DNA from: an uncultured Chloroflexia bacterium
Lineage (GTDB): Bacteria > Chloroflexota > Limnocylindria > Limnocylindrales > CSP1-4
Direction: 5' to 3'
NCBI GenBank assembly: GCA_963712745.1
Contig: CAVQJC010000005.1
Location: forward strand, 96,001 to 160,000
Length of the DNA stretch: 64,000 nt
Below the pieces are notes generated by a model. That model was not told where the DNA came from and did not search any database. It worked only from the letters and a program-made list of their open reading frames with translations. The translations under genes and the position numbers were made by a program. How positions within the stretch are numbered: position 1 is the stretch's first letter; every line of letters begins with the position of its first letter. Below are positions 1-64,000 of the stretch, piece by piece.

Positions 1-1477
1 ACGCGACCGGCAGGACCGAGAGCGCGACGTCGACGAAGCCGGCCTCCTCCACGAGGCGCTGCGCATCGGCATCGCTCCAGTTCCAGACGCCCCAGGCGTT
101 GCGCGCGCCTGATTCGTCCGTCGCGCCCCAGCCGGGCTTGACGTGCTCGCCCAACGTGAAGACCGCCCGTCCGCCGGGCCGAAGGACGCGACACATCTCC
201 CGCAGCGTGCCCTCGGGGTCGCCGATGTGCTTGAGCACCTCGAGCGAGGTGACGACGCTGAAGCGGCCGTCCTCCCAGGGCAGGTCCGCCGCGTCACCGA
301 GGACGATCTCGGCCGTGCCTGCCGCGATGCGCTTCGACAAACGCTTGCGCGCCATCCTGACCTGGATCTCCGAGATGTCGAGGCCGGCCACGTGGCGGAC
401 GTGCGCCGCATGCTCCGCGAGGAGCCTGCCCGACCCGCAGCCGACGTCGAGGAGCTCATCGTCGGGCCGGAGGCGAAGCTCAGCCGCCATGGCCCGTGTG
501 TATTGCTGCATGGCCGACCCCATCACCCGGGCGCCGACCAACCCGACGGCCCCGCGCGGCTCCCCGAACAAGCGGCTCCAGAACTCCCTGCGATAGCCGA
601 TCGATCGTCCGCCTCGTCGGGTCTTCGCTCGCATCCGCTCCACCCTCGCAGGCGAGGGTGCGGCTTCGGGTCGCAGCTCCGTCGGCAATTCCTGTCCGGT
701 CAGCCAGGCCTCGACCATGCGGACGTGCAGGTCGGGTGCCGTGAGCTGCCAGCAATGCCCCAGACCGGGCGCGTACCACGCCTCGGCGTCCTGCATGACG
801 GCCGCCAGTGCCGCATTGGAGGCTCGGACGCCGAGTCCGTCGAGGTCATCGGTCTCCGCCTCCCCGGCGACGAGGAGCGTCGGGCACGACGCGCCGGTCG
901 CGGCATAGGACCGGAAGGCGTCGGCGACTGTGCCCAGGTACGCCCGGCGCGACGCGGCGCGCACATCCTCCTCGCCCAGGAGTTCACCGAGCCTCCTGAC
1001 CACTGGCCGGGTGTGAAGGAACGGCGTCACCATGACGGTGGCCAGGAGCGTCAGGGCACGCGCGCCCCTCGGGACGATGACTGGGACGCCATCGGTGATC
1101 GCCCGCTGGACGCGGTCGGGGTGGCGGTCCAGCAGGGCATGGATGACCACGCCACCCGAGCAGAGACCGACCACGCTCGCGCGACCCGAAGGGACGTGCG
1201 ACCCGATGAGCGCGGCCACGATGTCCGCCGTCTTCCGCAGCGACGCTGCGGGCAGGTGATTGCTGCGCCCGAACCCAGGCAGATCCGGGGCCAGGCAGTA
1301 GAAGTCGGTGAGGCCCGTCATGTGCGTTCGCCAGAACCGGGCACTCTGGCCGGCCCCGTGGAGGAAGACGACAGCTGGGGACTTCGGGTCGCCAGACGCC
1401 TCCACGTACATGCCATGGGGCCCGGGCTCCGCCTTGCGGACCGTGGCGGAGTGGTCGATCACTTCGGGCGCGCTCAT
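1..1477 (-). CDS. Alpha/beta hydrolase fused in frame to a class I SAM methyltransferase (3' end runs off the window)
   Basis: Not in the ORF track because it is open-ended. Manual translation from ATG 1477 is stop-free: VFLHGAGQS..APDLPGFGRS..GLCSGG..GHCWQ, then LLDVGCGSG..LPWEDGRFSVV..RVLRPGG. Start overlaps the upstream stop (ATGA). Confidence 0.85.
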   Translation of the reverse strand, partial: MSAPEVIDHSATVRKAEPGPHGMYVEASGDPKSPAVVFLHGAGQSARFWRTHMTGLTDFYCLAPDLPGFGRSNHLPAASLRKTADIVAALIGSHVPSGRASVVGLCSGGVVIHALLDRHPDRVQRAITDGVPVIVPRGARALTLLATVMVTPFLHTRPVVRRLGELLGEEDVRAASRRAYLGTVADAFRSYAATGASCPTLLVAGEAETDDLDGLGVRASNAALAAVMQDAEAWYAPGLGHCWQLTAPDLHVRMVEAWLTGQELPTELRPEAAPSPARVERMRAKTRRGGRSIGYRREFWSRLFGEPRGAVGLVGARVMGSAMQQYTRAMAAELRLRPDDELLDVGCGSGRLLAEHAAHVRHVAGLDISEIQVRMARKRLSKRIAAGTAEIVLGDAADLPWEDGRFSVVTSLEVLKHIGDPEGTLREMCRVLRPGGRAVFTLGEHVKPGWGATDESGARNAWGVWNWSDADAQRLVEEAGFVDVALSVLPVA

Positions 1478-2034
1478 GCCACGGACGCCTTGACGGGATC
1501 TGCTCGCTCTGGGGCGCTGGCCACCGCGGTGGATGCCGGTTTGACAGCCCGGATCAGCTGGGACTTGGAGGGCACCGGCAAGACCGAGATGCTGACGTCA
1601 GTGAAGCCCGCCTCCTCGACGAGCCTGGCCGCGTCGGCATCGCTCCAGCACCAGATGCCCAGGCGCTCTGCGTACCCGAGGGGGCCGATCCGAACCACGC
1701 CTGACTGTCGTCGCTCATGGTGATGATCGCCCGGCCACCGGGTGGCACGACGCGGTGCATCTCCGCCAGGACCATGGATGGGTCGGACACGAACTTCATG
1801 GCGTCGAGGGAGGTGATGACGCTGAAGCGACCGTCCTCCCACGGCAGCGACGAAGAGCCTGCCCGAGCCACAGCCGACGTCGAGCAACTCGTCGTCAGCC
1901 TGGAGGTCGAGCTTGGCAGCCATGGAGCGGTAGTACTTGCCCTTCATCGACACCATCATCCGGGCGCCGACCCGTCCGCTCAGGCCGCTCGGCTTTCCGA
2001 AGAATGGGGTCCAGGACCTGCGGCGCAGACCCAT
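1474..2034 (-). pseudogene. Class I SAM methyltransferase with internal deletion and two frameshifts
   Basis: DVGCGSG is followed directly, in another frame, by LPWEDGRFSVITS. About 40 codons present in the paralog at 4794-5471 are missing. The frame returns near 1710. Confidence 0.75.
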
Positions 2035-2053
2035 CGCACGTCCCCCCATGCGC

Positions 2054-2129
2054 ACGGGCCGGGTTCGCCAGTGGCTCCGCGCGGCCCTCAGCGGCCATGG
2101 TCGACAGGCCGCGCGTCATCGCCTCCCGC
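2054..2129 (-). ncRNA. c-di-GMP-II-like riboswitch, variant (copy 1)
   Basis: Minus strand GCGGGAGGCGATGAC-GCGCGGCC..loop ATGGCCGCT..GGCCGCGC-GGAGCCACTGGCGAACCCGGCCCGT shows P1, kink-turn, stem and pseudoknot; ends 20 nt before the ATG. Confidence 0.6.
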
Positions 2130-2225
2130 TACTGACGATTATCCCGTGGCCGCCAAGCCCGGAGTCAGAGTCAGGCGGCTCGCTCGGACAGCCAGGCCAT
2201 CAGCGTCTGGAATCTGCGGCGGCTC

Positions 2226-2432
2226 ACGCTCGCGAACCGCACGATGATCGAGGCCTTCGCCGCTCCGGCCGCCAGGCTCAGGGTCGCGGAGCCTTCGCCG
2301 CTCGAGCCCGAAAGGCTCCCAAAGCATGTGCGCTACCGCTGCGCTGCACCCCGACGAGTTCGTGCGTGCATTGGGTGCACAGCGCGGCTCGAGAGTGATG
2401 CCGAGGGGCCTACAGCGCTCGAACCGCACGAT
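2226..2432 (-). repeat. tRNA-Pro-half att-like element, copy R1 (complete)
   Basis: CGAACCGCACGAT at both ends (2233 and 2420); two GCCTTCGCCGCTC direct repeats; tRNA-Pro 5' half at 2315-2353. Confidence 0.9.
2315..2353 (-). pseudogene. tRNA-Pro(TGG) 5' half only
   Basis: CGGGGTG CA GCGC AGCGGTA GCGC A CATGC TTTGGGA GC: acceptor 5' strand, D arm and anticodon loop; no 3' half follows. Confidence 0.85.
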
Positions 2433-2511
2433 AGCCCTTGGGCGTTCGAGGTGGTGCACCGCGACGGGGCTCACCCTCGCCGATGCAGGTTTCCCGTGGC
2501 GACGAGCGGAC

Positions 2512-4008
2512 TCAGGCGTGCAGGAACTCGGGTTCGACGTGAACTGGTTCACCCCGACTCACCCGGAAGTCGCAGCGTCGGCCGCCTTGCGCGATGGTCT
2601 CGGTGCGGTCGAGCCGCAGGCCCATCGCGGCGAACTGGGGATAGTCGATCCAGCACAGGTACTCGGCGAGCTCGGGGGCACCCTCGTGTTCGAGGTACTT
2701 CACGGCCCCACACTCGATGCAGTCCAGCCCCATCCCCGAGTCGCTCCCGTCGCCTTCGACGACCTCGTACACCCAATCCCCGGGATAGCGGCGTTCCTGG
2801 CTGGTGGCCGCGATGCGTCTCCACAGGTCGACACCCTTCTGGCTCAGGAAACCTCGGCCCTGCAAACGCATCAGCCAGCGCGTCGGGACGGACTGGTAGA
2901 AGCCCACTTCCCCGAGGTGGATGAGGCGGGCCGCTTGCTCGACCGATGCCCCACGCGCCCGGAGGGTTCGGTACATCGCCAGCTTGGCAGCGATCTTGAC
3001 GAGGGTGATGGTGAAGGCGTTCTTGCCGCCGCCGATGTAGGGGATGTCCGGCAGCAGGACCTCGAAGCGCCCGAGCGCCTCTTTGACGATGGCCTCCCCT
3101 GCTGCCTTGCCGTAGGCCTGGGCGAGGGGCTTGCGGAAGGGCCGGAAGTAGAACCTCACCAGCCGCATGAGCCGACCCTTGTGCCTGAGATACCAGAACT
3201 CGGGGCCCATGCGCCGGACCTGCTCGATCTTGGCCGGCGAGGGAGCGGCTTCTCGACGGAGCTCGGACGGCAGCTCTCGTCCGCTGACCCAGGCCTCGAC
3301 CGTGCGGATGTGCAGGTCGGGATCGGCTTTCTGCCAGCAGTGCTTGAGGCCGGGGACATACCAGGCCTCGGCCCGGGGCAGGACCTCGGCCAGGGCGGCG
3401 TTCATCGATCGGACCACGCTCTCCTTCTCGCCGGCGATGAGCAGGGCAGGGCTCGGCGCATCGAGGGCTGCGAACTCCCCGAAGATCTCCCCCACGACGC
3501 GCCCGAACTCCAGGCGTGATGCGACCCGCAGGTCCTCCGGGTCGTGGGTGTCGCGGAAGAACGACTTGAGCGGGCGCGTGTGGATGAATGGCGCCATGGC
3601 AAGCATGCACAGACGCATGATCGCGCGGCCGATGCGCGGCGTGCCAAAGGGGGGCGAGCCGTCGATGACAGCCCGCTCGACGCGCTCGGGGTGGCGATCG
3701 AGCAGGGCGTGGATGTGCAGCCCGCCCGAGGAGATCCCCACGACGCTGGCACGTTTCGCGGGGACGCGCTCCTCGATGAGGCGAGCCAGCAGGTCCGCCA
3801 CGCGCTCCTTGGTCGCCGACCCGAGATGGTTGCTGCGCCCGAAGCCGGGCAGATCCGGCGCCAGGCAGTGGAAGCCAGAGAGCCTGTCCATGTGCTGCCG
3901 CCACTCGCGGCTGCTCTGGCCGGCCCCGTGGATGAAGACGATGGCCGGCGAGCCCGGGGTCCCGGACTCCTCGACATGCAGGCCATCAGGAGAACGCCGC
4001 TCACTCAT
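2512..4008 (-). CDS. Alpha/beta hydrolase fused to an L-2-amino-thiazoline-4-carboxylic acid hydrolase-like domain
   Basis: RBS GGAGGTGA before ATG 4008; FIHGAG, PDLPGFG, GISSGG; C-terminal DCIECG..LCWID..RTETIAQGGRRCDFR. Confidence 0.85.
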   Translation of the reverse strand: MSERRSPDGLHVEESGTPGSPAIVFIHGAGQSSREWRQHMDRLSGFHCLAPDLPGFGRSNHLGSATKERVADLLARLIEERVPAKRASVVGISSGGLHIHALLDRHPERVERAVIDGSPPFGTPRIGRAIMRLCMLAMAPFIHTRPLKSFFRDTHDPEDLRVASRLEFGRVVGEIFGEFAALDAPSPALLIAGEKESVVRSMNAALAEVLPRAEAWYVPGLKHCWQKADPDLHIRTVEAWVSGRELPSELRREAAPSPAKIEQVRRMGPEFWYLRHKGRLMRLVRFYFRPFRKPLAQAYGKAAGEAIVKEALGRFEVLLPDIPYIGGGKNAFTITLVKIAAKLAMYRTLRARGASVEQAARLIHLGEVGFYQSVPTRWLMRLQGRGFLSQKGVDLWRRIAATSQERRYPGDWVYEVVEGDGSDSGMGLDCIECGAVKYLEHEGAPELAEYLCWIDYPQFAAMGLRLDRTETIAQGGRRCDFRVSRGEPVHVEPEFLHA

Positions 4009-4042
4009 CTCGTCACCTCCTACAAGGACGCGAACATGGGGT

Positions 4043-4783
4043 TCACCGTTTTGGCCGAGCAAGGTGGCCGACCCCCACCTCGCGCGCGGCAGCGACGGCG
4101 GCCGCGACACCGTCGGTCCAGGGTTCCCCGTGGCCGGGCAGCAACCAGTGCGCCTCGAGCTCTTCGATGCTCGCGAGCGAGGCCAGCGCTTCATCGGGGT
4201 CGGCAGCGAAGGGACAGATCTGCGGACCACGGCGCTCGGTGATGACCGCGTCCGTCGCCAGCGCGTCGCCCACGAAGAGGGCGTCGTGTTCCGGCGCATG
4301 GAAGGTGACGCTGCCATGCGTGTGTCCGGGTGTGTGGATGACGCGCAGCGCGCCCGGTACGTCGAGCGTCGTGCCCGGGTCGAAGGTGCCGACCTCCATC
4401 AGCGCCGTGGTACGCATCGCGCCGTGACGCATGAGCCACAGCAGATAGTGCAGCAGCGATCGCAGCCGGCGTTCACCCATGCCGGCGCTCGGGTTGCCGA
4501 CCTCGCCCCGGGCCAGGGCAGCATCCAGCTCGTGGATGCTGACGGGCACGTCGCGCTCGGCACGCAATCGTTCGGCGAACCCGATGTGGTCGTCGTGGCC
4601 GTGGGTCAGCACGACGGCGCGAACATCCTCGATCGTGCGGCCCATGGCCGCGAGCTCACCTGGCAGTTCGCCGTAGTACGCGGGCACACCCGCGTCGATG
4701 ATGGTGACCTCGCCAGCTTCCTCGAGGAGATAGCAGCTGACGATCGCTTCGCCGAGCCGATGCAGGGATGGGGCGAGTCGCAT
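4043..4783 (-). CDS. MBL-fold metallo-hydrolase
   Basis: THGHDDH, HTPGHT, GD and PGHG motifs. Confidence 0.92.
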   Translation of the reverse strand: MRLAPSLHRLGEAIVSCYLLEEAGEVTIIDAGVPAYYGELPGELAAMGRTIEDVRAVVLTHGHDDHIGFAERLRAERDVPVSIHELDAALARGEVGNPSAGMGERRLRSLLHYLLWLMRHGAMRTTALMEVGTFDPGTTLDVPGALRVIHTPGHTHGSVTFHAPEHDALFVGDALATDAVITERRGPQICPFAADPDEALASLASIEELEAHWLLPGHGEPWTDGVAAAVAAAREVGVGHLARPKR

Positions 4784-4793
4784 CGGATCGGCC

Positions 4794-5471
4794 TCACGCC
4801 ACGCTCTCAGCCGTCGTGGTTGTCGCCTCGGCCGCTGTTGCCGCCGACTTCACGCCTCGGGCCAGCAGGGCCTTGGAGAACACCGACATCACCGAGACGG
4901 TGACATCGCCGAAGCCGGCCGCCTCCACCAGCCGTTGCGCGGCGTCGTCGGTCCACTGCCACTGGCCGAAGCCGTCCACCACCGCCTCGGTCGACCCTTC
5001 CGGAGCGTACCCAGCCTCACCCATCGTGACCGCCATCCGACCACCCGGGCGCAGGACCCGGTGCATCTCCCGCAGCGTTGCCAGCGGGTCGGGCACGAAC
5101 TTGAGGGCATTGACCGACGTGACCGCGCTGAATCGGTCGTCCTCCCAGGGCAAGTTGTCGGCATCGCCCTTGACGATCTCCGCGGTGCCCGCGGCGATGC
5201 GCTCAGCCAGGCGCCTACGTGCTATCTCGAGCTGCAGCTCCGAGGCGTCGAGGCCGGCGACGAAGCGCACGTGCCCCGCGTGGTCGACGAACAGGGTGGC
5301 CGAGCCACAGCCGACGTCGAGCAGCTCATCGTCCGGCTGGAAGTCCAGCTCCGCAGCGATCTGGGTGTGGAACGGACGGCTGCTCCTCGGCATCAGCCGG
5401 ACGCCGAGCCGCCCAGGCATGCCGTGCGGCACCCCGAAGAACGACATCCACCAGCTTCGGCGCAGACCCAT
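4794..5471 (-). CDS. Class I SAM-dependent methyltransferase
   Basis: LLDVGCGS, GDADNLPWEDDRF, RVLRPGG. Confidence 0.9.
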   Translation of the reverse strand: MGLRRSWWMSFFGVPHGMPGRLGVRLMPRSSRPFHTQIAAELDFQPDDELLDVGCGSATLFVDHAGHVRFVAGLDASELQLEIARRRLAERIAAGTAEIVKGDADNLPWEDDRFSAVTSVNALKFVPDPLATLREMHRVLRPGGRMAVTMGEAGYAPEGSTEAVVDGFGQWQWTDDAAQRLVEAAGFGDVTVSVMSVFSKALLARGVKSAATAAEATTTTAESVA

Positions 5472-5490
5472 CGCACGTCCCCCCATGCGC

Positions 5491-5566
5491 ACGGGCCGGG
5501 TTCGCCAGTGGCTCCGCGCGGCCCTCAGCGGCCATGGTCGACAGGCCGCGCGTCATCGCCTCCCGC
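5491..5566 (-). ncRNA. c-di-GMP-II-like riboswitch, variant (copy 2)
   Basis: Identical to 2054-2129; lies upstream of the methyltransferase. Confidence 0.6.
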
Positions 5567-5662
5567 TACTGACGATTATCCCGTGGCCGCCAAGCCCGGA
5601 GTCAGAGTCAGGCGGCTCGCTCGGACAGCCAGGCCATCAGCGTCTGGAATCTGCGGCGGCTC

Positions 5663-5761
5663 ACGCTCGCGAACCGCACGATGATCGAGGCCTTCGCCGC
5701 TCCGGCCGCCAGGCTCAGGGCCGCGGAGCCTTCGCCGCTCGAGCCTGAAAGGCTCCCAAGC
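5663..5761 (-). repeat. att-like element, copy R2 (arm half only, ends at the anticodon loop)
   Basis: Nearly identical to 2226-2322; similarity stops at ..GGCTCCCAAGC. Confidence 0.9.
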
Positions 5762-6071
5762 GGACACCACTCGCGCGTCGCCGAGCGGCGCGACCTACCC
5801 CACCTTCGTTCCACGTACGATGCGCATGTCCTCCATCTTCGCGAGCCGGTTGAGCGCCCGAAGGAAGCGGCTGGATGCGCTCGCGGCGCCGTGACCGAGA
5901 CGTCCGGTCGCCTTGGCACAGGGGACGAGCGTGCCCCGCTCTGGGCGATCGTCTGCTGTGCTGATCGAAGTGGAGCGGCTCTCCCTACGTGCTCGAGCCG
6001 TCATACGCGACGTGCGCTGACGTGGCACCCAGCGATGACACGACCAACACACGTCGAGCGAGAACGGGTCG

Positions 6072-7296
6072 TCACTGGTCGGCGGCAGCAGCTCCCTCCA
6101 GGGCGACGAGTGCATCTACGAGCGGCTGGACCCCCGGGTCGAGCACCGCGAGGGCACTGAACAGCGCACCGCTGTCGGAGCAGGTGTTGGTGAAGACCAC
6201 GTACGACTCCCCGGTCGTCGGGGTCATGCCCGGCCCAGCCCTCCCAGCCGATGGCCTCGCCCTCGTGCCCGTACTGGTTGCCGAAGCCCTCGGCGAACTG
6301 CATGATGCCGAGGCCATAGGCGAAGATCCCAAGGCCGGCATCGTGCATCTGGAGGCGCTCGGCGGCGAGCTCGTCCGAGAGCAGCGAGCTGCCGCTCATC
6401 GAGGCGGCCCAGATGCCGAGGTCGTCGAGGTCGGAATGCATGCTGCCGCCGATCTGGCCGTAGCTCGCGTTCCAGTCGGTCGTGTCGGTGTCGTCGGGCA
6501 CCGGCTCGGCCCCGTCGCGCACCAACTCGTCCACGCAGGCCGGGCTCATGTAGCCACGGGCGAAGGGCTCGGGCAGGGTGGTGTCGTCGTTGTACGGCAG
6601 CGCGGTGTCAGGCATGCCCAGCGGCTCGGTCAGGCGCTCGGCGACCAGCTCCTGGATGGGCTGGCCGGTGAGGGTCTCGGCGATCTCCTGGAGGATGACG
6701 TAGCCGGTGGTGCTGTAGCCGGGGGTGCCCACGGGCGCCAGGCCGCGCTCCACGCCGTACCCGATGAGCTGCTCCGGGTCCCACTGCGTGTCGGGCGCCT
6801 GGGTCAGCGCCGCCACTGCGGCATCGGGCACGTTCATGTAGTCGGGGATGCCGCTGGTCATGCCCAGCAGGTCACCGATGCTGATGTCGGCCACGTCGGG
6901 GAACTGCTCTGCCAGGGCGGGGTCAGCGTCGGCCACGGTGTCCTCGAGTGCGAGGCTGCCCTCGTCGACGAGCTGCAGGATGATGGCCGCGCCGAAGGTC
7001 TTGCTGATGCTGCCGATGCGGAAGTGGTCGTCGATCGAGGCCGCGCGCCCGTTGGCCACGTCCGCGAGGCCGTACGCCTGCTGGTAGGAGCCGCGCTCGG
7101 GACTCCACAGGCCGACGTAGAAGGCGGGCACCTCGGGGTGCTCCTCCATGACCGCGGCGATGCCGGCATCGATGGCCGCCTGGTCTTCGGCGGACATCGG
7201 CTCGGTCGGTAGCTCCATGTCGGCGGCGACGACCGGGACGACGAGCCCGAGAGCGAGGGTGACGGTGACGGCTGTGGCCATGATGGCTCGAAGCAT
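6072..7296 (-). CDS. Secreted serine hydrolase (beta-lactamase/D-peptidase family) with a +1 frameshift near 6220
   Basis: Signal peptide, FRIGSISK (SxxK), YS, GHEG. The C-terminus continues in ORF 6072..6341 after a 4-base homopolymer. Confidence 0.85.
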
Positions 7297-7452
7297 CGGC
7301 CTCCTCCGGAGAATGCGACTGGGACCTTCAGGCATGCGCTCGGTCGGCGAGCGAATCGGGGCGACGGTAGCACGCGCGTTCTCAGCGAGCGAAAGGGGGC
7401 ATCCGGGCCCCGGGCCCCGGGCCCCGGGCCGATGATCCTCCGGGCGAAGTCG

Positions 7453-7608
7453 ACGCTCGCGAACCGCACGACGATCGACGCCTTCACCGCTCGGCCCGCC
7501 ACGTTCAGGACCCTGGAACCTTCGCTGCTCGAGCCAGAAGCTCCCAAGGCATGGGCGCTACCGCTCCGCTACACCCCAACGAGGTTCGTACGTGGAGAGG
7601 GTACACAG
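7453..7608 (-). repeat. att-like element, copy R3 (tRNA-Pro half at 7540-7578, loop CTTGGGA)
   Basis: ACGCTCGCGAACCGCACGACGATC..GCTCCCAAGGCATGGGCGCTACCGCTCCGCTACACCCCA..AGGGTACACAG. Confidence 0.88.
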
Positions 7609-7609
7609 G

Positions 7610-7900
7610 GACTGCGACTTCGGCGATGGCTGGGAGCACGACGTCGTGGTCGAGGAAATCAGCCCGCAGCGGTCGGACTTGGATGGCCCGATCTGCCTGG
7701 CCGGAAGCATGGCTTGCCCGCCCGAGGATTGCGGGGGGCCAATGGGCTACGAGGACCTGCTTGACGCACTATCGGATCCCGCACATCCCGAGCACGACCA
7801 TCTGCGCGAATGGGCGCCGCCGGACTTCGACCCGACGTTCTTCGACATGGACGAGGCGACCGCCGCCATGCGCTCGGTGCGACCGCTCCAGAGGTGGTGA
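7610..7900 (+). pseudogene. C-terminal fragment of a plasmid pRiA4b ORF-3 family protein
   Basis: DFGDGWEH..CLAGSMACPPEDCGG..GY..HPEH; the N-terminal half is replaced by repeat R3. Confidence 0.8.
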
Positions 7901-7910
7901 TGGACGGCCT

Positions 7911-8327
7911 TCAGGCAGCGAGTCGGAAGGGGTCCTCCACGCGGATGCCGTCGTAGTCGGTGGCATCGTCGAGATCTTCGGACAACACCACTGAACATCC
8001 AAGGGCACGAGCGGCCTCGAGGATCGCCGCGTCCCAGTAGGACACGCCGAAGCGGCTCCGTGTCGCCAGCGCCGCTCGCATCACATCGACACTCGTGACC
8101 TGCACCGAGAACCGACACCAGGCCTCGACCAGTCCGGCTGCCTCGTCGTGGGTGATCGCGTCTTCTCGAGTTGCCCGGGTCGCTTGGACGTAGAACTCCT
8201 GCAGGACCTGCACCGAGAGACCGATCTCACCACCGTCGATGATCTCGTTCGCGATCATCGCTTTGCCCTCCTCCGCCGGGTCGCGTGAGATGGCATACAA
8301 GAGGATGTTCGTGTCAACGAAGCGCAC
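7911..8327 (-). CDS. vapC: PIN-domain toxin (VapC family)
   Basis: FVDTNILLY, QVLQEF, SYWDAAI, SED. Confidence 0.92.
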   Translation of the reverse strand: MRFVDTNILLYAISRDPAEEGKAMIANEIIDGGEIGLSVQVLQEFYVQATRATREDAITHDEAAGLVEAWCRFSVQVTSVDVMRAALATRSRFGVSYWDAAILEAARALGCSVVLSEDLDDATDYDGIRVEDPFRLAA

Positions 8328-8553
8328 GCTCGTGAACCTCATCGCGTGTCAGGCGGTCCATCGCCCGGAAGCGCTTGATCTGACCTTGGATGCGACGCTG
8401 CTGCGCTTCCAACCGCGAGAACTCGGCGTCATCGTAGGAAAGCGAGCGCAGGTAGGTCGCGACCATGCCACTGACTGATCGGCCCTCCTCCGCGGCTCGG
8501 ATGCGAGCGGCGCGATAGACGTCGTCAGGTACAGAGACCGTGATGTTCTTCAC
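8314..8553 (-). CDS. Ribbon-helix-helix antitoxin
   Basis: GTG start KNITVSVPDDVYRAARIRAAEEGRSVS; overlaps the toxin gene. Confidence 0.85.
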   Translation of the reverse strand: MKNITVSVPDDVYRAARIRAAEEGRSVSGMVATYLRSLSYDDAEFSRLEAQQRRIQGQIKRFRAMDRLTRDEVHERALR

Positions 8554-8572
8554 CGTGTCACAGTAACGCATT

Positions 8573-8589
8573 CTCACAGTATCTGTGAG
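8573..8589. promoter_or_regulatory. Probable TA operator palindrome
   Basis: CTCACAG-TAT-CTGTGAG just upstream of the antitoxin, plus another TCACAG near 8558. Confidence 0.55.
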
Positions 8590-8616
8590 CTGATGGCAGT
8601 GAGCCCAAGGTCCTGG

Positions 8617-8766
8617 ATGTGGGAGCTTCGCCACACAGTGACGGCCTGTGACGCGGCATTCCTGGCACTCGCGGAGGCGCTCGATGCACCGCTGGTCACG
8701 TGCGATGCCCGACTCGCTCGCGCGCCCGGTCACGCAGCTTCGGTAGAGGTGTTCCCTCGCGGTTGA
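8617..8766 (+). pseudogene. VapC C-terminal fragment
   Basis: WELRHTVTACDAAFLALAEALDAPLVTCDARLARAPGH; no N-terminal DTS/DAS strand. Confidence 0.8.
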
Positions 8767-8825
8767 TCAGGTGCCGTTGCTGGAGGGACTCCCGAAGCAC
8801 TCTGCGCGAGCGTCTTGGAGCCCGC

Positions 8826-9021
8826 AAACCACACGATGATCGGGGCCTTCACCGCTCGGCCCATCACGCTCGCATGGCCGGGAGCTTCACCGCGAACCCC
8901 GCGTGGGCTCCCAAAGCATGTGCGCTACCGCTGCGCTACACCCCGACGAGTCCGTGCGTGCCTAGGCGCAGCGAGGCTCGACGGCGACACAGATGGGCCG
9001 ACACTGCTCGAATCGCACGAT
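8826..9021 (-). repeat. att-like element, copy R4 (complete; tRNA-Pro(TGG) half at 8907-8945)
   Basis: AAACCACACGATGATC..GCTCCCAAAGCATGTGCGCTACCGCTGCGCTACACCCCG..CGAATCGCACGAT. Confidence 0.9.
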
Positions 9022-9084
9022 AACCCCGAAGCAGCGGCGAACCGACTGGGGGTGCTCGCCCGCCGGTTCGCGCATCCAGACCGA

Positions 9085-9903
9085 TCAGGCTTCGCGTTGG
9101 TGATCGAGAATCCAGCGCTGCACCCTGACGACCCCGAGGAGCCCGAGGATCCGATCGCCCAGGCTGGGCGACAAGGCGTTGAGGGCGAGGAGTGGCCGGA
9201 CTGGTCGCGGGCTGACGACTACCTCCTGGCGCTCTTCTTCGATGGCACGCACGACAGCGCGGGCGACGTCGGAGGCGGGACTGGCACCCATCAGGCGCGG
9301 CGCGGTCGCACCACGGTCCACGAAGATCCCTGCCTCGCTGACGTAGCCGGGCAGGACGATGCTGGTCTTGACACCCGTGCCCTCTAGCTCCACGTGGAGG
9401 CCTTCCATCCAGTTGACGAGCGCCGCCTTCGTCCCGGAGTAGGCGGCGTCATAGGGGATGCCCTTCTTGCCCTCGAGGGAGGCGACGGTGGCCAGATGTC
9501 CACGGCCCCGCTCGATCATGCCCGGGAGCAGTCGGCGGGCGAGAACCATCGGTGCAACGAGGTTGACATCGACCATCTCTCGGAGCTCGGTGTCATCGAA
9601 CTCCGTGAATGGGGCCAACCGTGCGACGGCGGCGTTGCTGACCAAGATGTCGATCGGCCCCAGCTCTGTCTCAGCGCGCGACACCAAGACGTCGAGTGAG
9701 TCCAGGTCACGCAAGTCGGCCGGAAGCGCCACCACGTTGGCCCCGCTGCCGGCGAGATTCGCGGCCATCCGCTCAAGCTGGTCCGCATGTCGGTCCGTGA
9801 GCGCCAGGTTGGCACCTCGGAATGTCATTGCTCGTGCGATGAACACACCGATGCCTCGTGAAGCACCGGTCAGCAGCGCGTTCGCGCCCCGCAACTCCCC
9901 CAT
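9085..9903 (-). CDS. SDR family oxidoreductase
   Basis: TGASRGIG, SNAA, YSGTK. Confidence 0.93.
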   Translation of the reverse strand: MGELRGANALLTGASRGIGVFIARAMTFRGANLALTDRHADQLERMAANLAGSGANVVALPADLRDLDSLDVLVSRAETELGPIDILVSNAAVARLAPFTEFDDTELREMVDVNLVAPMVLARRLLPGMIERGRGHLATVASLEGKKGIPYDAAYSGTKAALVNWMEGLHVELEGTGVKTSIVLPGYVSEAGIFVDRGATAPRLMGASPASDVARAVVRAIEEERQEVVVSPRPVRPLLALNALSPSLGDRILGLLGVVRVQRWILDHQREA

Positions 9904-10025
9904 CGTTCACCCTCCGTTCCGGCTCGGATCGTGGTGGGTGCCCCCACGCTGCAGCGCTACGATACTCCGTGGTGTCTGCGCGACACCCTTGCGGGCACCG
10001 ACATCGATGCAAGCAGGAGGCGGCG

Positions 10026-10853
10026 ATGGCGACGATCATGGTGAACGGAGCATCGCTCGAGTACGAGGAGCGAGGGACCGGATCGACACCGGTGCTCATG
10101 ACGCACGGGTTCCTGTTCGACCACCACGCCTTCGATGGGCTCGTGGCCGATCTCGAGGGCGACCACCGGTGCGTGACCTTCGACTGGCGCGGTCAGGGCG
10201 CGAGCGAGGTGACGAGCGACGGCTACAGCGTCGACACGCTGACCGACGATGCGGCCGCGCTCATCGAGCGCTTGGAGCTGGCGCCCTGCCACTACATCGG
10301 CACCTCGATGGGTGGCTGGGTCGGCTTGCGGCTCGCGCTGCGACGGCCCGAGCTGCTGCGCTCGCTCATCCTGCTCAACTCCTACTCTGAGGGAGAGGGC
10401 TGGGGCCGCGTCCCGGGCTATCTATTGATGGCTGCGATCGCACGCATCAGAGGCATGGCGCCGCTCGTGGATCCGGCGATGAAAGCCGTCTTCTCACAGG
10501 AGTTCATGTCCGGCGAGGAGCACGAGGTCGAGCGTGAGCGCTGGCGGGAGCATATCCGGGACATCGATCGCACCGGTGCCGACCGGACGCTCCACGGGAT
10601 CGTCCTTCGTGCCGGGAGCGTGACCAATCAACTGGCGGACGTCGGACTCCCCGTGCTCGCGATCGCAGGGGTCGAGGACAAGTCGTTCAGCCCGGACCAG
10701 GTCCAGGAGATGGCGCTGCGTATCCCCGATGGTGAGTACGCCCAGATTGCCGGTGCCGGCCACGCGGTCGCCATCGAACAACCGGAGGCGACCGTGCGAC
10801 TCATCCGTGGCTTCTTCGAGCGCGTGAACGTGGCGCGGACCGACGCAGCCTGA
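10026..10853 (+). CDS. Alpha/beta fold hydrolase
   Basis: RBS AGGAGG; HG, DWRGQG, GTSMGG, GAGH. Confidence 0.92.
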   Translation: MATIMVNGASLEYEERGTGSTPVLMTHGFLFDHHAFDGLVADLEGDHRCVTFDWRGQGASEVTSDGYSVDTLTDDAAALIERLELAPCHYIGTSMGGWVGLRLALRRPELLRSLILLNSYSEGEGWGRVPGYLLMAAIARIRGMAPLVDPAMKAVFSQEFMSGEEHEVERERWREHIRDIDRTGADRTLHGIVLRAGSVTNQLADVGLPVLAIAGVEDKSFSPDQVQEMALRIPDGEYAQIAGAGHAVAIEQPEATVRLIRGFFERVNVARTDAA

Positions 10854-10918
10854 CCTCGCGCTCGATTCGTTGCGGCGATTGTCACGTCGTCTGAACCGAT
10901 CTCATCCGCCAAGCGTCT

Positions 10919-11100
10919 GAACCGCACGATGATCGAGGCTTTCGCCGCTCGGTCCCTCGTGCTCAGCGGTTCGCTGCCTTCACCCGCTCGGGCCTCGCGG
11001 GCTCCCCAAGCATGTGCGCTCCCGCTGCGCTACACCCCGACGAGTTCGTGCGTGGATTGGGTAGACGGGGCAGCTCTCGGAGGGAGAGGGCCTACAGCGC
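10919..11100 (-). repeat. att-like element, copy R5 (tRNA-Pro half at 11001-11039, anticodon GGG)
   Basis: GAACCGCACGATGATC..GCTCCCCAAGCATGTGCGCTCCCGCTGCGCTACACCCCG..GGCCTACAGCGC. Confidence 0.9.
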
Positions 11101-11111
11101 TTCTGCCCGGG

Positions 11112-12458
11112 TCAGCCGAGGCGTATTACCGGTGGCACCACCCAGGTGCCGTCCAGCGCCGCCGGCTCCGGCCAGTACATGCGGCACGCCAGGTAGAAGG
11201 GCCCGTCAGGGGTCGGCAGCCAGTTGGCTCGCTCGACCGGGTCGGTGGGCGCTTGGCGCTGCATGGTGATCGTGAGCGCGCCCTCGGCGTCGCGAACGAG
11301 TCCCTCGGTGAGCGCGTTGATGAGATAGCGGTCGATCGGGTTCTCGACGAGGTATCCGGCAGTGCCGTCGTAGCTGGTGTCGTACATCGTCACCGACCAG
11401 AACGCCCGCACCGGCGGCTCGGTCTCGAGCCGCAGCTGGTACTTGCTGTTGCCGTCGAACGGGTTGCCGTCAGCATCGACCCGCGCCATGGGGTAGGAGG
11501 CCTCGATCCGGTCGTTGCCGCCCCAGCCCACCATCGACTCGGCGGCGCGGCGGAGGTAGTCGCCGGCATAGGCCTCGCGGTTGCCGAAGGCGTCCATCGA
11601 CATCCATCCGTTGATGGTGGCCCCGAGCTGGCTGGAGGCCTTGGAGAGCTCATCGCGAGCCTCGGCCACGCCGCTCGCGAGGGCACTTCGGATGTCATCC
11701 GGGAGTGCCTCGACGTCCGCAGGGAGGCCGGGGCCGATGCCGATCCGGGCGAAGCGGGCAAACATCTCCACCTCGTCGGGGTGGGGAGGCTGGCACAGGG
11801 GCAGCAGGGAGTTGAGGTAACGCACGAAGCGCTCATCGCGCGACGTCTCGTCGTCCCAGTGGGGCCAGTCGTAGGCTGGCAGATCAGGCGCCGGATTCCC
11901 GGTGAATACCGCGTAGGGCTCCAGACGATACTGCTTCATGATCCCCGCGAGCGCCGGGGCGTCTCCGGGGCCGAGCAGTTGGGAGCGGCCGATGAGGAAC
12001 ACCAAGTCGGTCTCGAACTGGTGGGAGCCGCTGAAGCCTTCGGGCACCTCACCCTGCCAACTCGGACCGGCGAGGAAGTAGGTGCCGGCCTCCACCCCCG
12101 TCGACCGGCTGCCGACGTAGAGGTCGTTCTGTCCATAGAGGTCCTCGAACTGCATCACGTAGTAGCGGTCGGTCACTGCGGGTACCGATAGCACCAGCGG
12201 GCCAGCGCGAAGATCGAGCAGGGAGAATGAATAGGGGGTATCCGCGTTCGGCGTGATGACATCGCGGAAGCGATGGTCGAGCGTCACAGCCTCACCGTAC
12301 GGCCCCGCGTTGGCCGGGCCGCGATACGCGGGCGAGGCCGACCGGAGGAATGTGGCATACCCATATCGGTACCCCATCATCATGGGGAAGGCGTAGATGT
12401 ACGCCTCCCTGGCGATGGCGGCCACTTCGGCGAGGGCCAGGGAAGGGTCGATGCGCAT
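11112..12458 (-). CDS. DUF1254/DUF1214 domain protein
   Basis: EAYIYAFP, TPNADTPYS, PPVRAFWSVTMY, NWLPTP, RMYWP. Confidence 0.9.
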   Translation of the reverse strand: MRIDPSLALAEVAAIAREAYIYAFPMMMGYRYGYATFLRSASPAYRGPANAGPYGEAVTLDHRFRDVITPNADTPYSFSLLDLRAGPLVLSVPAVTDRYYVMQFEDLYGQNDLYVGSRSTGVEAGTYFLAGPSWQGEVPEGFSGSHQFETDLVFLIGRSQLLGPGDAPALAGIMKQYRLEPYAVFTGNPAPDLPAYDWPHWDDETSRDERFVRYLNSLLPLCQPPHPDEVEMFARFARIGIGPGLPADVEALPDDIRSALASGVAEARDELSKASSQLGATINGWMSMDAFGNREAYAGDYLRRAAESMVGWGGNDRIEASYPMARVDADGNPFDGNSKYQLRLETEPPVRAFWSVTMYDTSYDGTAGYLVENPIDRYLINALTEGLVRDAEGALTITMQRQAPTDPVERANWLPTPDGPFYLACRMYWPEPAALDGTWVVPPVIRLG

Positions 12459-12678
12459 GGGTGGCTCCTAGGTTGGTCGGGTGACCCCCTCGTCGGCGGG
12501 TCCCGCTGTTCGTCTCGACGTTGTCACTCATGCTAACCGGGGTCGACCGGATCACTGGTGTGCGCCGACCGTGAAGTCCGTCCGGTCGGCACTGCCGCTG
12601 TGGACCAGCCGCGCAGGGTGTGCATTCGCAAGGCCTGGAACTGGCATCGACTGCGCTGCAAGCTCCCGTCCGCCAGAC

Positions 12679-12884
12679 ACGCTCTCGAACCGCACGATGG
12701 TCGAGGCCGTCGCCGCTCGGCCGGTCGTGCTCAGAGCCCCGGAGCCGTCGCCGCTCGAGCCTGAAAGGCTCCCAAAGCATGAGCGCTACCGCTGCGCGAC
12801 GCCCCGACGAGGTCATGCGTGACCGGGGCACACGGCACGCTTCGATAGCGACGCGGAAGGGGCCGACCGCGCTCGAATGGCATG
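12679..12884 (-). repeat. att-like element, copy R6 (tRNA-Pro(TGG) half at 12768-12806)
   Basis: ACGCTCTCGAACCGCACGATGGTC..GAGCCTGAAAGGCTCCCAAAGCATGAGCGCTACCGCTGCGCGACGCCCCG. Confidence 0.9.
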
Positions 12885-12983
12885 TTCACGGGCGATGGCT
12901 TCCGCGGAGCGACCAGCTGCGCAAACCGCAGGTGGCAGGAGTGTCGCCTGCCCCTGGGCAAGAAGCGTGGAGACCGAGACCTT

Positions 12984-13461
12984 GGCCATGGCGTCACCCA
13001 CCCGCCGGCGCGGACGCAGACCATGGAGATCGGTCACCGAAAGCGCATGGTGCGGGCCGCCGTCGGTAGTTATCAGCCTGGCTTGGCCCAGGCCTCCTCA
13101 GCCTCGGTCTCCATCTTCTTGAGGCGCGTGTAGTAGTCCGGGAATTCCTTGAGATGTGCGAGCGCGATCTTGCCCGTCACGATCGGATCGCTGCCGCTCA
13201 CGTTGGTCTGCGAGTCGTGCGTTCCGTGCTCCAGTTCGACATCGAGGCCCTCTCGGAACTGATCCACGTCGAATGGGCTGGTGTCCCAGTCGATACCGAT
13301 CTCAGTCCCGATCCGACGGGCTTCTTCGGCGGTGAAGTGTTCGTCCGTTGTCATCGATCCTCCTCAAGAGCCAGCAGGACGCGTGACTCACTCGAGCAGC
13401 GTACTACCCGGGTATCCGTGCTCGGGCCGACGGGGGTGCGAGTCCCCCTGGATGAGGGTCG
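12984..13461. repeat. ~478-bp near-exact duplication, copy A (partner 25146-25623)
   Basis: Direct comparison; about 2 mismatches seen. Confidence 0.92.
13073..13354 (-). CDS. DUF5661-like small protein
   Basis: GLDVELEHG..KIALAHLKEFPDYYTRL; RBS GAGGAGG. Confidence 0.85.
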   Translation of the reverse strand: MTTDEHFTAEEARRIGTEIGIDWDTSPFDVDQFREGLDVELEHGTHDSQTNVSGSDPIVTGKIALAHLKEFPDYYTRLKKMETEAEEAWAKPG

Positions 13462-13560
13462 AGCGACTGGCAGGCCCGTTCGCCCCGGCAACGACGGACC
13501 AGCGTGAAGCCGGTGCTGGCCATCGCTAGGGTATGGGACTGTCTGCCTCGAGTCGCAGCC

Positions 13561-14070
13561 ATGCCTGAGGAGCACCTGTGCCCAGCACAAGAGCCAGTCG
13601 TGGACCGATCCGTCCTGCCGTTTCCCAGATCCCGGTCAGGCAGCGTGGCCGGCCGCACGATGCAGGAGTCCATCTACGACCCGACTCCGCCGCCACAGCG
13701 GCTGCCGGCCGATGCGCCGAACATCCTGATCATCCTGATCGATGATGCCGGGCCTGCGTTGCCGGCAGCCTTGGGAGGTGCTGTCCACACCCCGACGTTG
13801 GAACCGATCCTCTCCGAGGGCATCGGCTACAACCGCTTCCACACGACGGCGATGTGCTCGCCCACCAGGGCCTCACTGCTGACGGGCCGCAATCACCATC
13901 GGGTCGGCAGTGGCGTGATTACCGAGTTTGCCAATGGCTGGGATGGGTACTTGGGCGTCATCCCCCGCAGCAGCGCCCTCCAGGCCGAGGTACTGCGACA
14001 GTACGGCTATGCCACCGCCGCGTTCGGCAAGTGGCACAACACCCCCGGGCAGGAGACGTCGGCGGCCGGG
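13561..14070 (+). pseudogene. Arylsulfatase N-terminal fragment
   Basis: PNILIILIDD, CSPTRASLLTGR, FGKWH; similarity ends abruptly at repeat R7. Confidence 0.88.
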
Positions 14071-14190
14071 TTCACCGCGCCACGCTCCGAAGGCCGGGGC
14101 CATCGCCGCAAACCCCTCGTGGGCTCCCGAAGCATGAGCGCTACCGCTGCGCTACACCCCGACGGAGTTCGTTCGTGCGAACCGTACAAT
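14071..14190 (-). repeat. att-like element, copy R7 (tRNA-Pro half at 14123-14161, anticodon CGG; internally deleted)
   Basis: GCTCCCGAAGCATGAGCGCTACCGCTGCGCTACACCCCG, followed by CGAACCGTACAAT. Confidence 0.88.
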
Positions 14191-14267
14191 GGTGGTTCGC
14201 ATGACGAACCTGGACTAGCGCACACCGCTGACTGGCGGCACCCGAAGAGGGGTCGGGTTGAGGTGGC

Positions 14268-14618
14268 ATGCACGAGCTTCCCGTCACCACGAGCATCCTC
14301 GAGATCGTCCTTCGCCATGCCGCGGTGAACGAGGTGGAGCGGGTTTCCACCATCGACTTGAGCATCGGGGCCCTGAGCGATCTGGAGCCCGAGTGGCTCC
14401 AGTCCTACTTCGACCACATCAGCAGGGGGACCCCAGCTCAAGGGGCCCGACTTCGGGTTCGCCGTTCCCCCCTCACCTTCCGGTGCGGGTTCTGCACCGC
14501 GGAGTTCGATGCGGCCCGGGAGAGCCTGGACCGGATCGTCTGCCCCGACTGCGGCTCCGGAGACGCGTCAGTCGTCTCGGGGACCGGCTACACGGTGGAA
14601 GCCATGGAGGCCGAGTGA
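14268..14618 (+). CDS. hypA: Hydrogenase maturation nickel metallochaperone HypA
   Basis: N-terminal MHE, two CxxC motifs. Confidence 0.93.
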   Translation: MHELPVTTSILEIVLRHAAVNEVERVSTIDLSIGALSDLEPEWLQSYFDHISRGTPAQGARLRVRRSPLTFRCGFCTAEFDAARESLDRIVCPDCGSGDASVVSGTGYTVEAMEAE

Positions 14619-15283
14619 TGAGCGATCTCACCCTCATAGACATCAAAGAGGAGATCCTCTCGGAGAACCGAGAGCTGGCGAAGCAGCTCCGGTCCGAGCT
14701 CGAGTCCCGGAACGTCTTCCTCGTCAACTTCATGTCTTCGCCGGGATCAGGAAAGACGAGCCTCATCCTCCGGACGCTTTCGAACTTGAGGGCGGCCTAC
14801 AGGATGGCCGTCATCGAAGGTGACGTGGATTCGGCTGTGGACGCAGAACGGATGACGAAGGCGGGATTCCCGGCGGTCCAGCTCAAGACAGGCGGCTCCT
14901 GTCACCTCACCGCTGCCATGGTGGAAAAGAGCCTCCAGGCGCTGCCCCTGGAATCACTGGACCTGCTGTTCCTGGAGAACATCGGGAACCTCATCTGCCC
15001 CGTCGACTCGGACACAGGCGCCAACCTGAACGTGGCCCTCACCAGCGTCCCCGAGGGGGACGACAAACCCCTGAAGTACCCGAAGATCTTCCAGACCTCC
15101 GACGCCTTCCTGGTGAACAAGACGGACGTGGCGGACCATTTCGATTTCGATTTGGCCGAGTTCCGGCGGCGGGTCAGGACGCTGAACCGGGAAGCGCCGG
15201 TCTTCGAGGTCTCCTGCAAGACCGGTCAGGGGATCGAGGAGTGGTGCGCGTGGCTACGGGGGAGGATCGAGGGTTCTGGCTGA
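14618..15283 (+). CDS. hypB: Nickel incorporation GTPase HypB
   Basis: SSPGSGKT, IEGD, CHL, ENIGNLICP, EGDDKPLKYP, NKTD. Confidence 0.94.
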   Translation: MSDLTLIDIKEEILSENRELAKQLRSELESRNVFLVNFMSSPGSGKTSLILRTLSNLRAAYRMAVIEGDVDSAVDAERMTKAGFPAVQLKTGGSCHLTAAMVEKSLQALPLESLDLLFLENIGNLICPVDSDTGANLNVALTSVPEGDDKPLKYPKIFQTSDAFLVNKTDVADHFDFDLAEFRRRVRTLNREAPVFEVSCKTGQGIEEWCAWLRGRIEGSG

Positions 15284-15365
15284 GGCCATGACGAGGGCGG
15301 TGGCTGGCGGGCCTCACCCAGAGGCCGCCGCCAGAAGCCCCTGTCATTTGTCGGGACCGCCTACC

Positions 15366-16493
15366 TCAGGTCCTCATGCCCAGGGCCTTCTTCCCCACGA
15401 ACTTCATCGTCCCCAACACACCGTATCGCTCCAGCATGATCTTCTTGTAGAGGTCAGCCGTGCTCTTCGGGGGCGTCGTCGTCGCCTCCTTCTCCACCAG
15501 GTGGATGGCTTCCTCGGGGCAGGTCGACACGCAGAGGCCGCACCCGATACAGAAGAGCCGGTCCACCGAGGCGACGCCGTCGGCGTAGCTGATGGCCCCC
15601 ATGGCGCAGCGGTCCCCACAAGTCTCACACGCGATACAGAGCTCCTCGTCCACCCCGGCGAAGTAGTTGGTGTCGAAGTACTCGGCGGGCCGGGGGAGCT
15701 TCTTGGCCGTGGAGAGGACCCCGCAGCAGCAGCCGCAGCAGCAACAGATGAAGTCGGGGTCCTGGGTGTTCATGGGCTGAAGGACCATGCCGACCTCGTC
15801 GGCTCGGTCCAGGAGCCCGAGCATCTCTTCCGATGACAGCTCCCTGGCATTTCCCGACTCGATGGCGGCCTTGGCGAAGTCCTTCAGGAGCAGGCAGGTC
15901 TCCCGGATCTCCGTCTGGCGGCACGGTTCATCCTGAAGGTCCATGCCCTGGCGGCAGACGCAGTTGATCACGCCGAACGGTCCCTCCGAGCGCATCACCA
16001 GAGAACGGGCGTTGTCGTAGGTGCCGATCCGGCGCTCAGGCGTCACCTCCTCGCTGATGGGAATCGTCCGCATCTGCGAGGTCTTCCTGGTGTGGAAGGC
16101 CTTGCCGAATCCCTCATCCATGTACTGGAGGAAGTCGGAGTGCAGCTCCTTGGTGAGCCGGTTGACCTGGAACTCGAAGATGCCGAGGGCCAGCATGGCC
16201 TTCGAGTAGTGGGGCTTCCCGTCGATCTTGGTGCCCGCGATCGCACCCTTGGCAGCAAGACGTTGCAGGGCGTCCCGCAGCTGGGCGAACTCCACCCCCG
16301 TCTTCTTCGCCCGGGCGTGGATCTTATCGATGGACTCCGGGAGGGCGCCCAGGTGCAGAGCCATCTCGGCCTCTTCAGGGGTGAACAGGTGCTCCAATAG
16401 CCTGAGCTCGACACCCGAGTCCGTGGCGGGAAACCCGACCGGCATCTGGTCGAGGTGCTGTTGGAGCCGACGGTAAACGTTCTCGGTGGCCAT
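15366..16493 (-). CDS. 4Fe-4S dicluster domain protein with N-terminal winged-helix-like region
   Basis: CVCR, ICCCCGCCC, CIACETCGDRC, CIGCGLCVSTCP. Confidence 0.88.
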   Translation of the reverse strand: MATENVYRRLQQHLDQMPVGFPATDSGVELRLLEHLFTPEEAEMALHLGALPESIDKIHARAKKTGVEFAQLRDALQRLAAKGAIAGTKIDGKPHYSKAMLALGIFEFQVNRLTKELHSDFLQYMDEGFGKAFHTRKTSQMRTIPISEEVTPERRIGTYDNARSLVMRSEGPFGVINCVCRQGMDLQDEPCRQTEIRETCLLLKDFAKAAIESGNARELSSEEMLGLLDRADEVGMVLQPMNTQDPDFICCCCGCCCGVLSTAKKLPRPAEYFDTNYFAGVDEELCIACETCGDRCAMGAISYADGVASVDRLFCIGCGLCVSTCPEEAIHLVEKEATTTPPKSTADLYKKIMLERYGVLGTMKFVGKKALGMRT

Positions 16494-16511
16494 TGTGGGC
16501 CTCCCGTTGGC

Positions 16512-16584
16512 GCGGGCCGGGTTCGCCAGTGGCTCGGCGCGGCCCAGGCGGCCATGGTGTGGGCCGCGTCTCACAGCCTCCCGC
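16512..16584 (-). ncRNA. c-di-GMP-II-like riboswitch, variant (copy 3, diverged)
   Basis: GCGGGAGGCTGTGAGA-CGCGGCCC..ATGGCCGCCT-GGGCCGCG-CCGAGCCACTGGCGAACCCGGCCCGC; stems preserved; upstream of an unrelated gene. Confidence 0.62.
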
Positions 16585-16750
16585 TGCTCACGATTCTCTC
16601 GCGGCTGCCAAGCCGGGGTGCGATCGGGACTGATCGACTGGGTCGTGAGAGCGCCGGGCGGACGTCACACCTTGCGCCTACGATGCTCACGACGAACGGA
16701 GAGCGCTGCGTCTGCTGTGCCCGATCGGGACAACGAACGAGACGTGACGT

Positions 16751-17329
16751 TCAATCGTCGCGGGTGAGCTCGGAGCGAGCGTCACGGGGGTAGACCAAGA
16801 GCAGTCGCGCCGGCTCGTCGCCGATCGACTCCGCATCATGCGGCAGCGTCCCATCGAGGAGGACGTAGTCGCCGGCCCCGGCTTCCACGAAAGCGTCGCC
16901 CTGCGTGAAGCGCACCTTGCCCGCGAGGACCACGTGGTGCTCGTCACCAGCATGGGCATGGAAGCCGGTTCGCCGGCCGACCGGCATCTCGCCCTCGAAG
17001 ATGGCGATCTCACGCGCCAGGCCACCGTCAACCTGCGTCATCACCCCCAGTCCATCGAGCAGTTCGCGTCGAGGTCGCTCGGACGCACGCACCAGGCGCG
17101 GTCGCGCGGTCGCGTCGAGCAGGAACCACGCGATCGGGACATCGAGCGCGTCGGCCAGCGCCGCGAGCGTCTCGAGTGACGGCGACGCCTTGTCGTTCTC
17201 GACCTGGCTCAGGTAACCCACGTTCAAACCGGTCAGCTCGCCAACCTGCTTGAGCGTCAGCGCTCTCTCACGACGTCTGCGCCTGATCTGTGCGCCGACT
17301 CGTGGGCGGCGCCGAAAGCTGTCGGTCAT
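16751..17329 (-). CDS. XRE-family transcriptional regulator with cupin domain
   Basis: LTLKQVG..YLSQVENDKASPSL; HAHAGDE; GD..LPH. Confidence 0.9.
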   Translation of the reverse strand: MTDSFRRRPRVGAQIRRRRRERALTLKQVGELTGLNVGYLSQVENDKASPSLETLAALADALDVPIAWFLLDATARPRLVRASERPRRELLDGLGVMTQVDGGLAREIAIFEGEMPVGRRTGFHAHAGDEHHVVLAGKVRFTQGDAFVEAGAGDYVLLDGTLPHDAESIGDEPARLLLVYPRDARSELTRDD

Positions 17330-17461
17330 GCCTGGAGTATGCCACCACCAATTGTTGTTTGACAAGAACGAACTTGCCCTTCATGATATGGCTCACAGAC
17401 AACAGAAGTGGTGCCGAACAATCTGCGATACAGCAGGTCGGCGCCGCGAAGACGAGGCCAG

Positions 17462-17835
17462 ACGGCATGCGCGCGGCATTCCTGCGCAGCCCTGCTCGAG
17501 CCAACCACCACGATCTCGGCCTCTTCGAGGTCGGATCGTCCGCTCCGCGACCGCCTCGCGGCTCGGTCGGCCTCTACCACCTCGCCTGGGAGGTCGAGTC
17601 CATCGAGGATCTAGTCGGAATGGCGGGCAAGCTCAAGGAGCTCGGCGCACTCACCGGGACCTCCGACCACGCCGTCAGCAAGTCGCTGTACGGCCGCGAT
17701 CCCGACGGCCACGAGTTCGAGGTCATGTGGGCGGTGCCGAGCGACGCGTGGGGTGAGGACGCGGATCGAGCCGTCATCATGCCGCTCGATCTCGATGCCG
17801 AGCTGCGGCGGTGGGGCTCCGGCGCCGCGCAGTGA
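17462..17835 (+). pseudogene. VOC/glyoxalase family protein, apparently lacking its N-terminus
   Basis: AFLR..NHHDLGLF..GLYHLAWEV..SLYGRDPDGHEFE; the first metal-binding strand (H-x-x-L-x-V-x-D) is not seen. Confidence 0.7.
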
Positions 17836-17929
17836 GGCGGACGAGCGCGATCAGATACACCTCCTCGACGTTGACCCGACGGGGATCGCGTCGACTGGAG
17901 GCCTGCTTGCGTTGCTCCTGGCGTACGCC

Positions 17930-17953
17930 ACGCTCCTGAACCGCACGACGATC
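17930..17953 (-). repeat. att-like element remnant R8 (terminal motif only)
   Basis: ACGCTCCTGAACCGCACGACGATC. Confidence 0.7.
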
Positions 17954-17961
17954 CTGTCCCC

Positions 17962-18270
17962 TCAGCAGCCGAGGGCGTGGCCGACCGCCGAGCAGACACG
18001 CCTCATGGTCGCTTCGCTGACGGAGCCGGCGTACGTCGTGAGCGACGTCTTGGTGATCGTGTGAAGGCCGTCGCAGTTGATGACTGACGGTCGGTCGAGG
18101 CCAGCTTCCTGGTGATCGAACTCGACCTCTGCGGCGATGCCGCGGATAGTGGTGGTGACCTCAGCGACGGTCACGAGCGCGCGCACATCGATGACCTCGG
18201 GCCGGGTCAAGACCAGCACGGGCCGCCGCTTGCGGCCGACTTCCGCGAACCAGATCTGGCCCCGGGTCAC
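17962..18270 (-). CDS. mazF: PemK/MazF family toxin
   Basis: RGQIW..KRRPVLVL..VAEVTTTIRG..SVINCD. Confidence 0.9.
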   Translation of the reverse strand: MTRGQIWFAEVGRKRRPVLVLTRPEVIDVRALVTVAEVTTTIRGIAAEVEFDHQEAGLDRPSVINCDGLHTITKTSLTTYAGSVSEATMRRVCSAVGHALGC

Positions 18271-18482
18271 TCCTCTGTCCAGGCCTCTATGTCGGACCAG
18301 AACGGATCGGGTCGCTCGGGACGGCGGCGATAGGCGTCTCGGTCGGCTCGCGCCATCGCAGCTCGTACCGCCGCCTCCACGCCCTCGCGAGCGGCCGAGG
18401 AGACGTTGATACCGAGACGACGGGCCCGATCGGCCAGGGCCCGGTCGAGGGTGAACGTGCTTCGAGTGGACGCCATCGCCAT
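18267..18482 (-). CDS. CcdA-like antitoxin
   Basis: TFTLDRALADRARRLGINVSSAARE; GTGA overlap with the toxin. Confidence 0.85.
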   Translation of the reverse strand: MAMASTRSTFTLDRALADRARRLGINVSSAAREGVEAAVRAAMARADRDAYRRRPERPDPFWSDIEAWTEE

Positions 18483-18681
18483 ATGCTAGCACTTCATGAC
18501 AGCATCGCAAGCACGGCGAGGTAGAACTTCAACACATGAGCCTCCGCGAGCCACAGCGCTCGGACCGCTCGGATGCGCCACCAGCGCTGCGCCCCGTCAC
18601 GTCCACGACGCTTGGACCGCCCCTTCGCGCCCAGTCGCGTAGGATGTCGCGTCCGGGGGCGCTCATCGCGGGAGACTCTTG

Positions 18682-19575
18682 ATGCCGAATCGTCCGACCT
18701 GCCTCCGCTTCGTACCGACCGCCTTCATGCTGGTTCTCGCGCTTGGCTCTGCTGCGGTGGCAAGCCAGACTGAGACGCCGCGACCATCCGATGACGCGAG
18801 CCGCTGGCCCACAGCGGCTGAACTACGAGCGACCTTGGTCGGACTCGGTTACGAGTTCCGCGCGGACGGCCTGTCGTCGCCCTGGTCTGGGACCGGCTTC
18901 TGGACTGGGGCACGGTCGGACTTGACCGACTTGCCGTCCGCTTCCGAAGACCGATGGCTGCGAGTCGACTCGCCGGACGAAGCAGCTGCCCAGATCCGGC
19001 TGCTGCTGGCGGACGACGATCGTGTCACCCAACTCCTCGACGTGGGGTCGGTCCTGGGCATCCCGCGACCGGCGCTGGATGAAGCGAGCGCGCTCGTCCG
19101 GGTCAGCGCCGAGTGGACAGACGCACCCGACTGCGCGTTCTTCGAGTGGGAGGTATCCGGTGGCCGGATGGTGCTCTGGCGGGATGGCCTGGCTGGCGAC
19201 TCGGACTTCGAGATCGACTTCGAGCCGCCGTCCTCGGACCAGTTGGTCGGTGTCGATGCCAGAGCGGTCGACGCGATCCCAGGATCGGCCTCTGAAGCGT
19301 GCGGCGCGGCGCTCACCGTCAAGGCCGGAGATCTGTGGTTCCGTCCCGCGGAGGTGACGGTCGCCAGCTCGGGATCTTCGACCATCAGGCTCGACAACGC
19401 CGGCCGCTTGGTGCACAACCTTACCGTCGACGAGCTGGGGATACAGATCGTGGTGGCGCCCCGAGGTGCGGGCGAGGCCATCCTGGTCGATCCCAGTCCT
19501 GGGGTCTACGAGTTCTACTGCTCGGTCTCGGGGCACCGGGAAGCCGGCATGGTGGGCACACTCATCGTGGAATAG
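18682..19575 (+). CDS. Secreted protein with C-terminal cupredoxin domain
   Basis: Signal peptide; HN..YEFYCSVSGHREAGM type-1 copper site. Confidence 0.85.
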   Translation: MPNRPTCLRFVPTAFMLVLALGSAAVASQTETPRPSDDASRWPTAAELRATLVGLGYEFRADGLSSPWSGTGFWTGARSDLTDLPSASEDRWLRVDSPDEAAAQIRLLLADDDRVTQLLDVGSVLGIPRPALDEASALVRVSAEWTDAPDCAFFEWEVSGGRMVLWRDGLAGDSDFEIDFEPPSSDQLVGVDARAVDAIPGSASEACGAALTVKAGDLWFRPAEVTVASSGSSTIRLDNAGRLVHNLTVDELGIQIVVAPRGAGEAILVDPSPGVYEFYCSVSGHREAGMVGTLIVE

Positions 19576-19632
19576 GAAAGAGGCGCACCGGCTCGTGGCC
19601 AGCGCGCCCCTGACAAAGCGCTTCCAGGATCC

Positions 19633-20790
19633 CTATTGGATGCTGACGAGCCCCCCCGCTCCTGGCGGGCAGCCGGTGCACGTCGAGACGTAGACCGTGC
19701 CATCTTCGGCGATGGCCATCCCGCCGGGCATCGGCAGACCATCGCTGGTGATGAGCTCTGCGGATCCACCTCCAGCGGGGACCTGCCACAGGCCACCCAT
19801 CGGCGGTCCGCCTTCTCCGGCACTCATGAGCCCTTCGTGGGCCATCTCGAGCACGTAGAGCGTGCCATCGGCACCAAACTCCACGTCGATGATATTGGTG
19901 AAGCCGTCGGCATACACGGTGGGGTCCTCCCCAGGTGCGACGCGGAACACCGCGGCGCCGCCCATAGGGAAGGGGAATCCGGTCAACTGGCCGACATAGA
20001 GGGCATCGTCATCGCCGAGCGCCACAGAGGTCGGGACCGGGTCCATCGGGATCATGGGCGGCTCTGCGGCCGGATCGGGCTCCGCTTCAGGGTCGGGCGG
20101 AGCCGGCTGCATGACGACCGGCATGACGGCCAGAGTCGAGATCGAACCCTCAGCATCCACGAGGAGAAGGGTGTTCGCGCCCGCGTCGGCGACGGCCACG
20201 CCGTCGGCTGTCGCCACCATGCCGTTGGCATTGGAGTCGGGCTCGGCGTTCCCCGGCTGGTCGGCGTCGGGGTTCTCGCTCGTCTCGTAGGCGGCCAGGT
20301 CGGCCACGCTCTGGGCCATGCCGTCAGCGTCGATGCGGTAGAGCTGACCCATGCCTGCTCCGGCCCCATCGGGGATGCTTTCGCGGAACTCAGCGGCCCC
20401 CAAGGTCGGGCCCCCGACCAGGAACCAGATGGTCCCGTCGGCATCCACGGTGACGTCGGATGGTCCGATCGCTTCCCCGGCGTCAGAGAGCCCCGAGGCC
20501 AAGCCCTCTACGATGTGCGATGCCTCGCCCCCGGAGACAGCGATGATGCTTCCGCTGGCACCGAAACACATGTTGCCGAGCTCCTCGAGCGTCGCACACG
20601 ACTCGGTACCGCCTGCCCCCGCTTCAGCGATGTAGACCGTGCCATCCGCGCCGATGGCGACGCCGCGCGGCGAGTTGAAACCCCCGGCCACCTCGGTGAT
20701 CGTGGGCCCCTGTGCCGCGGCTGGCGCAGCCACCGCCATGACCATGGCGACCCCCATCGCAATCCCCCTGCCGGTTCCGTGCATGAACAC
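19633..20790 (-). CDS. ScyD/ScyE-family secreted beta-propeller protein
   Basis: PRGVAIG..YIAEAG; ADAGAN; PVPTSV; GQLTGFPF. Confidence 0.85.
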   Translation of the reverse strand: MFMHGTGRGIAMGVAMVMAVAAPAAAQGPTITEVAGGFNSPRGVAIGADGTVYIAEAGAGGTESCATLEELGNMCFGASGSIIAVSGGEASHIVEGLASGLSDAGEAIGPSDVTVDADGTIWFLVGGPTLGAAEFRESIPDGAGAGMGQLYRIDADGMAQSVADLAAYETSENPDADQPGNAEPDSNANGMVATADGVAVADAGANTLLLVDAEGSISTLAVMPVVMQPAPPDPEAEPDPAAEPPMIPMDPVPTSVALGDDDALYVGQLTGFPFPMGGAAVFRVAPGEDPTVYADGFTNIIDVEFGADGTLYVLEMAHEGLMSAGEGGPPMGGLWQVPAGGGSAELITSDGLPMPGGMAIAEDGTVYVSTCTGCPPGAGGLVSIQ

Positions 20791-20931
20791 CTCATCTGGT
20801 CGGTATGGTCGGACCCCGGTAGCTCACCGACAACGCTCATCCGAGGCCGGACATACTGGGGCTCCAACTGGGGCTCTCAGTTTCGAATGTCTACCCCGTC
20901 GGTACACTTTTGACAGCCACCGGGACGGCGG

Positions 20932-21642
20932 TCATGGGCCTTCAGCGTTTCGGCCCTCCGGCCGGTGTGGGGCCTCAGCCATCACGCGCGGCCGAAGCGG
21001 GCCTTCCACGCCGATAGCGGCGCGGATCAGGACCTGCACGGCCCAGTGGACCGCGTAGCCGGCCTCGCGCGCATCGAGGTCGATGTCAGCCTCACGAAGC
21101 CGGCTCCAGGTCTCGCTCCCGAGCAGCAAGCGCACCAACGCAGCCAACTGCCGGGCGGTCGCCGCTTCGACACCATCGGTCTCGGCGATGGCACGCTGCA
21201 CGAGTCTGGTTCGCTCGTCGCGCGTGCGGCCATCGAACCCGGTCATACCAAGCAGTCTGGCCGCGTGCACCAACGGAGCGTGTCTGTCGAACACCTCGAA
21301 CGTTGAGGCGACCACGTCGGGGTTCGAGTCCAGCATGGCCAGGGAGCCGGCCTGGCGCAGCAACTCCCGGTCGAGCTCGCTGGCCTCGTTGTCCCTGATG
21401 GACTCGATGATGGCTTCGCGGTTGGGGAAGTAGCGATAGAGCGTGCGGGTGGACACGCCCGCGGCCGAAGCGAGATCGTGGAAGGTGAAGCCGTCGACAC
21501 CTCGCTCGATGACCAGACGGATGAACTGGGAGCGGAGTTCGCGACGGACCTGCTCGGCCTGTCGCTCACGTAGCGTGAGCGTGCGCTTGCCAGCGCCCTC
21601 GGGTTCAGGATCGGTCCGTCGCTCGTTCGTCTCCCCCGTCAT
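20932..21642 (-). CDS. TetR/AcrR family regulator
   Basis: DLASAAGVSTRTLYRYFPNRE. Confidence 0.92.
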   Translation of the reverse strand: MTGETNERRTDPEPEGAGKRTLTLRERQAEQVRRELRSQFIRLVIERGVDGFTFHDLASAAGVSTRTLYRYFPNREAIIESIRDNEASELDRELLRQAGSLAMLDSNPDVVASTFEVFDRHAPLVHAARLLGMTGFDGRTRDERTRLVQRAIAETDGVEAATARQLAALVRLLLGSETWSRLREADIDLDAREAGYAVHWAVQVLIRAAIGVEGPLRPRVMAEAPHRPEGRNAEGP

Positions 21643-21801
21643 CGCTTCCGGCCTGCTTCGATGCCGGATCGGCCGGTCGCGGCGGGACCTCGGTGCCTTC
21701 GGCGGTGACCACGAACCCCTCGATCATGCCCCATGCCGAGACCTCCTCCCCTGCTCCCTGGCGCCGGCGCCCGTGCAGTGTGTGTGGCTGGTTGCGCCAG
21801 T

Positions 21802-21820
21802 ATGGCACACTGTGTGTCAT
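21802..21820. promoter_or_regulatory. Putative TetR operator
   Basis: Near-palindrome ATGGCACAC-T-GTGTGTCAT between divergent genes. Confidence 0.55.
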
Positions 21821-21859
21821 GGGGGCAAGACTCGTGCCAAGTCGAAAGGACGCGGACCG

Positions 21860-23335
21860 ATGGACGCAAAGCCAGCGAGCCTGCCCGACCAGTCTTCGTG
21901 GGAACCACCCGCAGCAGGTGTGTACACACGCTCGCTTCGCTTTGGCGAGTGGATCTCCGAGCCTGTCACCCCGCTCTTCGAGTCGTGGCTCCTGAGCCGG
22001 ATGGAGGAGCGCTTCCACGCGAGCCTTCGGATCCTCATCGGACAGCGTGCCCCACGGCCGTATCACGTCCTCGTCAACGGCTGGTACTACTACTCGCTGA
22101 ACTGGATGAGCGGCGGCGCGTGGTTGCGCAACCTGCCGAGCATGGTGATGACAGGGCTTCGTTCGCCGCGACACCTCGCCGGCATCATCCCTCCCACCGT
22201 CAAGTACAGCATCCCGGTCACCGAACGTGTCTGGCGGGAGGACGTCCAGCCTCGGTATCGGGACGCCGTTGCCCGGGCTGACGAGCAGGTGGAGAGCCTC
22301 CCCGATGAGGATCTGCCCCAACTCATCGACGACCTCTCGGACCTCGCGGGCGACTACTTCACCTCGATGGCCTCGTTTGGAGGCGCCGCCTACAAGATGG
22401 AGATGAACCTCGCCCGCTTCTATCGACGGCACCTGGCGCCGTCCCTCGGCGGCAGTCACCTGTCACTCCTGGTGGGTCTCGAAGCGCCCACAGGTCCCGA
22501 CAGCCACGCGGTGGCGTCGCTGGATTGGTGGTTCGAGCCCTCCGGGCAGCAGTCCGCACCCCCAGCCTTCCCCGGCCATCACGCCCGTGTCGTGGCCAAC
22601 CGAGAAGCAGCCGAGAACGCCGCGTTCGCCGCACTCGCCGCATCGCCCCGGCGCCTCGAGGACTTTCGCAGGCTGCTGTCGGAGGCACAGCGCCTGGTGC
22701 CGCTGCGGGAAGCGCAAGCTCGCGAGCTGACCCTGTCCTGGCCAGCGATGAGGCGCGCCGTGCTCCGTATCGGCCAGCACCTGGTGGCCAAGGCGATGAT
22801 CCCCGCACCTGACGATGTGTTCTTTCTGCGGCGGACCGAGGTACTCGATGGCATGGCCGCGGATGCTCCTGCGGCAGTGGACGCGGCCGGCCGTCGAGAG
22901 CTGCGCAAGGCGCAGGCAGCGCTGCTACCGCCGCTGCATGTCGGCCGTATGGGCGCGGGGATGCGACGGATGATCGAGACGTTCCCGCGGTTCGTGGGCG
23001 CCGTTCCCGCCGATCAGGCGATCATCTCCGGGACCCCGGTGTCGCCGGGGCGTGCCACCGGCATGGTCCGAGTCATCCGCGGACCTGCGGACTTCGACCA
23101 GTTGCAGCAGGGTGAGATCCTCGTCGCACCCCTGACTGCTCCGGCCTGGACACCGCTCTTCCTGCGGGCTGCGGGGGTGGTGACCGACGTCGGGAGCGCC
23201 GCTTCGCACGCATCGATCGTCGCGCGCGAATACGGGATCCCCGCCATCGTCGGCTGTGGGGATGCGACCTCGCGCCTCGAGACGGGAATGGCAGTGATGG
23301 TGGACGGAACCACCGGCAACGTAGAGAAGGTCTGA
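21860..23335 (+). CDS. PEP-utilizing enzyme phosphohistidine-domain protein (no ATP-grasp domain)
   Basis: GEILVAPLTAPAWTP..GSAASHASIVAREYGIPAIVG; EPVTPL near the N-terminus; DDVFFL. Confidence 0.85.
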   Translation: MDAKPASLPDQSSWEPPAAGVYTRSLRFGEWISEPVTPLFESWLLSRMEERFHASLRILIGQRAPRPYHVLVNGWYYYSLNWMSGGAWLRNLPSMVMTGLRSPRHLAGIIPPTVKYSIPVTERVWREDVQPRYRDAVARADEQVESLPDEDLPQLIDDLSDLAGDYFTSMASFGGAAYKMEMNLARFYRRHLAPSLGGSHLSLLVGLEAPTGPDSHAVASLDWWFEPSGQQSAPPAFPGHHARVVANREAAENAAFAALAASPRRLEDFRRLLSEAQRLVPLREAQARELTLSWPAMRRAVLRIGQHLVAKAMIPAPDDVFFLRRTEVLDGMAADAPAAVDAAGRRELRKAQAALLPPLHVGRMGAGMRRMIETFPRFVGAVPADQAIISGTPVSPGRATGMVRVIRGPADFDQLQQGEILVAPLTAPAWTPLFLRAAGVVTDVGSAASHASIVAREYGIPAIVGCGDATSRLETGMAVMVDGTTGNVEKV

Positions 23336-23501
23336 ATCGGAGCTGGCGGACTGCCAGGGATTGATCGGACCGCCCAGGCTCGCGAACCACCTGATGACAG
23401 CAGACCGATCGATCTTGCATAGGTCATGCAACGGGCTCGCCTGGTCTCTCGAGCAGCGTCGGCGGGATCGAGGAATGACGGTGACCGATGGAGGAGCGGG
23501 C

Positions 23502-23789
23502 TCAGGCGGGGGCCGCGGCGAGCACGACTCCGATCACTACGGCCGTGGCAGTACCGGCCACCATCCAGAGCATGCGGCCGCGCGGGAGCAGCGGCTCGGA
23601 GACCACCACCCGCTGGAAGTGGGTCTCGTACTCGGTGCCTCGATAGCGCTCGGTGAACGACTGGCTGCTGGGCTTGGTGATGCCGGACCGGTCGGCCGGG
23701 ATAGTGGTGATCCGGTGCTGGTTCTCGAGGATGCGGGTGCGCAGCGACGGATAGGTACGCGCGAGCGACATGGGTTCTGACTCCTGCAT
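23502..23789 (-). CDS. Small hypothetical membrane protein
   Basis: Short ORF with a C-terminal hydrophobic helix. Confidence 0.4.
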   Translation of the reverse strand: MQESEPMSLARTYPSLRTRILENQHRITTIPADRSGITKPSSQSFTERYRGTEYETHFQRVVVSEPLLPRGRMLWMVAGTATAVVIGVVLAAAPA

Positions 23790-24189
23790 CAGGTGGAGAG
23801 GTCCTGGATGCCTGCTCGGGAGACGAGCCTTGAAGGCGTCTGCCGACAGTTGTAGCAGCGAACCGGGACAGAGGTAAGCCCCACCAACTACGCCCAACCG
23901 GGACACACTGCCCAATCTGCTGGGACTGTCGTCATCCCCCCGGTTACCTCTGCCAGCCTCCTGGCGTGCCGAGGGCTCGCAGCACTCCCAGAGGCGCCTC
24001 AAGCTCGCCAGCCAGGACCATCACTCGAGGGACGGCGCCTCACGCTGCCGGTGGTGAAGAGCTCGACGAGGATCGGATCGACCTGGTCGAACTCGTCAGC
24101 GTTCACGACGTCGTCGACCATGTCGTGCTCCTGCGCATGGCATCAGCAGGCTTCATCGTCGAGTTGGCGGCACAGACCCTCCGGCAGCC

Positions 24190-24420
24190 CTACTCCGACG
24201 ACAGCATCTCGGCGAACGGGGCGAACACCGGGTCGATCGCCCCCAGCGCCTTGGCGACCACCCCGAGGTCCGAGCAGGTGGTCGTGAAGGCGACCGCGCT
24301 CAGGCCGCTATCGGGGTCCTGGCCGACCAGGCCACCCAGCCGATGGCCTCGCCTTCGTGACCGACCAGGTCGCCGAGCTTCATGATGCCGAGGCCGTACT
24401 GCAGATCGTGACCGGACGGG
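24190..24420 (-). pseudogene. C-terminal fragment of a serine hydrolase (paralog of 6072-7296)
   Basis: YGLGIMKLGDLVGHEGEAIGW../DPDSGLSAVAFTTTCSD, with a frameshift. Confidence 0.8.
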
Positions 24421-24588
24421 TCGATGTCAGGTCATTACGAATTCTCTACTGTGTTGACGCAGCGGCGCCGGCTCATCACCTTTGGTCCGTCCGTTGTGCG
24501 GAAGAGGCACGGGGACGATGACAAGGACAGTCGAGGATTCGTCGGCCGGCCCGACGAATGGCGGGGGCCATGCCGTGTGGAGGACACC

Positions 24589-24906
24589 ATGGGCTTCGGA
24601 TTCCACTACCACAAGATCCTCCGGGCAGGCGAGGCCTCCGAACTCAAGCGTCGCCATGAGCATGCGCGTGCGCTCAAGGAGAGTGCGAGGTGGACGCCGG
24701 AACCAAGACGACGAGACGCGATGAAGGACCGCATCACGGCCCTACGTGGACGTCGGGAACCCCAGTTCGATCTGCCGCCGTCGCCGACTGCCGATGGGCA
24801 CGAACTGACCCAGGCCATATGTCGTCTTGGCGATGGGTCGATGGGCCGCATCGCTATCGTCCGCCAGTCCGCCGAGGAGTGGACGGCTGTTTGCGTCAAG
24901 CCTTGA
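24589..24906 (+). CDS. Hypothetical protein
   Basis: GGAGG RBS; C-terminal CRLGDGSMGR..WTAVCV. Confidence 0.6.
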   Translation: MGFGFHYHKILRAGEASELKRRHEHARALKESARWTPEPRRRDAMKDRITALRGRREPQFDLPPSPTADGHELTQAICRLGDGSMGRIAIVRQSAEEWTAVCVKP

Positions 24907-24907
24907 C

Positions 24908-24980
24908 TCGTGCGTGGATAGGGTACACAGCGCGCTTCGATAGCAGCAGATGCGAGGCCTACAGCGTTCGAACCGCGCAA
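24908..24980 (-). repeat. att-like element remnant R9 (promoter arm only)
   Basis: TCGTGCGTGGATAGGGTACACAGCGC..GGCCTACAGCGTTCGAACCGCG matches 2360-2428. Confidence 0.82.
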
Positions 24981-25145
24981 CCATGACCGATCGCCTTAGG
25001 TCGATGGGGGCCAGCGTGCGGTCTACGGGTCTCCATCGAGGAAGCCGGCCCCTGACCACGGCCAGCTGATCAGGCTCATCAAGCTGCGGGGAGTCACCAG
25101 AATCGGTGATCACTTCGAATCGGGCTTCCGCTCAGCCGCCAGCTG

Positions 25146-25623
25146 GGCCATGGCGTCACCCACCCGCCGGCGCGGACGCAGACCATGGAGACCGGTCACC
25201 GAAAGCGCATGGTGCGGGCCGCCGTCGGTAGTTATCAGCCTGGCTCGGCCCAGGCCTCCTCAGCCTCGGTCTCCATCTTCTTGAGGCGCGTGTAGTAGTC
25301 CGGGAATTCCTTGAGATGTGCGAGCGCGATCTTGCCCGTCACGATCGGATCGCTGCCGCTCACGTTGGTCTGCGAGTCGTGCGTTCCGTGCTCCAGTTCG
25401 ACATCGAGGCCCTCTCGGAACTGATCCACGTCGAATGGGCTGGTGTCCCAGTCGATACCGATCTCAGTCCCGATCCGACGGGCTTCTTCGGCGGTGAAGT
25501 GTTCGTCCGTTGTCATCGATCCTCCTCAAGAGCCAGCAGGACGCGTGACTCACTCGAGCAGCGTACTACCCGGGTATCCGTGCTCGGGCCGACGGGGGTG
25601 CGAGTCCCCCTGGATGAGGGTCG
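25146..25623. repeat. ~478-bp near-exact duplication, copy B
   Basis: Matches 12984-13461. Confidence 0.92.
25235..25516 (-). CDS. DUF5661-like small protein (second copy)
   Basis: One amino acid different (K/E) from 13073-13354. Confidence 0.85.
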   Translation of the reverse strand: MTTDEHFTAEEARRIGTEIGIDWDTSPFDVDQFREGLDVELEHGTHDSQTNVSGSDPIVTGKIALAHLKEFPDYYTRLKKMETEAEEAWAEPG

Positions 25624-25742
25624 GCTTTGTCTCGCGCCTAGAATCGAAGGAGGGCCGGACAGCACTCGCAAGACGCGGCTCACGGTGGCGAGGACGAGAG
25701 TCCTGGTCTCGGGAACGGACCGGCCTCGGGGGAGGTGGAGCG

Positions 25743-26444
25743 GTGAGGACGATCATCAAGGTCTTGGCGCTGCTCGGAGTCGGCATACTGCTCTGGTTCC
25801 GCGGGCGCGATTGGGCAGGCTACGTAGGCGATCACGTCGGCGTCGGGCGCAAGACGACCGGACCCATCGCGCGGGCCCTCTACAGACACGACCCGTGGCA
25901 CCGCACGGCATACCCCATGGCCCTCGAGAAGCTGGCGCTGGCCCCGGATGACACGTACCTCGACATCGCTTGTGGAGGGGGGACGCTGCTCTCACTGGCG
26001 CTCGAAACGGTGGACCGGGCGGCGGGCCTCGATCACAGCCCCGCCGCCGTCGAGGTAGCGCGGGAAACGAACGCCGCGGCGCTCGAGGCGGGTCGGCTCG
26101 AACTGCGGGAAGGCGACGCCGCGGACCTGCCGTGGGATGACGGCTCGTTCGACGCCGTCTCCAATCTCAACACCATCCACACGATGCAGGAGCCACGGCC
26201 TCTGCTACGCGAGGCCCATCGGGTCCTGAAGCCCGGTGGTCGGTTCCTGCTCATCACCCAGTCGGCCGAGTCGCTCGAAGGCCCGATGTGGGGATGGATG
26301 CGACGCTTGCTGGTGCTCCACGGCGACAGCGAACTGGCATCGATGCTGCGGGATGTCGGATTCTCGGAGGTGGAGGCCTACTCACCGGACGGGGATCGCC
26401 AGGTCGGCTACGGCATCAAGGCGACCGTCGAGGCCAGCGCGTAA
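25743..26444 (+). CDS. Class I SAM methyltransferase with N-terminal TM helix
   Basis: LDIACGGG, GDAADLPWDDGSFD, RVLKPGG. Confidence 0.88.
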   Translation: MRTIIKVLALLGVGILLWFRGRDWAGYVGDHVGVGRKTTGPIARALYRHDPWHRTAYPMALEKLALAPDDTYLDIACGGGTLLSLALETVDRAAGLDHSPAAVEVARETNAAALEAGRLELREGDAADLPWDDGSFDAVSNLNTIHTMQEPRPLLREAHRVLKPGGRFLLITQSAESLEGPMWGWMRRLLVLHGDSELASMLRDVGFSEVEAYSPDGDRQVGYGIKATVEASA

Positions 26445-26515
26445 GCCCGCGGAGACAAGCCTCTTGGGCGCCGCCGCTGCGACGAGTTCCCCGCCAGGGG
26501 CGCACTGCGCGACCG

Positions 26516-26595
26516 ACGCTCCTCGATCGCACGATGATCGAGGCCTTCACCGCTTCGGCCGTCACGCTCGGAAGGCGGCACCTTCGCCACTCGAC
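26516..26595 (-). repeat. att-like element remnant R10 (arm half)
   Basis: ACGCTCCTCGATCGCACGATGATCGAGGCCTTCACCGCT..CCTTCGCCACTCGA. Confidence 0.8.
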
Positions 26596-26763
26596 CCGGT
26601 ATCCCGCTCGTGGAGCAGGCGCTGGCCAGGGCTCGCCTCGACCGCGATCTGGGCGAACGCCTCCGAGCATCGGGCAGCTTGCCTGGGCCCATGCGGGCCG
26701 TCCGGCTCTTGACCCTCCCCGCCCGGCACCGAAGATGGACACGACCGCCAGGGGGTGTGAGCG

Positions 26764-28029
26764 ATGCCCGAGTCACCATCCGGACGCCGCGTCGTCGTCA
26801 CCGGTCTCGGGGCTGTCACCCCCCTTGGCGCCGACGTCCCGTCGCTGTGGGAGGGCCTGGTCGCCGGCCGCTCCGGCATCCGGCGTATCAGTTCGTTCGA
26901 TCCATCGCGCCTGCGCTGCCAGATCGCCGGCGAGATACCCGACTTCGATGCGGAGGCCTCGCTCGACCACAAGCTCGTCCGGCGCTCCGATCGCTATACG
27001 CAGCTGGCGCTGGTGGCGACACGCGAAGCCATGCGAGACGCCGGCCTGCCCGAGCATCTCGAGGGTCGACTGGCGGAGGAGACGGGCATGCTCGTGGCCT
27101 CCTGTCTCGGCGGCAACGGAACGCTGGTCGACCAGATAGGAGCGTGGTCCGCGCGCGGTCCCGACCACGTCAGCCCCTTCTTCATTCCCATGGCCATCGC
27201 CAACATGGCATCAGCCCAGGCAGCCATCGACTGCGGGGCCCTCGGTCCCAACTACTCCACGACCAGCGCCTGCGCATCGTCCGGGCATGGGATCGGAGAG
27301 GCCACCGAGACCATCCTCCGAGGAGACGCCGAGATGATGGTCGCCGGCGGTTCCGATGCGCCGGTCTACGAGGTCACGGTCGCGGCCCTCGGTGCCATGC
27401 GCGCGCTCTCGGGCAGGAACGACGACCCAGCCGCCGCCAGCCGGCCCTTCGACGCGGGACGCGACGGCTTCGTCCTGGCCGAGGGTGCCGCCGCGCTCGT
27501 CCTCGAGGAGCTTGGCCACGCGGACGACCGCGGCGCAGACATCTATGTCGAGGTCCTCGGCTACGCGGCCACCACCGATGCCAGCCACATCACCCGGCCC
27601 GCACCCCGCGGCAGTGGAGCCCTACGCGCCGCCCGCCGCGCACTGGAGAAGGCCGGCATCGGAGCCGGCGATATCGATCTCGTAAGCGCCCATGCCACGA
27701 GCACGCCGGAGGGTGACAGGGCGGAACTGGAGTTCCTGCATACCCTGTTCGGCGAGCACGCCCGGGACGTCAGTGTCACTGCCACCAAGTCGGCGGTCGG
27801 CCACAGCCAGGGTGCGGCCGGAGCCATCGCCGCGGTCGCCGCGGTCAAGGCCATGACCGGCGGAGTCGTGCCACCGACGCTCAACCTCGATACCCCGGAC
27901 CCGGCCATCGGCGAGCTCGATTGCACGCCGGTCGAAGCGCGCGAGCGGAGGTGCGACGTCGCGCTCGTGAACGCCTTCGGCTTCGGCGGCCAGAACGCGG
28001 TGCTCGTCCTGCGCAGGTGGGAGTCGTAG
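26764..28029 (+). CDS. fabF: Beta-ketoacyl-ACP synthase II
   Basis: RVVVTGLG, SACASS, HATST, KS..GH, NAFGFGG. Confidence 0.92.
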   Translation: MPESPSGRRVVVTGLGAVTPLGADVPSLWEGLVAGRSGIRRISSFDPSRLRCQIAGEIPDFDAEASLDHKLVRRSDRYTQLALVATREAMRDAGLPEHLEGRLAEETGMLVASCLGGNGTLVDQIGAWSARGPDHVSPFFIPMAIANMASAQAAIDCGALGPNYSTTSACASSGHGIGEATETILRGDAEMMVAGGSDAPVYEVTVAALGAMRALSGRNDDPAAASRPFDAGRDGFVLAEGAAALVLEELGHADDRGADIYVEVLGYAATTDASHITRPAPRGSGALRAARRALEKAGIGAGDIDLVSAHATSTPEGDRAELEFLHTLFGEHARDVSVTATKSAVGHSQGAAGAIAAVAAVKAMTGGVVPPTLNLDTPDPAIGELDCTPVEARERRCDVALVNAFGFGGQNAVLVLRRWES

Positions 28030-28140
28030 TCCGGTCGGCACTTGACCTCCTTGTCGAAGGGAGGACCATGCGCAGCAGGAGAACCCGGGGTTGCGCCTCC
28101 GGGGTCACCGGGGGCGACCTCGGCCACGCCGAGGTGGGAT

Positions 28141-29478
28141 ATGCACATCGCGTTCATCGCCATGAGCGGGCTGCGCGCGTGGAACAGCGAGATCACTGAG
28201 GCCGGCCTGACCATGCCCGGCTTCCTCGAGCGCAGCGAGGTCATCGCCTCGCTTCCGAGTCTCGGGCTGCTGACCCTCGCTGGGATGACGCCCGACAGCT
28301 TCGACATCAGTTACCACGAGATCGAGGACATCCGCGACATGGGCGAGTTGCCCGATTGCGACATCGCGGCCATCAGCTCCTATTCCGCCCAGCAGAAGGA
28401 CGCCTACGAGCTCGCCGACCAGTACCAGGCAGAGGGCGTGCGCACCGTGCTCGGCGGACTCCACGTCTCGGCCCTGCCCCACGAGGCCCTCGAGCACGCC
28501 GATTCGGTGGTCGTCGGCGAGGGGGAGCTGGGCTGGGCCGACCTGGTCGGCGACCTGCAGGCTGGACGCCCCCTCCACGGCGTCTACGCGCCCGACGGCC
28601 GTGAGTTCGACCTGGCCGATTCGCCCATGCCGCGCTTCGATCTGCTCGACCCCGAGCGCTACAACCGGCTCACCGTCCAGTCACAGCGTGGGTGCCCGTG
28701 GCGTTGCGAGTTCTGCGCCTCGTCCATCCTCCTGACCCCCAAGTACAAGGTCAAGCCGGTCGAGCGGGTCATGGCCGAGATCCGCGAGATCCGGCAGATC
28801 TGGCCGAACCCCTTCATCGAGCTCGCCGACGACAACACCTTCGTGGATCGGCGTCACTCCAAGGAGCTGCTGCGGGCGATGGCGCCCGAAGGGCTGCGCT
28901 GGTTCACCGAGACCGACATCGGCATCGCTGACGACCCCGAGCTGCTGGAGTTGATGCGCATCTCCGGCTGCGCCGAGGTGCTCATCGGCCTCGAGAGCCC
29001 CACCGCCGAGGGCATCGACGGGGTCGAGCAACGAAGGAACTGGAAACGCTCGCGCTTCGACGACTACCAGGACGCCATCGCCCGCATCCAGGGCCACGGC
29101 ATCGCCGTCAACGGCTGCTTCGTGATGGGCCTGGACGGAGACGGGCCCGAGCTCTTCGAGTCGATCGAGCGGTTCGTGGAGGAGAGCGGCCAGTTCGACG
29201 TCCAGATCACGGTCATGACGCCCTATCCGGGCACACCCCTGTACGAGCGGCTCCTGCAGGAGGGTCGGCTACTCGAGGAGGGCGCATGGGAGAAGTGCAC
29301 GCTCTTCGACGTCAATCACGTACCGCTGGGCATGACCCCGGAGACGCTCCACCGCGAAGGCCTGGCCCTGGGCCTGCGCCTCTACACCGACGAGCGACGC
29401 AAGGCGCGGGCCAAGCGGTTCCGTGACCAGCGGCGCGCCTACGTCCGCAGCCATCGCACGAAGGAGGCTATCGCATGA
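28141..29478 (+). CDS. B12-binding domain radical SAM protein
   Basis: PSLGLLTLA, GGLHVS, GEGE, RGCPWRCEFC, TPYPGT. Confidence 0.92.
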   Translation: MHIAFIAMSGLRAWNSEITEAGLTMPGFLERSEVIASLPSLGLLTLAGMTPDSFDISYHEIEDIRDMGELPDCDIAAISSYSAQQKDAYELADQYQAEGVRTVLGGLHVSALPHEALEHADSVVVGEGELGWADLVGDLQAGRPLHGVYAPDGREFDLADSPMPRFDLLDPERYNRLTVQSQRGCPWRCEFCASSILLTPKYKVKPVERVMAEIREIRQIWPNPFIELADDNTFVDRRHSKELLRAMAPEGLRWFTETDIGIADDPELLELMRISGCAEVLIGLESPTAEGIDGVEQRRNWKRSRFDDYQDAIARIQGHGIAVNGCFVMGLDGDGPELFESIERFVEESGQFDVQITVMTPYPGTPLYERLLQEGRLLEEGAWEKCTLFDVNHVPLGMTPETLHREGLALGLRLYTDERRKARAKRFRDQRRAYVRSHRTKEAIA

Positions 29479-29894
29479 GTGCCTACCTCGACCGGATGAG
29501 TCACACCGACTGGCCCGGCTGGAAACCGTTCTTCCTCATCGCCGGCCTCTACGACGTCCTGCTCGGCCTCGCCTTCCTGGTCTTCGGCGAGCAGATCCTC
29601 GAATGGGTGGGCATGGACCTGCCGCCGCACATCGCCTACATCCAGCTGGCCGCCGTCTTCATCGCCGTGCAGGGCCTGAGCTACCTGCTGGTCTGGATGG
29701 AACCGACCCGCTACCTGGGGCTGGTGATGATCGGCGTGGTCTACAAGATCGCCTACGCCGGACTGGCGCTGTGGTATCTCATCATCGATGAGCTGCCCAG
29801 CGCCTTCTTCATCCCGTGGGCCATCATCGACATCGTCTTCCTCGTCGGCTTCCTGCTGTTCCTGCGCGCCGCCAGGCAGGCACAGGCTGCATGA
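29475..29894 (+). CDS. Four-TM membrane protein
   Basis: Hydrophobic helices; ATGA coupling. Confidence 0.8.
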   Translation: MSAYLDRMSHTDWPGWKPFFLIAGLYDVLLGLAFLVFGEQILEWVGMDLPPHIAYIQLAAVFIAVQGLSYLLVWMEPTRYLGLVMIGVVYKIAYAGLALWYLIIDELPSAFFIPWAIIDIVFLVGFLLFLRAARQAQAA

Positions 29895-30403
29895 TCCACC
29901 AGGCACTGGGCCGGCCGGTCCCGGTCGAGTTCACGGCTGACCCACGCGTCACCGGGCGGGTGAAGCGGCTGTCGCTGGTGAGCGCGATCATGCTCGGGCT
30001 CATCTGGGTCCTGGCCGTGGGGACGCTCGAGTCGCCCTACCTGGTGGGCGCCGCTCTGTTCGCGGGCTGGCTCCTGATGCCGCTGACGCTGGTGGCGAGC
30101 CTGTACCGGCCGACGGCTCGCTACTGGCTGGTGCTGCCTTCGACACTGGTGAGCCTGGGGCTGCTGGCGATCGTCCTCGGCTGGACGCCGGCAGAGCCCG
30201 CGGCCGCGTCTGGCTGGCTGCTCATGAGCGCGGGGGTGTTGCTAGGCGGCGGCATGGGCCTGTGGCTCTGGTTCCGCGTGCTCCCGGTCCCGACCCGCCT
30301 CGATGACCCCCTGTCCGGGGGCCGCTGGGCTCTGATAGGCGTCCACGTAGCGCTCGTCGTGACCGGCGCGACGCTGGTTCTCGCGACTGCCATCGCGGAC
30401 TGA
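29891..30403 (+). CDS. Membrane protein
   Basis: About 5 TM helices; ATGA coupling. Confidence 0.75.
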   Translation: MIHQALGRPVPVEFTADPRVTGRVKRLSLVSAIMLGLIWVLAVGTLESPYLVGAALFAGWLLMPLTLVASLYRPTARYWLVLPSTLVSLGLLAIVLGWTPAEPAAASGWLLMSAGVLLGGGMGLWLWFRVLPVPTRLDDPLSGGRWALIGVHVALVVTGATLVLATAIAD

Positions 30404-30593
30404 GCTGTCGCTGGCGCTGCGGCTCATCGAGGAGCACGACCGCCTGGGCATGTTCGACGCTGTCCTGGCTGCCTGCGTGATGGGGTCGGGGGCGGAGGCT
30501 CTGGTCAGTGCGGACCGCGCCTTCGCCGCCGTCCGGGGACTCAGCCATCTCGACCCGGCAGGACCGGGGCTGCACGATCTCATCGGGACCTGA
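30402..30593 (+). pseudogene. VapC/PIN C-terminal fragment
   Basis: LRLIEEHDRLGMFDAVLAA..ALVSADRAFAAV; no start or N-terminus. Confidence 0.7.
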
Positions 30594-30640
30594 AAGACGC
30601 ACAAGACAGCAAGGGTCTGCGCCGCTAGCATTCGAGGCTC

Positions 30641-33600
30641 ATGCAGCCTGACCGAGTGACGGGGGAACGCCGCCCAGCCACGGCCCTCTTCGTCGATGTC
30701 GTAGGTTCGACCAGCCTCGCCGAACGGATGGACCCGGAGGACTGGGCTGCCACCATGGAGCGGGCCATGGCCATCATGACCGGCGCCGTGGAGCGGTATG
30801 AGGGCTGGGTCGCCTCGCATACGGGCGACGGGTTCATGGCCATCTTCGGGCTCCCGACCGCGCATGAGGACGACCCCGCCCGAGCCGTGAGCTCGGCCAT
30901 CGAGATGGTCGGTGCCATCGACGAGCTGGCCCGGGAGCTGCGCGCGGACCAGGTCGAGTTCCAGATCCGGGTCGGTATCAACACCGGCGAGGTCGTGGTC
31001 CGCGACACGTCCACCGCCGGTGCCACACGGGACTCGCGGCTGTACGGCGACACGCTCAACGTGGCCGCGCGCATGCAAACGGAAGCACCGCCCGGCGGCA
31101 TCATGATCACCGGCGAGACCTACGGACTGGTCAGCGGCCTCATCGAGAGCCGCCACATCGGCCCGGTCAGCGTCAAGGGCAAGGCCACCCCGGTCGAGGC
31201 CTACGAGGTCCTGGGGCGGACGGGTGTGCTGCGCTCCATGCGGGGGATCGCCGGGCTCACCAGCCCCATGGTCGGTCGCGACGACGAGCTGGCCAGGCTG
31301 CGGGCGACCCTGGCGCCGGTCCGGGCCGGACTCGGCCGCATGGCCGTGGTGGTGGGCGAACCGGGCATCGGCAAGAGCCGGCTGCTGTGGGAGCTTCGGC
31401 AGATCGCGGAGTCGGACGGCCTGGGCTGGTTCGAGGCCCGCACCGTCAGCTACGGCCGCAACCTGCCGCTGCACCTCGCGGTCGACCTGGTTCGCGCGCT
31501 CGTCGGCCTGCCCGACCCCATCGAGAGCATCCCCGCGGACCAGGCCAGTGCGCGCCTGGCGAGCCGACTGCAGGACCTGGCTGGGCCGGACACCGCGGAG
31601 ATCGGGCCGATCCTGAGCCACCTGCTGTCACTGCCCCTGGACGCGGCCGGCGCCGAGCGCCTGGAGCACATGGAGCCCAAGACGCTCAGGCTGCGGTACG
31701 GCGAGGCGATCGCGGCCCTCATCCGGGCGGCGGCCCGAGAGCAGCCGCTGGTCATGGTCTGCGATGACGTGCACTGGGCCGATGACGCTTCGACCGACCT
31801 CCTCCAGCCGCTGGCGGCGGCCGTGGCAGGTCAGCCGGTCCTGTGGGTCCTGGCCAGCCGCGCCGAGCGCGAGGCCCCCGGCTGGCGGCTCATCGGCGCC
31901 GCCGGGGAGGCTTTCGGCGAGGCCCTGGTCGACGTCCGCCTGCGGCCGCTCGAGGCTGACGCCGGCGAGCGACTGGTGGCCAATCTCCTGGAGATCGAGT
32001 CCCTGCCGCTCTCGACCCGGGCCACCATCCTCCGGCGCGCCGAGGGCAATCCTCTCTTCGTCGAGGAGATCATCCGCATGCTCATCGACAGGCAGGCCAT
32101 CGAGTACCGGGACGGCCGCTGGATGGCCACGGCCAAGGTCCTCGACGTCGAGATCCCCGAGACGCTGCATGGCCTGCTGCTGGCCCGGATCGACCGCCTG
32201 CCGGACGAGGCCCGGCGCGTGCTTCGGATCGCCTCGGTCATCGGCCGCACCTTCACGGTGGCCGTGCTCGGGCGCGTGGCAGCGGACCCGTCGACGACCG
32301 AGCGGAGCCAGGGCCTGGGTGGGGAGCTGGGCCTGCTCGAGGGTGCAGGGCTGATCATCCTGGCGCCCGCGTCGCCGGAACTGGAATACGGCTTCCGGCA
32401 CGCCCTCATCGGGGATGCGGCCTACGCGTCGCTGCTCAGGCAGGAACGGCGATCGCTGCACCTCGAGGTGGCCGAGGCCATCCTTGCGCTTCAGCCGGAC
32501 CACGCGGACGACCTGGCCCCGGTCCTGGCCCACCACTTCGAGCGCGCCGAAGACCGGCCCCGGGCCATCGAGTACCTGGCGCTCGCCGCTCGACAGGCTC
32601 GCTCGCGATTCGCGCGCCATGAGGCCGAGGACTTCGCCCGGCGAGCGGTGGCCCTGCTGCCACCCGAGGCAGAGATGAGCGAGACGGAACGGGCACTGCG
32701 CGCCGAGTTGCAGCTGCTCCAGGCACAGGCCGGCCTCGACTTCGTGCCGCTGCAGGAGAGCCTGGCGCTGCTCGAGAGCGTGATCAGCGATGCCGAGGCC
32801 CTGGACGACTCGGCCACGGCCGCCCGTGCCTACCTCATGGTGGCCCGGGCTCGGGCCACCGGCGGCGAGCAGTTCCGGTCCAGCCCGGACCTGGCCAGGG
32901 CCCTGGAACAAGCGACCACGCTGGCTGAAGCCAGTGGTTCGCCGGCGCTGGTGGCGAGCGCCGTCCTGGCCCAGGGCCAGGCGTACTACACCTCTTCGGA
33001 GTTCGAGGAGGCAGCGCAGCTGTGGGAGCGGGCCATCCCGGCGTTGATCGAGTCCGGCCAGGTCTACGACGCCTCGGTGGCGGCGGGCCAGCTCGGGACC
33101 GCCTACGGCCACACCGGGGACTACGAGAGGGCGATCAGCTGGACCGACCGCGCGTACGAGCTGGGCCAGGAGAGCGGCGATCCCAACGCCAGTCTCGATG
33201 CCGACCTGGGGCGCGCGATCGTGGAAGGGATCCGCGGCGACACGGCGACCTCGATCGAGTACGCGACCAAGGCCGCCAACGCCGCCGAACTGGTCGACAA
33301 CAAGGCCTGCGCGCTGGTGGCCCATAGCGTGATCGGCGAGCAGCATCTGCGCGACGGCGACGCGGGTCAGGCCGCCATCTCCTTCGAGGCCAGCGCCAAC
33401 CTGGCTGCGTTCTGCCAGTTCATGCCGGTCAAGCTGGAACAGACCGAGATCCTGCTCCAGGCCGCACGGGCACGAACGGGCGTCGGCCAGGTCGAGTTCG
33501 AGCGCTACGAGCGCGCCCTCGAGCTTGCCCGTCAGTTCGGCGACCGCCTCGCCGAGGCCGAGCTCTACGAGCAGCGGGCGCGCGACCGCATCGATGCGGG

Positions 33601-33727
33601 ACAGGGCGAGATAGCGGGGGACGACCTCAGCAGGGCCGTGGGGCTGTACGACACGATCGGAGCGAGGGCCGACCTGGAGCGAGTCCGCCACCTGCAGGCG
33701 AGCCTGCCGCCCATCACCACGGCCTGA
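30641..33727 (+). CDS. Adenylate/guanylate cyclase with AAA/STAND ATPase and TPR domains
   Basis: LFVDVVGST, GDG, GDTLNVAAR, GEPGIGKS, DDVHWAD, GNPLF, helical repeats. Confidence 0.93.
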   Translation: MQPDRVTGERRPATALFVDVVGSTSLAERMDPEDWAATMERAMAIMTGAVERYEGWVASHTGDGFMAIFGLPTAHEDDPARAVSSAIEMVGAIDELARELRADQVEFQIRVGINTGEVVVRDTSTAGATRDSRLYGDTLNVAARMQTEAPPGGIMITGETYGLVSGLIESRHIGPVSVKGKATPVEAYEVLGRTGVLRSMRGIAGLTSPMVGRDDELARLRATLAPVRAGLGRMAVVVGEPGIGKSRLLWELRQIAESDGLGWFEARTVSYGRNLPLHLAVDLVRALVGLPDPIESIPADQASARLASRLQDLAGPDTAEIGPILSHLLSLPLDAAGAERLEHMEPKTLRLRYGEAIAALIRAAAREQPLVMVCDDVHWADDASTDLLQPLAAAVAGQPVLWVLASRAEREAPGWRLIGAAGEAFGEALVDVRLRPLEADAGERLVANLLEIESLPLSTRATILRRAEGNPLFVEEIIRMLIDRQAIEYRDGRWMATAKVLDVEIPETLHGLLLARIDRLPDEARRVLRIASVIGRTFTVAVLGRVAADPSTTERSQGLGGELGLLEGAGLIILAPASPELEYGFRHALIGDAAYASLLRQERRSLHLEVAEAILALQPDHADDLAPVLAHHFERAEDRPRAIEYLALAARQARSRFARHEAEDFARRAVALLPPEAEMSETERALRAELQLLQAQAGLDFVPLQESLALLESVISDAEALDDSATAARAYLMVARARATGGEQFRSSPDLARALEQATTLAEASGSPALVASAVLAQGQAYYTSSEFEEAAQLWERAIPALIESGQVYDASVAAGQLGTAYGHTGDYERAISWTDRAYELGQESGDPNASLDADLGRAIVEGIRGDTATSIEYATKAANAAELVDNKACALVAHSVIGEQHLRDGDAGQAAISFEASANLAAFCQFMPVKLEQTEILLQAARARTGVGQVEFERYERALELARQFGDRLAEAELYEQRARDRIDAGQGEIAGDDLSRAVGLYDTIGARADLERVRHLQASLPPITTA

Positions 33728-33758
33728 CCCCCGGGGGGTTCGCCCGCGCGGCGCGCGG

Positions 33759-35372
33759 TCAGGGCGAGGTCCTCGGCGCCTGAACCTCATCAGCCGGAAC
33801 CAGGCCCCGGTTGGAGTTGGCCCGCAGGTCGGCGAACACGTTTCGTGCACAGAACGGAACGCGCGTGACCGGAGCTTCGGGATCGACCGAACCCACGTGC
33901 ACACAGCATTGTCGCAGCCGTTCCACGTTCAGCGTCCACTGGTCCATGAAGCCCTTGACGCTGAAGCGCCGGACTCGAGCGGCCACGTCATCGATGCTCA
34001 TGCGACGGCCCAGGATGCTACGCCCGAGCAGACGAGCGAAATTGCCGAGGTCCAGGCGACAGGCGCCGGTCAGCGTGGCGAGATGGTCCAGCATGTCTTC
34101 GCGAGCCACGCTCGTCGAGCCGCTGTAGAGGCCCAGGAACGCGTCCCACGTCTCGTCGTCCGGCACCAGCCGGTTGCCGACGAGGGCCAGGTGTTCGCGG
34201 ATACGTTCCCGGCCCAGCAACTCGGTCACCGAGCGCCAGGTGCCGTGATCTGCGCGGACCAGGTAGTTGACCGTGGCGCAGTCGGGATGACTGCAGGGGA
34301 TAGGCAGGAAGTCTTCGCGGCGCAGTCGGCCCTCGGTCTGCTCCTCCAGCCGCCGCAGGACGCCGGTCGCCGTGACTCGCGAGAGCGGATCTGCCACCGG
34401 CACCCCGAACATCGGCTGGAAGACGACCCCGCCGCAGTGGTCGGTGCCCAGGGCCAGGTCGGCCACAGCACCTACGGCCTCATCATTGACGCCCAGGGCG
34501 ACCGTGCAGGCGAAGGTGGTGAATACCTTGGCCGCCGATAGCCGCGAGATGGCACGCTCCTTGACCGAGGCGAGATCGCTGCCCCGCAACGCCCGGTACG
34601 CCGCGGACGTCGGTCCGTCGTACTGCAGGTAGACCTCGACGCGGCGGCGACGGTCGGCCAGCAGGCCCAGCAGCGCGTCGTCGTGAGCCAGCACCAGGCC
34701 ATTGGTGTTGACCACGACACGGGTGACGTCCCGCTCAAGGATGGCGTCAAGCAGCGGGCCCAGCTGTGGATGCAGCGTCGGCTCACCGCCACTGAGCATC
34801 ACCAGGTCGAGTCGGCCGCCTTCGCGCTCCAGCACGGTGTCCAGTGAGCGAAGGACGTCCGCAGGCCGCGCGTAGCGGTCGTCCCCAGGCGCGCAGCCCG
34901 CGAAACAGGTGGGGCAGGCCAGGTTGCAGTCCCGCGTCACGTCCACCAGGAGCGTGCAGGTGTGCTGCTCCTGTGAGCGCCCGAGTCCACCCAGGTAGCC
35001 CAGTGGCGCCGGGGCGTCCTCCTCGGTGTCCGGCTCGTGCCACTTCGTCGGCACCCGCCAACCCTGCAACGACTCCCACAGGAGCGCGTCCTCCTCGTAG
35101 AGGCTGACCACCTCGCCATGCCCCCGGCGGCAGTGGCGACGGAGCAGCAGTCGTCCGTCTTGCTCCACGAGGTCACCCTGCAGGATGTCGCGCTCGTACT
35201 CGAGCGCCATGTCCGGCGATCTGGAGAGGCAGCGCCCGCAGACGGTCAGCACCATGCGATGCAGCCGATATGGCTTGACCCCACCGGCTCTGGGCCGCAC
35301 GTCGGTGGACGACGCAGACTGCACGTCGGTGGACGACGCAGACTGCACGTCGGTGGCCGTCACGGACATCAC
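33759..35372 (-). CDS. Radical SAM protein, Tes/GDGT-MAS (MJ0619)-like
   Basis: N-terminal CxxC..CxxxH metal site, CNLACPTCF, SGGEPT, LQYDG, PCSHPDC, FMD..CCVH..PFC. Confidence 0.85.
   Translation of the reverse strand: MMSVTATDVQSASSTDVQSASSTDVRPRAGGVKPYRLHRMVLTVCGRCLSRSPDMALEYERDILQGDLVEQDGRLLLRRHCRRGHGEVVSLYEEDALLWESLQGWRVPTKWHEPDTEEDAPAPLGYLGGLGRSQEQHTCTLLVDVTRDCNLACPTCFAGCAPGDDRYARPADVLRSLDTVLEREGGRLDLVMLSGGEPTLHPQLGPLLDAILERDVTRVVVNTNGLVLAHDDALLGLLADRRRRVEVYLQYDGPTSAAYRALRGSDLASVKERAISRLSAAKVFTTFACTVALGVNDEAVGAVADLALGTDHCGGVVFQPMFGVPVADPLSRVTATGVLRRLEEQTEGRLRREDFLPIPCSHPDCATVNYLVRADHGTWRSVTELLGRERIREHLALVGNRLVPDDETWDAFLGLYSGSTSVAREDMLDHLATLTGACRLDLGNFARLLGRSILGRRMSIDDVAARVRRFSVKGFMDQWTLNVERLRQCCVHVGSVDPEAPVTRVPFCARNVFADLRANSNRGLVPADEVQAPRTSP
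35297..35356. repeat. In-frame 24-bp tandem repeat x2.5 (TDVQSASS)
   Basis: GCACGTCGGTGGACGACGCAGACT repeated. Confidence 0.9.
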
Positions 35373-35905
35373 CCGTCACCGGTCATGATCATCGCGCACG
35401 TCCCGGCCAGGCCCAGGTACAGGACCCCGGCCACGATGAGTGTCGTCGTCATCGTCCGGGCGACGCCACGTCGAAGCGAAGCGCTGACGCCAACGGCCAC
35501 GAGCACGAAGAGCGCGACGAGCCCCATAACGGCCGCCAGGATGACGAGCCCGATCTGGTTGTACCCAGAGTTCTCCGGGTCCGCGATCGCGAGGAAGAGC
35601 GCACACGTGCACCAGGCACCGACGGCGATGGCGATGACCCCGAGGAAAGCCCTGGCTCGCAGGTCCTGCCCGCTCTCCGGCGCCGAGGTCGCTCGTTCCG
35701 GGATCCGCCCTTCCGCATGGAGGCGCAGCGCCTCGTCGACGACCGCATAGGGGTAGCCGGCGTCGACCAGCGCCTGTCGTAGTGCGTCCTCGGTGTAGGT
35801 CGAATCCTGCTCTTCGATGAAGTCGAGCGCGTCCTCGAGCGGCGAGATACCTTCGTCCTGACTCGGAGTCGTCCCCGGTTCTGGCTCCTGCCCCATCTTG
35901 TTCAC
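35369..35905 (-). CDS. Membrane protein with N-terminal helical domain
   Basis: LEDAL..EDALRQALVDAGYP, then 3 TM helices. Confidence 0.75.
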   Translation of the reverse strand: MNKMGQEPEPGTTPSQDEGISPLEDALDFIEEQDSTYTEDALRQALVDAGYPYAVVDEALRLHAEGRIPERATSAPESGQDLRARAFLGVIAIAVGAWCTCALFLAIADPENSGYNQIGLVILAAVMGLVALFVLVAVGVSASLRRGVARTMTTTLIVAGVLYLGLAGTCAMIMTGDG

Positions 35906-36129
35906 CTCACGTTGTCGAGACGGCCCGTCGCGGACAGCTTGGCCACGGCCCTCGCGCTGCGCTCACGGCTCCATCCGGCGATCGCTTCATCCACGATGTC
36001 GTCGGGGTAGCCGGCCTCTCGCAGGGATCGGCGCAGGGCCTCGCCGGTGGAGCGGTCGCCATGCTCCTGGGCGAACGCGAGCGCGTCCTCGAGTGTCCTG
36101 TCGTTGTCCTCGTCGGCCAAGTCCATCAC
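35902..36129 (-). CDS. Small protein paralogous to the N-terminus of 35369-35905
   Basis: LEDALAF..EALRRSLREAGYPDDIVDEA. Confidence 0.7.
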   Translation of the reverse strand: MMDLADEDNDRTLEDALAFAQEHGDRSTGEALRRSLREAGYPDDIVDEAIAGWSRERSARAVAKLSATGRLDNVR

Positions 36130-36130
36130 C

Positions 36131-36952
36131 TCATCCAGGGGCGGCCGCTCGCCCTGCGGGGTATGGCGGCGGCAGCGGCGTGCTCCAGGTATGTCTGCGC
36201 CAGCTACGCGCGAAGTGGAGGTAGAGGGCCGCCAGCACCGGGACCAGCACGAGCTGGGGCCCGGTCAGCCCGAACACATCGGCATCCTCGGCGCGCAGCC
36301 ACTCGTTGGCGAAGCGGAAGCTGAGCCCCGCAACGAGGTACAGCTTGAGCAGGTCTCCGCGGACCGGGACACGCCGGCCGTAGCGGACGATGAGCAGCGC
36401 GGCGACGGCGTTGAAGGCGATCTCGTAGAGCATCACCGGATGCATCGGCAGCTCGCAGCCCGGACAGGACGCGAAACGGGCCGCGGCCTCGGGCGCGACG
36501 CTGACGCCCACCGAGAGCCCGGTGGGAACCCCCAGGGGCAGCTCGCTCAAGAGGCACCCGACTCGGCCGATGGCCACTCCCACGGCCAGGGCCAGGGCAT
36601 AGCAGTCACCGGTCAATTCGCGGTAGCCCAGGGCGCGCTTGGCCAGGAACCCCGCAACGTAGCCGCCGACGATGGCGCCGATGAGGCTCTTGCCGCTGCG
36701 CTCGATGGCGGTCATCAGCGACAGGCCGCCGAGCGAGCGCAGGTCATCAAGATGGTCCCAGGCAAGCACTAGGCGTGCGCCCACCACGCCACCGACGAGG
36801 ACCGCCAGCGAGACCCACACCACGGTCGGCCCGAGCAGTCCCCGGCCGCGCAGCGCCCGGTAGTAGAGCGCAAGCCCCACCAGGAGACCGAGCGCGGAGA
36901 AGAGCAGGTGTGTATCGATGCGCAGGTCGCCGAGAACGATCTCGGGATGCAC
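36131..36952 (-). CDS. Prolipoprotein diacylglyceryl transferase-like protein
   Basis: GARL, IGRVGC, HPVMLYE, RFANEWLR. Confidence 0.88.
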   Translation of the reverse strand: MHPEIVLGDLRIDTHLLFSALGLLVGLALYYRALRGRGLLGPTVVWVSLAVLVGGVVGARLVLAWDHLDDLRSLGGLSLMTAIERSGKSLIGAIVGGYVAGFLAKRALGYRELTGDCYALALAVGVAIGRVGCLLSELPLGVPTGLSVGVSVAPEAAARFASCPGCELPMHPVMLYEIAFNAVAALLIVRYGRRVPVRGDLLKLYLVAGLSFRFANEWLRAEDADVFGLTGPQLVLVPVLAALYLHFARSWRRHTWSTPLPPPYPAGRAAAPG

Positions 36953-36954
36953 GG

Positions 36955-37497
36955 TCAGTCCCGTGGCGGCCGAGGCCCTGGCGGCCACGGCAGCATGCGG
37001 TGCCGCACGGTCTCGCGATAGGCCCGGTAGTCGGGATAGGTGGCTGTCAGCCAGCGCTCCTCGACCTCGAGCTTGTAGCGGTCGAGATACCAGATGTAGA
37101 CGGGCACGAGCGCCAGGGCCACGAGGCTTCCCCACGCGAGACTCCAGCCGATGCCGATGAGGACCTGCGAGGTGCACACGGGATGCCGCATCCATCGATA
37201 GATGCCTTCCCGGTGCAGCGAGGCCTCCGGCCGCGGCTTGACCCAGATCGAGAAGCTCCGTCCGAGGGTCACGCTGCCGAGGCCGAACAGGCCGACGCCA
37301 CCAAGAAGGATGACGATGCCGATGACCCCGACGAACGTGGACCACGGGTCGGACCAGCCATGGCCGGTCGCGGGGGCCAGTGTCAACACGAGCAGGCCCA
37401 GCACCGTCTGCAGGCCGACCCAGCCTTCACCCCGGGGGCCGAGGGAGGTCAGGGTCCCGAACCGAGCCTCGTTGGCGGAAGGGCTCCCGGTGCGCAT
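36955..37497 (-). CDS. ICMT/PEMT-family membrane methyltransferase
   Basis: GIYRWMRHP, EERWL..YPDYRAY. Confidence 0.85.
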   Translation of the reverse strand: MRTGSPSANEARFGTLTSLGPRGEGWVGLQTVLGLLVLTLAPATGHGWSDPWSTFVGVIGIVILLGGVGLFGLGSVTLGRSFSIWVKPRPEASLHREGIYRWMRHPVCTSQVLIGIGWSLAWGSLVALALVPVYIWYLDRYKLEVEERWLTATYPDYRAYRETVRHRMLPWPPGPRPPRD

Positions 37498-37618
37498 GAC
37501 GGCTTCCCCCTTGCCGACACGACCACGCGTCGAGTGGCCGCTTTGGCAGCGCTGCCACGCACCATCGTCGTCAGGTGCGCTTGACGTCGCAAGTGCCGTT
37601 CGGCCCCGCCGGCGCGCG

Positions 37619-39050
37619 TCAGTCTGGCGTGCCCGAGCTGATGTCACGGACCAGGCCGGTGCCGTCGGGCGTGCCGTCTGAACGCCACAGCTCACGGCCA
37701 TGGATGCGGTCGTCCGCGCTGAACAGGACGAGGTCGCCGAAGCGCGTGATCCAGGATGGGCCGGTCCCGCCCCTGCCCGGTGCCGTGTCCGCGATGAGGC
37801 GAGTCCCCTTCCGGGTGCCGTTGCTGACCCACAGCTCGATGCCGTGCTGCCGGTCCTGGGCCGCGAACACGGCCAGGTCTCCGATGGTGGCAATATCGCT
37901 GTAACCCTGCGGCCCGGCGGACTTGCGGCCCCGGGCGATGTCGCGGACCATGCGGGTCCCTTGACGCGTGCCATCGGACCGCCACAGCTCGCTGCCGTGA
38001 GTGCCATCGTCCGCCCAGAAGTAGAGCAGCGTGTCCCCGGCCTCGAAGTCGTACTGCCAGTTCGGCTTCAGCCTCTTGATGACCCGCGTGCCATCGGCAG
38101 TGCCGTCCGTGCTCCACAGCGCCCGGCCGCCGGACGGTGCGCGGGCGAAGAAGAAGGCCAGGTCTCCAACGGCGGCCACCGGCTCGGGATCGGAACCAGC
38201 CGGGCCGGTCGCCAGATCAGCCACCAGTGCCGTACCCTCGACGGTGCCGTCGGTGCGCCAGAGCTCGCGCCCGTGTGCACCGTCGTCCGCTGCGAAGTAG
38301 GCCATGCCGTCACCCGCCAGCACCCACTCCGTGTTGGTGCGCTCCGGGAATGACCGGAGCAGGACGGTGCCCGGCGCGGTCCCGTCCGAGCGCCAGACCT
38401 GATGGAAGCGGCTACCGGTGTCGAACGACAGCACGACACCGTCGCCCATGCGCATGGCCGTATCTGGATACGGGCAGAGCCCGTCGCGTGGCCGCAGGCC
38501 GAGAGCTTCCGTACCGCTGACCAACTCCGTGCCCTCGGGCGTGCCGTCGGTACGCCACAGGCCGCACCCCTCTTCTGCGCCGTCGGCCCAGAAGAGGACG
38601 TGTTCGCCGAGGGGCACCATGGACTTCGGGTACGACCTGCCCTCTCCCGGCGACAGGTCCGCCACCAGCGACGTGCCCGAGTCCGTCCCATCGGTGCGCC
38701 ACAGCTCTACGCCGGTCCGTCGGTCCTCTGCCGCGAAGTAGAGCTCATCGCCGATGGCGGTCATCTCGGTGATGGGATCCTCACGCTTGGTGGCGAACCG
38801 GTCGGTGACCAACACCGTGCCCTCGGCCGTCCCGTCCGTCCGCCACAGCTCGCCGGGCCGTAGACCCTGGGTGACGAAGTAGGCCTGATCGCCGACCACC
38901 ACGAACTCCATCCAGTCGATGGGCAGGCTGGAGGCCGGGTCGGCGGCGTGAGCACCGCCGGTCTCGGAATCCATCGGCCGCGGTCAGCGGAGTGGGCGCC
39001 AGGAGAAGCGCCACGACCATGATCGCGACGCACGAGTCGATCGAGCGCAT
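37619..39050 (-). CDS. ELWxxDGT repeat protein; signal peptide appears frameshifted near 38975
   Basis: About 9 ELWRTDGT-like repeats; the signal MRSIDSCVAIMVVALLLAP from 39050 is in another frame. Confidence 0.85.
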
Positions 39051-39168
39051 TCCAACCCCCTGTGCGAGGCATGCGGTCCCTGTCCCGCGTGGACCGAATG
39101 TGGCAGCGCACAGGCCAGCTGCACAAGGGACGTTCGTCACTTGCTGTCCGGCGCCCCTCCTCCGACCG

Positions 39169-41508
39169 TCAGTCCGCCGGAGCGTCAGTCTCCTCGCCGC
39201 TGAGCCAGCCGGCCAGGAATCCTGGCACGGACCACTCGGCTGCCAGGTCGCTGCCGAAGAACGCGGGCGCTCCGAACCGCTTGAGCGTGTCGCGCAGGCC
39301 CGGCGCGAGCGCGCCCTGCCCCAGCGCGATGGCGTCCGCAGCCAACTGCTCGTCGACGCGCAGGCGCATCGCGTCGGTCGGGGTGTAGAAGAGGTTGCCG
39401 TAGTTGCGATAGGCGAAGTCGTGGCGGATGCAGGCATCCCGCAGAAGATCGTCGAAGAGCTCGGCGAAGGGGCCGGCCGAGCAGCCGTTGGTGGTCCAGT
39501 CGAACCCGGCATCGATGGCATCACGTTCGGGCTGCTCCCAGATGGCCATGAAACGATCTAGTGGCTCCTCGAACACGAGCTGCTCCAGCCGAGCCGACTG
39601 AGCAGGCGTCGCGCGGCTCCTCAACTGCGGCAGGGCCGCCGAACTCGTCTGGCACCGATCGGGGAAGAAGCGGATGACGACGCAGGTCGTGATGGAGAAG
39701 ATCCCGATGGAGCTGCCGACCAATGGGGCGAACGAGCCGGTGCTGCTCACGGTGGTCCCTGCACCGCGGTCGTTCTCGAGCGCAGCGCCCTCGTCTTGTG
39801 CGTCGCCGACCGCGAGCGAGATCCTGGCCCTGACCCGGCGGTCGTCGTCCTCGGTATCGACCAGGCGAAGCGTCCAATCGGCACCGAAACGGTCGCGCCG
39901 GGCGCAGACCTCCCCTTCCCCACCGCGGACCGCGGCCGACGTGCACACCTCCGGCCCGAGGTGTGCCATGGGAGCGGGTGCCGCCTGTGCCTGCGCCAGC
40001 CATTCATCGACCTTGGCCCGCAGCTCAGCGATGCCGACGAGCGCCAGTGGCTCGGCATCGCTCTCGAACTCGGACGGATAGAGCAGGAACGGCTCCATCT
40101 GCGCTCCGCCGATACCGCCGTGGGAACCGAGCTGTGGTTCGAACGAGGCGACCTCGTCGGCGACCGGGTCGTACATCGAGATGACGACCAGGTCGCCGGC
40201 GTTGGGAGAGGCGGCGATGGCGTGCAGGCTCTCCGCGGCGTAGAGGCCGTAGTGGGCGAGAGGGTCCTGGCCCTCGATCAGCCCGCTCGTGAGGTCGTGG
40301 CTGCCGGCAGGCCCGAACGCGAGCAGGCCGCCGTCCTCCTGCTGCACCGCCACCAGGCCGATGCCAGGATGGGCGACCAGCCCCTCGACGAGCCCGGGAT
40401 GGCGCGATTCGATCTCGGCAGAGCGGATGCGTTCGCCCTGCGCGGGCAGGTAGATGTGCGCGAGGTTGCCCGACGCGGCCACCACCAGGTCCGGCGGATT
40501 GTCGGCGCCGGCCGGGTCCGCGCCAGGGGCCAGGTGACGGTTCACCACGTCGGTCAGCGTCTCTCCGTAGCGCAGTGCAAAAGGCTGGCCATCGGTCTGG
40601 CCGTGGTCGGAGAGGACCACCAGGTGGTACGGCCGGGGCGCCCCCTCTGCCACGGAGCTGATGAAGGCGAGCGACTCGTCGATATGCGTAAGGGCCGCCA
40701 TGGCCACCGGGTGGTCGACGCCGGCGTAGTGGCCGATCTCGTCGTACGTCGTCATCGTCGTGTAGATGTTCGGCGTGCCCCGCTGGAGCTCCCGTACGAC
40801 CGCGGCCGCGCCCACCTCGACCAGGGCCCATTCCAGGGCCGGCCCCACGACCGGCACCGGTGCCTTGCGCTTGATGCCGTCCGTCAGGGGCGCGGCCTCG
40901 CCGTCCAGCACATGCCGGAGCTCAGCCACCACGCCATCGGCGAAGCCGGCCACCGTATGGGCCACCTTGGGCAGGTCGGCCAGGTAGCGCACCACCTCCC
41001 AGACGATGGTCAGGCCGTCGAGGTTGGTGGCCGTGAACACGACGCGGGGTGCACCACCGGTGAAGAGGTTGGTGATGCTCGCGCCGCCGTCGGCCAGCAG
41101 GTCCGCAGGTCCGTCGATGCGAGCCTCGAACAGCCGCGCCTGCTCGCGGTCGAGGAAGTCGAGCAGCTGCCCGGTCTCACGGTCCCACCAGCGGAACCCG
41201 GGCACCTCTTGCTGGTTCCCGTGCAGCAGTCCGGCCTGCGTGACCGTGGTCGTGCTGGCCGCCGTGGTGCGCCAGCCGCCAAGGGTGTGGCTGCCCTGGT
41301 CGATCAGCTCGCTCAGATAGGGCATCGCCCCCGATTCGAGCGCCATACGCATCAGCGGCTCGGACAGCCCGTCGATCTGCACGAACACGAAGCCCGGCTG
41401 GGAGCCGTGGTCGTCCTCGGCCGCTGCCGTCACGGCCGCCGGTACGGCCCAGGCCGTGACCAGGGCGAGGATGAGCGTGAGAAGGGCTCGAGGCGCCCGC
41501 GACGACAT
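39169..41508 (-). CDS. Secreted alkaline phosphatase/phosphodiesterase-family protein with C-terminal prokaryotic phospholipase A2 domain
   Basis: VQIDGL, DEIGH, LSDHGQ, GSHGG; DWTTNGCS..ACIRHDFAYRNY. Confidence 0.85.
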   Translation of the reverse strand: MSSRAPRALLTLILALVTAWAVPAAVTAAAEDDHGSQPGFVFVQIDGLSEPLMRMALESGAMPYLSELIDQGSHTLGGWRTTAASTTTVTQAGLLHGNQQEVPGFRWWDRETGQLLDFLDREQARLFEARIDGPADLLADGGASITNLFTGGAPRVVFTATNLDGLTIVWEVVRYLADLPKVAHTVAGFADGVVAELRHVLDGEAAPLTDGIKRKAPVPVVGPALEWALVEVGAAAVVRELQRGTPNIYTTMTTYDEIGHYAGVDHPVAMAALTHIDESLAFISSVAEGAPRPYHLVVLSDHGQTDGQPFALRYGETLTDVVNRHLAPGADPAGADNPPDLVVAASGNLAHIYLPAQGERIRSAEIESRHPGLVEGLVAHPGIGLVAVQQEDGGLLAFGPAGSHDLTSGLIEGQDPLAHYGLYAAESLHAIAASPNAGDLVVISMYDPVADEVASFEPQLGSHGGIGGAQMEPFLLYPSEFESDAEPLALVGIAELRAKVDEWLAQAQAAPAPMAHLGPEVCTSAAVRGGEGEVCARRDRFGADWTLRLVDTEDDDRRVRARISLAVGDAQDEGAALENDRGAGTTVSSTGSFAPLVGSSIGIFSITTCVVIRFFPDRCQTSSAALPQLRSRATPAQSARLEQLVFEEPLDRFMAIWEQPERDAIDAGFDWTTNGCSAGPFAELFDDLLRDACIRHDFAYRNYGNLFYTPTDAMRLRVDEQLAADAIALGQGALAPGLRDTLKRFGAPAFFGSDLAAEWSVPGFLAGWLSGEETDAPAD

Positions 41509-41607
41509 GGGGGCAGCCTAGCGCAGACGGCGCCGGACCCCGGCAGCGGACCCCGGCGCCGCGAACGAGCACGCCCTCGACGAACGACAGGCCCACATCG
41601 ATGCCGC

Positions 41608-41643
41608 TTGACATCTTGATGCGACTATCTGATGCTTTGATGC
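41608..41643 (+). promoter_or_regulatory. Sigma70-type promoter and operator of a leaderless vapBC operon
   Basis: TTGACA-17-GATGCT-7-ATG, with three TGATGC direct repeats. Confidence 0.6.
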
Positions 41644-41886
41644 ATGAGGACCACCATCAAGATCGATGACGCACTCCTGGCGGAGGCAAAGGCACGCGCT
41701 GCCCGGAGCGGGCGCACGCTGAACGCCGTGGTCGAGGACGCACTGCGCGAGGCCTTTGCGCGCGGTGCCGCCCGATCAGCCGAACGACCGGCGCTGCCGG
41801 TCTGGCGGGGCAGCCGCCTGATGCCGGGGGCAGACCTTGATGACTCGGCCGCCCTGCTGGAACTGATGGGGATGCGCGAGCTTTGA
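41644..41886 (+). CDS. vapB: VapB antitoxin (RHH)
   Basis: MRTTIKIDDALLAEAK. Confidence 0.9.
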   Translation: MRTTIKIDDALLAEAKARAARSGRTLNAVVEDALREAFARGAARSAERPALPVWRGSRLMPGADLDDSAALLELMGMREL

Positions 41887-42317
41887 TACTCATCGACGTG
41901 AACGTGCTCGTACGTGCCTTCCACGACGGTGTGCCAGAGCATGCCCGCTATCGGGATTGGCTCGACGCCGTCGTCCTCTCGCCAGAACCGTTCGGCGTCA
42001 GCGAGCTCGTGCTGAGCGGCGTCATCCGGATATCAACGCACCCAAGGATCTTCGATCCACCCGCCTCGACCTCGGCTGCCCTGGCCTTCGCAGCCGCCCT
42101 CCGCGGCCAACCCAACGCCGTCATCATCACGCCGGGACCCCGTCACTGGGACATCTTCTCGAGCCTGTGCCAGACCGCCGACGCCAAGGGGAACCTCATC
42201 CCTGACGCGTATCTGGCGGCGCTGGCCATCGAGTCGGGCAGCGAGTGGATCACCACCGACCGCGACTTCAGCCGCTTCTCCGGCCTCCGCTGGCGCCATC
42301 CGCTGGCGACCAGCTGA
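41883..42317 (+). CDS. vapC: VapC toxin
   Basis: LIDVNVL, DAYLAALAIE, TTDRDFSRF. Confidence 0.93.
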   Translation: MILIDVNVLVRAFHDGVPEHARYRDWLDAVVLSPEPFGVSELVLSGVIRISTHPRIFDPPASTSAALAFAAALRGQPNAVIITPGPRHWDIFSSLCQTADAKGNLIPDAYLAALAIESGSEWITTDRDFSRFSGLRWRHPLATS

Positions 42318-42395
42318 GACGGCAACCAGGTATGAGACACGAAGGCTGCCAGGACTCTCCCTCCGTCGTGACGAAACCCTGATGACCCCCGGGGT

Positions 42396-44429
42396 CTAGC
42401 CTTCGAGGGCCTCCAGGAGCATCGGCAAGGACTCCTCGAAGGCCGGGTTCCAGGTCTCCCACGTGTGCGTGCCGGAGCCCGACACGGCGGTGACCGGGAT
42501 GCCGAGCTCCGCGAGCCGGGCCACGAAGACCTCGTTGTGCTGCGCCAACCACTCCTCCAGGCCGTCCACCACGGGGCCGCCCGCCTCTTCTGTGCCATCG
42601 CCCCAGGAGACGTACAGCGGAGTGCCCTCGAGGTTGGCCGCCAGCGTCACCGGGTCGTGCGCCTCCCAGATCTCGAGCTGCTCCTCCTTGTCACCCCACA
42701 GGGCGTAGTCGTGGAACCAGTCGGAGCCCAGCGGATCGAGCACGCCGCTGTACGAGGCCGCGGCACGGAAGTGGCCGGGGTAGCGAGCCGCGTAGGACAT
42801 GGCCCCGAAGCCGCCCATCGAGAGACCGGCCACGGCACGACGGTCGTCTGCCCGCCAGTCGGCCTCCAGGATCGCCGGCAGCTCCTCGATGTGGAACGTG
42901 GCCCAGGCGTTCTCGGCATTGCCCTCGCCGACGTTCCACCAGTCGGAGTAGTAGCTGGCCCCAGCGTCGGGCATGACCATGAGCACGTCGAGCCCGAGCT
43001 CTTCAGCGAGCCGGGGCGCGATGTCGGTGTCTTCGCTCCAGTTGGTGTAGTTCCCGCCCTGGCCATGGAGCAGGTAGAGCGACGGCCATGTCGCGTCGGG
43101 CTGTTCATCCCAGCTCGCGGGCAGGATGAGGCGCACTTGCTTGATGCCGACCGACGGCGACTCGATGGTCAGGTCGACCATGCGCTCCCCGATCTCGGTG
43201 ACGTCGGCGACACGAAGCTCGGTGATGGGCGCGGGCTCGGGCTCGACGACCTCCACGGCCGCGGCGTCCTCCACGGGTGCCTCGGCGACGTCATCGGCCG
43301 CGACGTCATCGGCTGGTGCCTCGGGCTCGGTGCCACGGGGCACCGGCAGCTCGGGCAGGTCGCTCTCGATGATGACGCCTTCGAGAGCGATGCCTCCGCC
43401 ATCCGTCGTCGTCTCCACGAGTGCCGTCAGCCCCTCATAGGCGCCCTCGCCGTCGAACACGACGGTCTCGGCCGAGCCGTCCGGGCGGTCGGGGTGATCG
43501 AAGCTGTAGCCCGGGCGTCCCTGCCAGGCACCCTCGTCGTTCTCGATGCGCAGGCCGCCGGCCCAGATGTTGATGCCATGGTCGAGGTAGGTGTCGTGGT
43601 CGAAGGTGAGCACCGCGTCGCCATTGAAGCGCTCGTCGGTGGTCGAGCTGCGGGTCTTCCAGGAGCCCCCGCGGCTCATCTCCAGTCCGCGCTCGCGGGT
43701 GGTGACCTCACTGGCGAGGTTCGGGCCGAAGGGGACGTAGCCGCTGAACACGACCGGGTCCGCGAGAGGGTGCGGGCAGGGCTCGTCGTAGGTGCAGCCG
43801 TTCTCGTCCAGCCAAGCCGCCCACTCCTCGGCTGATTTGGCCGACAGCTGGCCGTGCAGCTGGGCCTCGAGGACCGTGGACCAGTCGCCGAAGCTCAGGA
43901 GACCCGCCAGGTCAGGGTCGTTCGCCTGCAGCCACTGGCCCCAGGGACCGTCGACGTCCCTGAATCCGAAGGTGCCGATGCGCTGTCGCTGCGAGGCGAT
44001 GCCGTCCGCGGTGATGACCTGGGTCAGCGTGTGCGGGACTGGCGGGGCACCGACGAGCCGGTGCGAGTACGGCAGGTGTGCGTACTCACAGCTCACCGTG
44101 ACCTCGGTCGAGTCGTCGTTGGCCGCTGCTGAGCACTCCTGGTCGACGAGCTGTGTGCCCTCCGCCAGCTTCCAGCTGTAGAAGTGTTGCCACTGATCGC
44201 GCGACATGGGCCCGAGCTCCTCCGCGAACTCGGCGTCGGGGGCCATCAACCCGAGCATGTCAGCGACGGAACCGTCTTCGTAGGCCTCGAACCAGGCCTG
44301 GCTGACCGCCAGCGCCTCTTGCTCGGTGATGGTGGACGGCTCAGCCTCCTGAGCCACGACCGGCAGCGCAACCGCCACCAGCATCCCGGCCGACAGCAAC
44401 ACGGCCAGTGAGGTCTTGACCTTCCTCAC
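42396..44429 (-). CDS. Secreted multidomain esterase (SnoaL-like N-terminus; antigen-85-like C-terminus)
   Basis: Signal peptide; YLLHG, GLSMGG, GTHTW. Confidence 0.85.
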   Translation of the reverse strand: MRKVKTSLAVLLSAGMLVAVALPVVAQEAEPSTITEQEALAVSQAWFEAYEDGSVADMLGLMAPDAEFAEELGPMSRDQWQHFYSWKLAEGTQLVDQECSAAANDDSTEVTVSCEYAHLPYSHRLVGAPPVPHTLTQVITADGIASQRQRIGTFGFRDVDGPWGQWLQANDPDLAGLLSFGDWSTVLEAQLHGQLSAKSAEEWAAWLDENGCTYDEPCPHPLADPVVFSGYVPFGPNLASEVTTRERGLEMSRGGSWKTRSSTTDERFNGDAVLTFDHDTYLDHGINIWAGGLRIENDEGAWQGRPGYSFDHPDRPDGSAETVVFDGEGAYEGLTALVETTTDGGGIALEGVIIESDLPELPVPRGTEPEAPADDVAADDVAEAPVEDAAAVEVVEPEPAPITELRVADVTEIGERMVDLTIESPSVGIKQVRLILPASWDEQPDATWPSLYLLHGQGGNYTNWSEDTDIAPRLAEELGLDVLMVMPDAGASYYSDWWNVGEGNAENAWATFHIEELPAILEADWRADDRRAVAGLSMGGFGAMSYAARYPGHFRAAASYSGVLDPLGSDWFHDYALWGDKEEQLEIWEAHDPVTLAANLEGTPLYVSWGDGTEEAGGPVVDGLEEWLAQHNEVFVARLAELGIPVTAVSGSGTHTWETWNPAFEESLPMLLEALEG

Positions 44430-44591
44430 AGCATTCCTCCATTGGGTCGCACCGAGGCGTCGCCGGGCACGATCGCACCAACCCCCTGTCGATAGAGAGG
44501 GCTTGGACCCGCCATTTCGTTCCAGATCCGACCCCATCGCGCGGGTCTCGGGCGGCCCGAGCGGTGCCCGCCAGCTGGAGGTGCTGGTGAC

Positions 44592-44921
44592 CTAGGCGTC
44601 GTCCGACGCATCGTCACCGGTCCGGCGGCGACGCCTGGCATGGGATCGCTGCTTCCCGAGCTCGGTGATGAAGGCGCCCAGGATGCCCAGGCCGGAGATG
44701 ATGTAGGCGACGGTGAAGAGCTTCGCCAACTCTGTGGTCGGCGTAAGGTCTCCAAAGCCGACCGTGGCCAGGGCCACGACGGAGAAGTAGAGCGCATCGA
44801 CGACCGACCAGCCCTCGAGGAACATGTAGACGACGGTCCCGACCGCGACCATGGAGACGGCGCTGACGAGCAGCACTCTGGACTCGGGGTTGCCAAGCAT
44901 CGCTCGGGTGGCAGAGAACAT
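44592..44921 (-). CDS. Potassium channel family protein (2TM-pore)
   Basis: DALYFSVV..TVGFGD selectivity filter. Confidence 0.88.
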   Translation of the reverse strand: MFSATRAMLGNPESRVLLVSAVSMVAVGTVVYMFLEGWSVVDALYFSVVALATVGFGDLTPTTELAKLFTVAYIISGLGILGAFITELGKQRSHARRRRRTGDDASDDA

Positions 44922-45122
44922 CAGGTGCCAAGCCTCCTTCTGTGAACCGGCGCCTCTGGTGACCCGGCGCCTCGACTGCACTGAGCACGATGATGACGAA
45001 CGCGGCAGCCCCGCGGTGTTCGCACCCGGCGCCACCGGGGCGTCTGCGCAGCGCTCCCGACTCCATGCGAGCGCCCTGCCCCGGCCGGTGGTACGTTGCA
45101 GCGACAGGAGGCCCTCACCAGC

Positions 45123-47601
45123 TTGAAGTCGTCGTCCATCGTCCGTGCCTGCGTTCTTGCCGTCGCCGGCGCCTTCGCCATGAGCGCCATTCCGGGCGCC
45201 GGGCCGGTCACGCTCGGCCCTGCCCCGGTCAGCGCCGCAGAGGCCGCGTGCATCGACGGGTGGCGCCAGGTCAGGATGCCCACCGCCGCCGATCCCAGCT
45301 ACCTCATGAGCGTCGTCTCGGACGGCAAGGGCCCACGCTGGCTGCTGGGCGGCTCCCACGAGAAAGGCAGCATCGCCTTCCGGCGGGGCAAGGGCGGCTG
45401 GAAGCGTGTGCCCATCAGCGATGGCGGGACACGGGGCCTGACCGGCGGCTCCACCGCCAACGACCGCGACGTGGCCATCAGTGGCTACGTCAACACGCCC
45501 CAGATCGGACTCATCGGGAGGATGTCAGGCAACAGCTGGGCCAACAGCACGCTCCGGCCGGATGTCTCCACCCTCACCGGCACGGCCGTCAGCGGTGGCA
45601 CCACCTGGGTGGTGGGCACGCGTCAGCGTTCCGATCGCCTGCAGGCCGTGGCACTGCGCGGCTCGAACGGCCGCTGGTCCCGCCTGGATCCTCCGACCGG
45701 CAAGGGAGCGTCGGCCCTGACCGCGGTGGACGCCACGCCGTCAGGAGCCGTGTGGGTCGTGGGCTGGAAGCAATCCGGCAGTGGCTGGAACCGGCCCTTC
45801 GTCGCCCGCCGCGGCAACGACGGCTGGAAGGTCGGCCGCACCGCCCCGCTGCCGCCCGGGGAAGCCGTGCTCACCGACGTGCACTTCGCCTCGGGCAAGC
45901 GGGGCTGGACTCACTGGCTACCACGTCGACGCGGACAGCGGTCGGTACAGCCCCATCCTGCAGCGCTGGGACGGCAGTCGCTGGGAGGCGGTGGAGCTGC
46001 CCTTCGCGCAGGATCGCGAACTCATCGCGCGGGCGGTGGCGACCTCCGGATCGGGTCGCCTGTGGCTGGCCGGAACGCAGCTGGCGGGCGGCGAGGACGA
46101 GGTCAGGGGCTGGATCGCCGAGCTCCGCGACGACGAGTGGATCTTCCACCTCGTCGACACGCCCCCGGACATCCCCACCGAACTGCGCGCGCTGGCGGCC
46201 GGACGCACTGGTGCCGTGGCAGTCGGCTCGGCCCAGCCCTCGATGCTGCTGCTGGAGACCTGCGACGTGGAGACCCCGGCGGACGCGACGGAGGACCAGC
46301 CGATCGACGACGCGACCGAGGGTCCCTCCCCCGCCGAGGATGCGGCCTCAGCCGGGGGTGAGGACTCAGCCGGGGAGACCACCGCCGGCGAGGAGGAGAC
46401 CGCCCGCCGAGGTGCCACCCGCCTCGTGGCCCAGGGCAAGTCCGCTCCGCCGCCCTTCGGCCCCACGTTCGAGCCCAAGAAGTGGCGCGTCCGGGACGTC
46501 TCTCGCAAGCACGGCATGGAGACCAACGTCAAGACCTGGGCGGGGTTCATCCACGACATCGACGGCAACGGCTGGGATGACATCTTCTACTCGCGCCACC
46601 TCCTGGAGCCACCACGGCTGCTGCTGGCGGACGAGAACGGCCTGCGCGATGCCCCCGGGAGCGGCTTCAGCGTCATCGATCGTCATGGCTGCGACGCCTC
46701 CGATCTCGACGGCAACGGCCAGGCGGACATCTTCTGCACCGTCGGGCGCGTGCGCGGGACCGCGACCGGCCGGCACGAGCTCTCGATGAACCCGGCCACC
46801 GAGCAGGCTGCGATCGCACGCAATTCGGCCGGGGCGGTCGACCCACTCGGGCGCGGCCGATATGCGACCTTCATCGACCACGACGGCGATGGTGACGAGG
46901 ACCTCTTCCTGACCACCATCAAGCGCCGTGTCGATGGGCTCCCGGGCGGCAACCACTTCTTCGAGAACGTGGACGGCCGCTTCGTGCCCGCGCCGGAAGT
47001 CGGCCTCGACACGGCGGTCGGCAGCAAGTGCCTGTGGTCGGGCGACATCGACGGTGACGGTGACGAGGATCTCATCAACTGCGTGGCCAACCCCGACGAT
47101 GGCCGGCCGGCCGGCGTTCGCCTCTACCGCAACGACAAGGGGCGGCTCGTCGACCGCACCGCAGGACGGGGCATCAGCCCCATGGGCGACGTCGATGTGG
47201 CGGTCGCCGATGTCGACGGCGACGACCTACCCGACCTCATCCAGCTGGCCGAGGGCCGCCTGCGCGTCAGCACCCAGACCGATGGCGGATTCGTCAAGAC
47301 CTACGAGGCCAGCACCACGAACGCGGTGGCGATCGCGGCCGGGGACGTCAACCGGGACAAGCTGGCGGACATCTACGTCCTGCGCGGCGGTGACAAGACC
47401 AACGGCAAGGACTTCCTGCTGGTCAACCGCGGCAATGGCACGGTCTTCCAGTCGGCCCGCATCCCCCAGACGAAGAAGGGTGATGCCGACGACGTCCTGG
47501 CCATCGACTTCGACCGCAACGGCCGGACCGACTTCGTGGTCCTCAACGGCGCGGACAGGCCCGGGCCGGTACAGCTGCTGGCGACGCTGCCGCGCAAGTA
47601 G
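45123..47601 (+). CDS. Secreted beta-propeller plus FG-GAP/VCBS repeat protein with a +1 frameshift near 45909
   Basis: Signal peptide; multiple DxDGDGxxD motifs; ORFs 45096..46361 and 45781..47601 join at KRGW/LTGYH. Confidence 0.82.
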
Positions 47602-47628
47602 GCCGGGCCCGCTCCGTAGGCGAGCGGG

Positions 47629-50193
47629 TCAGGGCGAAGCGGCGCCCAGCTCGCGCATCGACACGTCCGTGAGCAGGCAGTCGCCCGAGCGTGGCGTCAG
47701 CTGGACGATGGCGCTGGACGTGTCCGGCGGCGAGATGGTCAAGGCGAACGTCGTGCCGCTCTCCCCGAGCACGACCGGCTGGCGGTCTCGACCGGTGAAG
47801 CGGCCGTCATCGTCCTTCCACTGCACCAGGATCACCAGCTCCCCTGGCCCACCCTTACCACACGCCCCGCGCACCACCACCGCATAGGCCGTCTCCGGCT
47901 CGGCCGCGACGGTGACCTTGGCACTGGAACCGCGCGGCGTGACGAGACCATCGCCCTCCGCCACCGCCTCACCCTTGAGCTCCCAGCCACCCTCGCTGTC
48001 AGACGGCGGGGGCAGCAGCTCGGTGCCCAGGTCCCAGCCGGCTCCGGGCCCGGCCTCGGATGCGGCCACGAGCCGGAACAGGTAGGTCCCATCCTCGGCC
48101 GCCACCAGCTCCGTCTGGGCCTCCAGGAACCCGAGCGAGAGAGCGTGGCTGTCCCAGTAGTCCTCGGGCGAGCCATTGCGCTCCCAGGCGACGAACTCGA
48201 CCCCCCGGCCGTCGAGCGCCTCGCGGACCTCGTCGTCGGTAGTACCCAGCTCGGCCGGCTTGGCCACCTCGACCGCAGCCTCGGTGTAGACCTCCGAGGC
48301 GATCCCACCGAGCCACAGCAACGGCCGGTCCGCACCCACGATGTCCGAGCTGGCCCGCAGGACGCCGTAGCCGCGGATGAGCTCGGCGGCGGCCTCGTCG
48401 CGGTCCATGCGGGCGAGCCAGAAGTCGACCGGCACCTGGCTGCGTCGCGTGGGCAGGGCCATGAACGGCGTGAGCACGATGGCGGCCACCACCAGCCAGG
48501 CCACCGAGGCCGGCACCCAGCGCGGACCCGCCGCAGCGAGGATCCGGCGCAGCCCGGCTGCGCCCGCGCCGACCAGCCCGGAGGCCAGCACCAGCAGCGG
48601 CAGCGAGTAGCGCAGGTACTGCGCCGTGAAGGCCCAGGCCAGGAGGCCGAGGCCCACCGCGACCAGCACCAGCGCCGTCGGCCGGCTGCGCGGGGCGAAC
48701 ACGACGAGCGGCAGGGCCATGAGGAAGACCACGCCGATGGCACCCGCGCCGGCAGGGCCAAAGAGCCCGCCGTCGAAGGTCATCGACCAGGGCATCAGCA
48801 GGATGCTCAGCGGGTCGCGCCCGACCCCGAAGCCCTCGAGGTCGGCGGCCACGTCACGCTCGGTCCCGAAGAGGATGGACATGAGCAGGTCCAGGCCGGG
48901 GAACGTGCCGGTGATGGCGAACGAGCGCCACAGCCAGGGGAAGGTGATGAGCCCGCCGGCCAGCATGGCCAGGCCGGCCGTGAAACGGGAGCGCAGCGTG
49001 AAGCGCTCGCGTCCCACCAGCAGCACTGCCAGGCCCAGGGCGCCGACCGCGGTCGCGGCCACCGTCTTGGCGGCGAAGGCCATGCCGGCCAGGAACCCGG
49101 CCAGCACCAGCACCCGGGCGGCGCCCGTGCGCTGCCAGAGCACCACCGCGATGGCGGAGGCCACCATGAACAGCGCCGGATAGAGGTCGACGTAGGCGTG
49201 GCCGATCTCCCACAGGAATAGCGGCGTGGCCATGAACGTGGCGGCGGCGATGATGCCCGCGAAGCGCCCGCCCAGCAGTTGCGCCAGCGCGGCCGCACCG
49301 GCACCCGCCATGAGGCCCACCACCGCGTGGCTGAGCGAGACGCCGGCCATACCGCCGATGGCCCAGGCAGGCACCGACACCACCTGCGCGTGGATGGGAT
49401 AGCGGCTCGTCCACCAGGGCAGCTCGGGCACGCTGCCCGTCTGCCAGATCTCACGCGTGATGGGCAGGTGGTGGCGGACGGCATCGCTCAAGGTCTCCGG
49501 CACGAACGCATAGAGCAGCCCGAACGCCACGAAGCCGGCCACCAGCGCGACCAGGACGGCGGAGCTCAGCGCGGGGCGGCCCCAGGCCGGGGCGCGGACC
49601 GCCGGGCGGCCGTTCCGCAGGACCACGACGGCGGCGGCGAGCACGAGCGCCAGGTCGACGGCCACGATGGCCGGGCCGGTCAGCAGTCCGACCGATCCAA
49701 GCAGCAGGTAGGCCAGGCCCAACGCGCCCGAGCCGGTGGCGAAGGCCAGCACGGCCCCGGCCAGGGCCGGCACGGGTGGGGGCACGGGTGGGGGCACGGC
49801 CAGCCTGACCACGGCTGCTCCGATGAGCCAGGCCAGGGCGGTCTGTGCGGCCACGACCGCCAGCGCCGCGACCGAATCGGTGAGCAGCCCGCCCACCGCC
49901 ACCACCAGCGCTGCCGCCAGCAGCGCGGCCGGGATGGTCAGGCTGCGCCGGAGGAGCCAGACCAGGAGCGTGGGCACGGCCACTGCGGCGTAGACGACGG
50001 CCGCAGCCAGCACGACCGACTCGCTCCAGAAGGTTCGCGCGGCCTCGCCCAGCACCGGCCCACCCGCCAGCCGCACGGCCATGGTCACGCCCAGCACCAG
50101 GATGACGACCATCCAGCCCAGCGCTGCCCAGGCCAGCCATCGCGGGCCGGCGGGCCAGCGGCGGGCAGGCGCGGTCGAGTCGGTCGTGGTCAC
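47629..50193 (-). CDS. Polytopic membrane glycosyltransferase (GT-C/GT39-like)
   Basis: Many TM helices; DAVRHHLP, YVD, QYLRYSLP. Confidence 0.75.
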   Translation of the reverse strand: MTTTDSTAPARRWPAGPRWLAWAALGWMVVILVLGVTMAVRLAGGPVLGEAARTFWSESVVLAAAVVYAAVAVPTLLVWLLRRSLTIPAALLAAALVVAVGGLLTDSVAALAVVAAQTALAWLIGAAVVRLAVPPPVPPPVPALAGAVLAFATGSGALGLAYLLLGSVGLLTGPAIVAVDLALVLAAAVVVLRNGRPAVRAPAWGRPALSSAVLVALVAGFVAFGLLYAFVPETLSDAVRHHLPITREIWQTGSVPELPWWTSRYPIHAQVVSVPAWAIGGMAGVSLSHAVVGLMAGAGAAALAQLLGGRFAGIIAAATFMATPLFLWEIGHAYVDLYPALFMVASAIAVVLWQRTGAARVLVLAGFLAGMAFAAKTVAATAVGALGLAVLLVGRERFTLRSRFTAGLAMLAGGLITFPWLWRSFAITGTFPGLDLLMSILFGTERDVAADLEGFGVGRDPLSILLMPWSMTFDGGLFGPAGAGAIGVVFLMALPLVVFAPRSRPTALVLVAVGLGLLAWAFTAQYLRYSLPLLVLASGLVGAGAAGLRRILAAAGPRWVPASVAWLVVAAIVLTPFMALPTRRSQVPVDFWLARMDRDEAAAELIRGYGVLRASSDIVGADRPLLWLGGIASEVYTEAAVEVAKPAELGTTDDEVREALDGRGVEFVAWERNGSPEDYWDSHALSLGFLEAQTELVAAEDGTYLFRLVAASEAGPGAGWDLGTELLPPPSDSEGGWELKGEAVAEGDGLVTPRGSSAKVTVAAEPETAYAVVVRGACGKGGPGELVILVQWKDDDGRFTGRDRQPVVLGESGTTFALTISPPDTSSAIVQLTPRSGDCLLTDVSMRELGAASP

Positions 50194-51188
50194 CGCCCGG
50201 GAGGTGGCTCCCGGCGCCGGCCCAGGTCCGGACCGAGCGGCTCGGTGGGCGTGGAGGCCACGTCGAACTGGAAGAACGCCAGCAGCAGCTGGACGCCCAC
50301 GATGATGGGCAGTGCCGCGATCATCACCTGTCCACTGGTGGCCACGATGCCCTGCGACGAGGCGCCGATCCAGGTGGAGGCCCCGTAGACGAAGCCGAAG
50401 AGCAGCAGCGGCAGGGCCAGCAGCAGCTGCAGGCTGGCGGCCGAGAAACCGCGCAGGTAGTGGTTGTAGACGATGCGCTTGGCGAAGGCCTTGAGGTGGC
50501 CCACGAGGAAGGGCCAGATGATCCGACTCACGCTCAGGCCGGAGCGCTCCCCTCCGTACACCGCGTCCATGGGCACGTCCTTGACCACGGCCCGGATGGT
50601 GCCCAGGCGGAAGAGCACGTCGCTCTCGAAGAAGTAGTCATCGGCGATCTTGTCCAGCGGGAGCAGGACCAGGGCGGTCCGGCCGATGCCCACGTAGCCG
50701 TTGGTCGGGTCGAACGTCTGCCAGTACCCCGACGAGGCCTTGGACATGAACGAGAGCACGGCGTTCCCCAGCAGGCGCAGCCTGGGCATGCGCGAAAGGC
50801 TCTCGGGGTCGAAGAAGCGGTTGCCCTTGGTGTAGTCGGCCTTGCCCTCGCGGATGGGATCGACGAAGCGCATGAGCAGGCTCGGGTCCATCTGGCCGTC
50901 ACCGTCGATCTTGACGACCACGTCGCAGCCGTCGTCGAGGGCGGCCCGCCAGCCGGTCTTGACCGCCGCGCCGACACCGCCGTTCTCTTCGCGCACGATG
51001 ACGTTGACACGCGCGTCGTGGCACTCGGACCTGACCAGTGCTCCGCTGCCGTCGGGACAGGCGTCGTCGACGACGAAGATGACGTCGGCCTCGGGACCGA
51101 TGCGCTCGATGACGCCGACGATGTGGTCGGTCACGCGGTACGCGGGGATGACCACACCGAGCCGAGCGTCCTGCGGTACCTCCCTCAC
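50190..51188 (-). CDS. Glycosyltransferase family 2 (polyprenol-phosphate sugar synthase-like)
   Basis: VIPAY, VVDD, DGDGQ, KGNRF; C-terminal TM pair. Confidence 0.92.
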   Translation of the reverse strand: MREVPQDARLGVVIPAYRVTDHIVGVIERIGPEADVIFVVDDACPDGSGALVRSECHDARVNVIVREENGGVGAAVKTGWRAALDDGCDVVVKIDGDGQMDPSLLMRFVDPIREGKADYTKGNRFFDPESLSRMPRLRLLGNAVLSFMSKASSGYWQTFDPTNGYVGIGRTALVLLPLDKIADDYFFESDVLFRLGTIRAVVKDVPMDAVYGGERSGLSVSRIIWPFLVGHLKAFAKRIVYNHYLRGFSAASLQLLLALPLLLFGFVYGASTWIGASSQGIVATSGQVMIAALPIIVGVQLLLAFFQFDVASTPTEPLGPDLGRRREPPPGR

Positions 51189-51307
51189 CGAGCGATTGTA
51201 TCGGCTGAGCCCGGCCTCAAACCCGCGCGTTCCGGGCGCCGCCGGCGCCGCGCCGCATGATCGTGCGTATCCTGCGCCGCCGGCGCCGCGTGGTGCACAC
51301 TCCCGCC

Positions 51308-52459
51308 ATGACCACCGAGCAAGGCAGCCGACGCAGGGAGTGGGGCAAGCGCCTGGCCGGCCTCGCCATCAGCCTCATCGCCATCGTCATCGTGGTCCGC
51401 ACCGTGGACGTCGCGGCCACGCTCGATGTGTTGAGTCGCGCCGACCTGCTCTATGTCGCGGGGGTCATGGTGGTGCTGGCGGCGCAGGTCGCGGTACGCG
51501 GCTGGCGCTGGCGGATCCTGCTGCCGCCACGACCCGACGGTAGCCAGGTCCCGGTGCGACGAACGATCTCGCCGATGCTCATCGGCTATCTCGGCAACGC
51601 GGTCCTGCCCGCCCGCCTGGGCGAAGCCATCCGCTCGTTCCTGGTGGCGCGGCGAGAGCAGCTCGTGCCGCTGGAAGCCTTCGGGGCCACGATGCTCGAA
51701 CGGCTGGTGGACGTGGTCGTGCTCGCACTCATCGGCCTGACCGCCGCCATCCTGCTCGGGGCGGAGTGGTGGATCGTCACCATCGGCCTGGTCGGGGGGC
51801 TCGGCGGCGTGGTCGTGCTGGTGCTGCTCGTGGTGCTCGGCTTCGGGCGGCTGGTCGACATCGGCCGGGCCATCCTGGCCCGCCTTCACCTCGCCGAGCG
51901 GTTCGAGAAGGTCCTGGGCTGGGCCTCGTCGTTCGCGGCCGGCGTGGACCGGGGCCGCGACGTCCCCCGGCTGCTGGCGGTGTCTCTCATCAGCGTCCTG
52001 GCCTGGGTCCTCGACGCGACCATCTTCTTCCTGGTGGCCCGCTCGCTGGGCATCGAGCTGGGCTTTGCCGAGGCCGTCCTCATCGGTGCCGTCTCGGTCC
52101 TCGCCACCGCCATCCCGGCCGCTCCCGGCTACGTGGGCACGTTCGAGCTGGCCGCCACGGCCACCGGCGTGGCCCTGGGCATCCCCCGCCCGGAGGCCCT
52201 GGCGCTGGCGGTGCTGGTGCACCTGGTCACGGTCATCCCCATCGCGCTCTCGGGCGCCCTGGCTTTGCTGCTGACCGGGGCCCGCCTGGGCACCATCGCG
52301 GCCGAGGCCGAGGAGGCCGAGCAACCCCACGAGCGAACGACCGAGGAAACGGCCGAGCATCCGGGCGAGGAGGCTCAGCGCCCGGTCGAAGAGGCTGGGC
52401 GCCCGGTCGAGGAGGCTGAGCGCCCGGTCGAGGAGGCTGAGCGCCCGGTCGAGCCCTGA
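51308..52459 (+). CDS. Lysylphosphatidylglycerol synthase TM-domain (flippase-like) protein
   Basis: RWRILL, NAVLPARLGE, ERLVD, PGYVGTFE. Confidence 0.9.
   Translation: MTTEQGSRRREWGKRLAGLAISLIAIVIVVRTVDVAATLDVLSRADLLYVAGVMVVLAAQVAVRGWRWRILLPPRPDGSQVPVRRTISPMLIGYLGNAVLPARLGEAIRSFLVARREQLVPLEAFGATMLERLVDVVVLALIGLTAAILLGAEWWIVTIGLVGGLGGVVVLVLLVVLGFGRLVDIGRAILARLHLAERFEKVLGWASSFAAGVDRGRDVPRLLAVSLISVLAWVLDATIFFLVARSLGIELGFAEAVLIGAVSVLATAIPAAPGYVGTFELAATATGVALGIPRPEALALAVLVHLVTVIPIALSGALALLLTGARLGTIAAEAEEAEQPHERTTEETAEHPGEEAQRPVEEAGRPVEEAERPVEEAERPVEP
52367..52453. repeat. In-frame 21-bp tandem repeat x4 (EEAERPV)
   Basis: GAGGAGGCTGAGCGCCCGGTC units. Confidence 0.9.
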
Positions 52460-52506
52460 CGTAGTGTCTTGCGCACGAGGAAGCCGACCAGGGACGAGGA
52501 GGTTCG

Positions 52507-53526
52507 ATGGAGCTGACCCGGCGTGAACGCGTGCGACGCGCCCTGACCTACCAGGAGGTCGACCGGCTGCCGACGCAGTTCAACTACACCGCCTCCATGG
52601 GCCAGGCCATGGCCGAGCACTTCGGGGTCGACCTTGCCGACCTGCCGGCGCGGCTGGACAACCACCTGGTGCGGCTCGACATGACCTACGAGACGCGCTA
52701 CAGCGAGGACGGCAAGGCGCGGTTCGACTGGTGGGGCGCCGGGCACGACACCGAGGAAGAGGGCTACTACATCCGCCTGGCCCCACTGCACGCGGACCCC
52801 GACCTCGACGCCTTCGACTGGCCAGACCCGCACGACCCGCACCTGCTCGACGAGGCCCGGACCGTGCGTGAGCGGGTGGGTGACAGTGCCTTCGTGGTGC
52901 CCAACATCGGCTGGGCCCTCTTCGAGCGGGCATGGTCCCTGCGCGGTTTCGAGAACACGCTGCTGGAGCTGGCACTGGACCCCGGCTACGTGGGCGAGCT
53001 CATGGACCGCATCGTCGATATCCGCCTCGTGGTCATCGAGCGCTACCTGGAGCTGGGCGTCGACGGCGGCTACTTCGGCGACGACTACGGGGCCCAGGTC
53101 GGCACCCTCTTCAGCCCGACCACCTGGCGTGAGCTGGTCAAGCCACGCCTGGCCCGCCTCTTCGCGCCGTTCGTGGAGCGCGGCCTGCCGGTGCTCATGC
53201 ACTCGGACGGCGACATCGCGCCCATCGTCCCCGACCTCGTGGAGATCGGCCTGACCTGCCTCAACCCGGTCCAGCCGGAGGTCGTGGACCACGCATGGCT
53301 GCACGACGAGTTCGACGGGCGGCTGGCCTTCTACGGCGGAGTCTCGACCCAGACGGTGCTGCCGTACGGCACGCCCGAGGAGGTCCGGGAGGCCGCGCGG
53401 GCCTGCGTCTCGACCCTGGCGCCCGGGGGGACGGGGCTGATGCTGGCGCCCTCGCACCGCATGATGAGCGACGTGTCCATGGCCAACATCGAGGCGCTCA
53501 TGGACGCGATGCACGAGTTCTGCTGA
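52507..53526 (+). CDS. Uroporphyrinogen decarboxylase family protein
   Basis: FERAWSLRG, GDDYG, HSDG, LNPVQ, GTPEEV. Confidence 0.88.
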   Translation: MELTRRERVRRALTYQEVDRLPTQFNYTASMGQAMAEHFGVDLADLPARLDNHLVRLDMTYETRYSEDGKARFDWWGAGHDTEEEGYYIRLAPLHADPDLDAFDWPDPHDPHLLDEARTVRERVGDSAFVVPNIGWALFERAWSLRGFENTLLELALDPGYVGELMDRIVDIRLVVIERYLELGVDGGYFGDDYGAQVGTLFSPTTWRELVKPRLARLFAPFVERGLPVLMHSDGDIAPIVPDLVEIGLTCLNPVQPEVVDHAWLHDEFDGRLAFYGGVSTQTVLPYGTPEEVREAARACVSTLAPGGTGLMLAPSHRMMSDVSMANIEALMDAMHEFC

Positions 53527-53529
53527 GCC

Positions 53530-54771
53530 GTGGACTCTGCACGGCGGAAGGAGGAGTGGCCACTGAGGCGGAAGGAGGAGTGGCCACAGAGGCGGAAGGA
53601 GGAGTGGCCACTGAGGCGGAAGGAGGCCCTGCGCCTGGAGTTCGCCAAGATGTACGGGGCCGAGCCCACGGCCTGGTTCCGCGCACCCGGCCGGGTCGAC
53701 CTGATGGGCAGCCATACCGACTACAACGACGGCTACGTGGCCACCATGACGGTCGACCTCGACACCTGGATCGCCGTCCGGCCGCGCCGCGACCGGCGCG
53801 TGCGCATCGCCTCGCTGAACCTGGCGGGCACGGCCGACTTCGACGTGGGTGTCACCGAGCACGACCGCGAGGTGCCCTGGACCGACTACGTGCGCGGCGT
53901 GGCGGCGGTCCTGGCGGCCGACGGCATCGAGCTCGCGGGCTTCGATGGCCTGCTCCACAGCACGGTCCCGTTCGGCAGCGGCCTGTCGTCATCGGCAGCC
54001 ATCGAGACGGCGGTGCTGCTGGCCTTCGGGGCGGTCAGTGGCCTGGAGCTGGAGCCGCTGGAGCTGGCGCTGCTGGGCCAGCGCGTGGAGAACGAGTTCG
54101 TGGGCGTCGCTTGCGGCATCCTCGACCAGTACACCTCGGTGCTGGGCACAGCCGGGCACGCGCTGCTGCTCGATTGCCGGGCGCTGACGAGCGAGCCGGT
54201 GAGCATCTCGCCGGAGCTGGCGGTGGTCATCTGCGACACGCGCGCACCGCGGCAGCTGACCGGTTCCGAGTACGACGACCGCCGGGCCGACTGCGAGGCC
54301 GGAGCGCGCTACTTCGCGGGCCTCGATTCGGGGGTGCGGGCCCTGCGCGACGTGAGTCTTCCGCTGTTCGACGCGCACGAGGCGGAGCTGCCGGAGCGCG
54401 TGGCGCGGCGCTGCCGCTTCATCATCGAGGAGAACGCGCGCGTGCTGGAGCTGGCCTCGGCCCTGCCCGCGGCCGACCACGACCGGCTGAGGAGGCTCTT
54501 CGACGCCTCGTGGAGGGATGCCAACGAGCTCTTCGAGATCGGGGCGCCGTCGATGTCGGCCATGTACGCGGCCATGGACCGTGCCCCGGGGCTCATCGCG
54601 CGACGGCAGGCCGGGGCCGGATTCGGCGGCTGCCTGGTGGCCGTCGTCGATCGCTGGTCGGTCGACGAGTTCGCGGCGCACGTGGGGCTCGAGTACCACG
54701 GCGCCACCGGCATCGAGCCGCGCGTCTTCGCGGTCGAGGCATCGCCGGGAGCATCGGAGGTCCCCGTCTGA
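53530..54771 (+). CDS. galK: Galactokinase
   Basis: APGRVDLMGSHTDYN, PFGSGLSSSAA, CGILDQ, GAGFGG. Confidence 0.88.
   Translation: MDSARRKEEWPLRRKEEWPQRRKEEWPLRRKEALRLEFAKMYGAEPTAWFRAPGRVDLMGSHTDYNDGYVATMTVDLDTWIAVRPRRDRRVRIASLNLAGTADFDVGVTEHDREVPWTDYVRGVAAVLAADGIELAGFDGLLHSTVPFGSGLSSSAAIETAVLLAFGAVSGLELEPLELALLGQRVENEFVGVACGILDQYTSVLGTAGHALLLDCRALTSEPVSISPELAVVICDTRAPRQLTGSEYDDRRADCEAGARYFAGLDSGVRALRDVSLPLFDAHEAELPERVARRCRFIIEENARVLELASALPAADHDRLRRLFDASWRDANELFEIGAPSMSAMYAAMDRAPGLIARRQAGAGFGGCLVAVVDRWSVDEFAAHVGLEYHGATGIEPRVFAVEASPGASEVPV
53543..53626. repeat. In-frame 24-bp tandem repeat x3.5 (RRKEEWPL)
   Basis: GGCGGAAGGAGGAGTGGCCACTGA units. Confidence 0.92.
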
Positions 54772-54879
54772 GCGTCACCCGCGGCCCGATCGCTGCTCCG
54801 CCCGCGCCCCCGATCGCTGCTCAACGGGACAGCGCGACGCTCCAGCCCCGATCGCCGCTCCGCCCGCGCCCCCGATCGC

Positions 54880-55021
54880 CGTTCAACGGGACAGCGCGAC
54901 GCTCCAGCCCCGGTTCCGGCGACTTTCGTGCACCAGGTGGCACAAACTGACACCGCTGCTCACCAGGTGATCAGAACCTGCGGATCCCGGGGTCGTGCTG
55001 GTCGAGTTGTCCCGCTGAACG
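54880..55021 (+). mobile_element. ~142-bp MITE/REP-like element, copy M1
   Basis: Imperfect terminal inverted repeats CGTTCAACGGGACAGCGCGAC / GTCGAGTTGTCCCGCTGAACG. Confidence 0.7.
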
Positions 55022-55157
55022 GCAAACGGCCTCCAGGGCGAGCGCCCGAGCGGCAAGCGCCCGTCAGCGGCAAACAGCCTCAGAGGCACCGACCTACGCC
55101 TGCCCGGAAGCGTCGAACCCAAGAGCGACGCCCAGCTCCGCCCGCGCCCCCGATCGC

Positions 55158-55299
55158 CGTTCAACGGGACAGCGCGACGCTCCAGCCCCGGTTCCGGCGA
55201 CTTTCGTGCACCAGGTGGCACAAACTGACACCGCTGCTCACCAGGTGATCAGAACCTGCGGATCCCGGGGTCGTGCTGGTCGAGTTGTCCCGCTGAACG
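55158..55299 (+). mobile_element. MITE-like element, copy M2 (identical to M1)
   Basis: Tandem copy at a 278-bp offset. Confidence 0.7.
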
Positions 55300-55505
55300 G
55301 CAAACGGCCCTCAGGGCGAGCACCCTCCGGGGCAAACGGCCCTCAGGGCAAACACCCGAGCGGCAACGCCCTCCAGGGCAAACACCCTCCAGGGCAAACA
55401 CCCTCCAGGGCTAACGACCTCCAGGGCAAACACCCTCCAGGGCAAACGCCCTCCAGGGCAAACACCCTCCAGGGCAAACGGCCTCCAGGGCAAACGGCCT
55501 CAGAG
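55300..55505. repeat. 16-18-bp minisatellite (CCCTCCAGGGCAAACA)
   Basis: About 12 degenerate units, no unique spacers. Confidence 0.88.
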
Positions 55506-55520
55506 GCGCCGACCCCACGC

Positions 55521-57530
55521 CTACCCGGATGCGTCGAACCCAAGAGCGGCGCCCAGCTCCGGCGCCAACGAACGTGAGAATGGCTCGGTCAGGTGGTGCC
55601 CGTCGCGGTAGACGACGGTGTTGTCCACGACCATGGGGCACCCGTCGCCGTCGCAGAACCAGGGTGTGGGGTCGATGAACTCGCCACCCATAGCCTCGGC
55701 CACCGCGGCCTCCACCTCGTACTCGGCCAGCGGGATGGCCGCGGTTGGCACGGTGCAGGCGCCGAAGTCGCCAGCATGCTGGGCCAGGCAGTCGGGCACG
55801 TCCCATTCGACCGCCGGCACGTCTCCGATGATGACGACCCGCTCGGCCGCATCGCCGATAGCCTCGATGGTGGCGGTCATGCCCCGCTCCCATTCGGCCA
55901 GCACGGCGGGTGGATCGTCGACCCAGTCGCCGTCGATGTAGTAGCCGGGACGCGTTCGGTTGGAGATGACGACCAGCTCGGGCTCGATATCACGGATGCG
56001 CGCCACCGCCCGCTCGCGCCAGGCCTGGCATTCGGGATCCCAGGTCGTCTGGGTCGTGCTGCTCGAGAGCACGTCGGCGGACGGACAAGCCGCCCGGGCG
56101 AGCGAGACCAGGCGCCAGTCGTTCTGCTTGGCCAGCCGGTTCAGCGCGGCGAACCAGCTGCGGGCGTGCGAATCGCCGAAGAGGACCATCGTGCGCGAGC
56201 CATCGGCCGCTCCGTGCACGCAGGCGTCGTAGTCGGCGACCTTCGTCACCTCCTTGCACCAGGCTTTCTTGTTCGGCTTCATCTGGTTCATCGGCGGCTG
56301 CAGCGAGGCCAGCGTGGCAGGCGTGGTGAGGTTCACGAGGCCGATGACCGCGACGCAGGCCAGCACCACCGCCGCCGACGAGGCCAGCGCCTGGCCCAGG
56401 TTGAGGCGCACGCGCGTGCCGATGAGCTTGCCGTAACGCAGCGGGTCCTCCACCAGGCGCTGGGTCAGGGCCGCCAGCGGGATGGCCGAGAGCGCCACCA
56501 GCACCGAGACGCCGAGCGGCAGTGTCCCGCCCCAGATGGCCGCCGCGAACACCAGCAGGGGCCAGTGCCAGAGGTAGATGGAGTAGGAGGTCCGGCCCAG
56601 GAACTGCATGGGGGCCACCCCCAGCCAGCGGGACGGCAGCGACGGGCTGGCGGTGAGGCCGCCGATGATGACCAGGCACGTTCCCAGTACCGGCAGCAGG
56701 GCTGCGGGCCCCGGGAAGGGTGACGACTCGGTGAACCAGACCGCGCTCAGGCCGATCATGAACAGGCCGCCGATGACAAGCGGAACGGACGCCCGCGCCG
56801 GCACCAGCGCAGGGCCGGAGGCACCCGCCCTGGCCAGTCGCGCCACGCCGATGGCGATGAGCGCACCGGCCCCGAGCTCCCAGGCGCGCGTAGGCAGCAG
56901 GTAGAAGGCCCACGGCTGGTTGACCGGCGTGAGCACGAGGGCCCCGATGAGCGAGAGGGCCGAGAGGACGCCGAGACCCAGGAACAGGCCCCGCGTCCGG
57001 CCGCCACTGAAGCGATAGAGCAACAGCATCACGCCGGGCCAGATGATGTAGAACTGCTCCTCCACGCTGAGCGACCAGAAATGGAGCACGGGCGACACGG
57101 CCGACTCGGCCGCGAAGTAGTCGTTGGCCTGGAAGCCAAAGCGCATGTTCGAGAGATAGACCGCGGCACTGGCCACGTCGCCGGCGACGCGGGGCACCTG
57201 GGTCGAGGGCAGTAGCAGCACCGCACCGATGAGGATGACCACCAGCGTCAGCACCGCTGCGGGCAGGAGTCGCCGGGCTCGTCGGGCGTAGAAGTTCGGA
57301 AGCGACAGGCGCCCGGTCCCCTGCAGCTCGCGCAGCAGCAGGCCGGTGATGAGGAAGCCGCTGATGACGAAGAAGACGTCGACGCCGATGTAGCCGCCGG
57401 TGAACCCGGGGACGCCCGCGTGGTACAGCAGCACTAGTACCACCGCGATGGCACGGAGGCCCTCGACGTCCGGGCGGAATCGGCCGTTCCGGCTGTGGGG
57501 CTGCACGGCCTCGGCCGACTGGGTCTCCAT
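55521..57530 (-). CDS. Acyltransferase-3 plus SGNH domain protein (OafA/OatA-like)
   Basis: RPDVEGLRAIA, FFVISGFLI, HFWSLSVEEQFY, GDSHA, DGHH. Confidence 0.93.
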   Translation of the reverse strand: METQSAEAVQPHSRNGRFRPDVEGLRAIAVVLVLLYHAGVPGFTGGYIGVDVFFVISGFLITGLLLRELQGTGRLSLPNFYARRARRLLPAAVLTLVVILIGAVLLLPSTQVPRVAGDVASAAVYLSNMRFGFQANDYFAAESAVSPVLHFWSLSVEEQFYIIWPGVMLLLYRFSGGRTRGLFLGLGVLSALSLIGALVLTPVNQPWAFYLLPTRAWELGAGALIAIGVARLARAGASGPALVPARASVPLVIGGLFMIGLSAVWFTESSPFPGPAALLPVLGTCLVIIGGLTASPSLPSRWLGVAPMQFLGRTSYSIYLWHWPLLVFAAAIWGGTLPLGVSVLVALSAIPLAALTQRLVEDPLRYGKLIGTRVRLNLGQALASSAAVVLACVAVIGLVNLTTPATLASLQPPMNQMKPNKKAWCKEVTKVADYDACVHGAADGSRTMVLFGDSHARSWFAALNRLAKQNDWRLVSLARAACPSADVLSSSTTQTTWDPECQAWRERAVARIRDIEPELVVISNRTRPGYYIDGDWVDDPPAVLAEWERGMTATIEAIGDAAERVVIIGDVPAVEWDVPDCLAQHAGDFGACTVPTAAIPLAEYEVEAAVAEAMGGEFIDPTPWFCDGDGCPMVVDNTVVYRDGHHLTEPFSRSLAPELGAALGFDASG

Positions 57531-57701
57531 GTGCCAAAGCGTAGCGGTCGACCGCGGAGGGGGCCGTACAGGCACATCGCCCGACGACCGAGGGCGCGGC
57601 GCCTTCCGAATGAGGCCGGCGGTAAGGCGCGACCCGATGTGCGATCGCTTGCCTAGCCCGACGCTGTGGTCATCACCGGAACGCAGCCATCGGAGACCAC
57701 G

Positions 57702-57845
57702 ATGAACGAGAGCAATGAGCCCCAGACCCCGGCATCGGACCACGATCGGACCCAGGAACACGGCTCAGCGGAGCTGGCGCTGTCGGTCTACCTCTTCCTG
57801 GCAGCCTTCGCCTACGTCTTCGCCACGCTGGGCGGGGTGGCGTAG
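57702..57845 (+). CDS. 47-aa single-TM small protein
   Basis: GGAG RBS; MNESNEP..LALSVYLFLAAFAYVFATLGGVA. Confidence 0.5.
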   Translation: MNESNEPQTPASDHDRTQEHGSAELALSVYLFLAAFAYVFATLGGVA

Positions 57846-57854
57846 CACCGCAAC

Positions 57855-58045
57855 GGGCTTGCCGCTGGGGCGCCTTGGCATTGGGGCCTTGCGGCTGGGG
57901 GTCTTTGCCACTCGGGCGCGGATCAACACGCGGGCGCCTTGGCACTCGGGGCCTTGCCGCTGGGGGTCTTGCCGCTGGGGGACTTGCCGCTGGGGCGCCT
58001 CGCCACTCGGGGGCTTGTCGCTGGGGGGCTTGCCACTCGGGCGCC
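57855..58045. repeat. ~15-bp minisatellite (GGGGCTTGCCGCTGG)
   Basis: Degenerate tandem units abutting M3. Confidence 0.85.
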
Positions 58046-58051
58046 GATTCC

Positions 58052-58192
58052 CGTTCAACGGTGGAGTACGACCAGCGCGACTCCGAATCTGCAGGTTCTG
58101 CTCGCCTCATGCAAAGGGCTGACACTTCTGGTCACCAGGTGCACGAGACCTGCAGGAATCCGGCCCCGGGGGTCGCACTGTCCCGTTGAGCG
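58052..58192 (-). mobile_element. MITE-like element, copy M3 (inverted, diverged)
   Basis: Aligns end to end with the reverse complement of M1 (CGACCAGC, GCAGGTTCTG, GGTGCACGA, CTGTCCCGTTGA). Confidence 0.7.
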
Positions 58193-58350
58193 GCAAGCGG
58201 AGGTGGGAGTCGGAACACGGTGTCGGAGCGCCGTGTTCGGGCGTCTCAGCCGTTCACACGGCCGAGACAGCTACTAGACAGCGACCGCTGACAGGCCTAC
58301 GCTCGACGCCACGACGCTTCGTGGAAGGCCCCAAGGAGGTCGAGGTTCGC

Positions 58351-58866
58351 ATGCGCAGGACACAGACGATAGCGGCGATGATCACGGCGGCAGCGATGCT
58401 GCTGGCGATAGTGGCACCGGCGACCGCACGAGACCAGGTCGGTATCGCTAAGGGAACCGTCGAATGGGCGCTGCGGGGAGGTGCGGTCCCGGGGATCGTG
58501 TCGGAGTTCCGCGTCCGCGACGGCGAGCCCGGGACGGACTCCCAGGTCGGCGATGGCGGCACATACCACCTCTATCGCCCGGGTCCGGTGCCGGGGACCC
58601 TGACTATCGACGTGTCCTGCGTGCGGGTCGAGGACGGCTGGGCCGAGTTCGCTGGCGTCACGACCGAAGCCACGGGTGTCTACGTGGAGGACGAGGTCTG
58701 GCTCGTGTCGGTCGTCGACGGCGGACGCGGATGGACCGCAGACGACATCGGCATGAAGAGCAAGGGTTTCGACGAGGACGCCGGCTGCGCGGCTGCGCTC
58801 GATGAGCAGCAGTTCGGGCGCAAGGGCGTCATCTCCGGCGGCAACATCAAGATCCGCACCCGCTGA
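58351..58866 (+). CDS. Secreted hypothetical protein
   Basis: Signal peptide; GAGGT RBS. Confidence 0.75.
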   Translation: MRRTQTIAAMITAAAMLLAIVAPATARDQVGIAKGTVEWALRGGAVPGIVSEFRVRDGEPGTDSQVGDGGTYHLYRPGPVPGTLTIDVSCVRVEDGWAEFAGVTTEATGVYVEDEVWLVSVVDGGRGWTADDIGMKSKGFDEDAGCAAALDEQQFGRKGVISGGNIKIRTR

Positions 58867-58909
58867 TAGCGGACCGATCGCCGTTCAACGATCGAGGGTC
58901 GATCCCAGC

Positions 58910-59446
58910 TTGAGGGCCGTCCATCCGCTCGCGGTCATCGGGGTGGCGCTGGCCCTGAGCGCGTCGGCGCTCTCGCCGGCGGCGGCGGTGGTGCGCTTTG
59001 AGCCGAAGGCCGAACCCGTTCCCGTGCGCTGGCCGGCGGAGGTCGCGGTGGCCGTGGAGTGGGCGGGTGTCTCGATGCGCATCCCGGCTTCCTGGAAGGT
59101 CAGCATCAAGCGCGAGCCAGGCACAGGTATCGGGAGCGGCGCATCACTGATGACCGCATCCGGTCCGGGTGACACCCTCTGCATGCTGGACGTGTTCGAC
59201 CCGGAGCGGGTGGAGACCTGGCAGGACGTGGGCGTGGAGGCTGCCGACGAGCTGACCATCTCCGGCCACCGCACCGAGCGTTTCGACGACATGTGGGGGA
59301 CGGGCGCCAGTGTCTCGAGCGCGTACTCCATCCACGCCCGCGGGTACGTCTATTCACTCCTATGCTCCGCCGAACGGGCACCCATCGACCGCTGGCTCTC
59401 GATCGCCGAGACGTTCGAGTTCCTGTCCGGGTCGGCCGAAGGCTGA
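58910..59446 (+). CDS. Secreted hypothetical protein (PsbP-like pattern)
   Basis: Signal peptide; GVSMRIPASW..WLSIAETFEFL. Confidence 0.65.
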   Translation: MRAVHPLAVIGVALALSASALSPAAAVVRFEPKAEPVPVRWPAEVAVAVEWAGVSMRIPASWKVSIKREPGTGIGSGASLMTASGPGDTLCMLDVFDPERVETWQDVGVEAADELTISGHRTERFDDMWGTGASVSSAYSIHARGYVYSLLCSAERAPIDRWLSIAETFEFLSGSAEG

Positions 59447-59566
59447 GTCGCCTGGGCTGAGCATCTGGAGCCCGCGGACCCCCGGGACCGTGAGCGCCAT
59501 CGCCGCTGGGGGGCCGTGGGGGGTCGGTCCCGCTGGGGGGTCGGTCGCCGCTGGGGGGTCGAGTCC

Positions 59567-59707
59567 CGCTCAACGGTTGAGTTCGACCAGCGCGACCCAG
59601 GATCTGCAGGTTCTGCTCGCGCGGTGCAAAGGGCTGACACCTTTGGTCACCAGGTGCACGAAACCTGCAGGAATCGAGCCCCGGACGTCGAGCTGTCCCG
59701 CTGAGCG
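59567..59707 (-). mobile_element. MITE-like element, copy M4
   Basis: Close to M3; flanked by minisatellites on both sides. Confidence 0.7.
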
Positions 59708-59956
59708 GCAAGCGGTGTCAACGGCAAGCGGCGGCCGGGTGAACGCCACGCGGCGGCTGCGGCAAGCGGCGGCTGAGGCAAGCGGCGGCTGGGATGAACG
59801 CCAGACAGCGGCCGAGATGAACGGCGGCGTGGGAACGGAGGCTCGACGGCAAGCGGCGGCCGAGATGAACGACTGAGTGCGAGCGGCGACCACGGCAAGG
59901 GCTGCGGCCACGGCAAGGGCGGCGACCACGGCAAGGGCTGCGACCACGGCAGGCTG
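59708..59956. repeat. Minisatellites (GGCAAGCGGCGGC; 18-bp GCGACCACGGCAAGGGCT x4)
   Basis: Visible tandem units. Confidence 0.8.
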
Positions 59957-59969
59957 CGAACCGCCGAGC

Positions 59970-61568
59970 CTAGCCTCCGACCGGCACCAGGTGGACCGGG
60001 TTGCCCTTGAGGTTGACCTCCCAGGTGGTGGTGTCGTTGCCGCCGCGGGAGATGGTGTATTCCACCTTCCACCAGCCCGGCTCGGACTCGCCCGTGGGGG
60101 TGAGGTCGTCGGCGCCCTGGCCGTAGTCGGAGCCGAGCGGCACGCTGATGTCGATCCAGTGGTTGTTGAACAGGCTCTTGCCGTCGCGCGCCGTCTGGAT
60201 GACGTTCACGTTCGTGCCTGAAGTGCCGTTGGTGGCGGTGTAGCTGAAGCTGGCGTTGGCGTAGGCCGTGGCGCCCGGCCGCTTCAGGCGAAGGTAGGCG
60301 TTGCCGCCCACGTCACCCGGGTCGAAGAGGCGGATCTGCATGGTCTTGCCGGCGTGGACCGCCTCGATCTGGGCCAGGTAGAAGGTGGCCAGCGAGCCGT
60401 CGATGTTGTTGTACGAGACCATCCGTCCCAGGCCGTGGACACGCGGGCTGCTGGGACCGCCGGTGGCGATGGCCTGGATGCCGTACATGTTCTCGGCATT
60501 GGTGCCGCTGTTGGCCTCGCTCGTGGTCTGCACCTGGAGCCGATACGTGCCCGGCGCGAGCCCGCTCATCAGCGGCCACCAGGTGTTGTGGTAGGTGGTG
60601 TCGCCCGAGCAGTCGTCGCTATTGCTGCCGTTGTAGTTGCCGTCGCTGTATTCCGCGTTCCCGCGGTAGTCACCCTTGTCCACCTGGTCCTCGCCCGAGA
60701 AGATCTTGTAGGCGACCTGGATGTCATCCCCGGTGACCCAGGGCGTCTGGCGCGTGTCCCACAGCGTGAACTCGGTCGTGACGGGGCGCCCGCCCTCACC
60801 GATCCAGTGGTCGCCGGTACCCAGGTAGATCCTGCCCGTGGGGTCCTGGCCCACGGCACAGAAGGTGGCATCGAAGAGGTAGACGCGGCCGTTGCTGGAG
60901 CCCTCGGGGATGATGACCTGGTAGTGGTGCCCTCCGTCCTGGTGGTCGGGGTTGGGGTCGCCGTCGTTGTTGGCCGGCGAGATAGCGTCGCCGTTCCTGC
61001 GAAAGCCACCGAGCGTGATGGCGGCTCCCCACAGACCCTGCGAGGCAAGGGTCGAGCCGTCATCGGCGGCGCTGGGCACGGCGGCGGTCGTGGGGCCGGT
61101 CGAGTCGATCCCGTCCCAGGAGACCAGCTCGTACACGCCGTAGTAACCCTGCGGCGATCCCATCGGCACCGGCAACGCGTATTCGGCACTGGCCGACACC
61201 TTGGCGTCGACGCTGCTGAGCCCGATGGCGTTGGCGAAGAACGTGGTCACCGGCGCGTCGATGTCGACCTCCAGGCGGCGGATGTTGACCGGGTCCTGCC
61301 TGACCGCGATGGACACCCCGTCGGCTCCGTGCTGGTACGAGTTCTTGGCCGCCTCGGCGCGGGCCACGGACACGGCCGTGGGCACATCGCCCGGCAGGTG
61401 GATGGCCCCCGCCAGCGCCGCCGCCTCTGCCGCGCGGTGCATCAACTGCTGGTTGTACCACCACCAGGAGGCATCCACGGCCACGGCCGAGGCGCCCAGG
61501 ATGACGAAGACGGCCAATGTGAACAGCACCAGCACCTGGCCTCGTTCCCCGCGTCGCACGTCGCGCAT
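59970..61568 (-). CDS. TadG-like pilus assembly protein
   Basis: ERGQVLVLF..AVD..AAEAAALAGA. Confidence 0.88.
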   Translation of the reverse strand: MRDVRRGERGQVLVLFTLAVFVILGASAVAVDASWWWYNQQLMHRAAEAAALAGAIHLPGDVPTAVSVARAEAAKNSYQHGADGVSIAVRQDPVNIRRLEVDIDAPVTTFFANAIGLSSVDAKVSASAEYALPVPMGSPQGYYGVYELVSWDGIDSTGPTTAAVPSAADDGSTLASQGLWGAAITLGGFRRNGDAISPANNDGDPNPDHQDGGHHYQVIIPEGSSNGRVYLFDATFCAVGQDPTGRIYLGTGDHWIGEGGRPVTTEFTLWDTRQTPWVTGDDIQVAYKIFSGEDQVDKGDYRGNAEYSDGNYNGSNSDDCSGDTTYHNTWWPLMSGLAPGTYRLQVQTTSEANSGTNAENMYGIQAIATGGPSSPRVHGLGRMVSYNNIDGSLATFYLAQIEAVHAGKTMQIRLFDPGDVGGNAYLRLKRPGATAYANASFSYTATNGTSGTNVNVIQTARDGKSLFNNHWIDISVPLGSDYGQGADDLTPTGESEPGWWKVEYTISRGGNDTTTWEVNLKGNPVHLVPVGG

Positions 61569-61578
61569 TCGAATCCTC

Positions 61579-62199
61579 CTAGCTCGACGGGTTCAGCGCC
61601 ATGACGGTGTGGTTGGGCATGCCCAGGGTCATCGACTGCGAGCCGCCGAGGTACTGGCTGAAGGCAGCCAGGGGCGTCTTGAACTGGTAGTCGTAGTCGA
61701 TGCGCACACCGAGTGAATCGGGCGAGCCGCTGTTGACCCGCTGGCAGGCCGGCCAGCCGACCGAGTCGGCGTAGAAGTCGAGGATGTCCTGGTCCTCGCT
61801 GGGATCCATGTCCGGACCCGAGCCTGCCAGGTACCTCCAGACGTTGGCCTGGTCGCCGATCTGGGCGCCGGTAGCGTCGGCCTTGTAGATTTTGATCTCC
61901 CCGACGTCGGAGAGCGACACCGCCGAGCCGGGCGACTCGAGCACGCCCTGGACGGCGGCGATGATCTGGGCATCGACGGCCTCTGGATCGGGCCCGCCGG
62001 AGCAGTTGGCCACGCCCGCGGCCGCCAGCCCGGAGCCGGTGCGTGCGCCCTCGCGCGTGGCCTGGCTGAGCGTCAGCTCGTCCTTGAAGGCCAGCCCGAA
62101 CTCGAGAGCGATGAGCAGGATGAAGAGGAAGACGGGGACGAGCAGGGCCATCTCGACGAGCGCTACGCCCTGTTCGTCCGACCGGTCCTGGCGGTTCAC
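61579..62199 (-). CDS. TadE-like pseudopilin
   Basis: GVALVEMALLVP..ATREGAR. Confidence 0.9.
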   Translation of the reverse strand: MNRQDRSDEQGVALVEMALLVPVFLFILLIALEFGLAFKDELTLSQATREGARTGSGLAAAGVANCSGGPDPEAVDAQIIAAVQGVLESPGSAVSLSDVGEIKIYKADATGAQIGDQANVWRYLAGSGPDMDPSEDQDILDFYADSVGWPACQRVNSGSPDSLGVRIDYDYQFKTPLAAFSQYLGGSQSMTLGMPNHTVMALNPSS

Positions 62200-62912
62200 A
62201 GCACCGGCTCCATGCGCACGGTGTTGCGGTGCTGGAATGTCCAGGTCTGACCACCGGCATCGACGGCGCCGAACATGTCGAGCAGGCCGCCGAGCGGGGT
62301 CACGAAGCGATGGCGGTAGGTGACCTCGACGGCGATGGTATCGACCGTGTCACGTGATGGGCCCAGGTCCGGGCAGCCGCGCAGGATCGCGCAACGGTCG
62401 TCCTCGGGATAAGCCGGCGCACCCGAACCGGCGCTCGAGTAGGGCACGGTCACCGTGCTCCCATCGGCCATGTCGCAGTCGGTCGAGCCGACGCGGTCGT
62501 AGGCGTTGGCGGCGACGATGATGCCCGACGGAGTGGTGCGCTGTACCTGCACGGACCTGATCTCCGCCTTGTCGGTGGGAGAGCCCACCAGCTGCTCGAC
62601 GCGGCCGAGGACGAGGCAGTCAGCGCCGGGCGTGCTGCCCAGCTGCCCCGCCAGCCCGACCGCGTCCTGGCTGGCACGGTTGATGCCGAGGAAGGCGTTG
62701 GCCGCGAAGGCGAACTCGATGACCGCGGTGAGCATCACGAAGAAGAGCGGGATGACCATGGCAAACTCCACCAGCGTCTGTCCGCGGCTGCGGTCCGGAC
62801 GCGGCTGAAGCAGGAGCGACCGCGGGCCCGACGACTCCACCTCTGCGACCCCTCCCCCCGGGCCGTCGAGGCGCTGTCGTCGGGCACGGGTGACGAGCAG
62901 TGGGCGATCCAT
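62196..62912 (-). CDS. TadE-like pseudopilin
   Basis: RGQTLVEFAMVIP. Confidence 0.88.
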   Translation of the reverse strand: MDRPLLVTRARRQRLDGPGGGVAEVESSGPRSLLLQPRPDRSRGQTLVEFAMVIPLFFVMLTAVIEFAFAANAFLGINRASQDAVGLAGQLGSTPGADCLVLGRVEQLVGSPTDKAEIRSVQVQRTTPSGIIVAANAYDRVGSTDCDMADGSTVTVPYSSAGSGAPAYPEDDRCAILRGCPDLGPSRDTVDTIAVEVTYRHRFVTPLGGLLDMFGAVDAGGQTWTFQHRNTVRMEPVL

Positions 62913-63099
62913 CTCGTGCGCATGCTAGGGAGCGCGAGCACTCCGACACAGGGACGAGGTGGTCAACCGACCGTGACCGGACAGTTCCAGTCGCGGGTGT
63001 GGAGGCGGGCGGTTGCGTAGGCAGAGTGATAGGCCGATGGGTCGCCCGTGGTGACCATCCGATGGTGACCGGACCCGGTACCGACAGATCCCGGGTCGG

Positions 63100-63209
63100 T
63101 GCCTACCGATGAGCTCCCGCGCGACCGGCGGACGGCCGCGCTGGACGACACGTTCGGTGCGCTCCCGGACCTCGTCGTGCCGTCGCGTGACGAGTGGGAC
63201 CGTGGCTAG
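63100..63209 (+). pseudogene. Possible antitoxin C-terminal remnant
   Basis: AALDDTFGALPDLVVPSRDEWDRG* overlaps the vapC start; in-frame stop near 63066 and no RHH N-terminus. Confidence 0.5.
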
Positions 63210-63552
63210 GGTCCTCGTCGACACGGACGTCTTCATCGACCACCTTCGCGGCGCCCGGGCCCTCCGGCCGGGGGCAGACGCGCTCCACTACTCGGTCGTC
63301 ACCCGGGCAGAGCTCTTCGCCGGCCGTGGCTCGGAGGAGGCTCCGGTCGACTCGCTCCTCGCGCCGTTCATCGAATTGCCGGTCGAGAGGACGGTCGCCG
63401 AACGAGCCGGAAGGCTCCGCCGAGCATCCGGGATGCGCATGCTCGATGCCCTCATCGCGGCGACGGCCATGGAACACGGCTGCACGCTGGTGACCCGGAA
63501 CCGCGCCGACTTCGACGGTATCGAGGGACTGCGCATGCAGGTCCCTCGCTAG
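63202..63552 (+). CDS. vapC: VapC toxin
   Basis: VLVDTDVFID, AEL, DALIAATA, TRNRADF. Confidence 0.9.
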   Translation: MARVLVDTDVFIDHLRGARALRPGADALHYSVVTRAELFAGRGSEEAPVDSLLAPFIELPVERTVAERAGRLRRASGMRMLDALIAATAMEHGCTLVTRNRADFDGIEGLRMQVPR

Positions 63553-63617
63553 GCACGAGGGCTGCGGGTCTCGCCTGCCCCGCGGATGACCGCTCGTCGC
63601 CTATGTCGACTCGTCGC

Positions 63618-64000
63618 CTACTCGATGGTGACCGGCCCCGGCATGGTCAGACCCAGGTGGACGATGAGCGCGTCGAGCTCCGCGAGCGTGGAGTCATCGA
63701 GGGCCGGATACGGTCGGCGGGGCGCCGCGTGGTCCATCGCTCCGCGCATGCGGTAGATGAGCTTGCGCAGGGGCAGGTTCAGGCCCGGCTGGTTCTCGTA
63801 GCGGATGAGTGGCAGGTAGCGGTAGAACGTGTCGCGCGCCCGCTCCACGTCACCGGCACGGAAGTCCCGGTAGATCGAGACCAGGATCTCCGGGAAGCCG
63901 AAGCCCGTCATCATGCCCACCACCCCGCGCTGCAACTCCTCGAGCATGAAGTTGCCGCCCAGACCCCCGAAGATCGCGACGTCGGGGTTGGCCTCCAGGA
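63618..64000 (-). CDS. Dihydrodipicolinate synthase family protein (C-terminal part; 5' end outside the window)
   Basis: IFGGLGG..EELQRG..GMMTGF..KLIYRMRG..RRP. Confidence 0.75.
   Translation of the reverse strand, partial: LEANPDVAIFGGLGGNFMLEELQRGVVGMMTGFGFPEILVSIYRDFRAGDVERARDTFYRYLPLIRYENQPGLNLPLRKLIYRMRGAMDHAAPRRPYPALDDSTLAELDALIVHLGLTMPGPVTIE

Follow-up and report, generated by a model that had tools for sequence, protein, structure and literature searches.

A one-directional cassette array ending at a tRNA-Pro gene in uncultured Chloroflexota resembles an integron-style site of gene collection, although no recombinase gene was found

Introduction

To our knowledge, very little has been learned so far about how members of the phylum Chloroflexota exchange genes. 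The 64,000-nucleotide stretch of DNA analyzed here (the window) raises the question of why its first 26.6 kb hold ten copies of a repeat built around one half of a tRNA-Pro gene, and whether the order of these copies records how the genes between them were acquired. The initial annotation of the window proposed that cassettes donating a tRNA 5′ half had integrated one after another, leaving a chronological record comparable to CRISPR or integron arrays, and it predicted an intact tRNA-Pro to the left of position 1, with decay of the copies increasing away from it.

Results

A repeat profile derived from 12 copies recovered all ten copies (R1 to R10) of the array described in the initial annotation, each on the minus strand, and detected no further copy at 26.6–64 kb of the window; ARAGORN reported zero tRNA genes in the window. 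The module measures ~230 nt and consists of an upstream arm, the 5′ half of a tRNA gene as far as the anticodon loop, and a downstream arm. Its tRNA-like portion corresponds to the first 39 nt of tRNA-Pro(UGG), ending two bases past the anticodon loop. This 39-nt half and the last ~45 nt of the downstream arm are the two longest near-invariant blocks, and the proximal half of the downstream arm occurs as two sequence types that are not linked to the cassette downstream. The copies are as follows:

2219–2442, minus strand: R1, full module (profile positions 10–234, E 9e-67)
2354–2442, minus strand: upstream arm of R1
2315–2353, minus strand: tRNA-Pro 5′ half of R1, with the anticodon loop at 2317–2323
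2219–2314, minus strand: downstream arm of R1
5655–5759, minus strand: R2, downstream arm only (profile positions 131–235)
7449–7632, minus strand: R3, upstream arm truncated (profile positions 48–231)
8815–9030, minus strand: R4, full module (profile positions 11–230)
10903–11106, minus strand: R5, nearly full (profile positions 28–235)
12671–12897, minus strand: R6, full module (profile positions 9–235)
14072–14187, minus strand: R7, tRNA half flanked by a stub of each arm (profile positions 74–189)
17922–17953, minus strand: R8, marginal 32-nt remnant of the downstream-arm end (E 0.016; family D12, 82% over 39 nt)
24907–24988, minus strand: R9, limited to the upstream arm and ending immediately ahead of the tRNA start (profile positions 13–93)
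26514–26599, minus strand: R10, downstream arm only (profile positions 143–229), the most distal copy found

R1, R4 and R6 are full length, as had been claimed, and R5, which had not been so called, is nearly full. R8 to R10 are indeed short remnants, and R2, described as cut at the anticodon, begins within the anticodon loop (TTGGGAGCC...); the sequence upstream of R2 is unrelated, and its downstream arm is 98% identical to that of R1. Up to R7, successive copies start ~0.7–4.1 kb apart. The cassettes between modules are 1–4 kb long and their cargo is unrelated:

1–2218, minus strand: cassette downstream of R1, with a riboswitch (2049–2135) and an ORF of no family (1474–2055)
2–1477, minus strand: alpha/beta-hydrolase and methyltransferase fusion ORF of the R1 cassette, extending left beyond the window
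2443–5654, minus strand: cassette downstream of R2, with a riboswitch (5486–5572) and a methyltransferase (4794–5492)
4043–4783, minus strand: metallo-beta-lactamase-fold ORF of the R2 cassette
2512–4317, minus strand: hydrolase and ATC_hydrolase ORF of the R2 cassette
5760–7448, minus strand: cassette downstream of R3, with a serine beta-lactamase-fold protein (6001–7335)
7633–8814, minus strand: cassette downstream of R4, with an RHH antitoxin-like ORF (8314–8733) and a PIN toxin-like ORF (7911–8342)
7592–7900, plus strand: PRiA4_ORF3 fragment of the R4 cassette
9031–10902: cassette downstream of R5, with an alpha/beta hydrolase (9858–10853, plus strand) and a short-chain dehydrogenase (9085–9903, minus strand)
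11107–12670, minus strand: cassette downstream of R6, with a DUF1254/DUF1214 protein (11112–12458)
12898–14071: cassette downstream of R7, with a DUF5661 ORF (13073–13354, minus strand) and a sulfatase-gene fragment (~13500–14070)
14188–26513: distal degraded part of the array, with a riboswitch (16507–16590) ahead of a 4Fe-4S ORF (15366–16574), a second DUF5661 copy (25235–25516), a methyltransferase (25443–26444, plus strand), and HTH/cupin, cupredoxin, NHL, TetR and PEP-utilising-domain ORFs

The predicted intact gene was found on the same contig (C5 of assembly G000), as a minus-strand tRNA-Pro(UGG) at G000:C5:73679-73753, preceded by the matching upstream arm (profile positions 16–140). 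It lies at the left end of the array as expected, but 22.2 kb left of window position 1 rather than beside it, with 11 more module copies between. The complete array is 48.9 kb long (C5:73.7-122.6 kb) and holds 20–21 co-oriented copies with the intact gene at its downstream end, R1 to R10 forming its distal half. Downstream of the intact tRNA-Pro are genes for SRPBCC, DUF2568, GGDEF, WcbI and GSCFA proteins and metabolic genes. Across the whole assembly 22 places match the 5′ half of tRNA-Pro(UGG) and just 1 matches the 3′ half, so that the asymmetry between the halves is real and not due to chance.

The intact tRNA stands at the downstream end in 14 of 14 arrays examined, among them 8/8 relatives' loci and 5/5 metagenome contigs that include an intact tRNA. 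The completeness and the profile score of the copies drop with distance from the tRNA (Spearman rho −0.65, p 0.002, n=20), which bears out part of the predicted decay. The other part did not appear: point divergence of the longer copies showed no significant gradient with distance (rho −0.22, n=15), and mismatches in the tRNA half lacked the expected trend (rho +0.34, n=16). Two duplications lie inside the array: the copies of a 481-bp segment are 99.4% identical and 12 kb apart, and those of a 1.2 kb segment are 93.6% identical and separated by 9.4 kb. These segments, up to 99.4% identical, show that other rearrangements have occurred in the array. Because near-identical segments were duplicated within it, the proposed chronological record is approximate, strict chronology being blurred by recent duplication. 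In the same genome, further arrays of partial copies are present at tRNA-Val (5′ type) and at tRNA-Thr and tRNA-Gly (3′ type).

By hand count, the first called gene is co-oriented behind 12 of the 16 modules that retain the downstream-arm end, riboswitches follow six modules at ~80 nt, and solitary module copies are also present outside the array. All three observations would fit a captured tRNA promoter and 5′ leader that spread by duplication in front of accessory genes and plays no part in recombination. We nevertheless regard such a regulatory origin as very improbable: the module showed no RNA-structure covariation (covariation term −0.92), had no match in Rfam and folded as single-stranded DNA no better than shuffled sequences (z 0.02), and its upstream arm contained no match to a sigma-70-type promoter. 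Moreover, duplication of a leader would explain neither the strict polarity toward the intact tRNA nor the pool of modules that crosses species.

Breakpoints with non-homologous DNA cluster in the anticodon loop: at five such junctions (R2, C8:96154, C10:7254, C17:5374 and C16:15058) the break falls within the loop or at its edge. When 37 full modules drawn from 13 genome labels were compared in pairs, the upstream flank was common to 25 pairs, the downstream flank to 41 and both flanks to 0. Module identity was 0.774 within a genome vs 0.778 between genomes, and the nearest neighbor of a module came from its own genome in only 2 of 31 cases. Modules are not homogenized within a genome, and cassettes are reshuffled across species. 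Over 2.5 kb the R2 cassette matches the only cassette of relative G010 at 88% identity, the homology beginning at the anticodon-loop position, and segment 7906–8593 of the R4 cassette matches a cassette of relative G009 at 95% identity. Between G013 and G014, cassette, upstream arm and tRNA half are 97.6–99% identical whereas the chromosomal flank is 74% identical; identity falls past the anticodon loop, and the two share a distal cassette but differ in the tRNA-adjacent ones. The module arms are conserved among species whose coding flanks are 74–82% identical, and in three array-less relatives the upstream arm ahead of the tRNA is absent or truncated (the profile match beginning at 74–96). 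Upstream-arm identity was not raised in pairs with a shared upstream flank (all pairs, p 0.61); downstream-arm identity was marginally higher with a shared downstream flank (all pairs, p 0.06) and higher with a shared upstream flank (all pairs, p 4e-5).

Reshuffling of this kind could in principle be the work of homologous recombination, the modules serving only as conserved homology anchors between which cassettes are swapped, duplicated, deleted or inserted by Campbell-type events after DNA uptake, in a RecA-type process that needs no dedicated recombinase; the tRNA end would then be a mere limit of homology. Homology between otherwise different junctions does switch at the 39-nt tRNA half and at the last ~45 nt of the downstream arm, and the independence of the proximal downstream-arm type from the downstream cassette, the duplicates within the array and the failure to find a recombinase gene (see below) all agree with it. 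We consider it rather unlikely, since it leaves the origin of the module unexplained and accounts neither for the conservation of both arms across species with such divergent coding flanks, nor for the five junctions to unrelated DNA in the anticodon loop, nor for complete copies near the tRNA and fragments far off; the homogenization within genomes is absent.

A Pfam scan found a recombinase in 0 of 52 array ORFs, and a six-frame search of the whole 377-kb contig C5 returned no PF00589 or PF00239 match and no integrase remnant. No recombinase match was present on the array contigs of G009, G010, G014, G021 and G022, or among 150 ORFs from 70 metagenome loci. An integrase gene or remnant is absent in or beside every array examined. 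The contigs with the tRNA-Val, tRNA-Thr and tRNA-Gly partial-copy arrays of G000 likewise lack a tyrosine-recombinase match. In G000, whose assembly is 84.6% complete, the sole strong tyrosine recombinases are encoded on contig C4 and match best as XerC/XerD, below the equivalog cut-offs; in G009 (90% complete) the only two tyrosine recombinase matches are a Xer-like pair. Integration by XerC/XerD at dif, as in IMEX, was considered and rejected: no dif-like site was found at the junction, and the one 28-mer of the assembly that fits the dif pattern applied, at C10:83909, bears no resemblance by eye to the crossover region. No circular contig was found, 0 of 72 metagenome loci having a terminal repeat, and the junction was absent from the viral contigs searched.

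Each unit might once have been an ordinary island that targeted the tRNA by means of a tyrosine integrase of its own and belonged to the minority in which a 5′ tDNA fragment is displaced; the integrase and most genes would later have been deleted so that cargo and att scars remain. There is precedent: in Islander, 159 of 3919 islands carry a 5′ tDNA fragment, and tandem arrays are recognized, though accepted only if every member has its own integrase; in the tycheposon preprint (bioRxiv 10.1101/2020.12.28.424599), elements are described as integrating one after another at a single tRNA, leaving degenerate remnants and partial tRNAs scattered about. The incompleteness of the assembly also leaves room for such islands. 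Decay of this kind appears quite unlikely to us, however, as no integrase remnant was found on the 377-kb contig, on the array contigs of five relatives or among the 150 metagenome ORFs, and both arms remain intact in dozens of modules, some of them only ~1 kb apart.

Discussion

We lean toward serial site-specific integration of cassettes that lack an integrase and donate a tRNA 5′ half, carried out by a recombinase acting in trans, as the explanation of the array. On balance the window would then hold the older, distal half of a cassette array anchored on the sole tRNA-Pro(UGG) gene of a Limnocylindrales-like member of the Chloroflexota. The incoming element would be a small circle of 1–4 kb without an integrase, bearing a ~230 bp attP-like site composed of three parts: an upstream arm in which the tRNA promoter must lie, the 5′ half of the tRNA, and the downstream arm. 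Recombination in the anticodon loop would link the promoter and 5′ half of the element to the resident 3′ half and so rebuild the tRNA, while the displaced promoter and 5′ half would move upstream, ahead of the new cassette, which they may transcribe. Over repeated rounds the array would lengthen at its tRNA end, and old junctions would decay at the far end. The 5′-half-donating model put forward initially fits the polarity of all 14 arrays, the anticodon-loop breakpoints and the one species pair with shared distal and differing tRNA-adjacent cassettes; the excess of 5′ over 3′ halves, the lack of homogenization within genomes, the fall in profile score away from the tRNA and the missing or truncated upstream arm of array-less relatives also speak for serial integration. 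The lack of a recombinase, a proximal downstream arm that does not travel with the downstream cassette and the duplications inside the array count against it, as do the flat point divergence, arm identities that do not follow the shared flanks as expected, the failure to find a circular contig or a viral contig with the junction, and an arm without a sigma-70-type promoter match.

Only tentatively, and with considerable doubt, do we suggest that the locus represents a new kind of gene-capture platform in uncultured Chloroflexota, with a tRNA insertion site, integrase-free cassettes and ~230-nt attP-like sites with repeated arm motifs, in which each insertion rebuilds the tRNA and gives the displaced promoter to the new cassette, the whole pool being served by a recombinase encoded elsewhere. 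With the partial-copy arrays at tRNA-Val, tRNA-Thr and tRNA-Gly, it would then be a general route of accessory-genome building in this lineage. Mobilization of the cassettes in trans would account for the way in which these bacteria of soil and sediment acquire small enzyme genes, toxin-antitoxin pairs and methyltransferases under riboswitch control, and it would provide a positional though blurred record of acquisition that can be compared between strains. Even on the plainer readings, the locus is an unusually clean case of the rare tRNA integration in which a 5′ fragment is displaced. A concrete question becomes testable: which recombinase recognizes a site of ~230 nt whose arms, with their repeated motifs, surround the anticodon loop of a tRNA.

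How does the array compare with known systems? CRISPR arrays, which have repeats of 20–50 nt and short non-coding spacers, likewise grow at one end, so that position approximates age and the distal end degenerates. Their anatomy is unrelated, and repeats of ~230 nt with coding intervals of 1–4 kb in place of spacers rule out membership; the likening to CRISPR and integrons concerns polarity and does not extend to anatomy. Tandem tRNA islands of the Islander/TIGER class share with our array an intact tDNA at one end with co-oriented displaced fragments, a crossover in the anticodon loop, which is a canonical sublocation, and newer units adjoining the intact gene. They differ in that here ~20 units of only 1–4 kb carry no integrase, the conserved site spans ~230 nt and has a long arm to either side, and the promoter side of the tRNA belongs to what is donated. 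As far as the consulted sections of their preprint go (bioRxiv 10.1101/2020.12.28.424599), tycheposons of Prochlorococcus islands also push older elements inward by successive integrations at one tRNA and combine scattered partial tRNAs with adaptive-gene cargo, but have repeats of ~40 nt rather than ~230 nt and carry a tyrosine recombinase and replication genes; none of the hallmark recombinase and replication or packaging genes, as listed in those sections, occurred among the Pfam-scanned ORFs. Additive flexible genomic islands of Alteromonas (PMC3698932) are a descriptive category with no defined repeat architecture, whereas the joint here is a defined composite module.

Chromosomal integrons, like our array, are long and run in one direction; their cassettes are small, lie mostly in the same orientation and lack an integrase, the varied cargo includes toxin-antitoxin pairs, insertion is polar at one end, and cassettes are common to several species. 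Unlike in integrons, no intI or attI was found beside the array, its sites are not attC-like palindromes and fold no better than chance, and the insertion point is a tRNA gene rebuilt each time, with a putative promoter at every junction. By analogy, then, the locus seems to collect genes in the manner of an integron, although no recombinase gene was found with it; if its cassettes are mobilized in trans, it would be a functional counterpart of the integron on a different type of site, where a tRNA is rebuilt from its promoter side.

The repeat array extends from an intact tRNA-Pro gene

A repeat profile built from 12 copies and rerun on the window without filters recovered all ten copies reported in the initial annotation (R1–R10) at their named places and all on the minus strand.

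Repeat copies in the window
2219–2442, minus strand: R1, full length
5655–5759, minus strand: R2, downstream arm alone, beginning in the anticodon loop
7449–7632, minus strand: R3, shortened, tRNA part kept
8815–9030, minus strand: R4, full length
10903–11106, minus strand: R5, nearly full (profile positions 28–235)
12671–12897, minus strand: R6, full length
14072–14187, minus strand: R7, shortened, tRNA part kept
17922–17953, minus strand: R8, remnant, marginal (E 0.016)
24907–24988, minus strand: R9, remnant
26514–26599, minus strand: R10, remnant

The states ascribed to these copies held as well: R1, R4 and R6 are full length, with R5 nearly so besides, R3 and R7 retain the tRNA part, though shortened, R2 is cut at the anticodon, and R8–R10 are remnants. 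The unfiltered search found no further copy between 26.6 and 64 kb, and ARAGORN found no tRNA gene in the window.

The polarity of the copies had led to the prediction that an intact minus-strand tRNA-Pro, preceded by the same promoter arm, lies to the left of the window. ARAGORN placed such a gene, with anticodon tgg, at C5:73679–73753 on the contig that contains the window (C5; the window is C5:96001–160000), 22.2 kb to the left of position 1, and the predicted arm is present ahead of it (profile positions 16–140). No other tRNA with this anticodon was found by ARAGORN in the whole assembly. Eleven more copies lie between the intact gene and the window, and the array totals 21 copies at E ≤0.01 (22 if the marginal R8 is counted) over a span of 48.9 kb. 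A 38-nt query from the 5′ half of tRNA-Pro(tgg) matched 22 places in the assembly, and the 3′ half a single one. In relatives, all other copies lie upstream of the intact tRNA-Pro(tgg) in the eight of eight loci that have one, and metagenome contigs with an intact tRNA show the same polarity in five of five cases, giving 14/14 with the present assembly included, the related genomes being non-independent samples.

The tRNA-Pro loci of three array-free relatives (G007, G017 and G019) show no synteny with this locus, while that of a fourth relative, G008, is syntenic on the tRNA-downstream side only. Comparison of the 4-kb stretch on the right of R10 with relatives gave only a paralogous ketoacyl synthase (~72%). 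Just past the last remnant, window positions 26764–29478 hold an extra ketoacyl-synthase paralogue, which is ~71–72% identical to the copy in all relatives and to a second copy on contig C20, and a B12-binding radical SAM gene. Since this region is not syntenic with the relatives' arrays, the island may extend further.

Composition and distribution of the module

Read on the minus strand, the module begins with an upstream arm of ~90 nt, which opens with a 20-nt motif and carries a nearly invariant TACCCT 19 nt ahead of the tRNA start. The tRNA part comprises the first 39 nt of the gene, through the anticodon loop and two further bases. It is followed by a downstream arm of ~95 nt, the first third of which occurs in two sequence types; this arm contains a 13-nt motif twice and, at its end, nearly repeats the 20-nt motif found at the start of the upstream arm. 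We infer that the tRNA promoter lies in the upstream arm: this arm stands ahead of the functional tRNA, and what lies beyond it are cassettes that vary. Scanning for promoter and terminator consensus sequences returned 0 sites, sigma-70-type ones included.

Other readings of the module were rejected. As a conserved RNA structure it gave an RNAalifold covariation term of −0.92 and no hit in Rfam up to E 1; as a single-strand DNA fold it was no better than shuffles (z 0.02); and as coding sequence it is broken in all frames by single-base gaps in the alignment, as judged by eye. Use of XerC/XerD at the crossover was likewise rejected, inspection by eye revealing no likeness to dif. A dif-like pattern (ATAA, six bases, TTAT) occurs once in the assembly, at C10:83909–83936, a candidate chromosome dimer resolution site.

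Within the genus, several genomes carry the module and others the tRNA only. An 18-nt junction motif occurred at 39 loci in a collection of species-representative genomes, 31 of them in assemblies titled uncultured Chloroflexia, Chloroflexota or Candidatus Limnocylindrales; seven of the remaining eight are without the module, and the one with it is titled Anaerolineaceae. On this distribution, the organism most likely belongs to the Chloroflexota lineage of these titles. Among metagenome loci having the junction motif, 64 of 72 contain modules. No viral contig carried the junction in either of two motif scans, no circular contig was found, and no metagenome contig has terminal repeats.

Search for a recombinase

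The leading model is serial site-specific integration of cassettes that would lack an integrase, donate the tRNA 5′ half and depend on a recombinase acting in trans. None of the 52 array ORFs matched a recombinase family in Pfam, and a six-frame search of C5 found no tyrosine recombinase or resolvase. Across the assembly, six-frame matches to tyrosine recombinases were confined to C4 (two), C12 and C17, and to resolvases to C1; because this is a metagenome-assembled genome, 84.6% complete with 5% contamination, the gene may be missing from it. The C4 pair scored best as XerC and XerD, under the equivalog cut-offs, and the C12 protein is a divergent recombinase of 586 aa.

The array contigs of four relatives (G009, G014, G021 and G022) gave no recombinase match, and the 968-kb array contig of G010 gave none except a weak one, under the family cut-off, 107 kb from the array. 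G009, which is 90% complete, has a Xer-like pair only. At E 1e-6, 0 of 150 ORFs from 70 metagenome loci (the longest of 175 called) matched a recombinase. A tyrosine recombinase match in G041 that seemed near the array by coordinates was discarded, being on a different contig.

Breakpoints at the anticodon loop and exchange of cassettes

Several lines of evidence favour site-specific recombination within the anticodon loop. Five junctions to unrelated DNA break there: R2, three with a shared alternative arm (on C8, C10 and C17) and one on C16. The Pro modules at C8:96154–96243, C10:7254–7302 and C17:5374–5490 end at the 5′ edge of the loop and continue into this arm, of which C10 and C17 have a stretch of ~130 nt in common. 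On C8 it is interrupted by an IS110-family gene (94.7–96.1 kb) with an in-frame stop; this gene is inserted within the alternative arm and is not the cause of the breakpoint. The arm was also seen at the crossover position as a loose end in public sequencing data (locus L067, position 7066). A joint from 3787 to 11234 of the same locus, in two runs of one study (X2 and X3), omits the two tRNA-nearest cassettes; its shorter side is 33 letters within mutually similar repeats, and it was left uncounted. The public runs consist of short Logan contigs only, in which uncovered parts are uninformative, and they supplied no usable joint.

A set of 37 distinct full modules, drawn from 13 genome labels, contains 25 pairs with a common upstream flank and 41 with a common downstream flank; no pair shares both, and cassettes have therefore recombined at modules. 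Growth of the array by in-place duplication, or homogenization by gene conversion, is opposed by the finding that modules are no more alike within genomes than between them (identity 0.774 versus 0.778), the nearest neighbour coming from the same genome in 2 of 31 cases. Relatives G013 and G014 share a cassette that, together with the adjoining upstream arm and tRNA half, is 97.6–99% identical, compared with 74% for the chromosomal flank; identity drops past the anticodon loop, and the cassettes from the joint to the tRNA differ. Growth of arrays at the tRNA end, with cassettes moving from one species to another, would produce this pattern. From the crossover position on, 2.5 kb of the R2 cassette matches the sole cassette of G010 at 88% identity.

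Upstream-arm identity was not raised by a common upstream flank (p 0.61, all pairs), and downstream-arm identity was raised more by a common upstream flank (p 4e-5) than by a common downstream flank (p 0.06), the pairs behind these p values being non-independent. The two types of proximal downstream arm are, moreover, unlinked to the methyltransferase cassettes behind them. These arm-identity and arm-type data oppose the simple form of the integration model, and they imply that further crossovers must occur, the simplest being homologous exchange within the two near-invariant blocks (the 39-nt tRNA half and the last ~45 nt of the downstream arm).

Decay with distance and order of arrival

The copies had also been proposed to decay with distance from the tRNA and so to form a chronological record. 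Over 20 copies, the intact gene left out, the profile score fell from the tRNA outward (Spearman −0.65, p 0.002; permutation p 0.0017), a gradient in which the profile seeds (8 near-half and 4 far-half copies) somewhat favour near copies, and coverage fell too (rho −0.57, p 0.008). By contrast, there was no significant trend in identity to consensus (rho −0.22; 15 copies of at least 150 nt) and no trend in tRNA-half mismatches (rho +0.34, n 16). The distance gradient reflects truncation rather than substitution. In relatives G021 and G009, too, copies close to the tRNA are full and more distant ones fragmentary; G014 does not show this.

Two segments are duplicated within the array, one of 481 bp (99.4% identity, 12 kb apart) and one of 1225 bp (93.6% identity, 9.4 kb apart). 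The former, at window positions 12981–13461 and 25143–25623, holds a DUF5661 gene and adjoins an upstream arm both times. Given these duplicates and the additional crossovers, cassette order is only roughly arrival order: the chronological reading stands as an approximation, strict order being blurred by rearrangement.

Cargo of the cassettes

From crude gene calls based on third-position G+C, the 52 array ORFs include, by Pfam, methyltransferases, alpha/beta hydrolases, a sulfatase, dehydrogenases, serine- and metallo-beta-lactamase-fold proteins, Phd/YefM, PIN with RHH, DUF1254/DUF1214, DUF5661 (twice), DUF389 and YecM; the cargo of metagenome cassettes is equally varied. By hand count, the first called gene is co-oriented behind 12 of the 16 modules that keep the downstream-arm end. 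The array contains six riboswitch aptamers (c-di-GMP-II-GAG/-GCG in Rfam), five of them ~80 nt behind a module and most preceding methyltransferase cassettes.

Riboswitches of the array (Rfam)
Window 2049–2135, minus strand: riboswitch
Window 5486–5572, minus strand: riboswitch
Window 16507–16590, minus strand: riboswitch, no module detected in front, 4Fe-4S ORF behind
C5:76792–76879, left of the window: riboswitch
C5:82644–82728, left of the window: riboswitch
C5:88775–88861, left of the window: riboswitch

A GGDEF diguanylate cyclase gene is located at C5:70455–72299, 1.4 kb downstream of the intact tRNA. The PIN/RHH toxin-antitoxin cassette (window 7906–8593) is 95% identical to one in G009, against 71–84% for the chromosomal flanks, which suggests recent interspecies transfer. 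Window positions 13500–14070 match part of another cassette's sulfatase gene (C5:78589–79156) at 84.8% identity and are probably a gene fragment.

Other tRNA-derived arrays in the assembly

Outside the window, a second array occupies C5:295866–362286. It consists of an intact tRNA-Thr(cgt) and, behind it, ten copies of the gene's 3′ half, all carrying a ~90-nt downstream arm; the spacing is 1.5–16 kb, identity declines from 100% to ~90% with distance, and the contig gave no tyrosine recombinase match. The 5′ half of tRNA-Val(gac) is found at eight places with arms of its own (~60 and 110 nt), making a second 5′-type module family, and the 3′ half of tRNA-Gly(tcc) at about eight. Three loci pair a Val copy with a Pro module on the opposite strand, 0.3–2 kb away.

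Locations of tRNA-Val(gac) and tRNA-Gly(tcc) copies
C8:73133–94074
C16:1337–1374 and 15325–15362
C9:7136–7173
C10:7833–7909
C20:652560–660458
C15
C11

Contigs C1 and C2 have an identical tRNA gene order (Ala, Ile, Ser, Ser, Arg, Ser, Ser). The bin probably contains either a duplicated region or two related strains, and solitary modules on other contigs may therefore derive from a second strain.

Comparison with known systems

In the open-access papers and preprints searched, arrays of this kind were not described for this lineage. Islander includes tandem arrays at tRNA genes, with a 5′ tDNA fragment in 159 of 3919 islands, tycheposons insert serially at a tRNA gene (bioRxiv 10.1101/2020.12.28.424599), and additive islands are another known form of serial tRNA-gene insertion (PMC3698932). 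The array is similar in function to an integron but does not have an integron's defining features. What is unusual is the combination of some twenty small integrase-less units, a long composite site with the tRNA promoter side, and a pool of modules that crosses species.

What the first reader, a model, noticed from the sequence alone, without database searches (positions are those of the whole stretch)
2226..26595. Candidate new system: integron-like cassette array delimited by tRNA-Pro-half att-like repeats
Seen in sequence: about 10 co-oriented copies of a ~200-bp element (at about 2226, 5663, 7453, 8826, 10919, 12679, 14071, 17930, 24908, 26516) separate 1.2-7 kb blocks of unrelated accessory genes. 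The minus-strand order is ATCGTGCGGTTCG, GCGCTGTAGGCC, a TACCCT -10-like box, a leader, then CGGGGTGTAGCGCAGCGGTAGCGCACATGCTTTGGGAGC (tRNA-Pro 5' half, stopping 2 nt after the anticodon loop), two GAGCGGCGAAGGC repeats, and ATCGTGCGGTTCG again. Established: tyrosine integrases often cross over in tRNA anticodon loops and use direct-repeat arm sites, and tandem integrations leave attP-like junctions. Inference: each block is a non-autonomous mini-island whose attP supplies a promoter and the tRNA 5' half (rather than the usual 3' end), integrated serially at one tRNA-Pro. None of the cassettes encodes an integrase, so it would act in trans, as in an integron, but without attC sites.
Basis: partly seen in the sequence, partly recalled or inferred. 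Interest (0 to 1): 0.95.

Follow-up and report, generated by a model that had tools for sequence, protein, structure and literature searches.

The report
Gene-cassette array anchored at tRNA-Pro
A 49-kb stretch of this bacterial genome is a stack of about twenty small accessory-gene cassettes, each separated by the same 250-base joint that carries the promoter and front half of a proline tRNA gene, which looks like repeated site-specific insertion at that tRNA and works much like an integron built from different parts.

Summary
A ~250-nt repeat occurs 21 times, all on the minus strand, over contig C5:73,713-122,600. The window holds only the upper half. The array ends in the genome's only intact tRNA-Pro(TGG), whose upstream region and 5' half are themselves a repeat copy.

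In the genus, 18 of 18 arrays with an assembled end stop at that tRNA. The tRNA's 3' flank is syntenic, while cassette content and order differ. The same cassettes sit at different array positions in different species.

G000's array has no recombinase. A relative (G008) carries a 312-aa Xer-like tyrosine integrase in a single element at the same tRNA, flanked by homologous arms. Across the class, 24 of 29 homologous integrase loci place the gene about 120 nt upstream of a tRNA 5' end, divergent from it. One tRNA-Arg element has a perfect 39-nt repeat of tRNA nt 1-39, ending at the anticodon loop.

It is not categorically new. Islands with 5' tDNA fragments, tandem accretion, integrase-less att-flanked elements and tycheposon islands are all known. 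I rate it a new variant of a known kind.

The parts
2208..2459 (-). Full junction copy (attP-like, P-O-P'): outer direct repeat 1, GCGCTGTAGGCC box, -10-like box, leader, tRNA-Pro 5' half, two GAGCGGCGAAGGC boxes, outer direct repeat 2
   Evidence: nhmmer profile positions 14-266, E 5.8e-72; sequence read; alignment
5644..5759 (-). P'-arm-only junction. Similarity begins inside the anticodon loop (TTGGGAGC) and what lies upstream is unrelated.
   Evidence: nhmmer positions 152-267; sequence; homology with the G010 cassette starts exactly here
7448..7608 (-). Junction copy with tRNA half and P' arm, lacking the distal P arm
   Evidence: nhmmer positions 91-253, E 3.2e-43
8785..9033 (-).
10910..11101 (-). 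Nearly full junction copy
   Evidence: nhmmer positions 54-249
12642..12898 (-). Full junction copy
   Evidence: nhmmer positions 29-286, E 8.4e-63
14072..14181 (-). Partial junction: tRNA half plus proximal P' arm
   Evidence: nhmmer positions 101-210
17925..17962 (-). Solo copy of the outer direct repeat, directly after the mazF stop codon; no tRNA half
   Evidence: 13-mer with 2 mismatches plus matching flank; alignment of four MazEF cassettes
24908..24990 (-). P-arm-only junction. It ends at the leader and has no tRNA half.
   Evidence: nhmmer positions 32-113; sequence
26511..26600 (-). P'-arm-only copy; the last recognisable junction, at the far end of the array
   Evidence: nhmmer positions 163-253. 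Next comes a beta-ketoacyl synthase gene at 26764-28029.
2..1477 (-). Cassette cargo: alpha/beta hydrolase plus SAM methyltransferase, read as one open frame that runs off the window
   Evidence: Pfam
2512..5492 (-). Cassette: alpha/beta hydrolase with ATC_hydrolase domain, and a SAM methyltransferase behind a c-di-GMP-II-GAG riboswitch. 88% identical over 2.5 kb to the first cassette of G010.
   Evidence: Pfam; Rfam; blastn
6001..7335 (-). Cassette: serine beta-lactamase-family protein (PF00144)
   Evidence: Pfam
7592..8342 (.). Cassette: PRiA4_ORF3-like gene (+) and PIN-domain gene (-); also present in the G021 and G022 arrays
   Evidence: Pfam; blastp
9085..10853 (.). Cassette: short-chain dehydrogenase (-) and alpha/beta hydrolase (+)
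   Evidence: Pfam
11112..12458 (-). Cassette: DUF1254/DUF1214 protein
   Evidence: Pfam
13073..13354 (-). Cassette: DUF5661 protein. A second copy, 98% identical, lies at 25235-25516.
   Evidence: Pfam; repeat family D3
14268..17329 (.). Stretch without full junctions: hypA/hypB-like genes (+), a 4Fe-4S protein behind a c-di-GMP-II-GAG riboswitch (-), and an HTH-cupin regulator (-)
   Evidence: Pfam; Rfam
17965..18270 (-). MazF/PemK toxin gene of a toxin-antitoxin cassette. The same cassette is found in G021, G009 and G024, where it is the first cassette next to the tRNA.
   Evidence: Pfam

Best explanation
The region is the upper half of a 49-kb tandem array of about 20 small integrative cassettes that lack an integrase. 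Each holds 1-3 accessory genes, and the median spacing is about 1.8 kb. The array has built up on the 5' side of the genome's only tRNA-Pro(UGG) gene.

Each 250-nt repeat is an attP-like junction (P-O-P') left between neighbouring units. P carries an outer direct repeat, a GCGCTGTAGGCC box, the tRNA gene's -10-like box, the leader and the tRNA 5' half. O is the anticodon loop. P' carries two GAGCGGCGAAGGC boxes and the second outer direct repeat.

Units enter and leave by site-specific recombination in or next to the anticodon loop. The enzyme is a Xer-like tyrosine integrase of a clade that always sits just upstream of tRNA genes. Because the incoming element brings its own promoter and 5' half, the tRNA stays intact at the downstream end of the array.

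G000 has no such integrase, so its array is currently a passive store, comparable to an integron cassette cluster without its integrase. It could be mobilised only by an integrase supplied in trans, for example by the int plus Replic_Relax elements seen at the same tRNA in related genomes.

Shown here: the anatomy, the tRNA anchoring, the cassette shuffling among species, and the link between this integrase clade and tRNA 5' ends.
Inferred: the exact crossover point, mobilisation in trans, and that the junction promoter transcribes the next cassette. 29 of 42 called array genes point the same way as that promoter.
For: 1. Anatomy and anchoring.
- 21 co-oriented copies lie on C5:73,713-122,600. 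The lowest copy is the upstream region plus 5' half of the intact, sole tRNA-Pro(TGG).
- 18 of 18 congeneric arrays with at least 2 copies and an assembled end stop at tRNA-Pro(TGG), co-oriented with it and upstream of it. Three more run off contig ends.

2. Breakpoints at the anticodon loop.
- Junction copies match the tRNA up to CATGC-TTTGGGA-GC and then diverge.
- The scattered P-only copies diverge right after CATGC or CATGCTT.
- One junction starts at TTGGGAGC.

3. Cassette turnover.
- The tRNA 3' flank is syntenic in relatives, while most cassettes have no counterpart in the relatives' fetched array loci.
- MazEF, Phd/ParE, the methyltransferase-hydrolase cassette, DUF5661, HTH-cupin and PIN cassettes recur at other array positions in G009, G010, G021, G022 and G024.

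4. The integrase.
- G008 has one 5.9-kb element at this tRNA with a 312-aa tyrosine integrase about 120 nt from the tRNA 5' end. The P arm lies between them, and the far junction keeps 20 nt identical to tRNA nt 20-39 plus a P'-like arm.
- In the genus, 8 of 9 integrase loci of this clade face a tRNA 5' end.
- G019 has a 100% identical 39-nt repeat of tRNA-Arg nt 1-39, 9.1 kb away on the integrase side.
- In the class, 24 of 29 fetched loci show the same arrangement at 96-142 nt, 11 of them at tRNA-Pro(TGG).
- Arm motifs are shared with the tRNA-Arg element.

5. Helper and passengers together. G257, G346, G272 and G196 have co-oriented junction copies upstream of tRNA-Pro and the integrase in the unit next to the tRNA. 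The integrase's neighbour is a Replic_Relax protein in G257, G272 and G128.

6. Polarity. Junction profile score falls with distance from the tRNA (Spearman -0.66, p 0.0016, n 20). The caveat is that the profile was seeded with 11 of these copies.

7. Sequence rather than fold is conserved. RNAalifold on 27 copies gives a covariation term of -0.65 and no end-to-end hairpin.
Against: - No recombination was observed. No circles or empty sites within one population were seen.
- The metagenome contigs were short. They gave only one usable alternative adjacency, the joint 11055 to 13081 with 178 other letters, in two runs, at a 90% likeness threshold.
- For shared cassettes, the variable parts of the flanking junctions are not co-inherited with the cargo. 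In the MazEF cassette of G021 and G024, similarity starts only at the second box and outer repeat and ends near the first outer repeat. This fits breakpoints at the outer direct repeats, or homologous exchange or gene conversion among junctions, as well as it fits a loop crossover.
- Short junction forms and a solo outer repeat exist.
- The integrase has no arm-binding domain, so the role of the conserved arms is unexplained.
- The integrase-bearing unit is never internal to an array (0 of 25 array loci). A simple model in which every newcomer lands at the tRNA does not predict this.
- 8 of 29 copies lie outside the array, some fused to an unrelated shared sequence.
- The strict promoter scan finds no sigma-70 site in the junction.
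- The genome is an 84.55%-complete MAG, so an integrase could be unassembled.
Confidence: 0.7

Rival explanations
1. A resident, integron-like platform. The integrase next to the tRNA is a fixed part of the locus, like intI beside attI. New cassettes are inserted at the junction on the far side of the integrase unit, not at the tRNA. G000 would then be the state after loss of the integrase, like a CALIN.
For: - The integrase is always in the unit next to the tRNA and never internal. This holds for 8 of 8 tRNA-Pro-linked integrases and 11 of 11. No remnant is found in 25 array loci.
- The integrases of G257, G346 and G331 are 97-98% identical while the neighbouring content differs.
- Cassette content (toxin-antitoxin pairs, small enzymes) resembles that of chromosomal integrons.
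Against: - The integrase travels with a Replic_Relax gene typical of mobile elements.
- The same clade sits at six different tRNA species.
- In genus g1 only 1 of 21 tRNA-Pro loci examined has it.
- G019's tRNA-Arg element has clean attL- and attR-like ends 9.1 kb apart, as a mobile element would.
Confidence: 0.2
2. Homologous recombination, not site-specific recombination, now builds and shuffles the array. The 250-nt junctions act as portable homology arms, and the integrase mattered only for the founding insertion(s).
For: - Junctions are 76-88% identical over 200 nt or more.
- Variable junction segments are not inherited together with the cargo.
- Internal deletions between the two outer repeats occur, giving short forms and a solo repeat.
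- G000 and most congeners have arrays but no clade integrase.
- G000's far flank differs from that of its relatives, as after a repeat-mediated rearrangement.
Against: - Breakpoints of partial copies cluster at the anticodon loop rather than being spread over the repeat.
- All copies in each of the 18 arrays keep one orientation and the tRNA anchor.
- Integrase-bearing members with the same arms exist.
Confidence: 0.15
3. A true integron or CALIN whose attC sites were not recognised.
For: A co-oriented array of small cassettes, with toxin-antitoxin genes and paralogous enzymes.
Against: - No integron integrase. The best TIGR02249 score in the genome is 84.9 bits against a cut-off of 265.
- The junction ends are direct, not inverted, repeats.
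- The consensus fold has no end-to-end hairpin and almost no covariation.
- The junctions are 250 nt long and conserved in sequence.
- 13 of 42 called genes point the other way.
Confidence: 0.02
4. A tRNA-derived dispersed repeat (MITE- or SINE-like) that happens to be dense here.
For: 8 of 29 copies lie on other contigs, on both strands, and some are single.
Against: - 21 of 29 copies are in one array with one orientation.
- The arrays are anchored at the same tRNA in 18 genomes.
- There are no terminal inverted repeats.
- Copies bound exchangeable gene cassettes.
- Target-site duplications were not examined.
Confidence: 0.03

Closest known systems
tRNA-gene-targeting genomic islands with a displaced 5' tDNA fragment, and their tandem arrays (as catalogued by Islander)
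   Same: An intact tDNA plus co-oriented tDNA fragments mark the unit ends. A tyrosine integrase is involved, the crossover site is centred on the anticodon loop, and attP is about 250 bp. Islander's Table 1 lists 159 of 3919 islands with a 5' fragment, 2083 with anticodon-centred sites, and 125 tandems of two or more (passages read).
   Different: Islander requires an integrase in every island and found only 4 tandems of three or more. Here about 20 units of 1-4 kb have no integrase, and the junctions are complete attP-like sites that include the promoter.
Cis-mobilizable elements (CIMEs) and tandem accretion with ICEs in streptococci
   Same: att-flanked elements without their own integrase lie in tandem with an integrase-bearing element at one site and can be mobilised by that element's integrase. 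The concept is recalled from memory; only a search listing was seen.
   Different: Those cases involve one or two units derived from ICEs at the 3' end of a protein gene or a tRNA. This is a long regular array of gene-sized cassettes on the 5' side of a tRNA, and no conjugation genes were seen.
Integrons and CALINs
   Same: What it works like: an ordered, co-oriented store of small, exchangeable cassettes rich in toxin-antitoxin pairs and small enzymes. The recombinase is a Xer-like tyrosine recombinase, and arrays lacking the integrase exist.
   Different: There is no IntI, no attC hairpins and no attI or Pc. The sites are 250-nt double-strand-type sequences containing half a tRNA gene. Each junction has its own putative promoter, and gene orientation is mixed (29 of 42 co-oriented).
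Tycheposon-shaped islands of Prochlorococcus
   Same: Serial integration at a tRNA pushes older units into the island. Partial tRNAs are scattered through it, and cargo genes are adaptive (passages of 10.1101/2020.12.28.424599 read).
   Different: Tycheposons carry integrase and replication modules, and their remnants are degenerate. The passages I read do not say which half of the tRNA is repeated. Here the junctions are well conserved and the units are far smaller.
ssrA-specific islands of Dehalococcoides
   Same: Islands integrated site-specifically at a single-copy tDNA (abstract seen in the listing; the tandem arrangement is recalled from memory).
   Different: The target there is the tmRNA gene. 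The 3'-end direct repeats, island sizes and integrase type are recalled and were not checked.

Membership tests
Integron / CALIN | Integron integrase (IntI) with its extra domain | tested here: not met
   TIGR02249 search of the whole genome: best score 84.9 bits against a cut-off of 265, on another contig. The G008 integrase scores 58.3 bits.
Integron / CALIN | attC sites: imperfect inverted repeats that fold into a hairpin, conserved in structure but not in sequence | tested here: not met
   The junction ends are direct repeats. RNAalifold on 27 copies gives a covariation term of -0.65 and only 4 invariant end-to-end pairs. IntegronFinder itself was not run.
Integron / CALIN | Co-oriented, mostly promoterless cassettes | tested here: inconclusive
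   29 of 42 called genes are co-oriented with the junctions (crude GC3-based gene calls). Several cassettes carry their own riboswitch leader.
tDNA-integrating genomic island (Islander definition) | Intact tDNA plus a co-oriented displaced end fragment on the correct side | tested here: met
   The tRNA-Pro(TGG) is intact. 5'-half fragments lie upstream in the same orientation.
tDNA-integrating genomic island (Islander definition) | A tyrosine integrase gene inside each island | tested here: not met
   None in G000's array. The feature is met only by the G008, G257, G346, G272, G128, G196, G331 and G342 units next to the tRNA.
CIME-type non-autonomous integrative element | Flanked by att sites of an integrative element and lacking integrase and excisionase | tested here: met
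   The junctions are homologous to the arms of integrase-bearing elements, and the units hold no recombinase.
CIME-type non-autonomous integrative element | Excision or mobilisation by an integrase supplied in trans | not testable with these tools
   Only indirect evidence: cassette shuffling among species and one alternative adjacency in metagenome contigs.
MITE/SINE-like dispersed repeat | Many dispersed copies in both orientations with terminal inverted repeats and target-site duplications | tested here: not met
   21 of 29 copies are in one co-oriented array. The ends are direct repeats. Target-site duplications were not examined.
Xer/dif-type modules (pdif-like) | 28-bp sites with two inverted 11-bp arms, in alternating orientation around modules | tested here: inconclusive
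   The outer repeats are all direct, and by eye show only a weak dyad. This genome's own dif site was not identified. The definition is recalled from memory.
Tycheposon | Hallmark integration and replication modules shared within the family | not tested
   No tycheposon proteins were compared. G000's units carry no such modules.

The most novel reading that the evidence does not exclude
This family of bacteria has evolved a second kind of integron from different parts. A Xer-like integrase sits beside tRNA-Pro. The recombination sites are 250-nt attP-like junctions. Each junction also delivers a tRNA-gene promoter and a half-tRNA leader, so that every captured cassette is transcribed, not only the first. 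Arrays that have lost the integrase, such as G000's 21-junction array, persist as cassette reservoirs. The same integrase clade would be doing this at the 5' side of at least six tRNA species across the class.
Probability: 0.3. Interest if true: 0.85.

Novelty: new variant of a known kind. Interest (0 to 1): 0.62.

Why it matters
It shows how a long, orderly, integron-like store of accessory genes can arise without IntI or attC. The ingredients are an integrase that recombines in a tRNA anticodon loop and elements that replace the gene's promoter and 5' half, the mirror image of the usual 3'-end rule.

The integrase clade is found in 74 of 301 sampled genomes of the class, and almost always about 120 nt upstream of a tRNA. 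It therefore offers a defined enzyme and site pair for testing why tRNA-targeting elements nearly always choose the 3' side.

Tools that require an integrase in each island, or that search for attC, would miss such arrays. Flexible-gene reservoirs of this type may therefore be under-counted in uncultured high-GC bacteria.

The cassettes also gather six copies of orphan c-di-GMP-II-like riboswitch variants with their gene partners.

Tried and rejected
- Rfam at gathering thresholds finds no family for the junction itself, only riboswitch variants and the tRNA.
- ARAGORN finds no tRNA in the window.
- I looked for a conserved stem in the variable spacer between the two GAGCGG boxes. My by-eye pairings were not in a consistent register, and RNAalifold did not predict it, so I dropped it.
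- The strict sigma-70 and terminator scan of one junction found nothing.
- I looked for a recombinase in the tRNA 3' flank and beyond the far ends of small arrays. I found only a polyketide-cyclase-like protein, DUF2568, a GGDEF protein, a CLC channel, Fic, GNAT, a luciferase-like protein and a GntR regulator.
- A serine recombinase (PF00239) occurs once in the genome, on C1, unlinked to the array.
- Laying metagenome contigs gave short unitigs only. Most 'joints' fall inside repeats and are uninformative. The parts without cover, and the RNA run X20, show nothing firm: X20 has small contigs 100% identical to some cassettes, but DNA carry-over cannot be excluded.
- Shares of words below 0.2 in runs X14-X20 were not used for any claim.
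- I tested whether the junction halves travel with shared cassettes. The result was unclear for Phd/ParE, whose flanks are too diverged. For MazEF and the methyltransferase cassette it was only partly as predicted.
- Literature: full-text searches returned no title or abstract describing a tRNA-Pro 5'-half cassette array. This is weak evidence of absence. Supplements are closed, so Islander's list of 159 islands with 5' fragments could not be checked for this lineage.
- I did not determine the organism's name. The lineage statement 'high-GC, probably actinobacterial' is only an inference from an F420H2-related domain and the GC content.

Full report
**1. What is there**

The window is contig C5:96,001-160,000 of a 4.2-Mb, 68% GC MAG, 84.55% complete with 5.03% contamination.

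A profile built from 11 copies finds 29 copies in the genome. 21 of them lie on C5 between 73,713 and 122,600, and all 21 are on the minus strand. The array therefore begins 22 kb to the left of the window, which holds only its upper half.

Nine are profile hits. The one near 17,930 is a solo copy of the outer direct repeat.

The alignment of 27 full copies confirms the order of parts on the tRNA strand:
- outer repeat 1 (…ATCGTGCGGTTCG) followed by AGCGCTGTAGGCC;
- a variable stretch;
- a TGTGTACCCTA box and a short leader;
- the tRNA-Pro 5' half;
- a short variable segment in two versions;
- two GAGCGGYGAAGGC boxes separated by a variable spacer;
- outer repeat 2, followed by CGAGCGTG.

Many copies are partial: P arm only, tRNA half plus P' arm, second box plus outer repeat only, or internally deleted.

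**2. The tRNA anchor**

ARAGORN finds no tRNA in the window. It does find an intact tRNA-Pro(TGG) at C5 c[73679,73753], the only tRNA-Pro(TGG) in the genome. This is exactly where the lowest array copy sits.

The 110 nt upstream of this tRNA are the P arm of the repeat. The tRNA and the junction copies are alike up to …CATGC-TTTGGGA-GC, 2 nt past the anticodon loop, and then part.

In the genus, 21 of 49 species genomes match the repeat at E ≤ 1e-15. I fetched the loci. In 18 of 18 cases with two or more copies and an assembled downstream end, the copies are co-oriented and lie upstream of an intact tRNA-Pro(TGG), which closes the array. The 18 are G000, G001, G008, G009, G010, G013, G014, G018, G021, G022, G024, G048, G051, G052, G054, G055, G059 and G060. 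G054 has 13 copies. Three further arrays (G049, G050, G056) run off contig ends.

G018 has a different tRNA-Pro sequence type. Its single cassette is bounded by a 5'-half copy of that same type.

**3. Cassettes**

Pfam scans of 40 array ORFs show:
- alpha/beta hydrolases;
- SAM methyltransferases;
- metallo- and serine-beta-lactamase-fold proteins;
- a sulfatase;
- dehydrogenases;
- HypA/HypB;
- a ferredoxin-like protein;
- regulators;
- three toxin-antitoxin types (Phd/ParE, PIN, MazF).

No recombinase is among them.

The tRNA's 3' flank (a GGDEF protein, DUF2568 and a polyketide-cyclase-like protein) is syntenic in eight relatives. Most cassettes have no counterpart in the relatives' fetched array loci.

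Where cassettes are shared, they sit at different array positions.
- The MazEF cassette at window 17,965-18,270 is the first and only cassette in G024. It is internal in G021 and G009.
- The methyltransferase-hydrolase cassette at window 3,236-5,759 is 88% identical over 2.5 kb to the first cassette of G010.
- DUF5661 occurs twice in G000 itself.

Gene order between repeats is therefore not conserved.

**4. The recombinase**

G000 has four tyrosine-recombinase matches and one serine-recombinase match. None is on C5, and none reaches the integron-integrase cut-off.

Every array-bearing relative examined has the same pair of Xer-like genes about 40 kb apart on another contig.

The decisive lead came from a genus-wide PF00589 search. 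In G008, a 312-aa tyrosine integrase lies inside the single 5.9-kb element at tRNA-Pro(TGG).
- It has a SAM-like N-terminal domain plus the catalytic domain. Its best NCBIfam match is XerC, at 163 bits against a cut-off of 335.
- It is divergent from the tRNA and about 120 nt from its 5' end, with the P arm between them.
- The far junction of the element keeps 20 nt identical to tRNA nt 20-39, followed by a P'-like arm with outer repeat 2. Upstream of it is what looks like a decayed tRNA 5' half.

Eight homologues (41-55% identity) in six other genomes of the genus were fetched.
- Seven of the eight face the 5' end of a tRNA: Arg-TCG in five cases, Val-GAC and Gly-TCC.
- One is a conventional 3'-type element with a 44-nt repeat of tRNA-Gly nt 33-76.
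- In G019 a perfect 39-nt direct repeat of tRNA-Arg nt 1-39, ending at the last base of the anticodon loop, lies 9.1 kb away on the integrase side. This is a clean element that replaces the 5' half. Its arms carry motifs like those of the tRNA-Pro junction: TTAT..GT…CGCTGTAGG in P and GTTCGCG(T)GAGCGTG in P'.

Across the class the integrase is found in 74 of 301 sampled genomes at E ≤ 1e-45. This tally includes three genomes flagged unpublished.

Of 29 fetched loci (one unpublished locus was dropped), 24 have the integrase start 96-142 nt from a tRNA 5' end and divergent to it. The targets are Pro-TGG 11, Val-GAC 5, Met-CAT 3, Arg-TCG 2, Lys-CTT 2 and Gly-CCC 1. Five loci have no tRNA, and in four of these the integrase start lies within about 170 nt of a contig end.

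In sister genera, G257, G346, G272 and G196 have co-oriented junction copies upstream of tRNA-Pro(TGG) together with the integrase in the unit next to the tRNA. The integrase's neighbour is a Replic_Relax (PF13814) protein in G257, G272 and G128. That pairing points to a small autonomous integrative element.

No integrase remnant is detectable in G000's array. tblastn at E ≤ 1 gives two chance-level hits. None is found in 25 array loci of congeners.

**5. How it most likely works**

An element of this family carries an attP of about 250 bp. Its P side is a copy of the tRNA gene's promoter region and 5' half. Its core is the anticodon loop.

Integration into the tRNA joins the element's promoter and 5' half to the resident 3' half. 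The essential tRNA survives, and the old 5' half is displaced upstream. A second integration leaves a complete P-O-P' junction between the two units. Repetition gives the array.

Any two junctions are substrates for excision of the DNA between them as a circle with one junction. Gene-sized units without an integrase can therefore be stored, lost, reordered and passed on when an integrase is present. This is the integron logic, and it is also the logic of cis-mobilizable elements.

Three observations fit this model:
- Junction integrity declines with distance from the tRNA (Spearman -0.66, p 0.0016, n 20, with the caveat that the profile was seeded with 11 of these copies).
- The far third of the array has only fragments.
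- Partial copies break at the loop.

The steps that are inferred, not shown, are the exact crossover, mobilisation in trans, and promoter activity of the junction. On the promoter question:
- the strict E. coli-type scan is negative;
- 24 of 47 tRNA genes of this genome have a TANNNT box at -35 to -8, and the tRNA-Pro box fits that pattern;
- 29 of 42 called array genes point downstream of the junction promoter.

**6. What does not fit neatly**

- Variable junction segments are not inherited with shared cargo. Short forms and a solo outer repeat exist. Homologous exchange, gene conversion, or recombination at the outer repeats must therefore contribute, or may even dominate today.
- The integrase lacks an arm-binding domain, yet both arms are conserved, even between elements aimed at different tRNAs. 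What binds them is unknown.
- The integrase-bearing unit is always the one next to the tRNA and never internal. This could mean that autonomous elements turn over fast. It could also mean that the integrase unit is a resident platform and cassettes enter on its far side (rival 1).
- Eight copies lie elsewhere in G000. Four P-arm copies (C8, C10, C17 and G022's L022) end at the loop and continue into a shared unrelated sequence that looks like the leader of another operon. The C16 copy also ends at the loop, but only its first few bases resemble that sequence. C8 also has an IS110-like transposase there.
- The ancestral far flank of relatives' arrays maps to G000 contig C20:44.7-46.4 kb, near two junction copies on C20. 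This suggests a rearrangement or an assembly join at repeats.

**7. Comparison with what is known**

The Islander paper states that attP is about 250 bp and contains a tDNA fragment. Its Table 1 counts 159 of 3919 islands with a 5' tDNA fragment, 2083 with anticodon-centred sites, 125 tandems of two or more, and only 4 tandems of three or more, each member having its own integrase (passages read).

The tycheposon preprint describes serial integration at tRNAs that pushes older elements into islands and leaves partial tRNAs (passages read).

Cis-mobilizable elements and accretion are recalled from memory; only a listing was seen.

Against integrons, two defining features, IntI and attC, were tested and not met. 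The locus works like an integron but is not one.

What is new is the combination of:
- a long, regular array of gene-sized units without integrases;
- complete attP-like junctions that include a tRNA promoter and 5' half;
- a widespread Xer-like integrase clade dedicated to the 5' side of tRNA genes.

I rate this a new variant of a known kind, with interest 0.62.

**8. Metagenome check**

Twenty public runs hold parts of window 2,200-12,000, with shares from 0.09 to 0.57. Only short contigs were available.

Depth over the junctions is 5-30 times that of neighbouring cassettes, as expected for a multi-copy element.

One contig form, seen in two runs of two studies, joins a DUF5661 cassette through 178 other letters to the cassette at 10,744-11,055. 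On that side it is 100% identical to G000. It skips the DUF1254/DUF1214 cassette. This is a hint of cassette-order polymorphism, no more.

Noticed in passing
window 2049-2135, 5486-5572, 16507-16590 (minus); L024 792-879, 12775-12861, 6644-6728: The 49-kb array holds five c-di-GMP-II-GAG and one c-di-GMP-II-GCG riboswitch-variant aptamers. They sit in front of SAM-methyltransferase/hydrolase operons, a 4Fe-4S protein and a DUF4886-like protein. The same riboswitch-methyltransferase cassette recurs in G010 and G054. Metagenome depth over 16009-16675 is 143-333x against 1-10x nearby.
   Followed up: partly
G000 contigs C8:96154-96243, C10:7254-7301, C17:5374-5492, C16:14924-15057; L022 9136-9263: P arm plus tRNA 5' half copies outside the array end at the start of the anticodon loop. 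Four of them (C8, C10, C17, L022) continue into a shared unrelated sequence with a TTGACG…TAGACC promoter-like pair and a hairpin, upstream of small membrane-protein genes; the C16 copy shares only its first few bases. Their origin is unexplained.
   Followed up: partly
G000 C8:94686-96075: By eye, two adjacent ORFs resemble an IS110-family transposase. They are inserted about 40 nt after one of the P-arm/other-sequence fusions. They were not scanned against Pfam.
   Followed up: no
G000 C20:31183-32203 and C20:44693-46384: Genes that flank the far end of the arrays in G010, G001 and G024 match G000 contig C20:44.7-46.4 kb (73-91% amino-acid identity). They do not match the ketoacyl-synthase/radical-SAM genes that follow G000's array at window 26764 onward. 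C20 carries two junction copies on the opposite strand 13 kb away. This indicates either a repeat-mediated rearrangement or a mis-join in the MAG.
   Followed up: partly
G000 contigs C1 and C2: C1 and C2 carry the same series of tRNA genes (Ala-Ile, Ser-Ser, Arg-Ser, Ser). C16 and the start of C17 carry the same gene set. The bin probably holds parts of two related genomes, which fits the 5% contamination estimate.
   Followed up: no
L025 13305-13325; L028 3448-3469: The tRNA-Arg(TCG) genes that have the 5'-side integrase also have a 21-22-nt repeat of the tRNA 3' end about 4.4 kb downstream. This suggests a second, conventional 3'-type element at the same tRNA.
   Followed up: no
window 26764-29478: Directly beyond the array lie a beta-ketoacyl synthase and a B12-binding radical SAM protein, possibly the start of a lipid or natural-product gene cluster.
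   Followed up: no
G000 C17:74720-74909: A solitary, nearly full junction copy lies between two genes of about 168 aa that, by eye only, resemble the SRPBCC/polyketide-cyclase family. The gene just downstream of tRNA-Pro at the main array was assigned to that family by Pfam.
   Followed up: no
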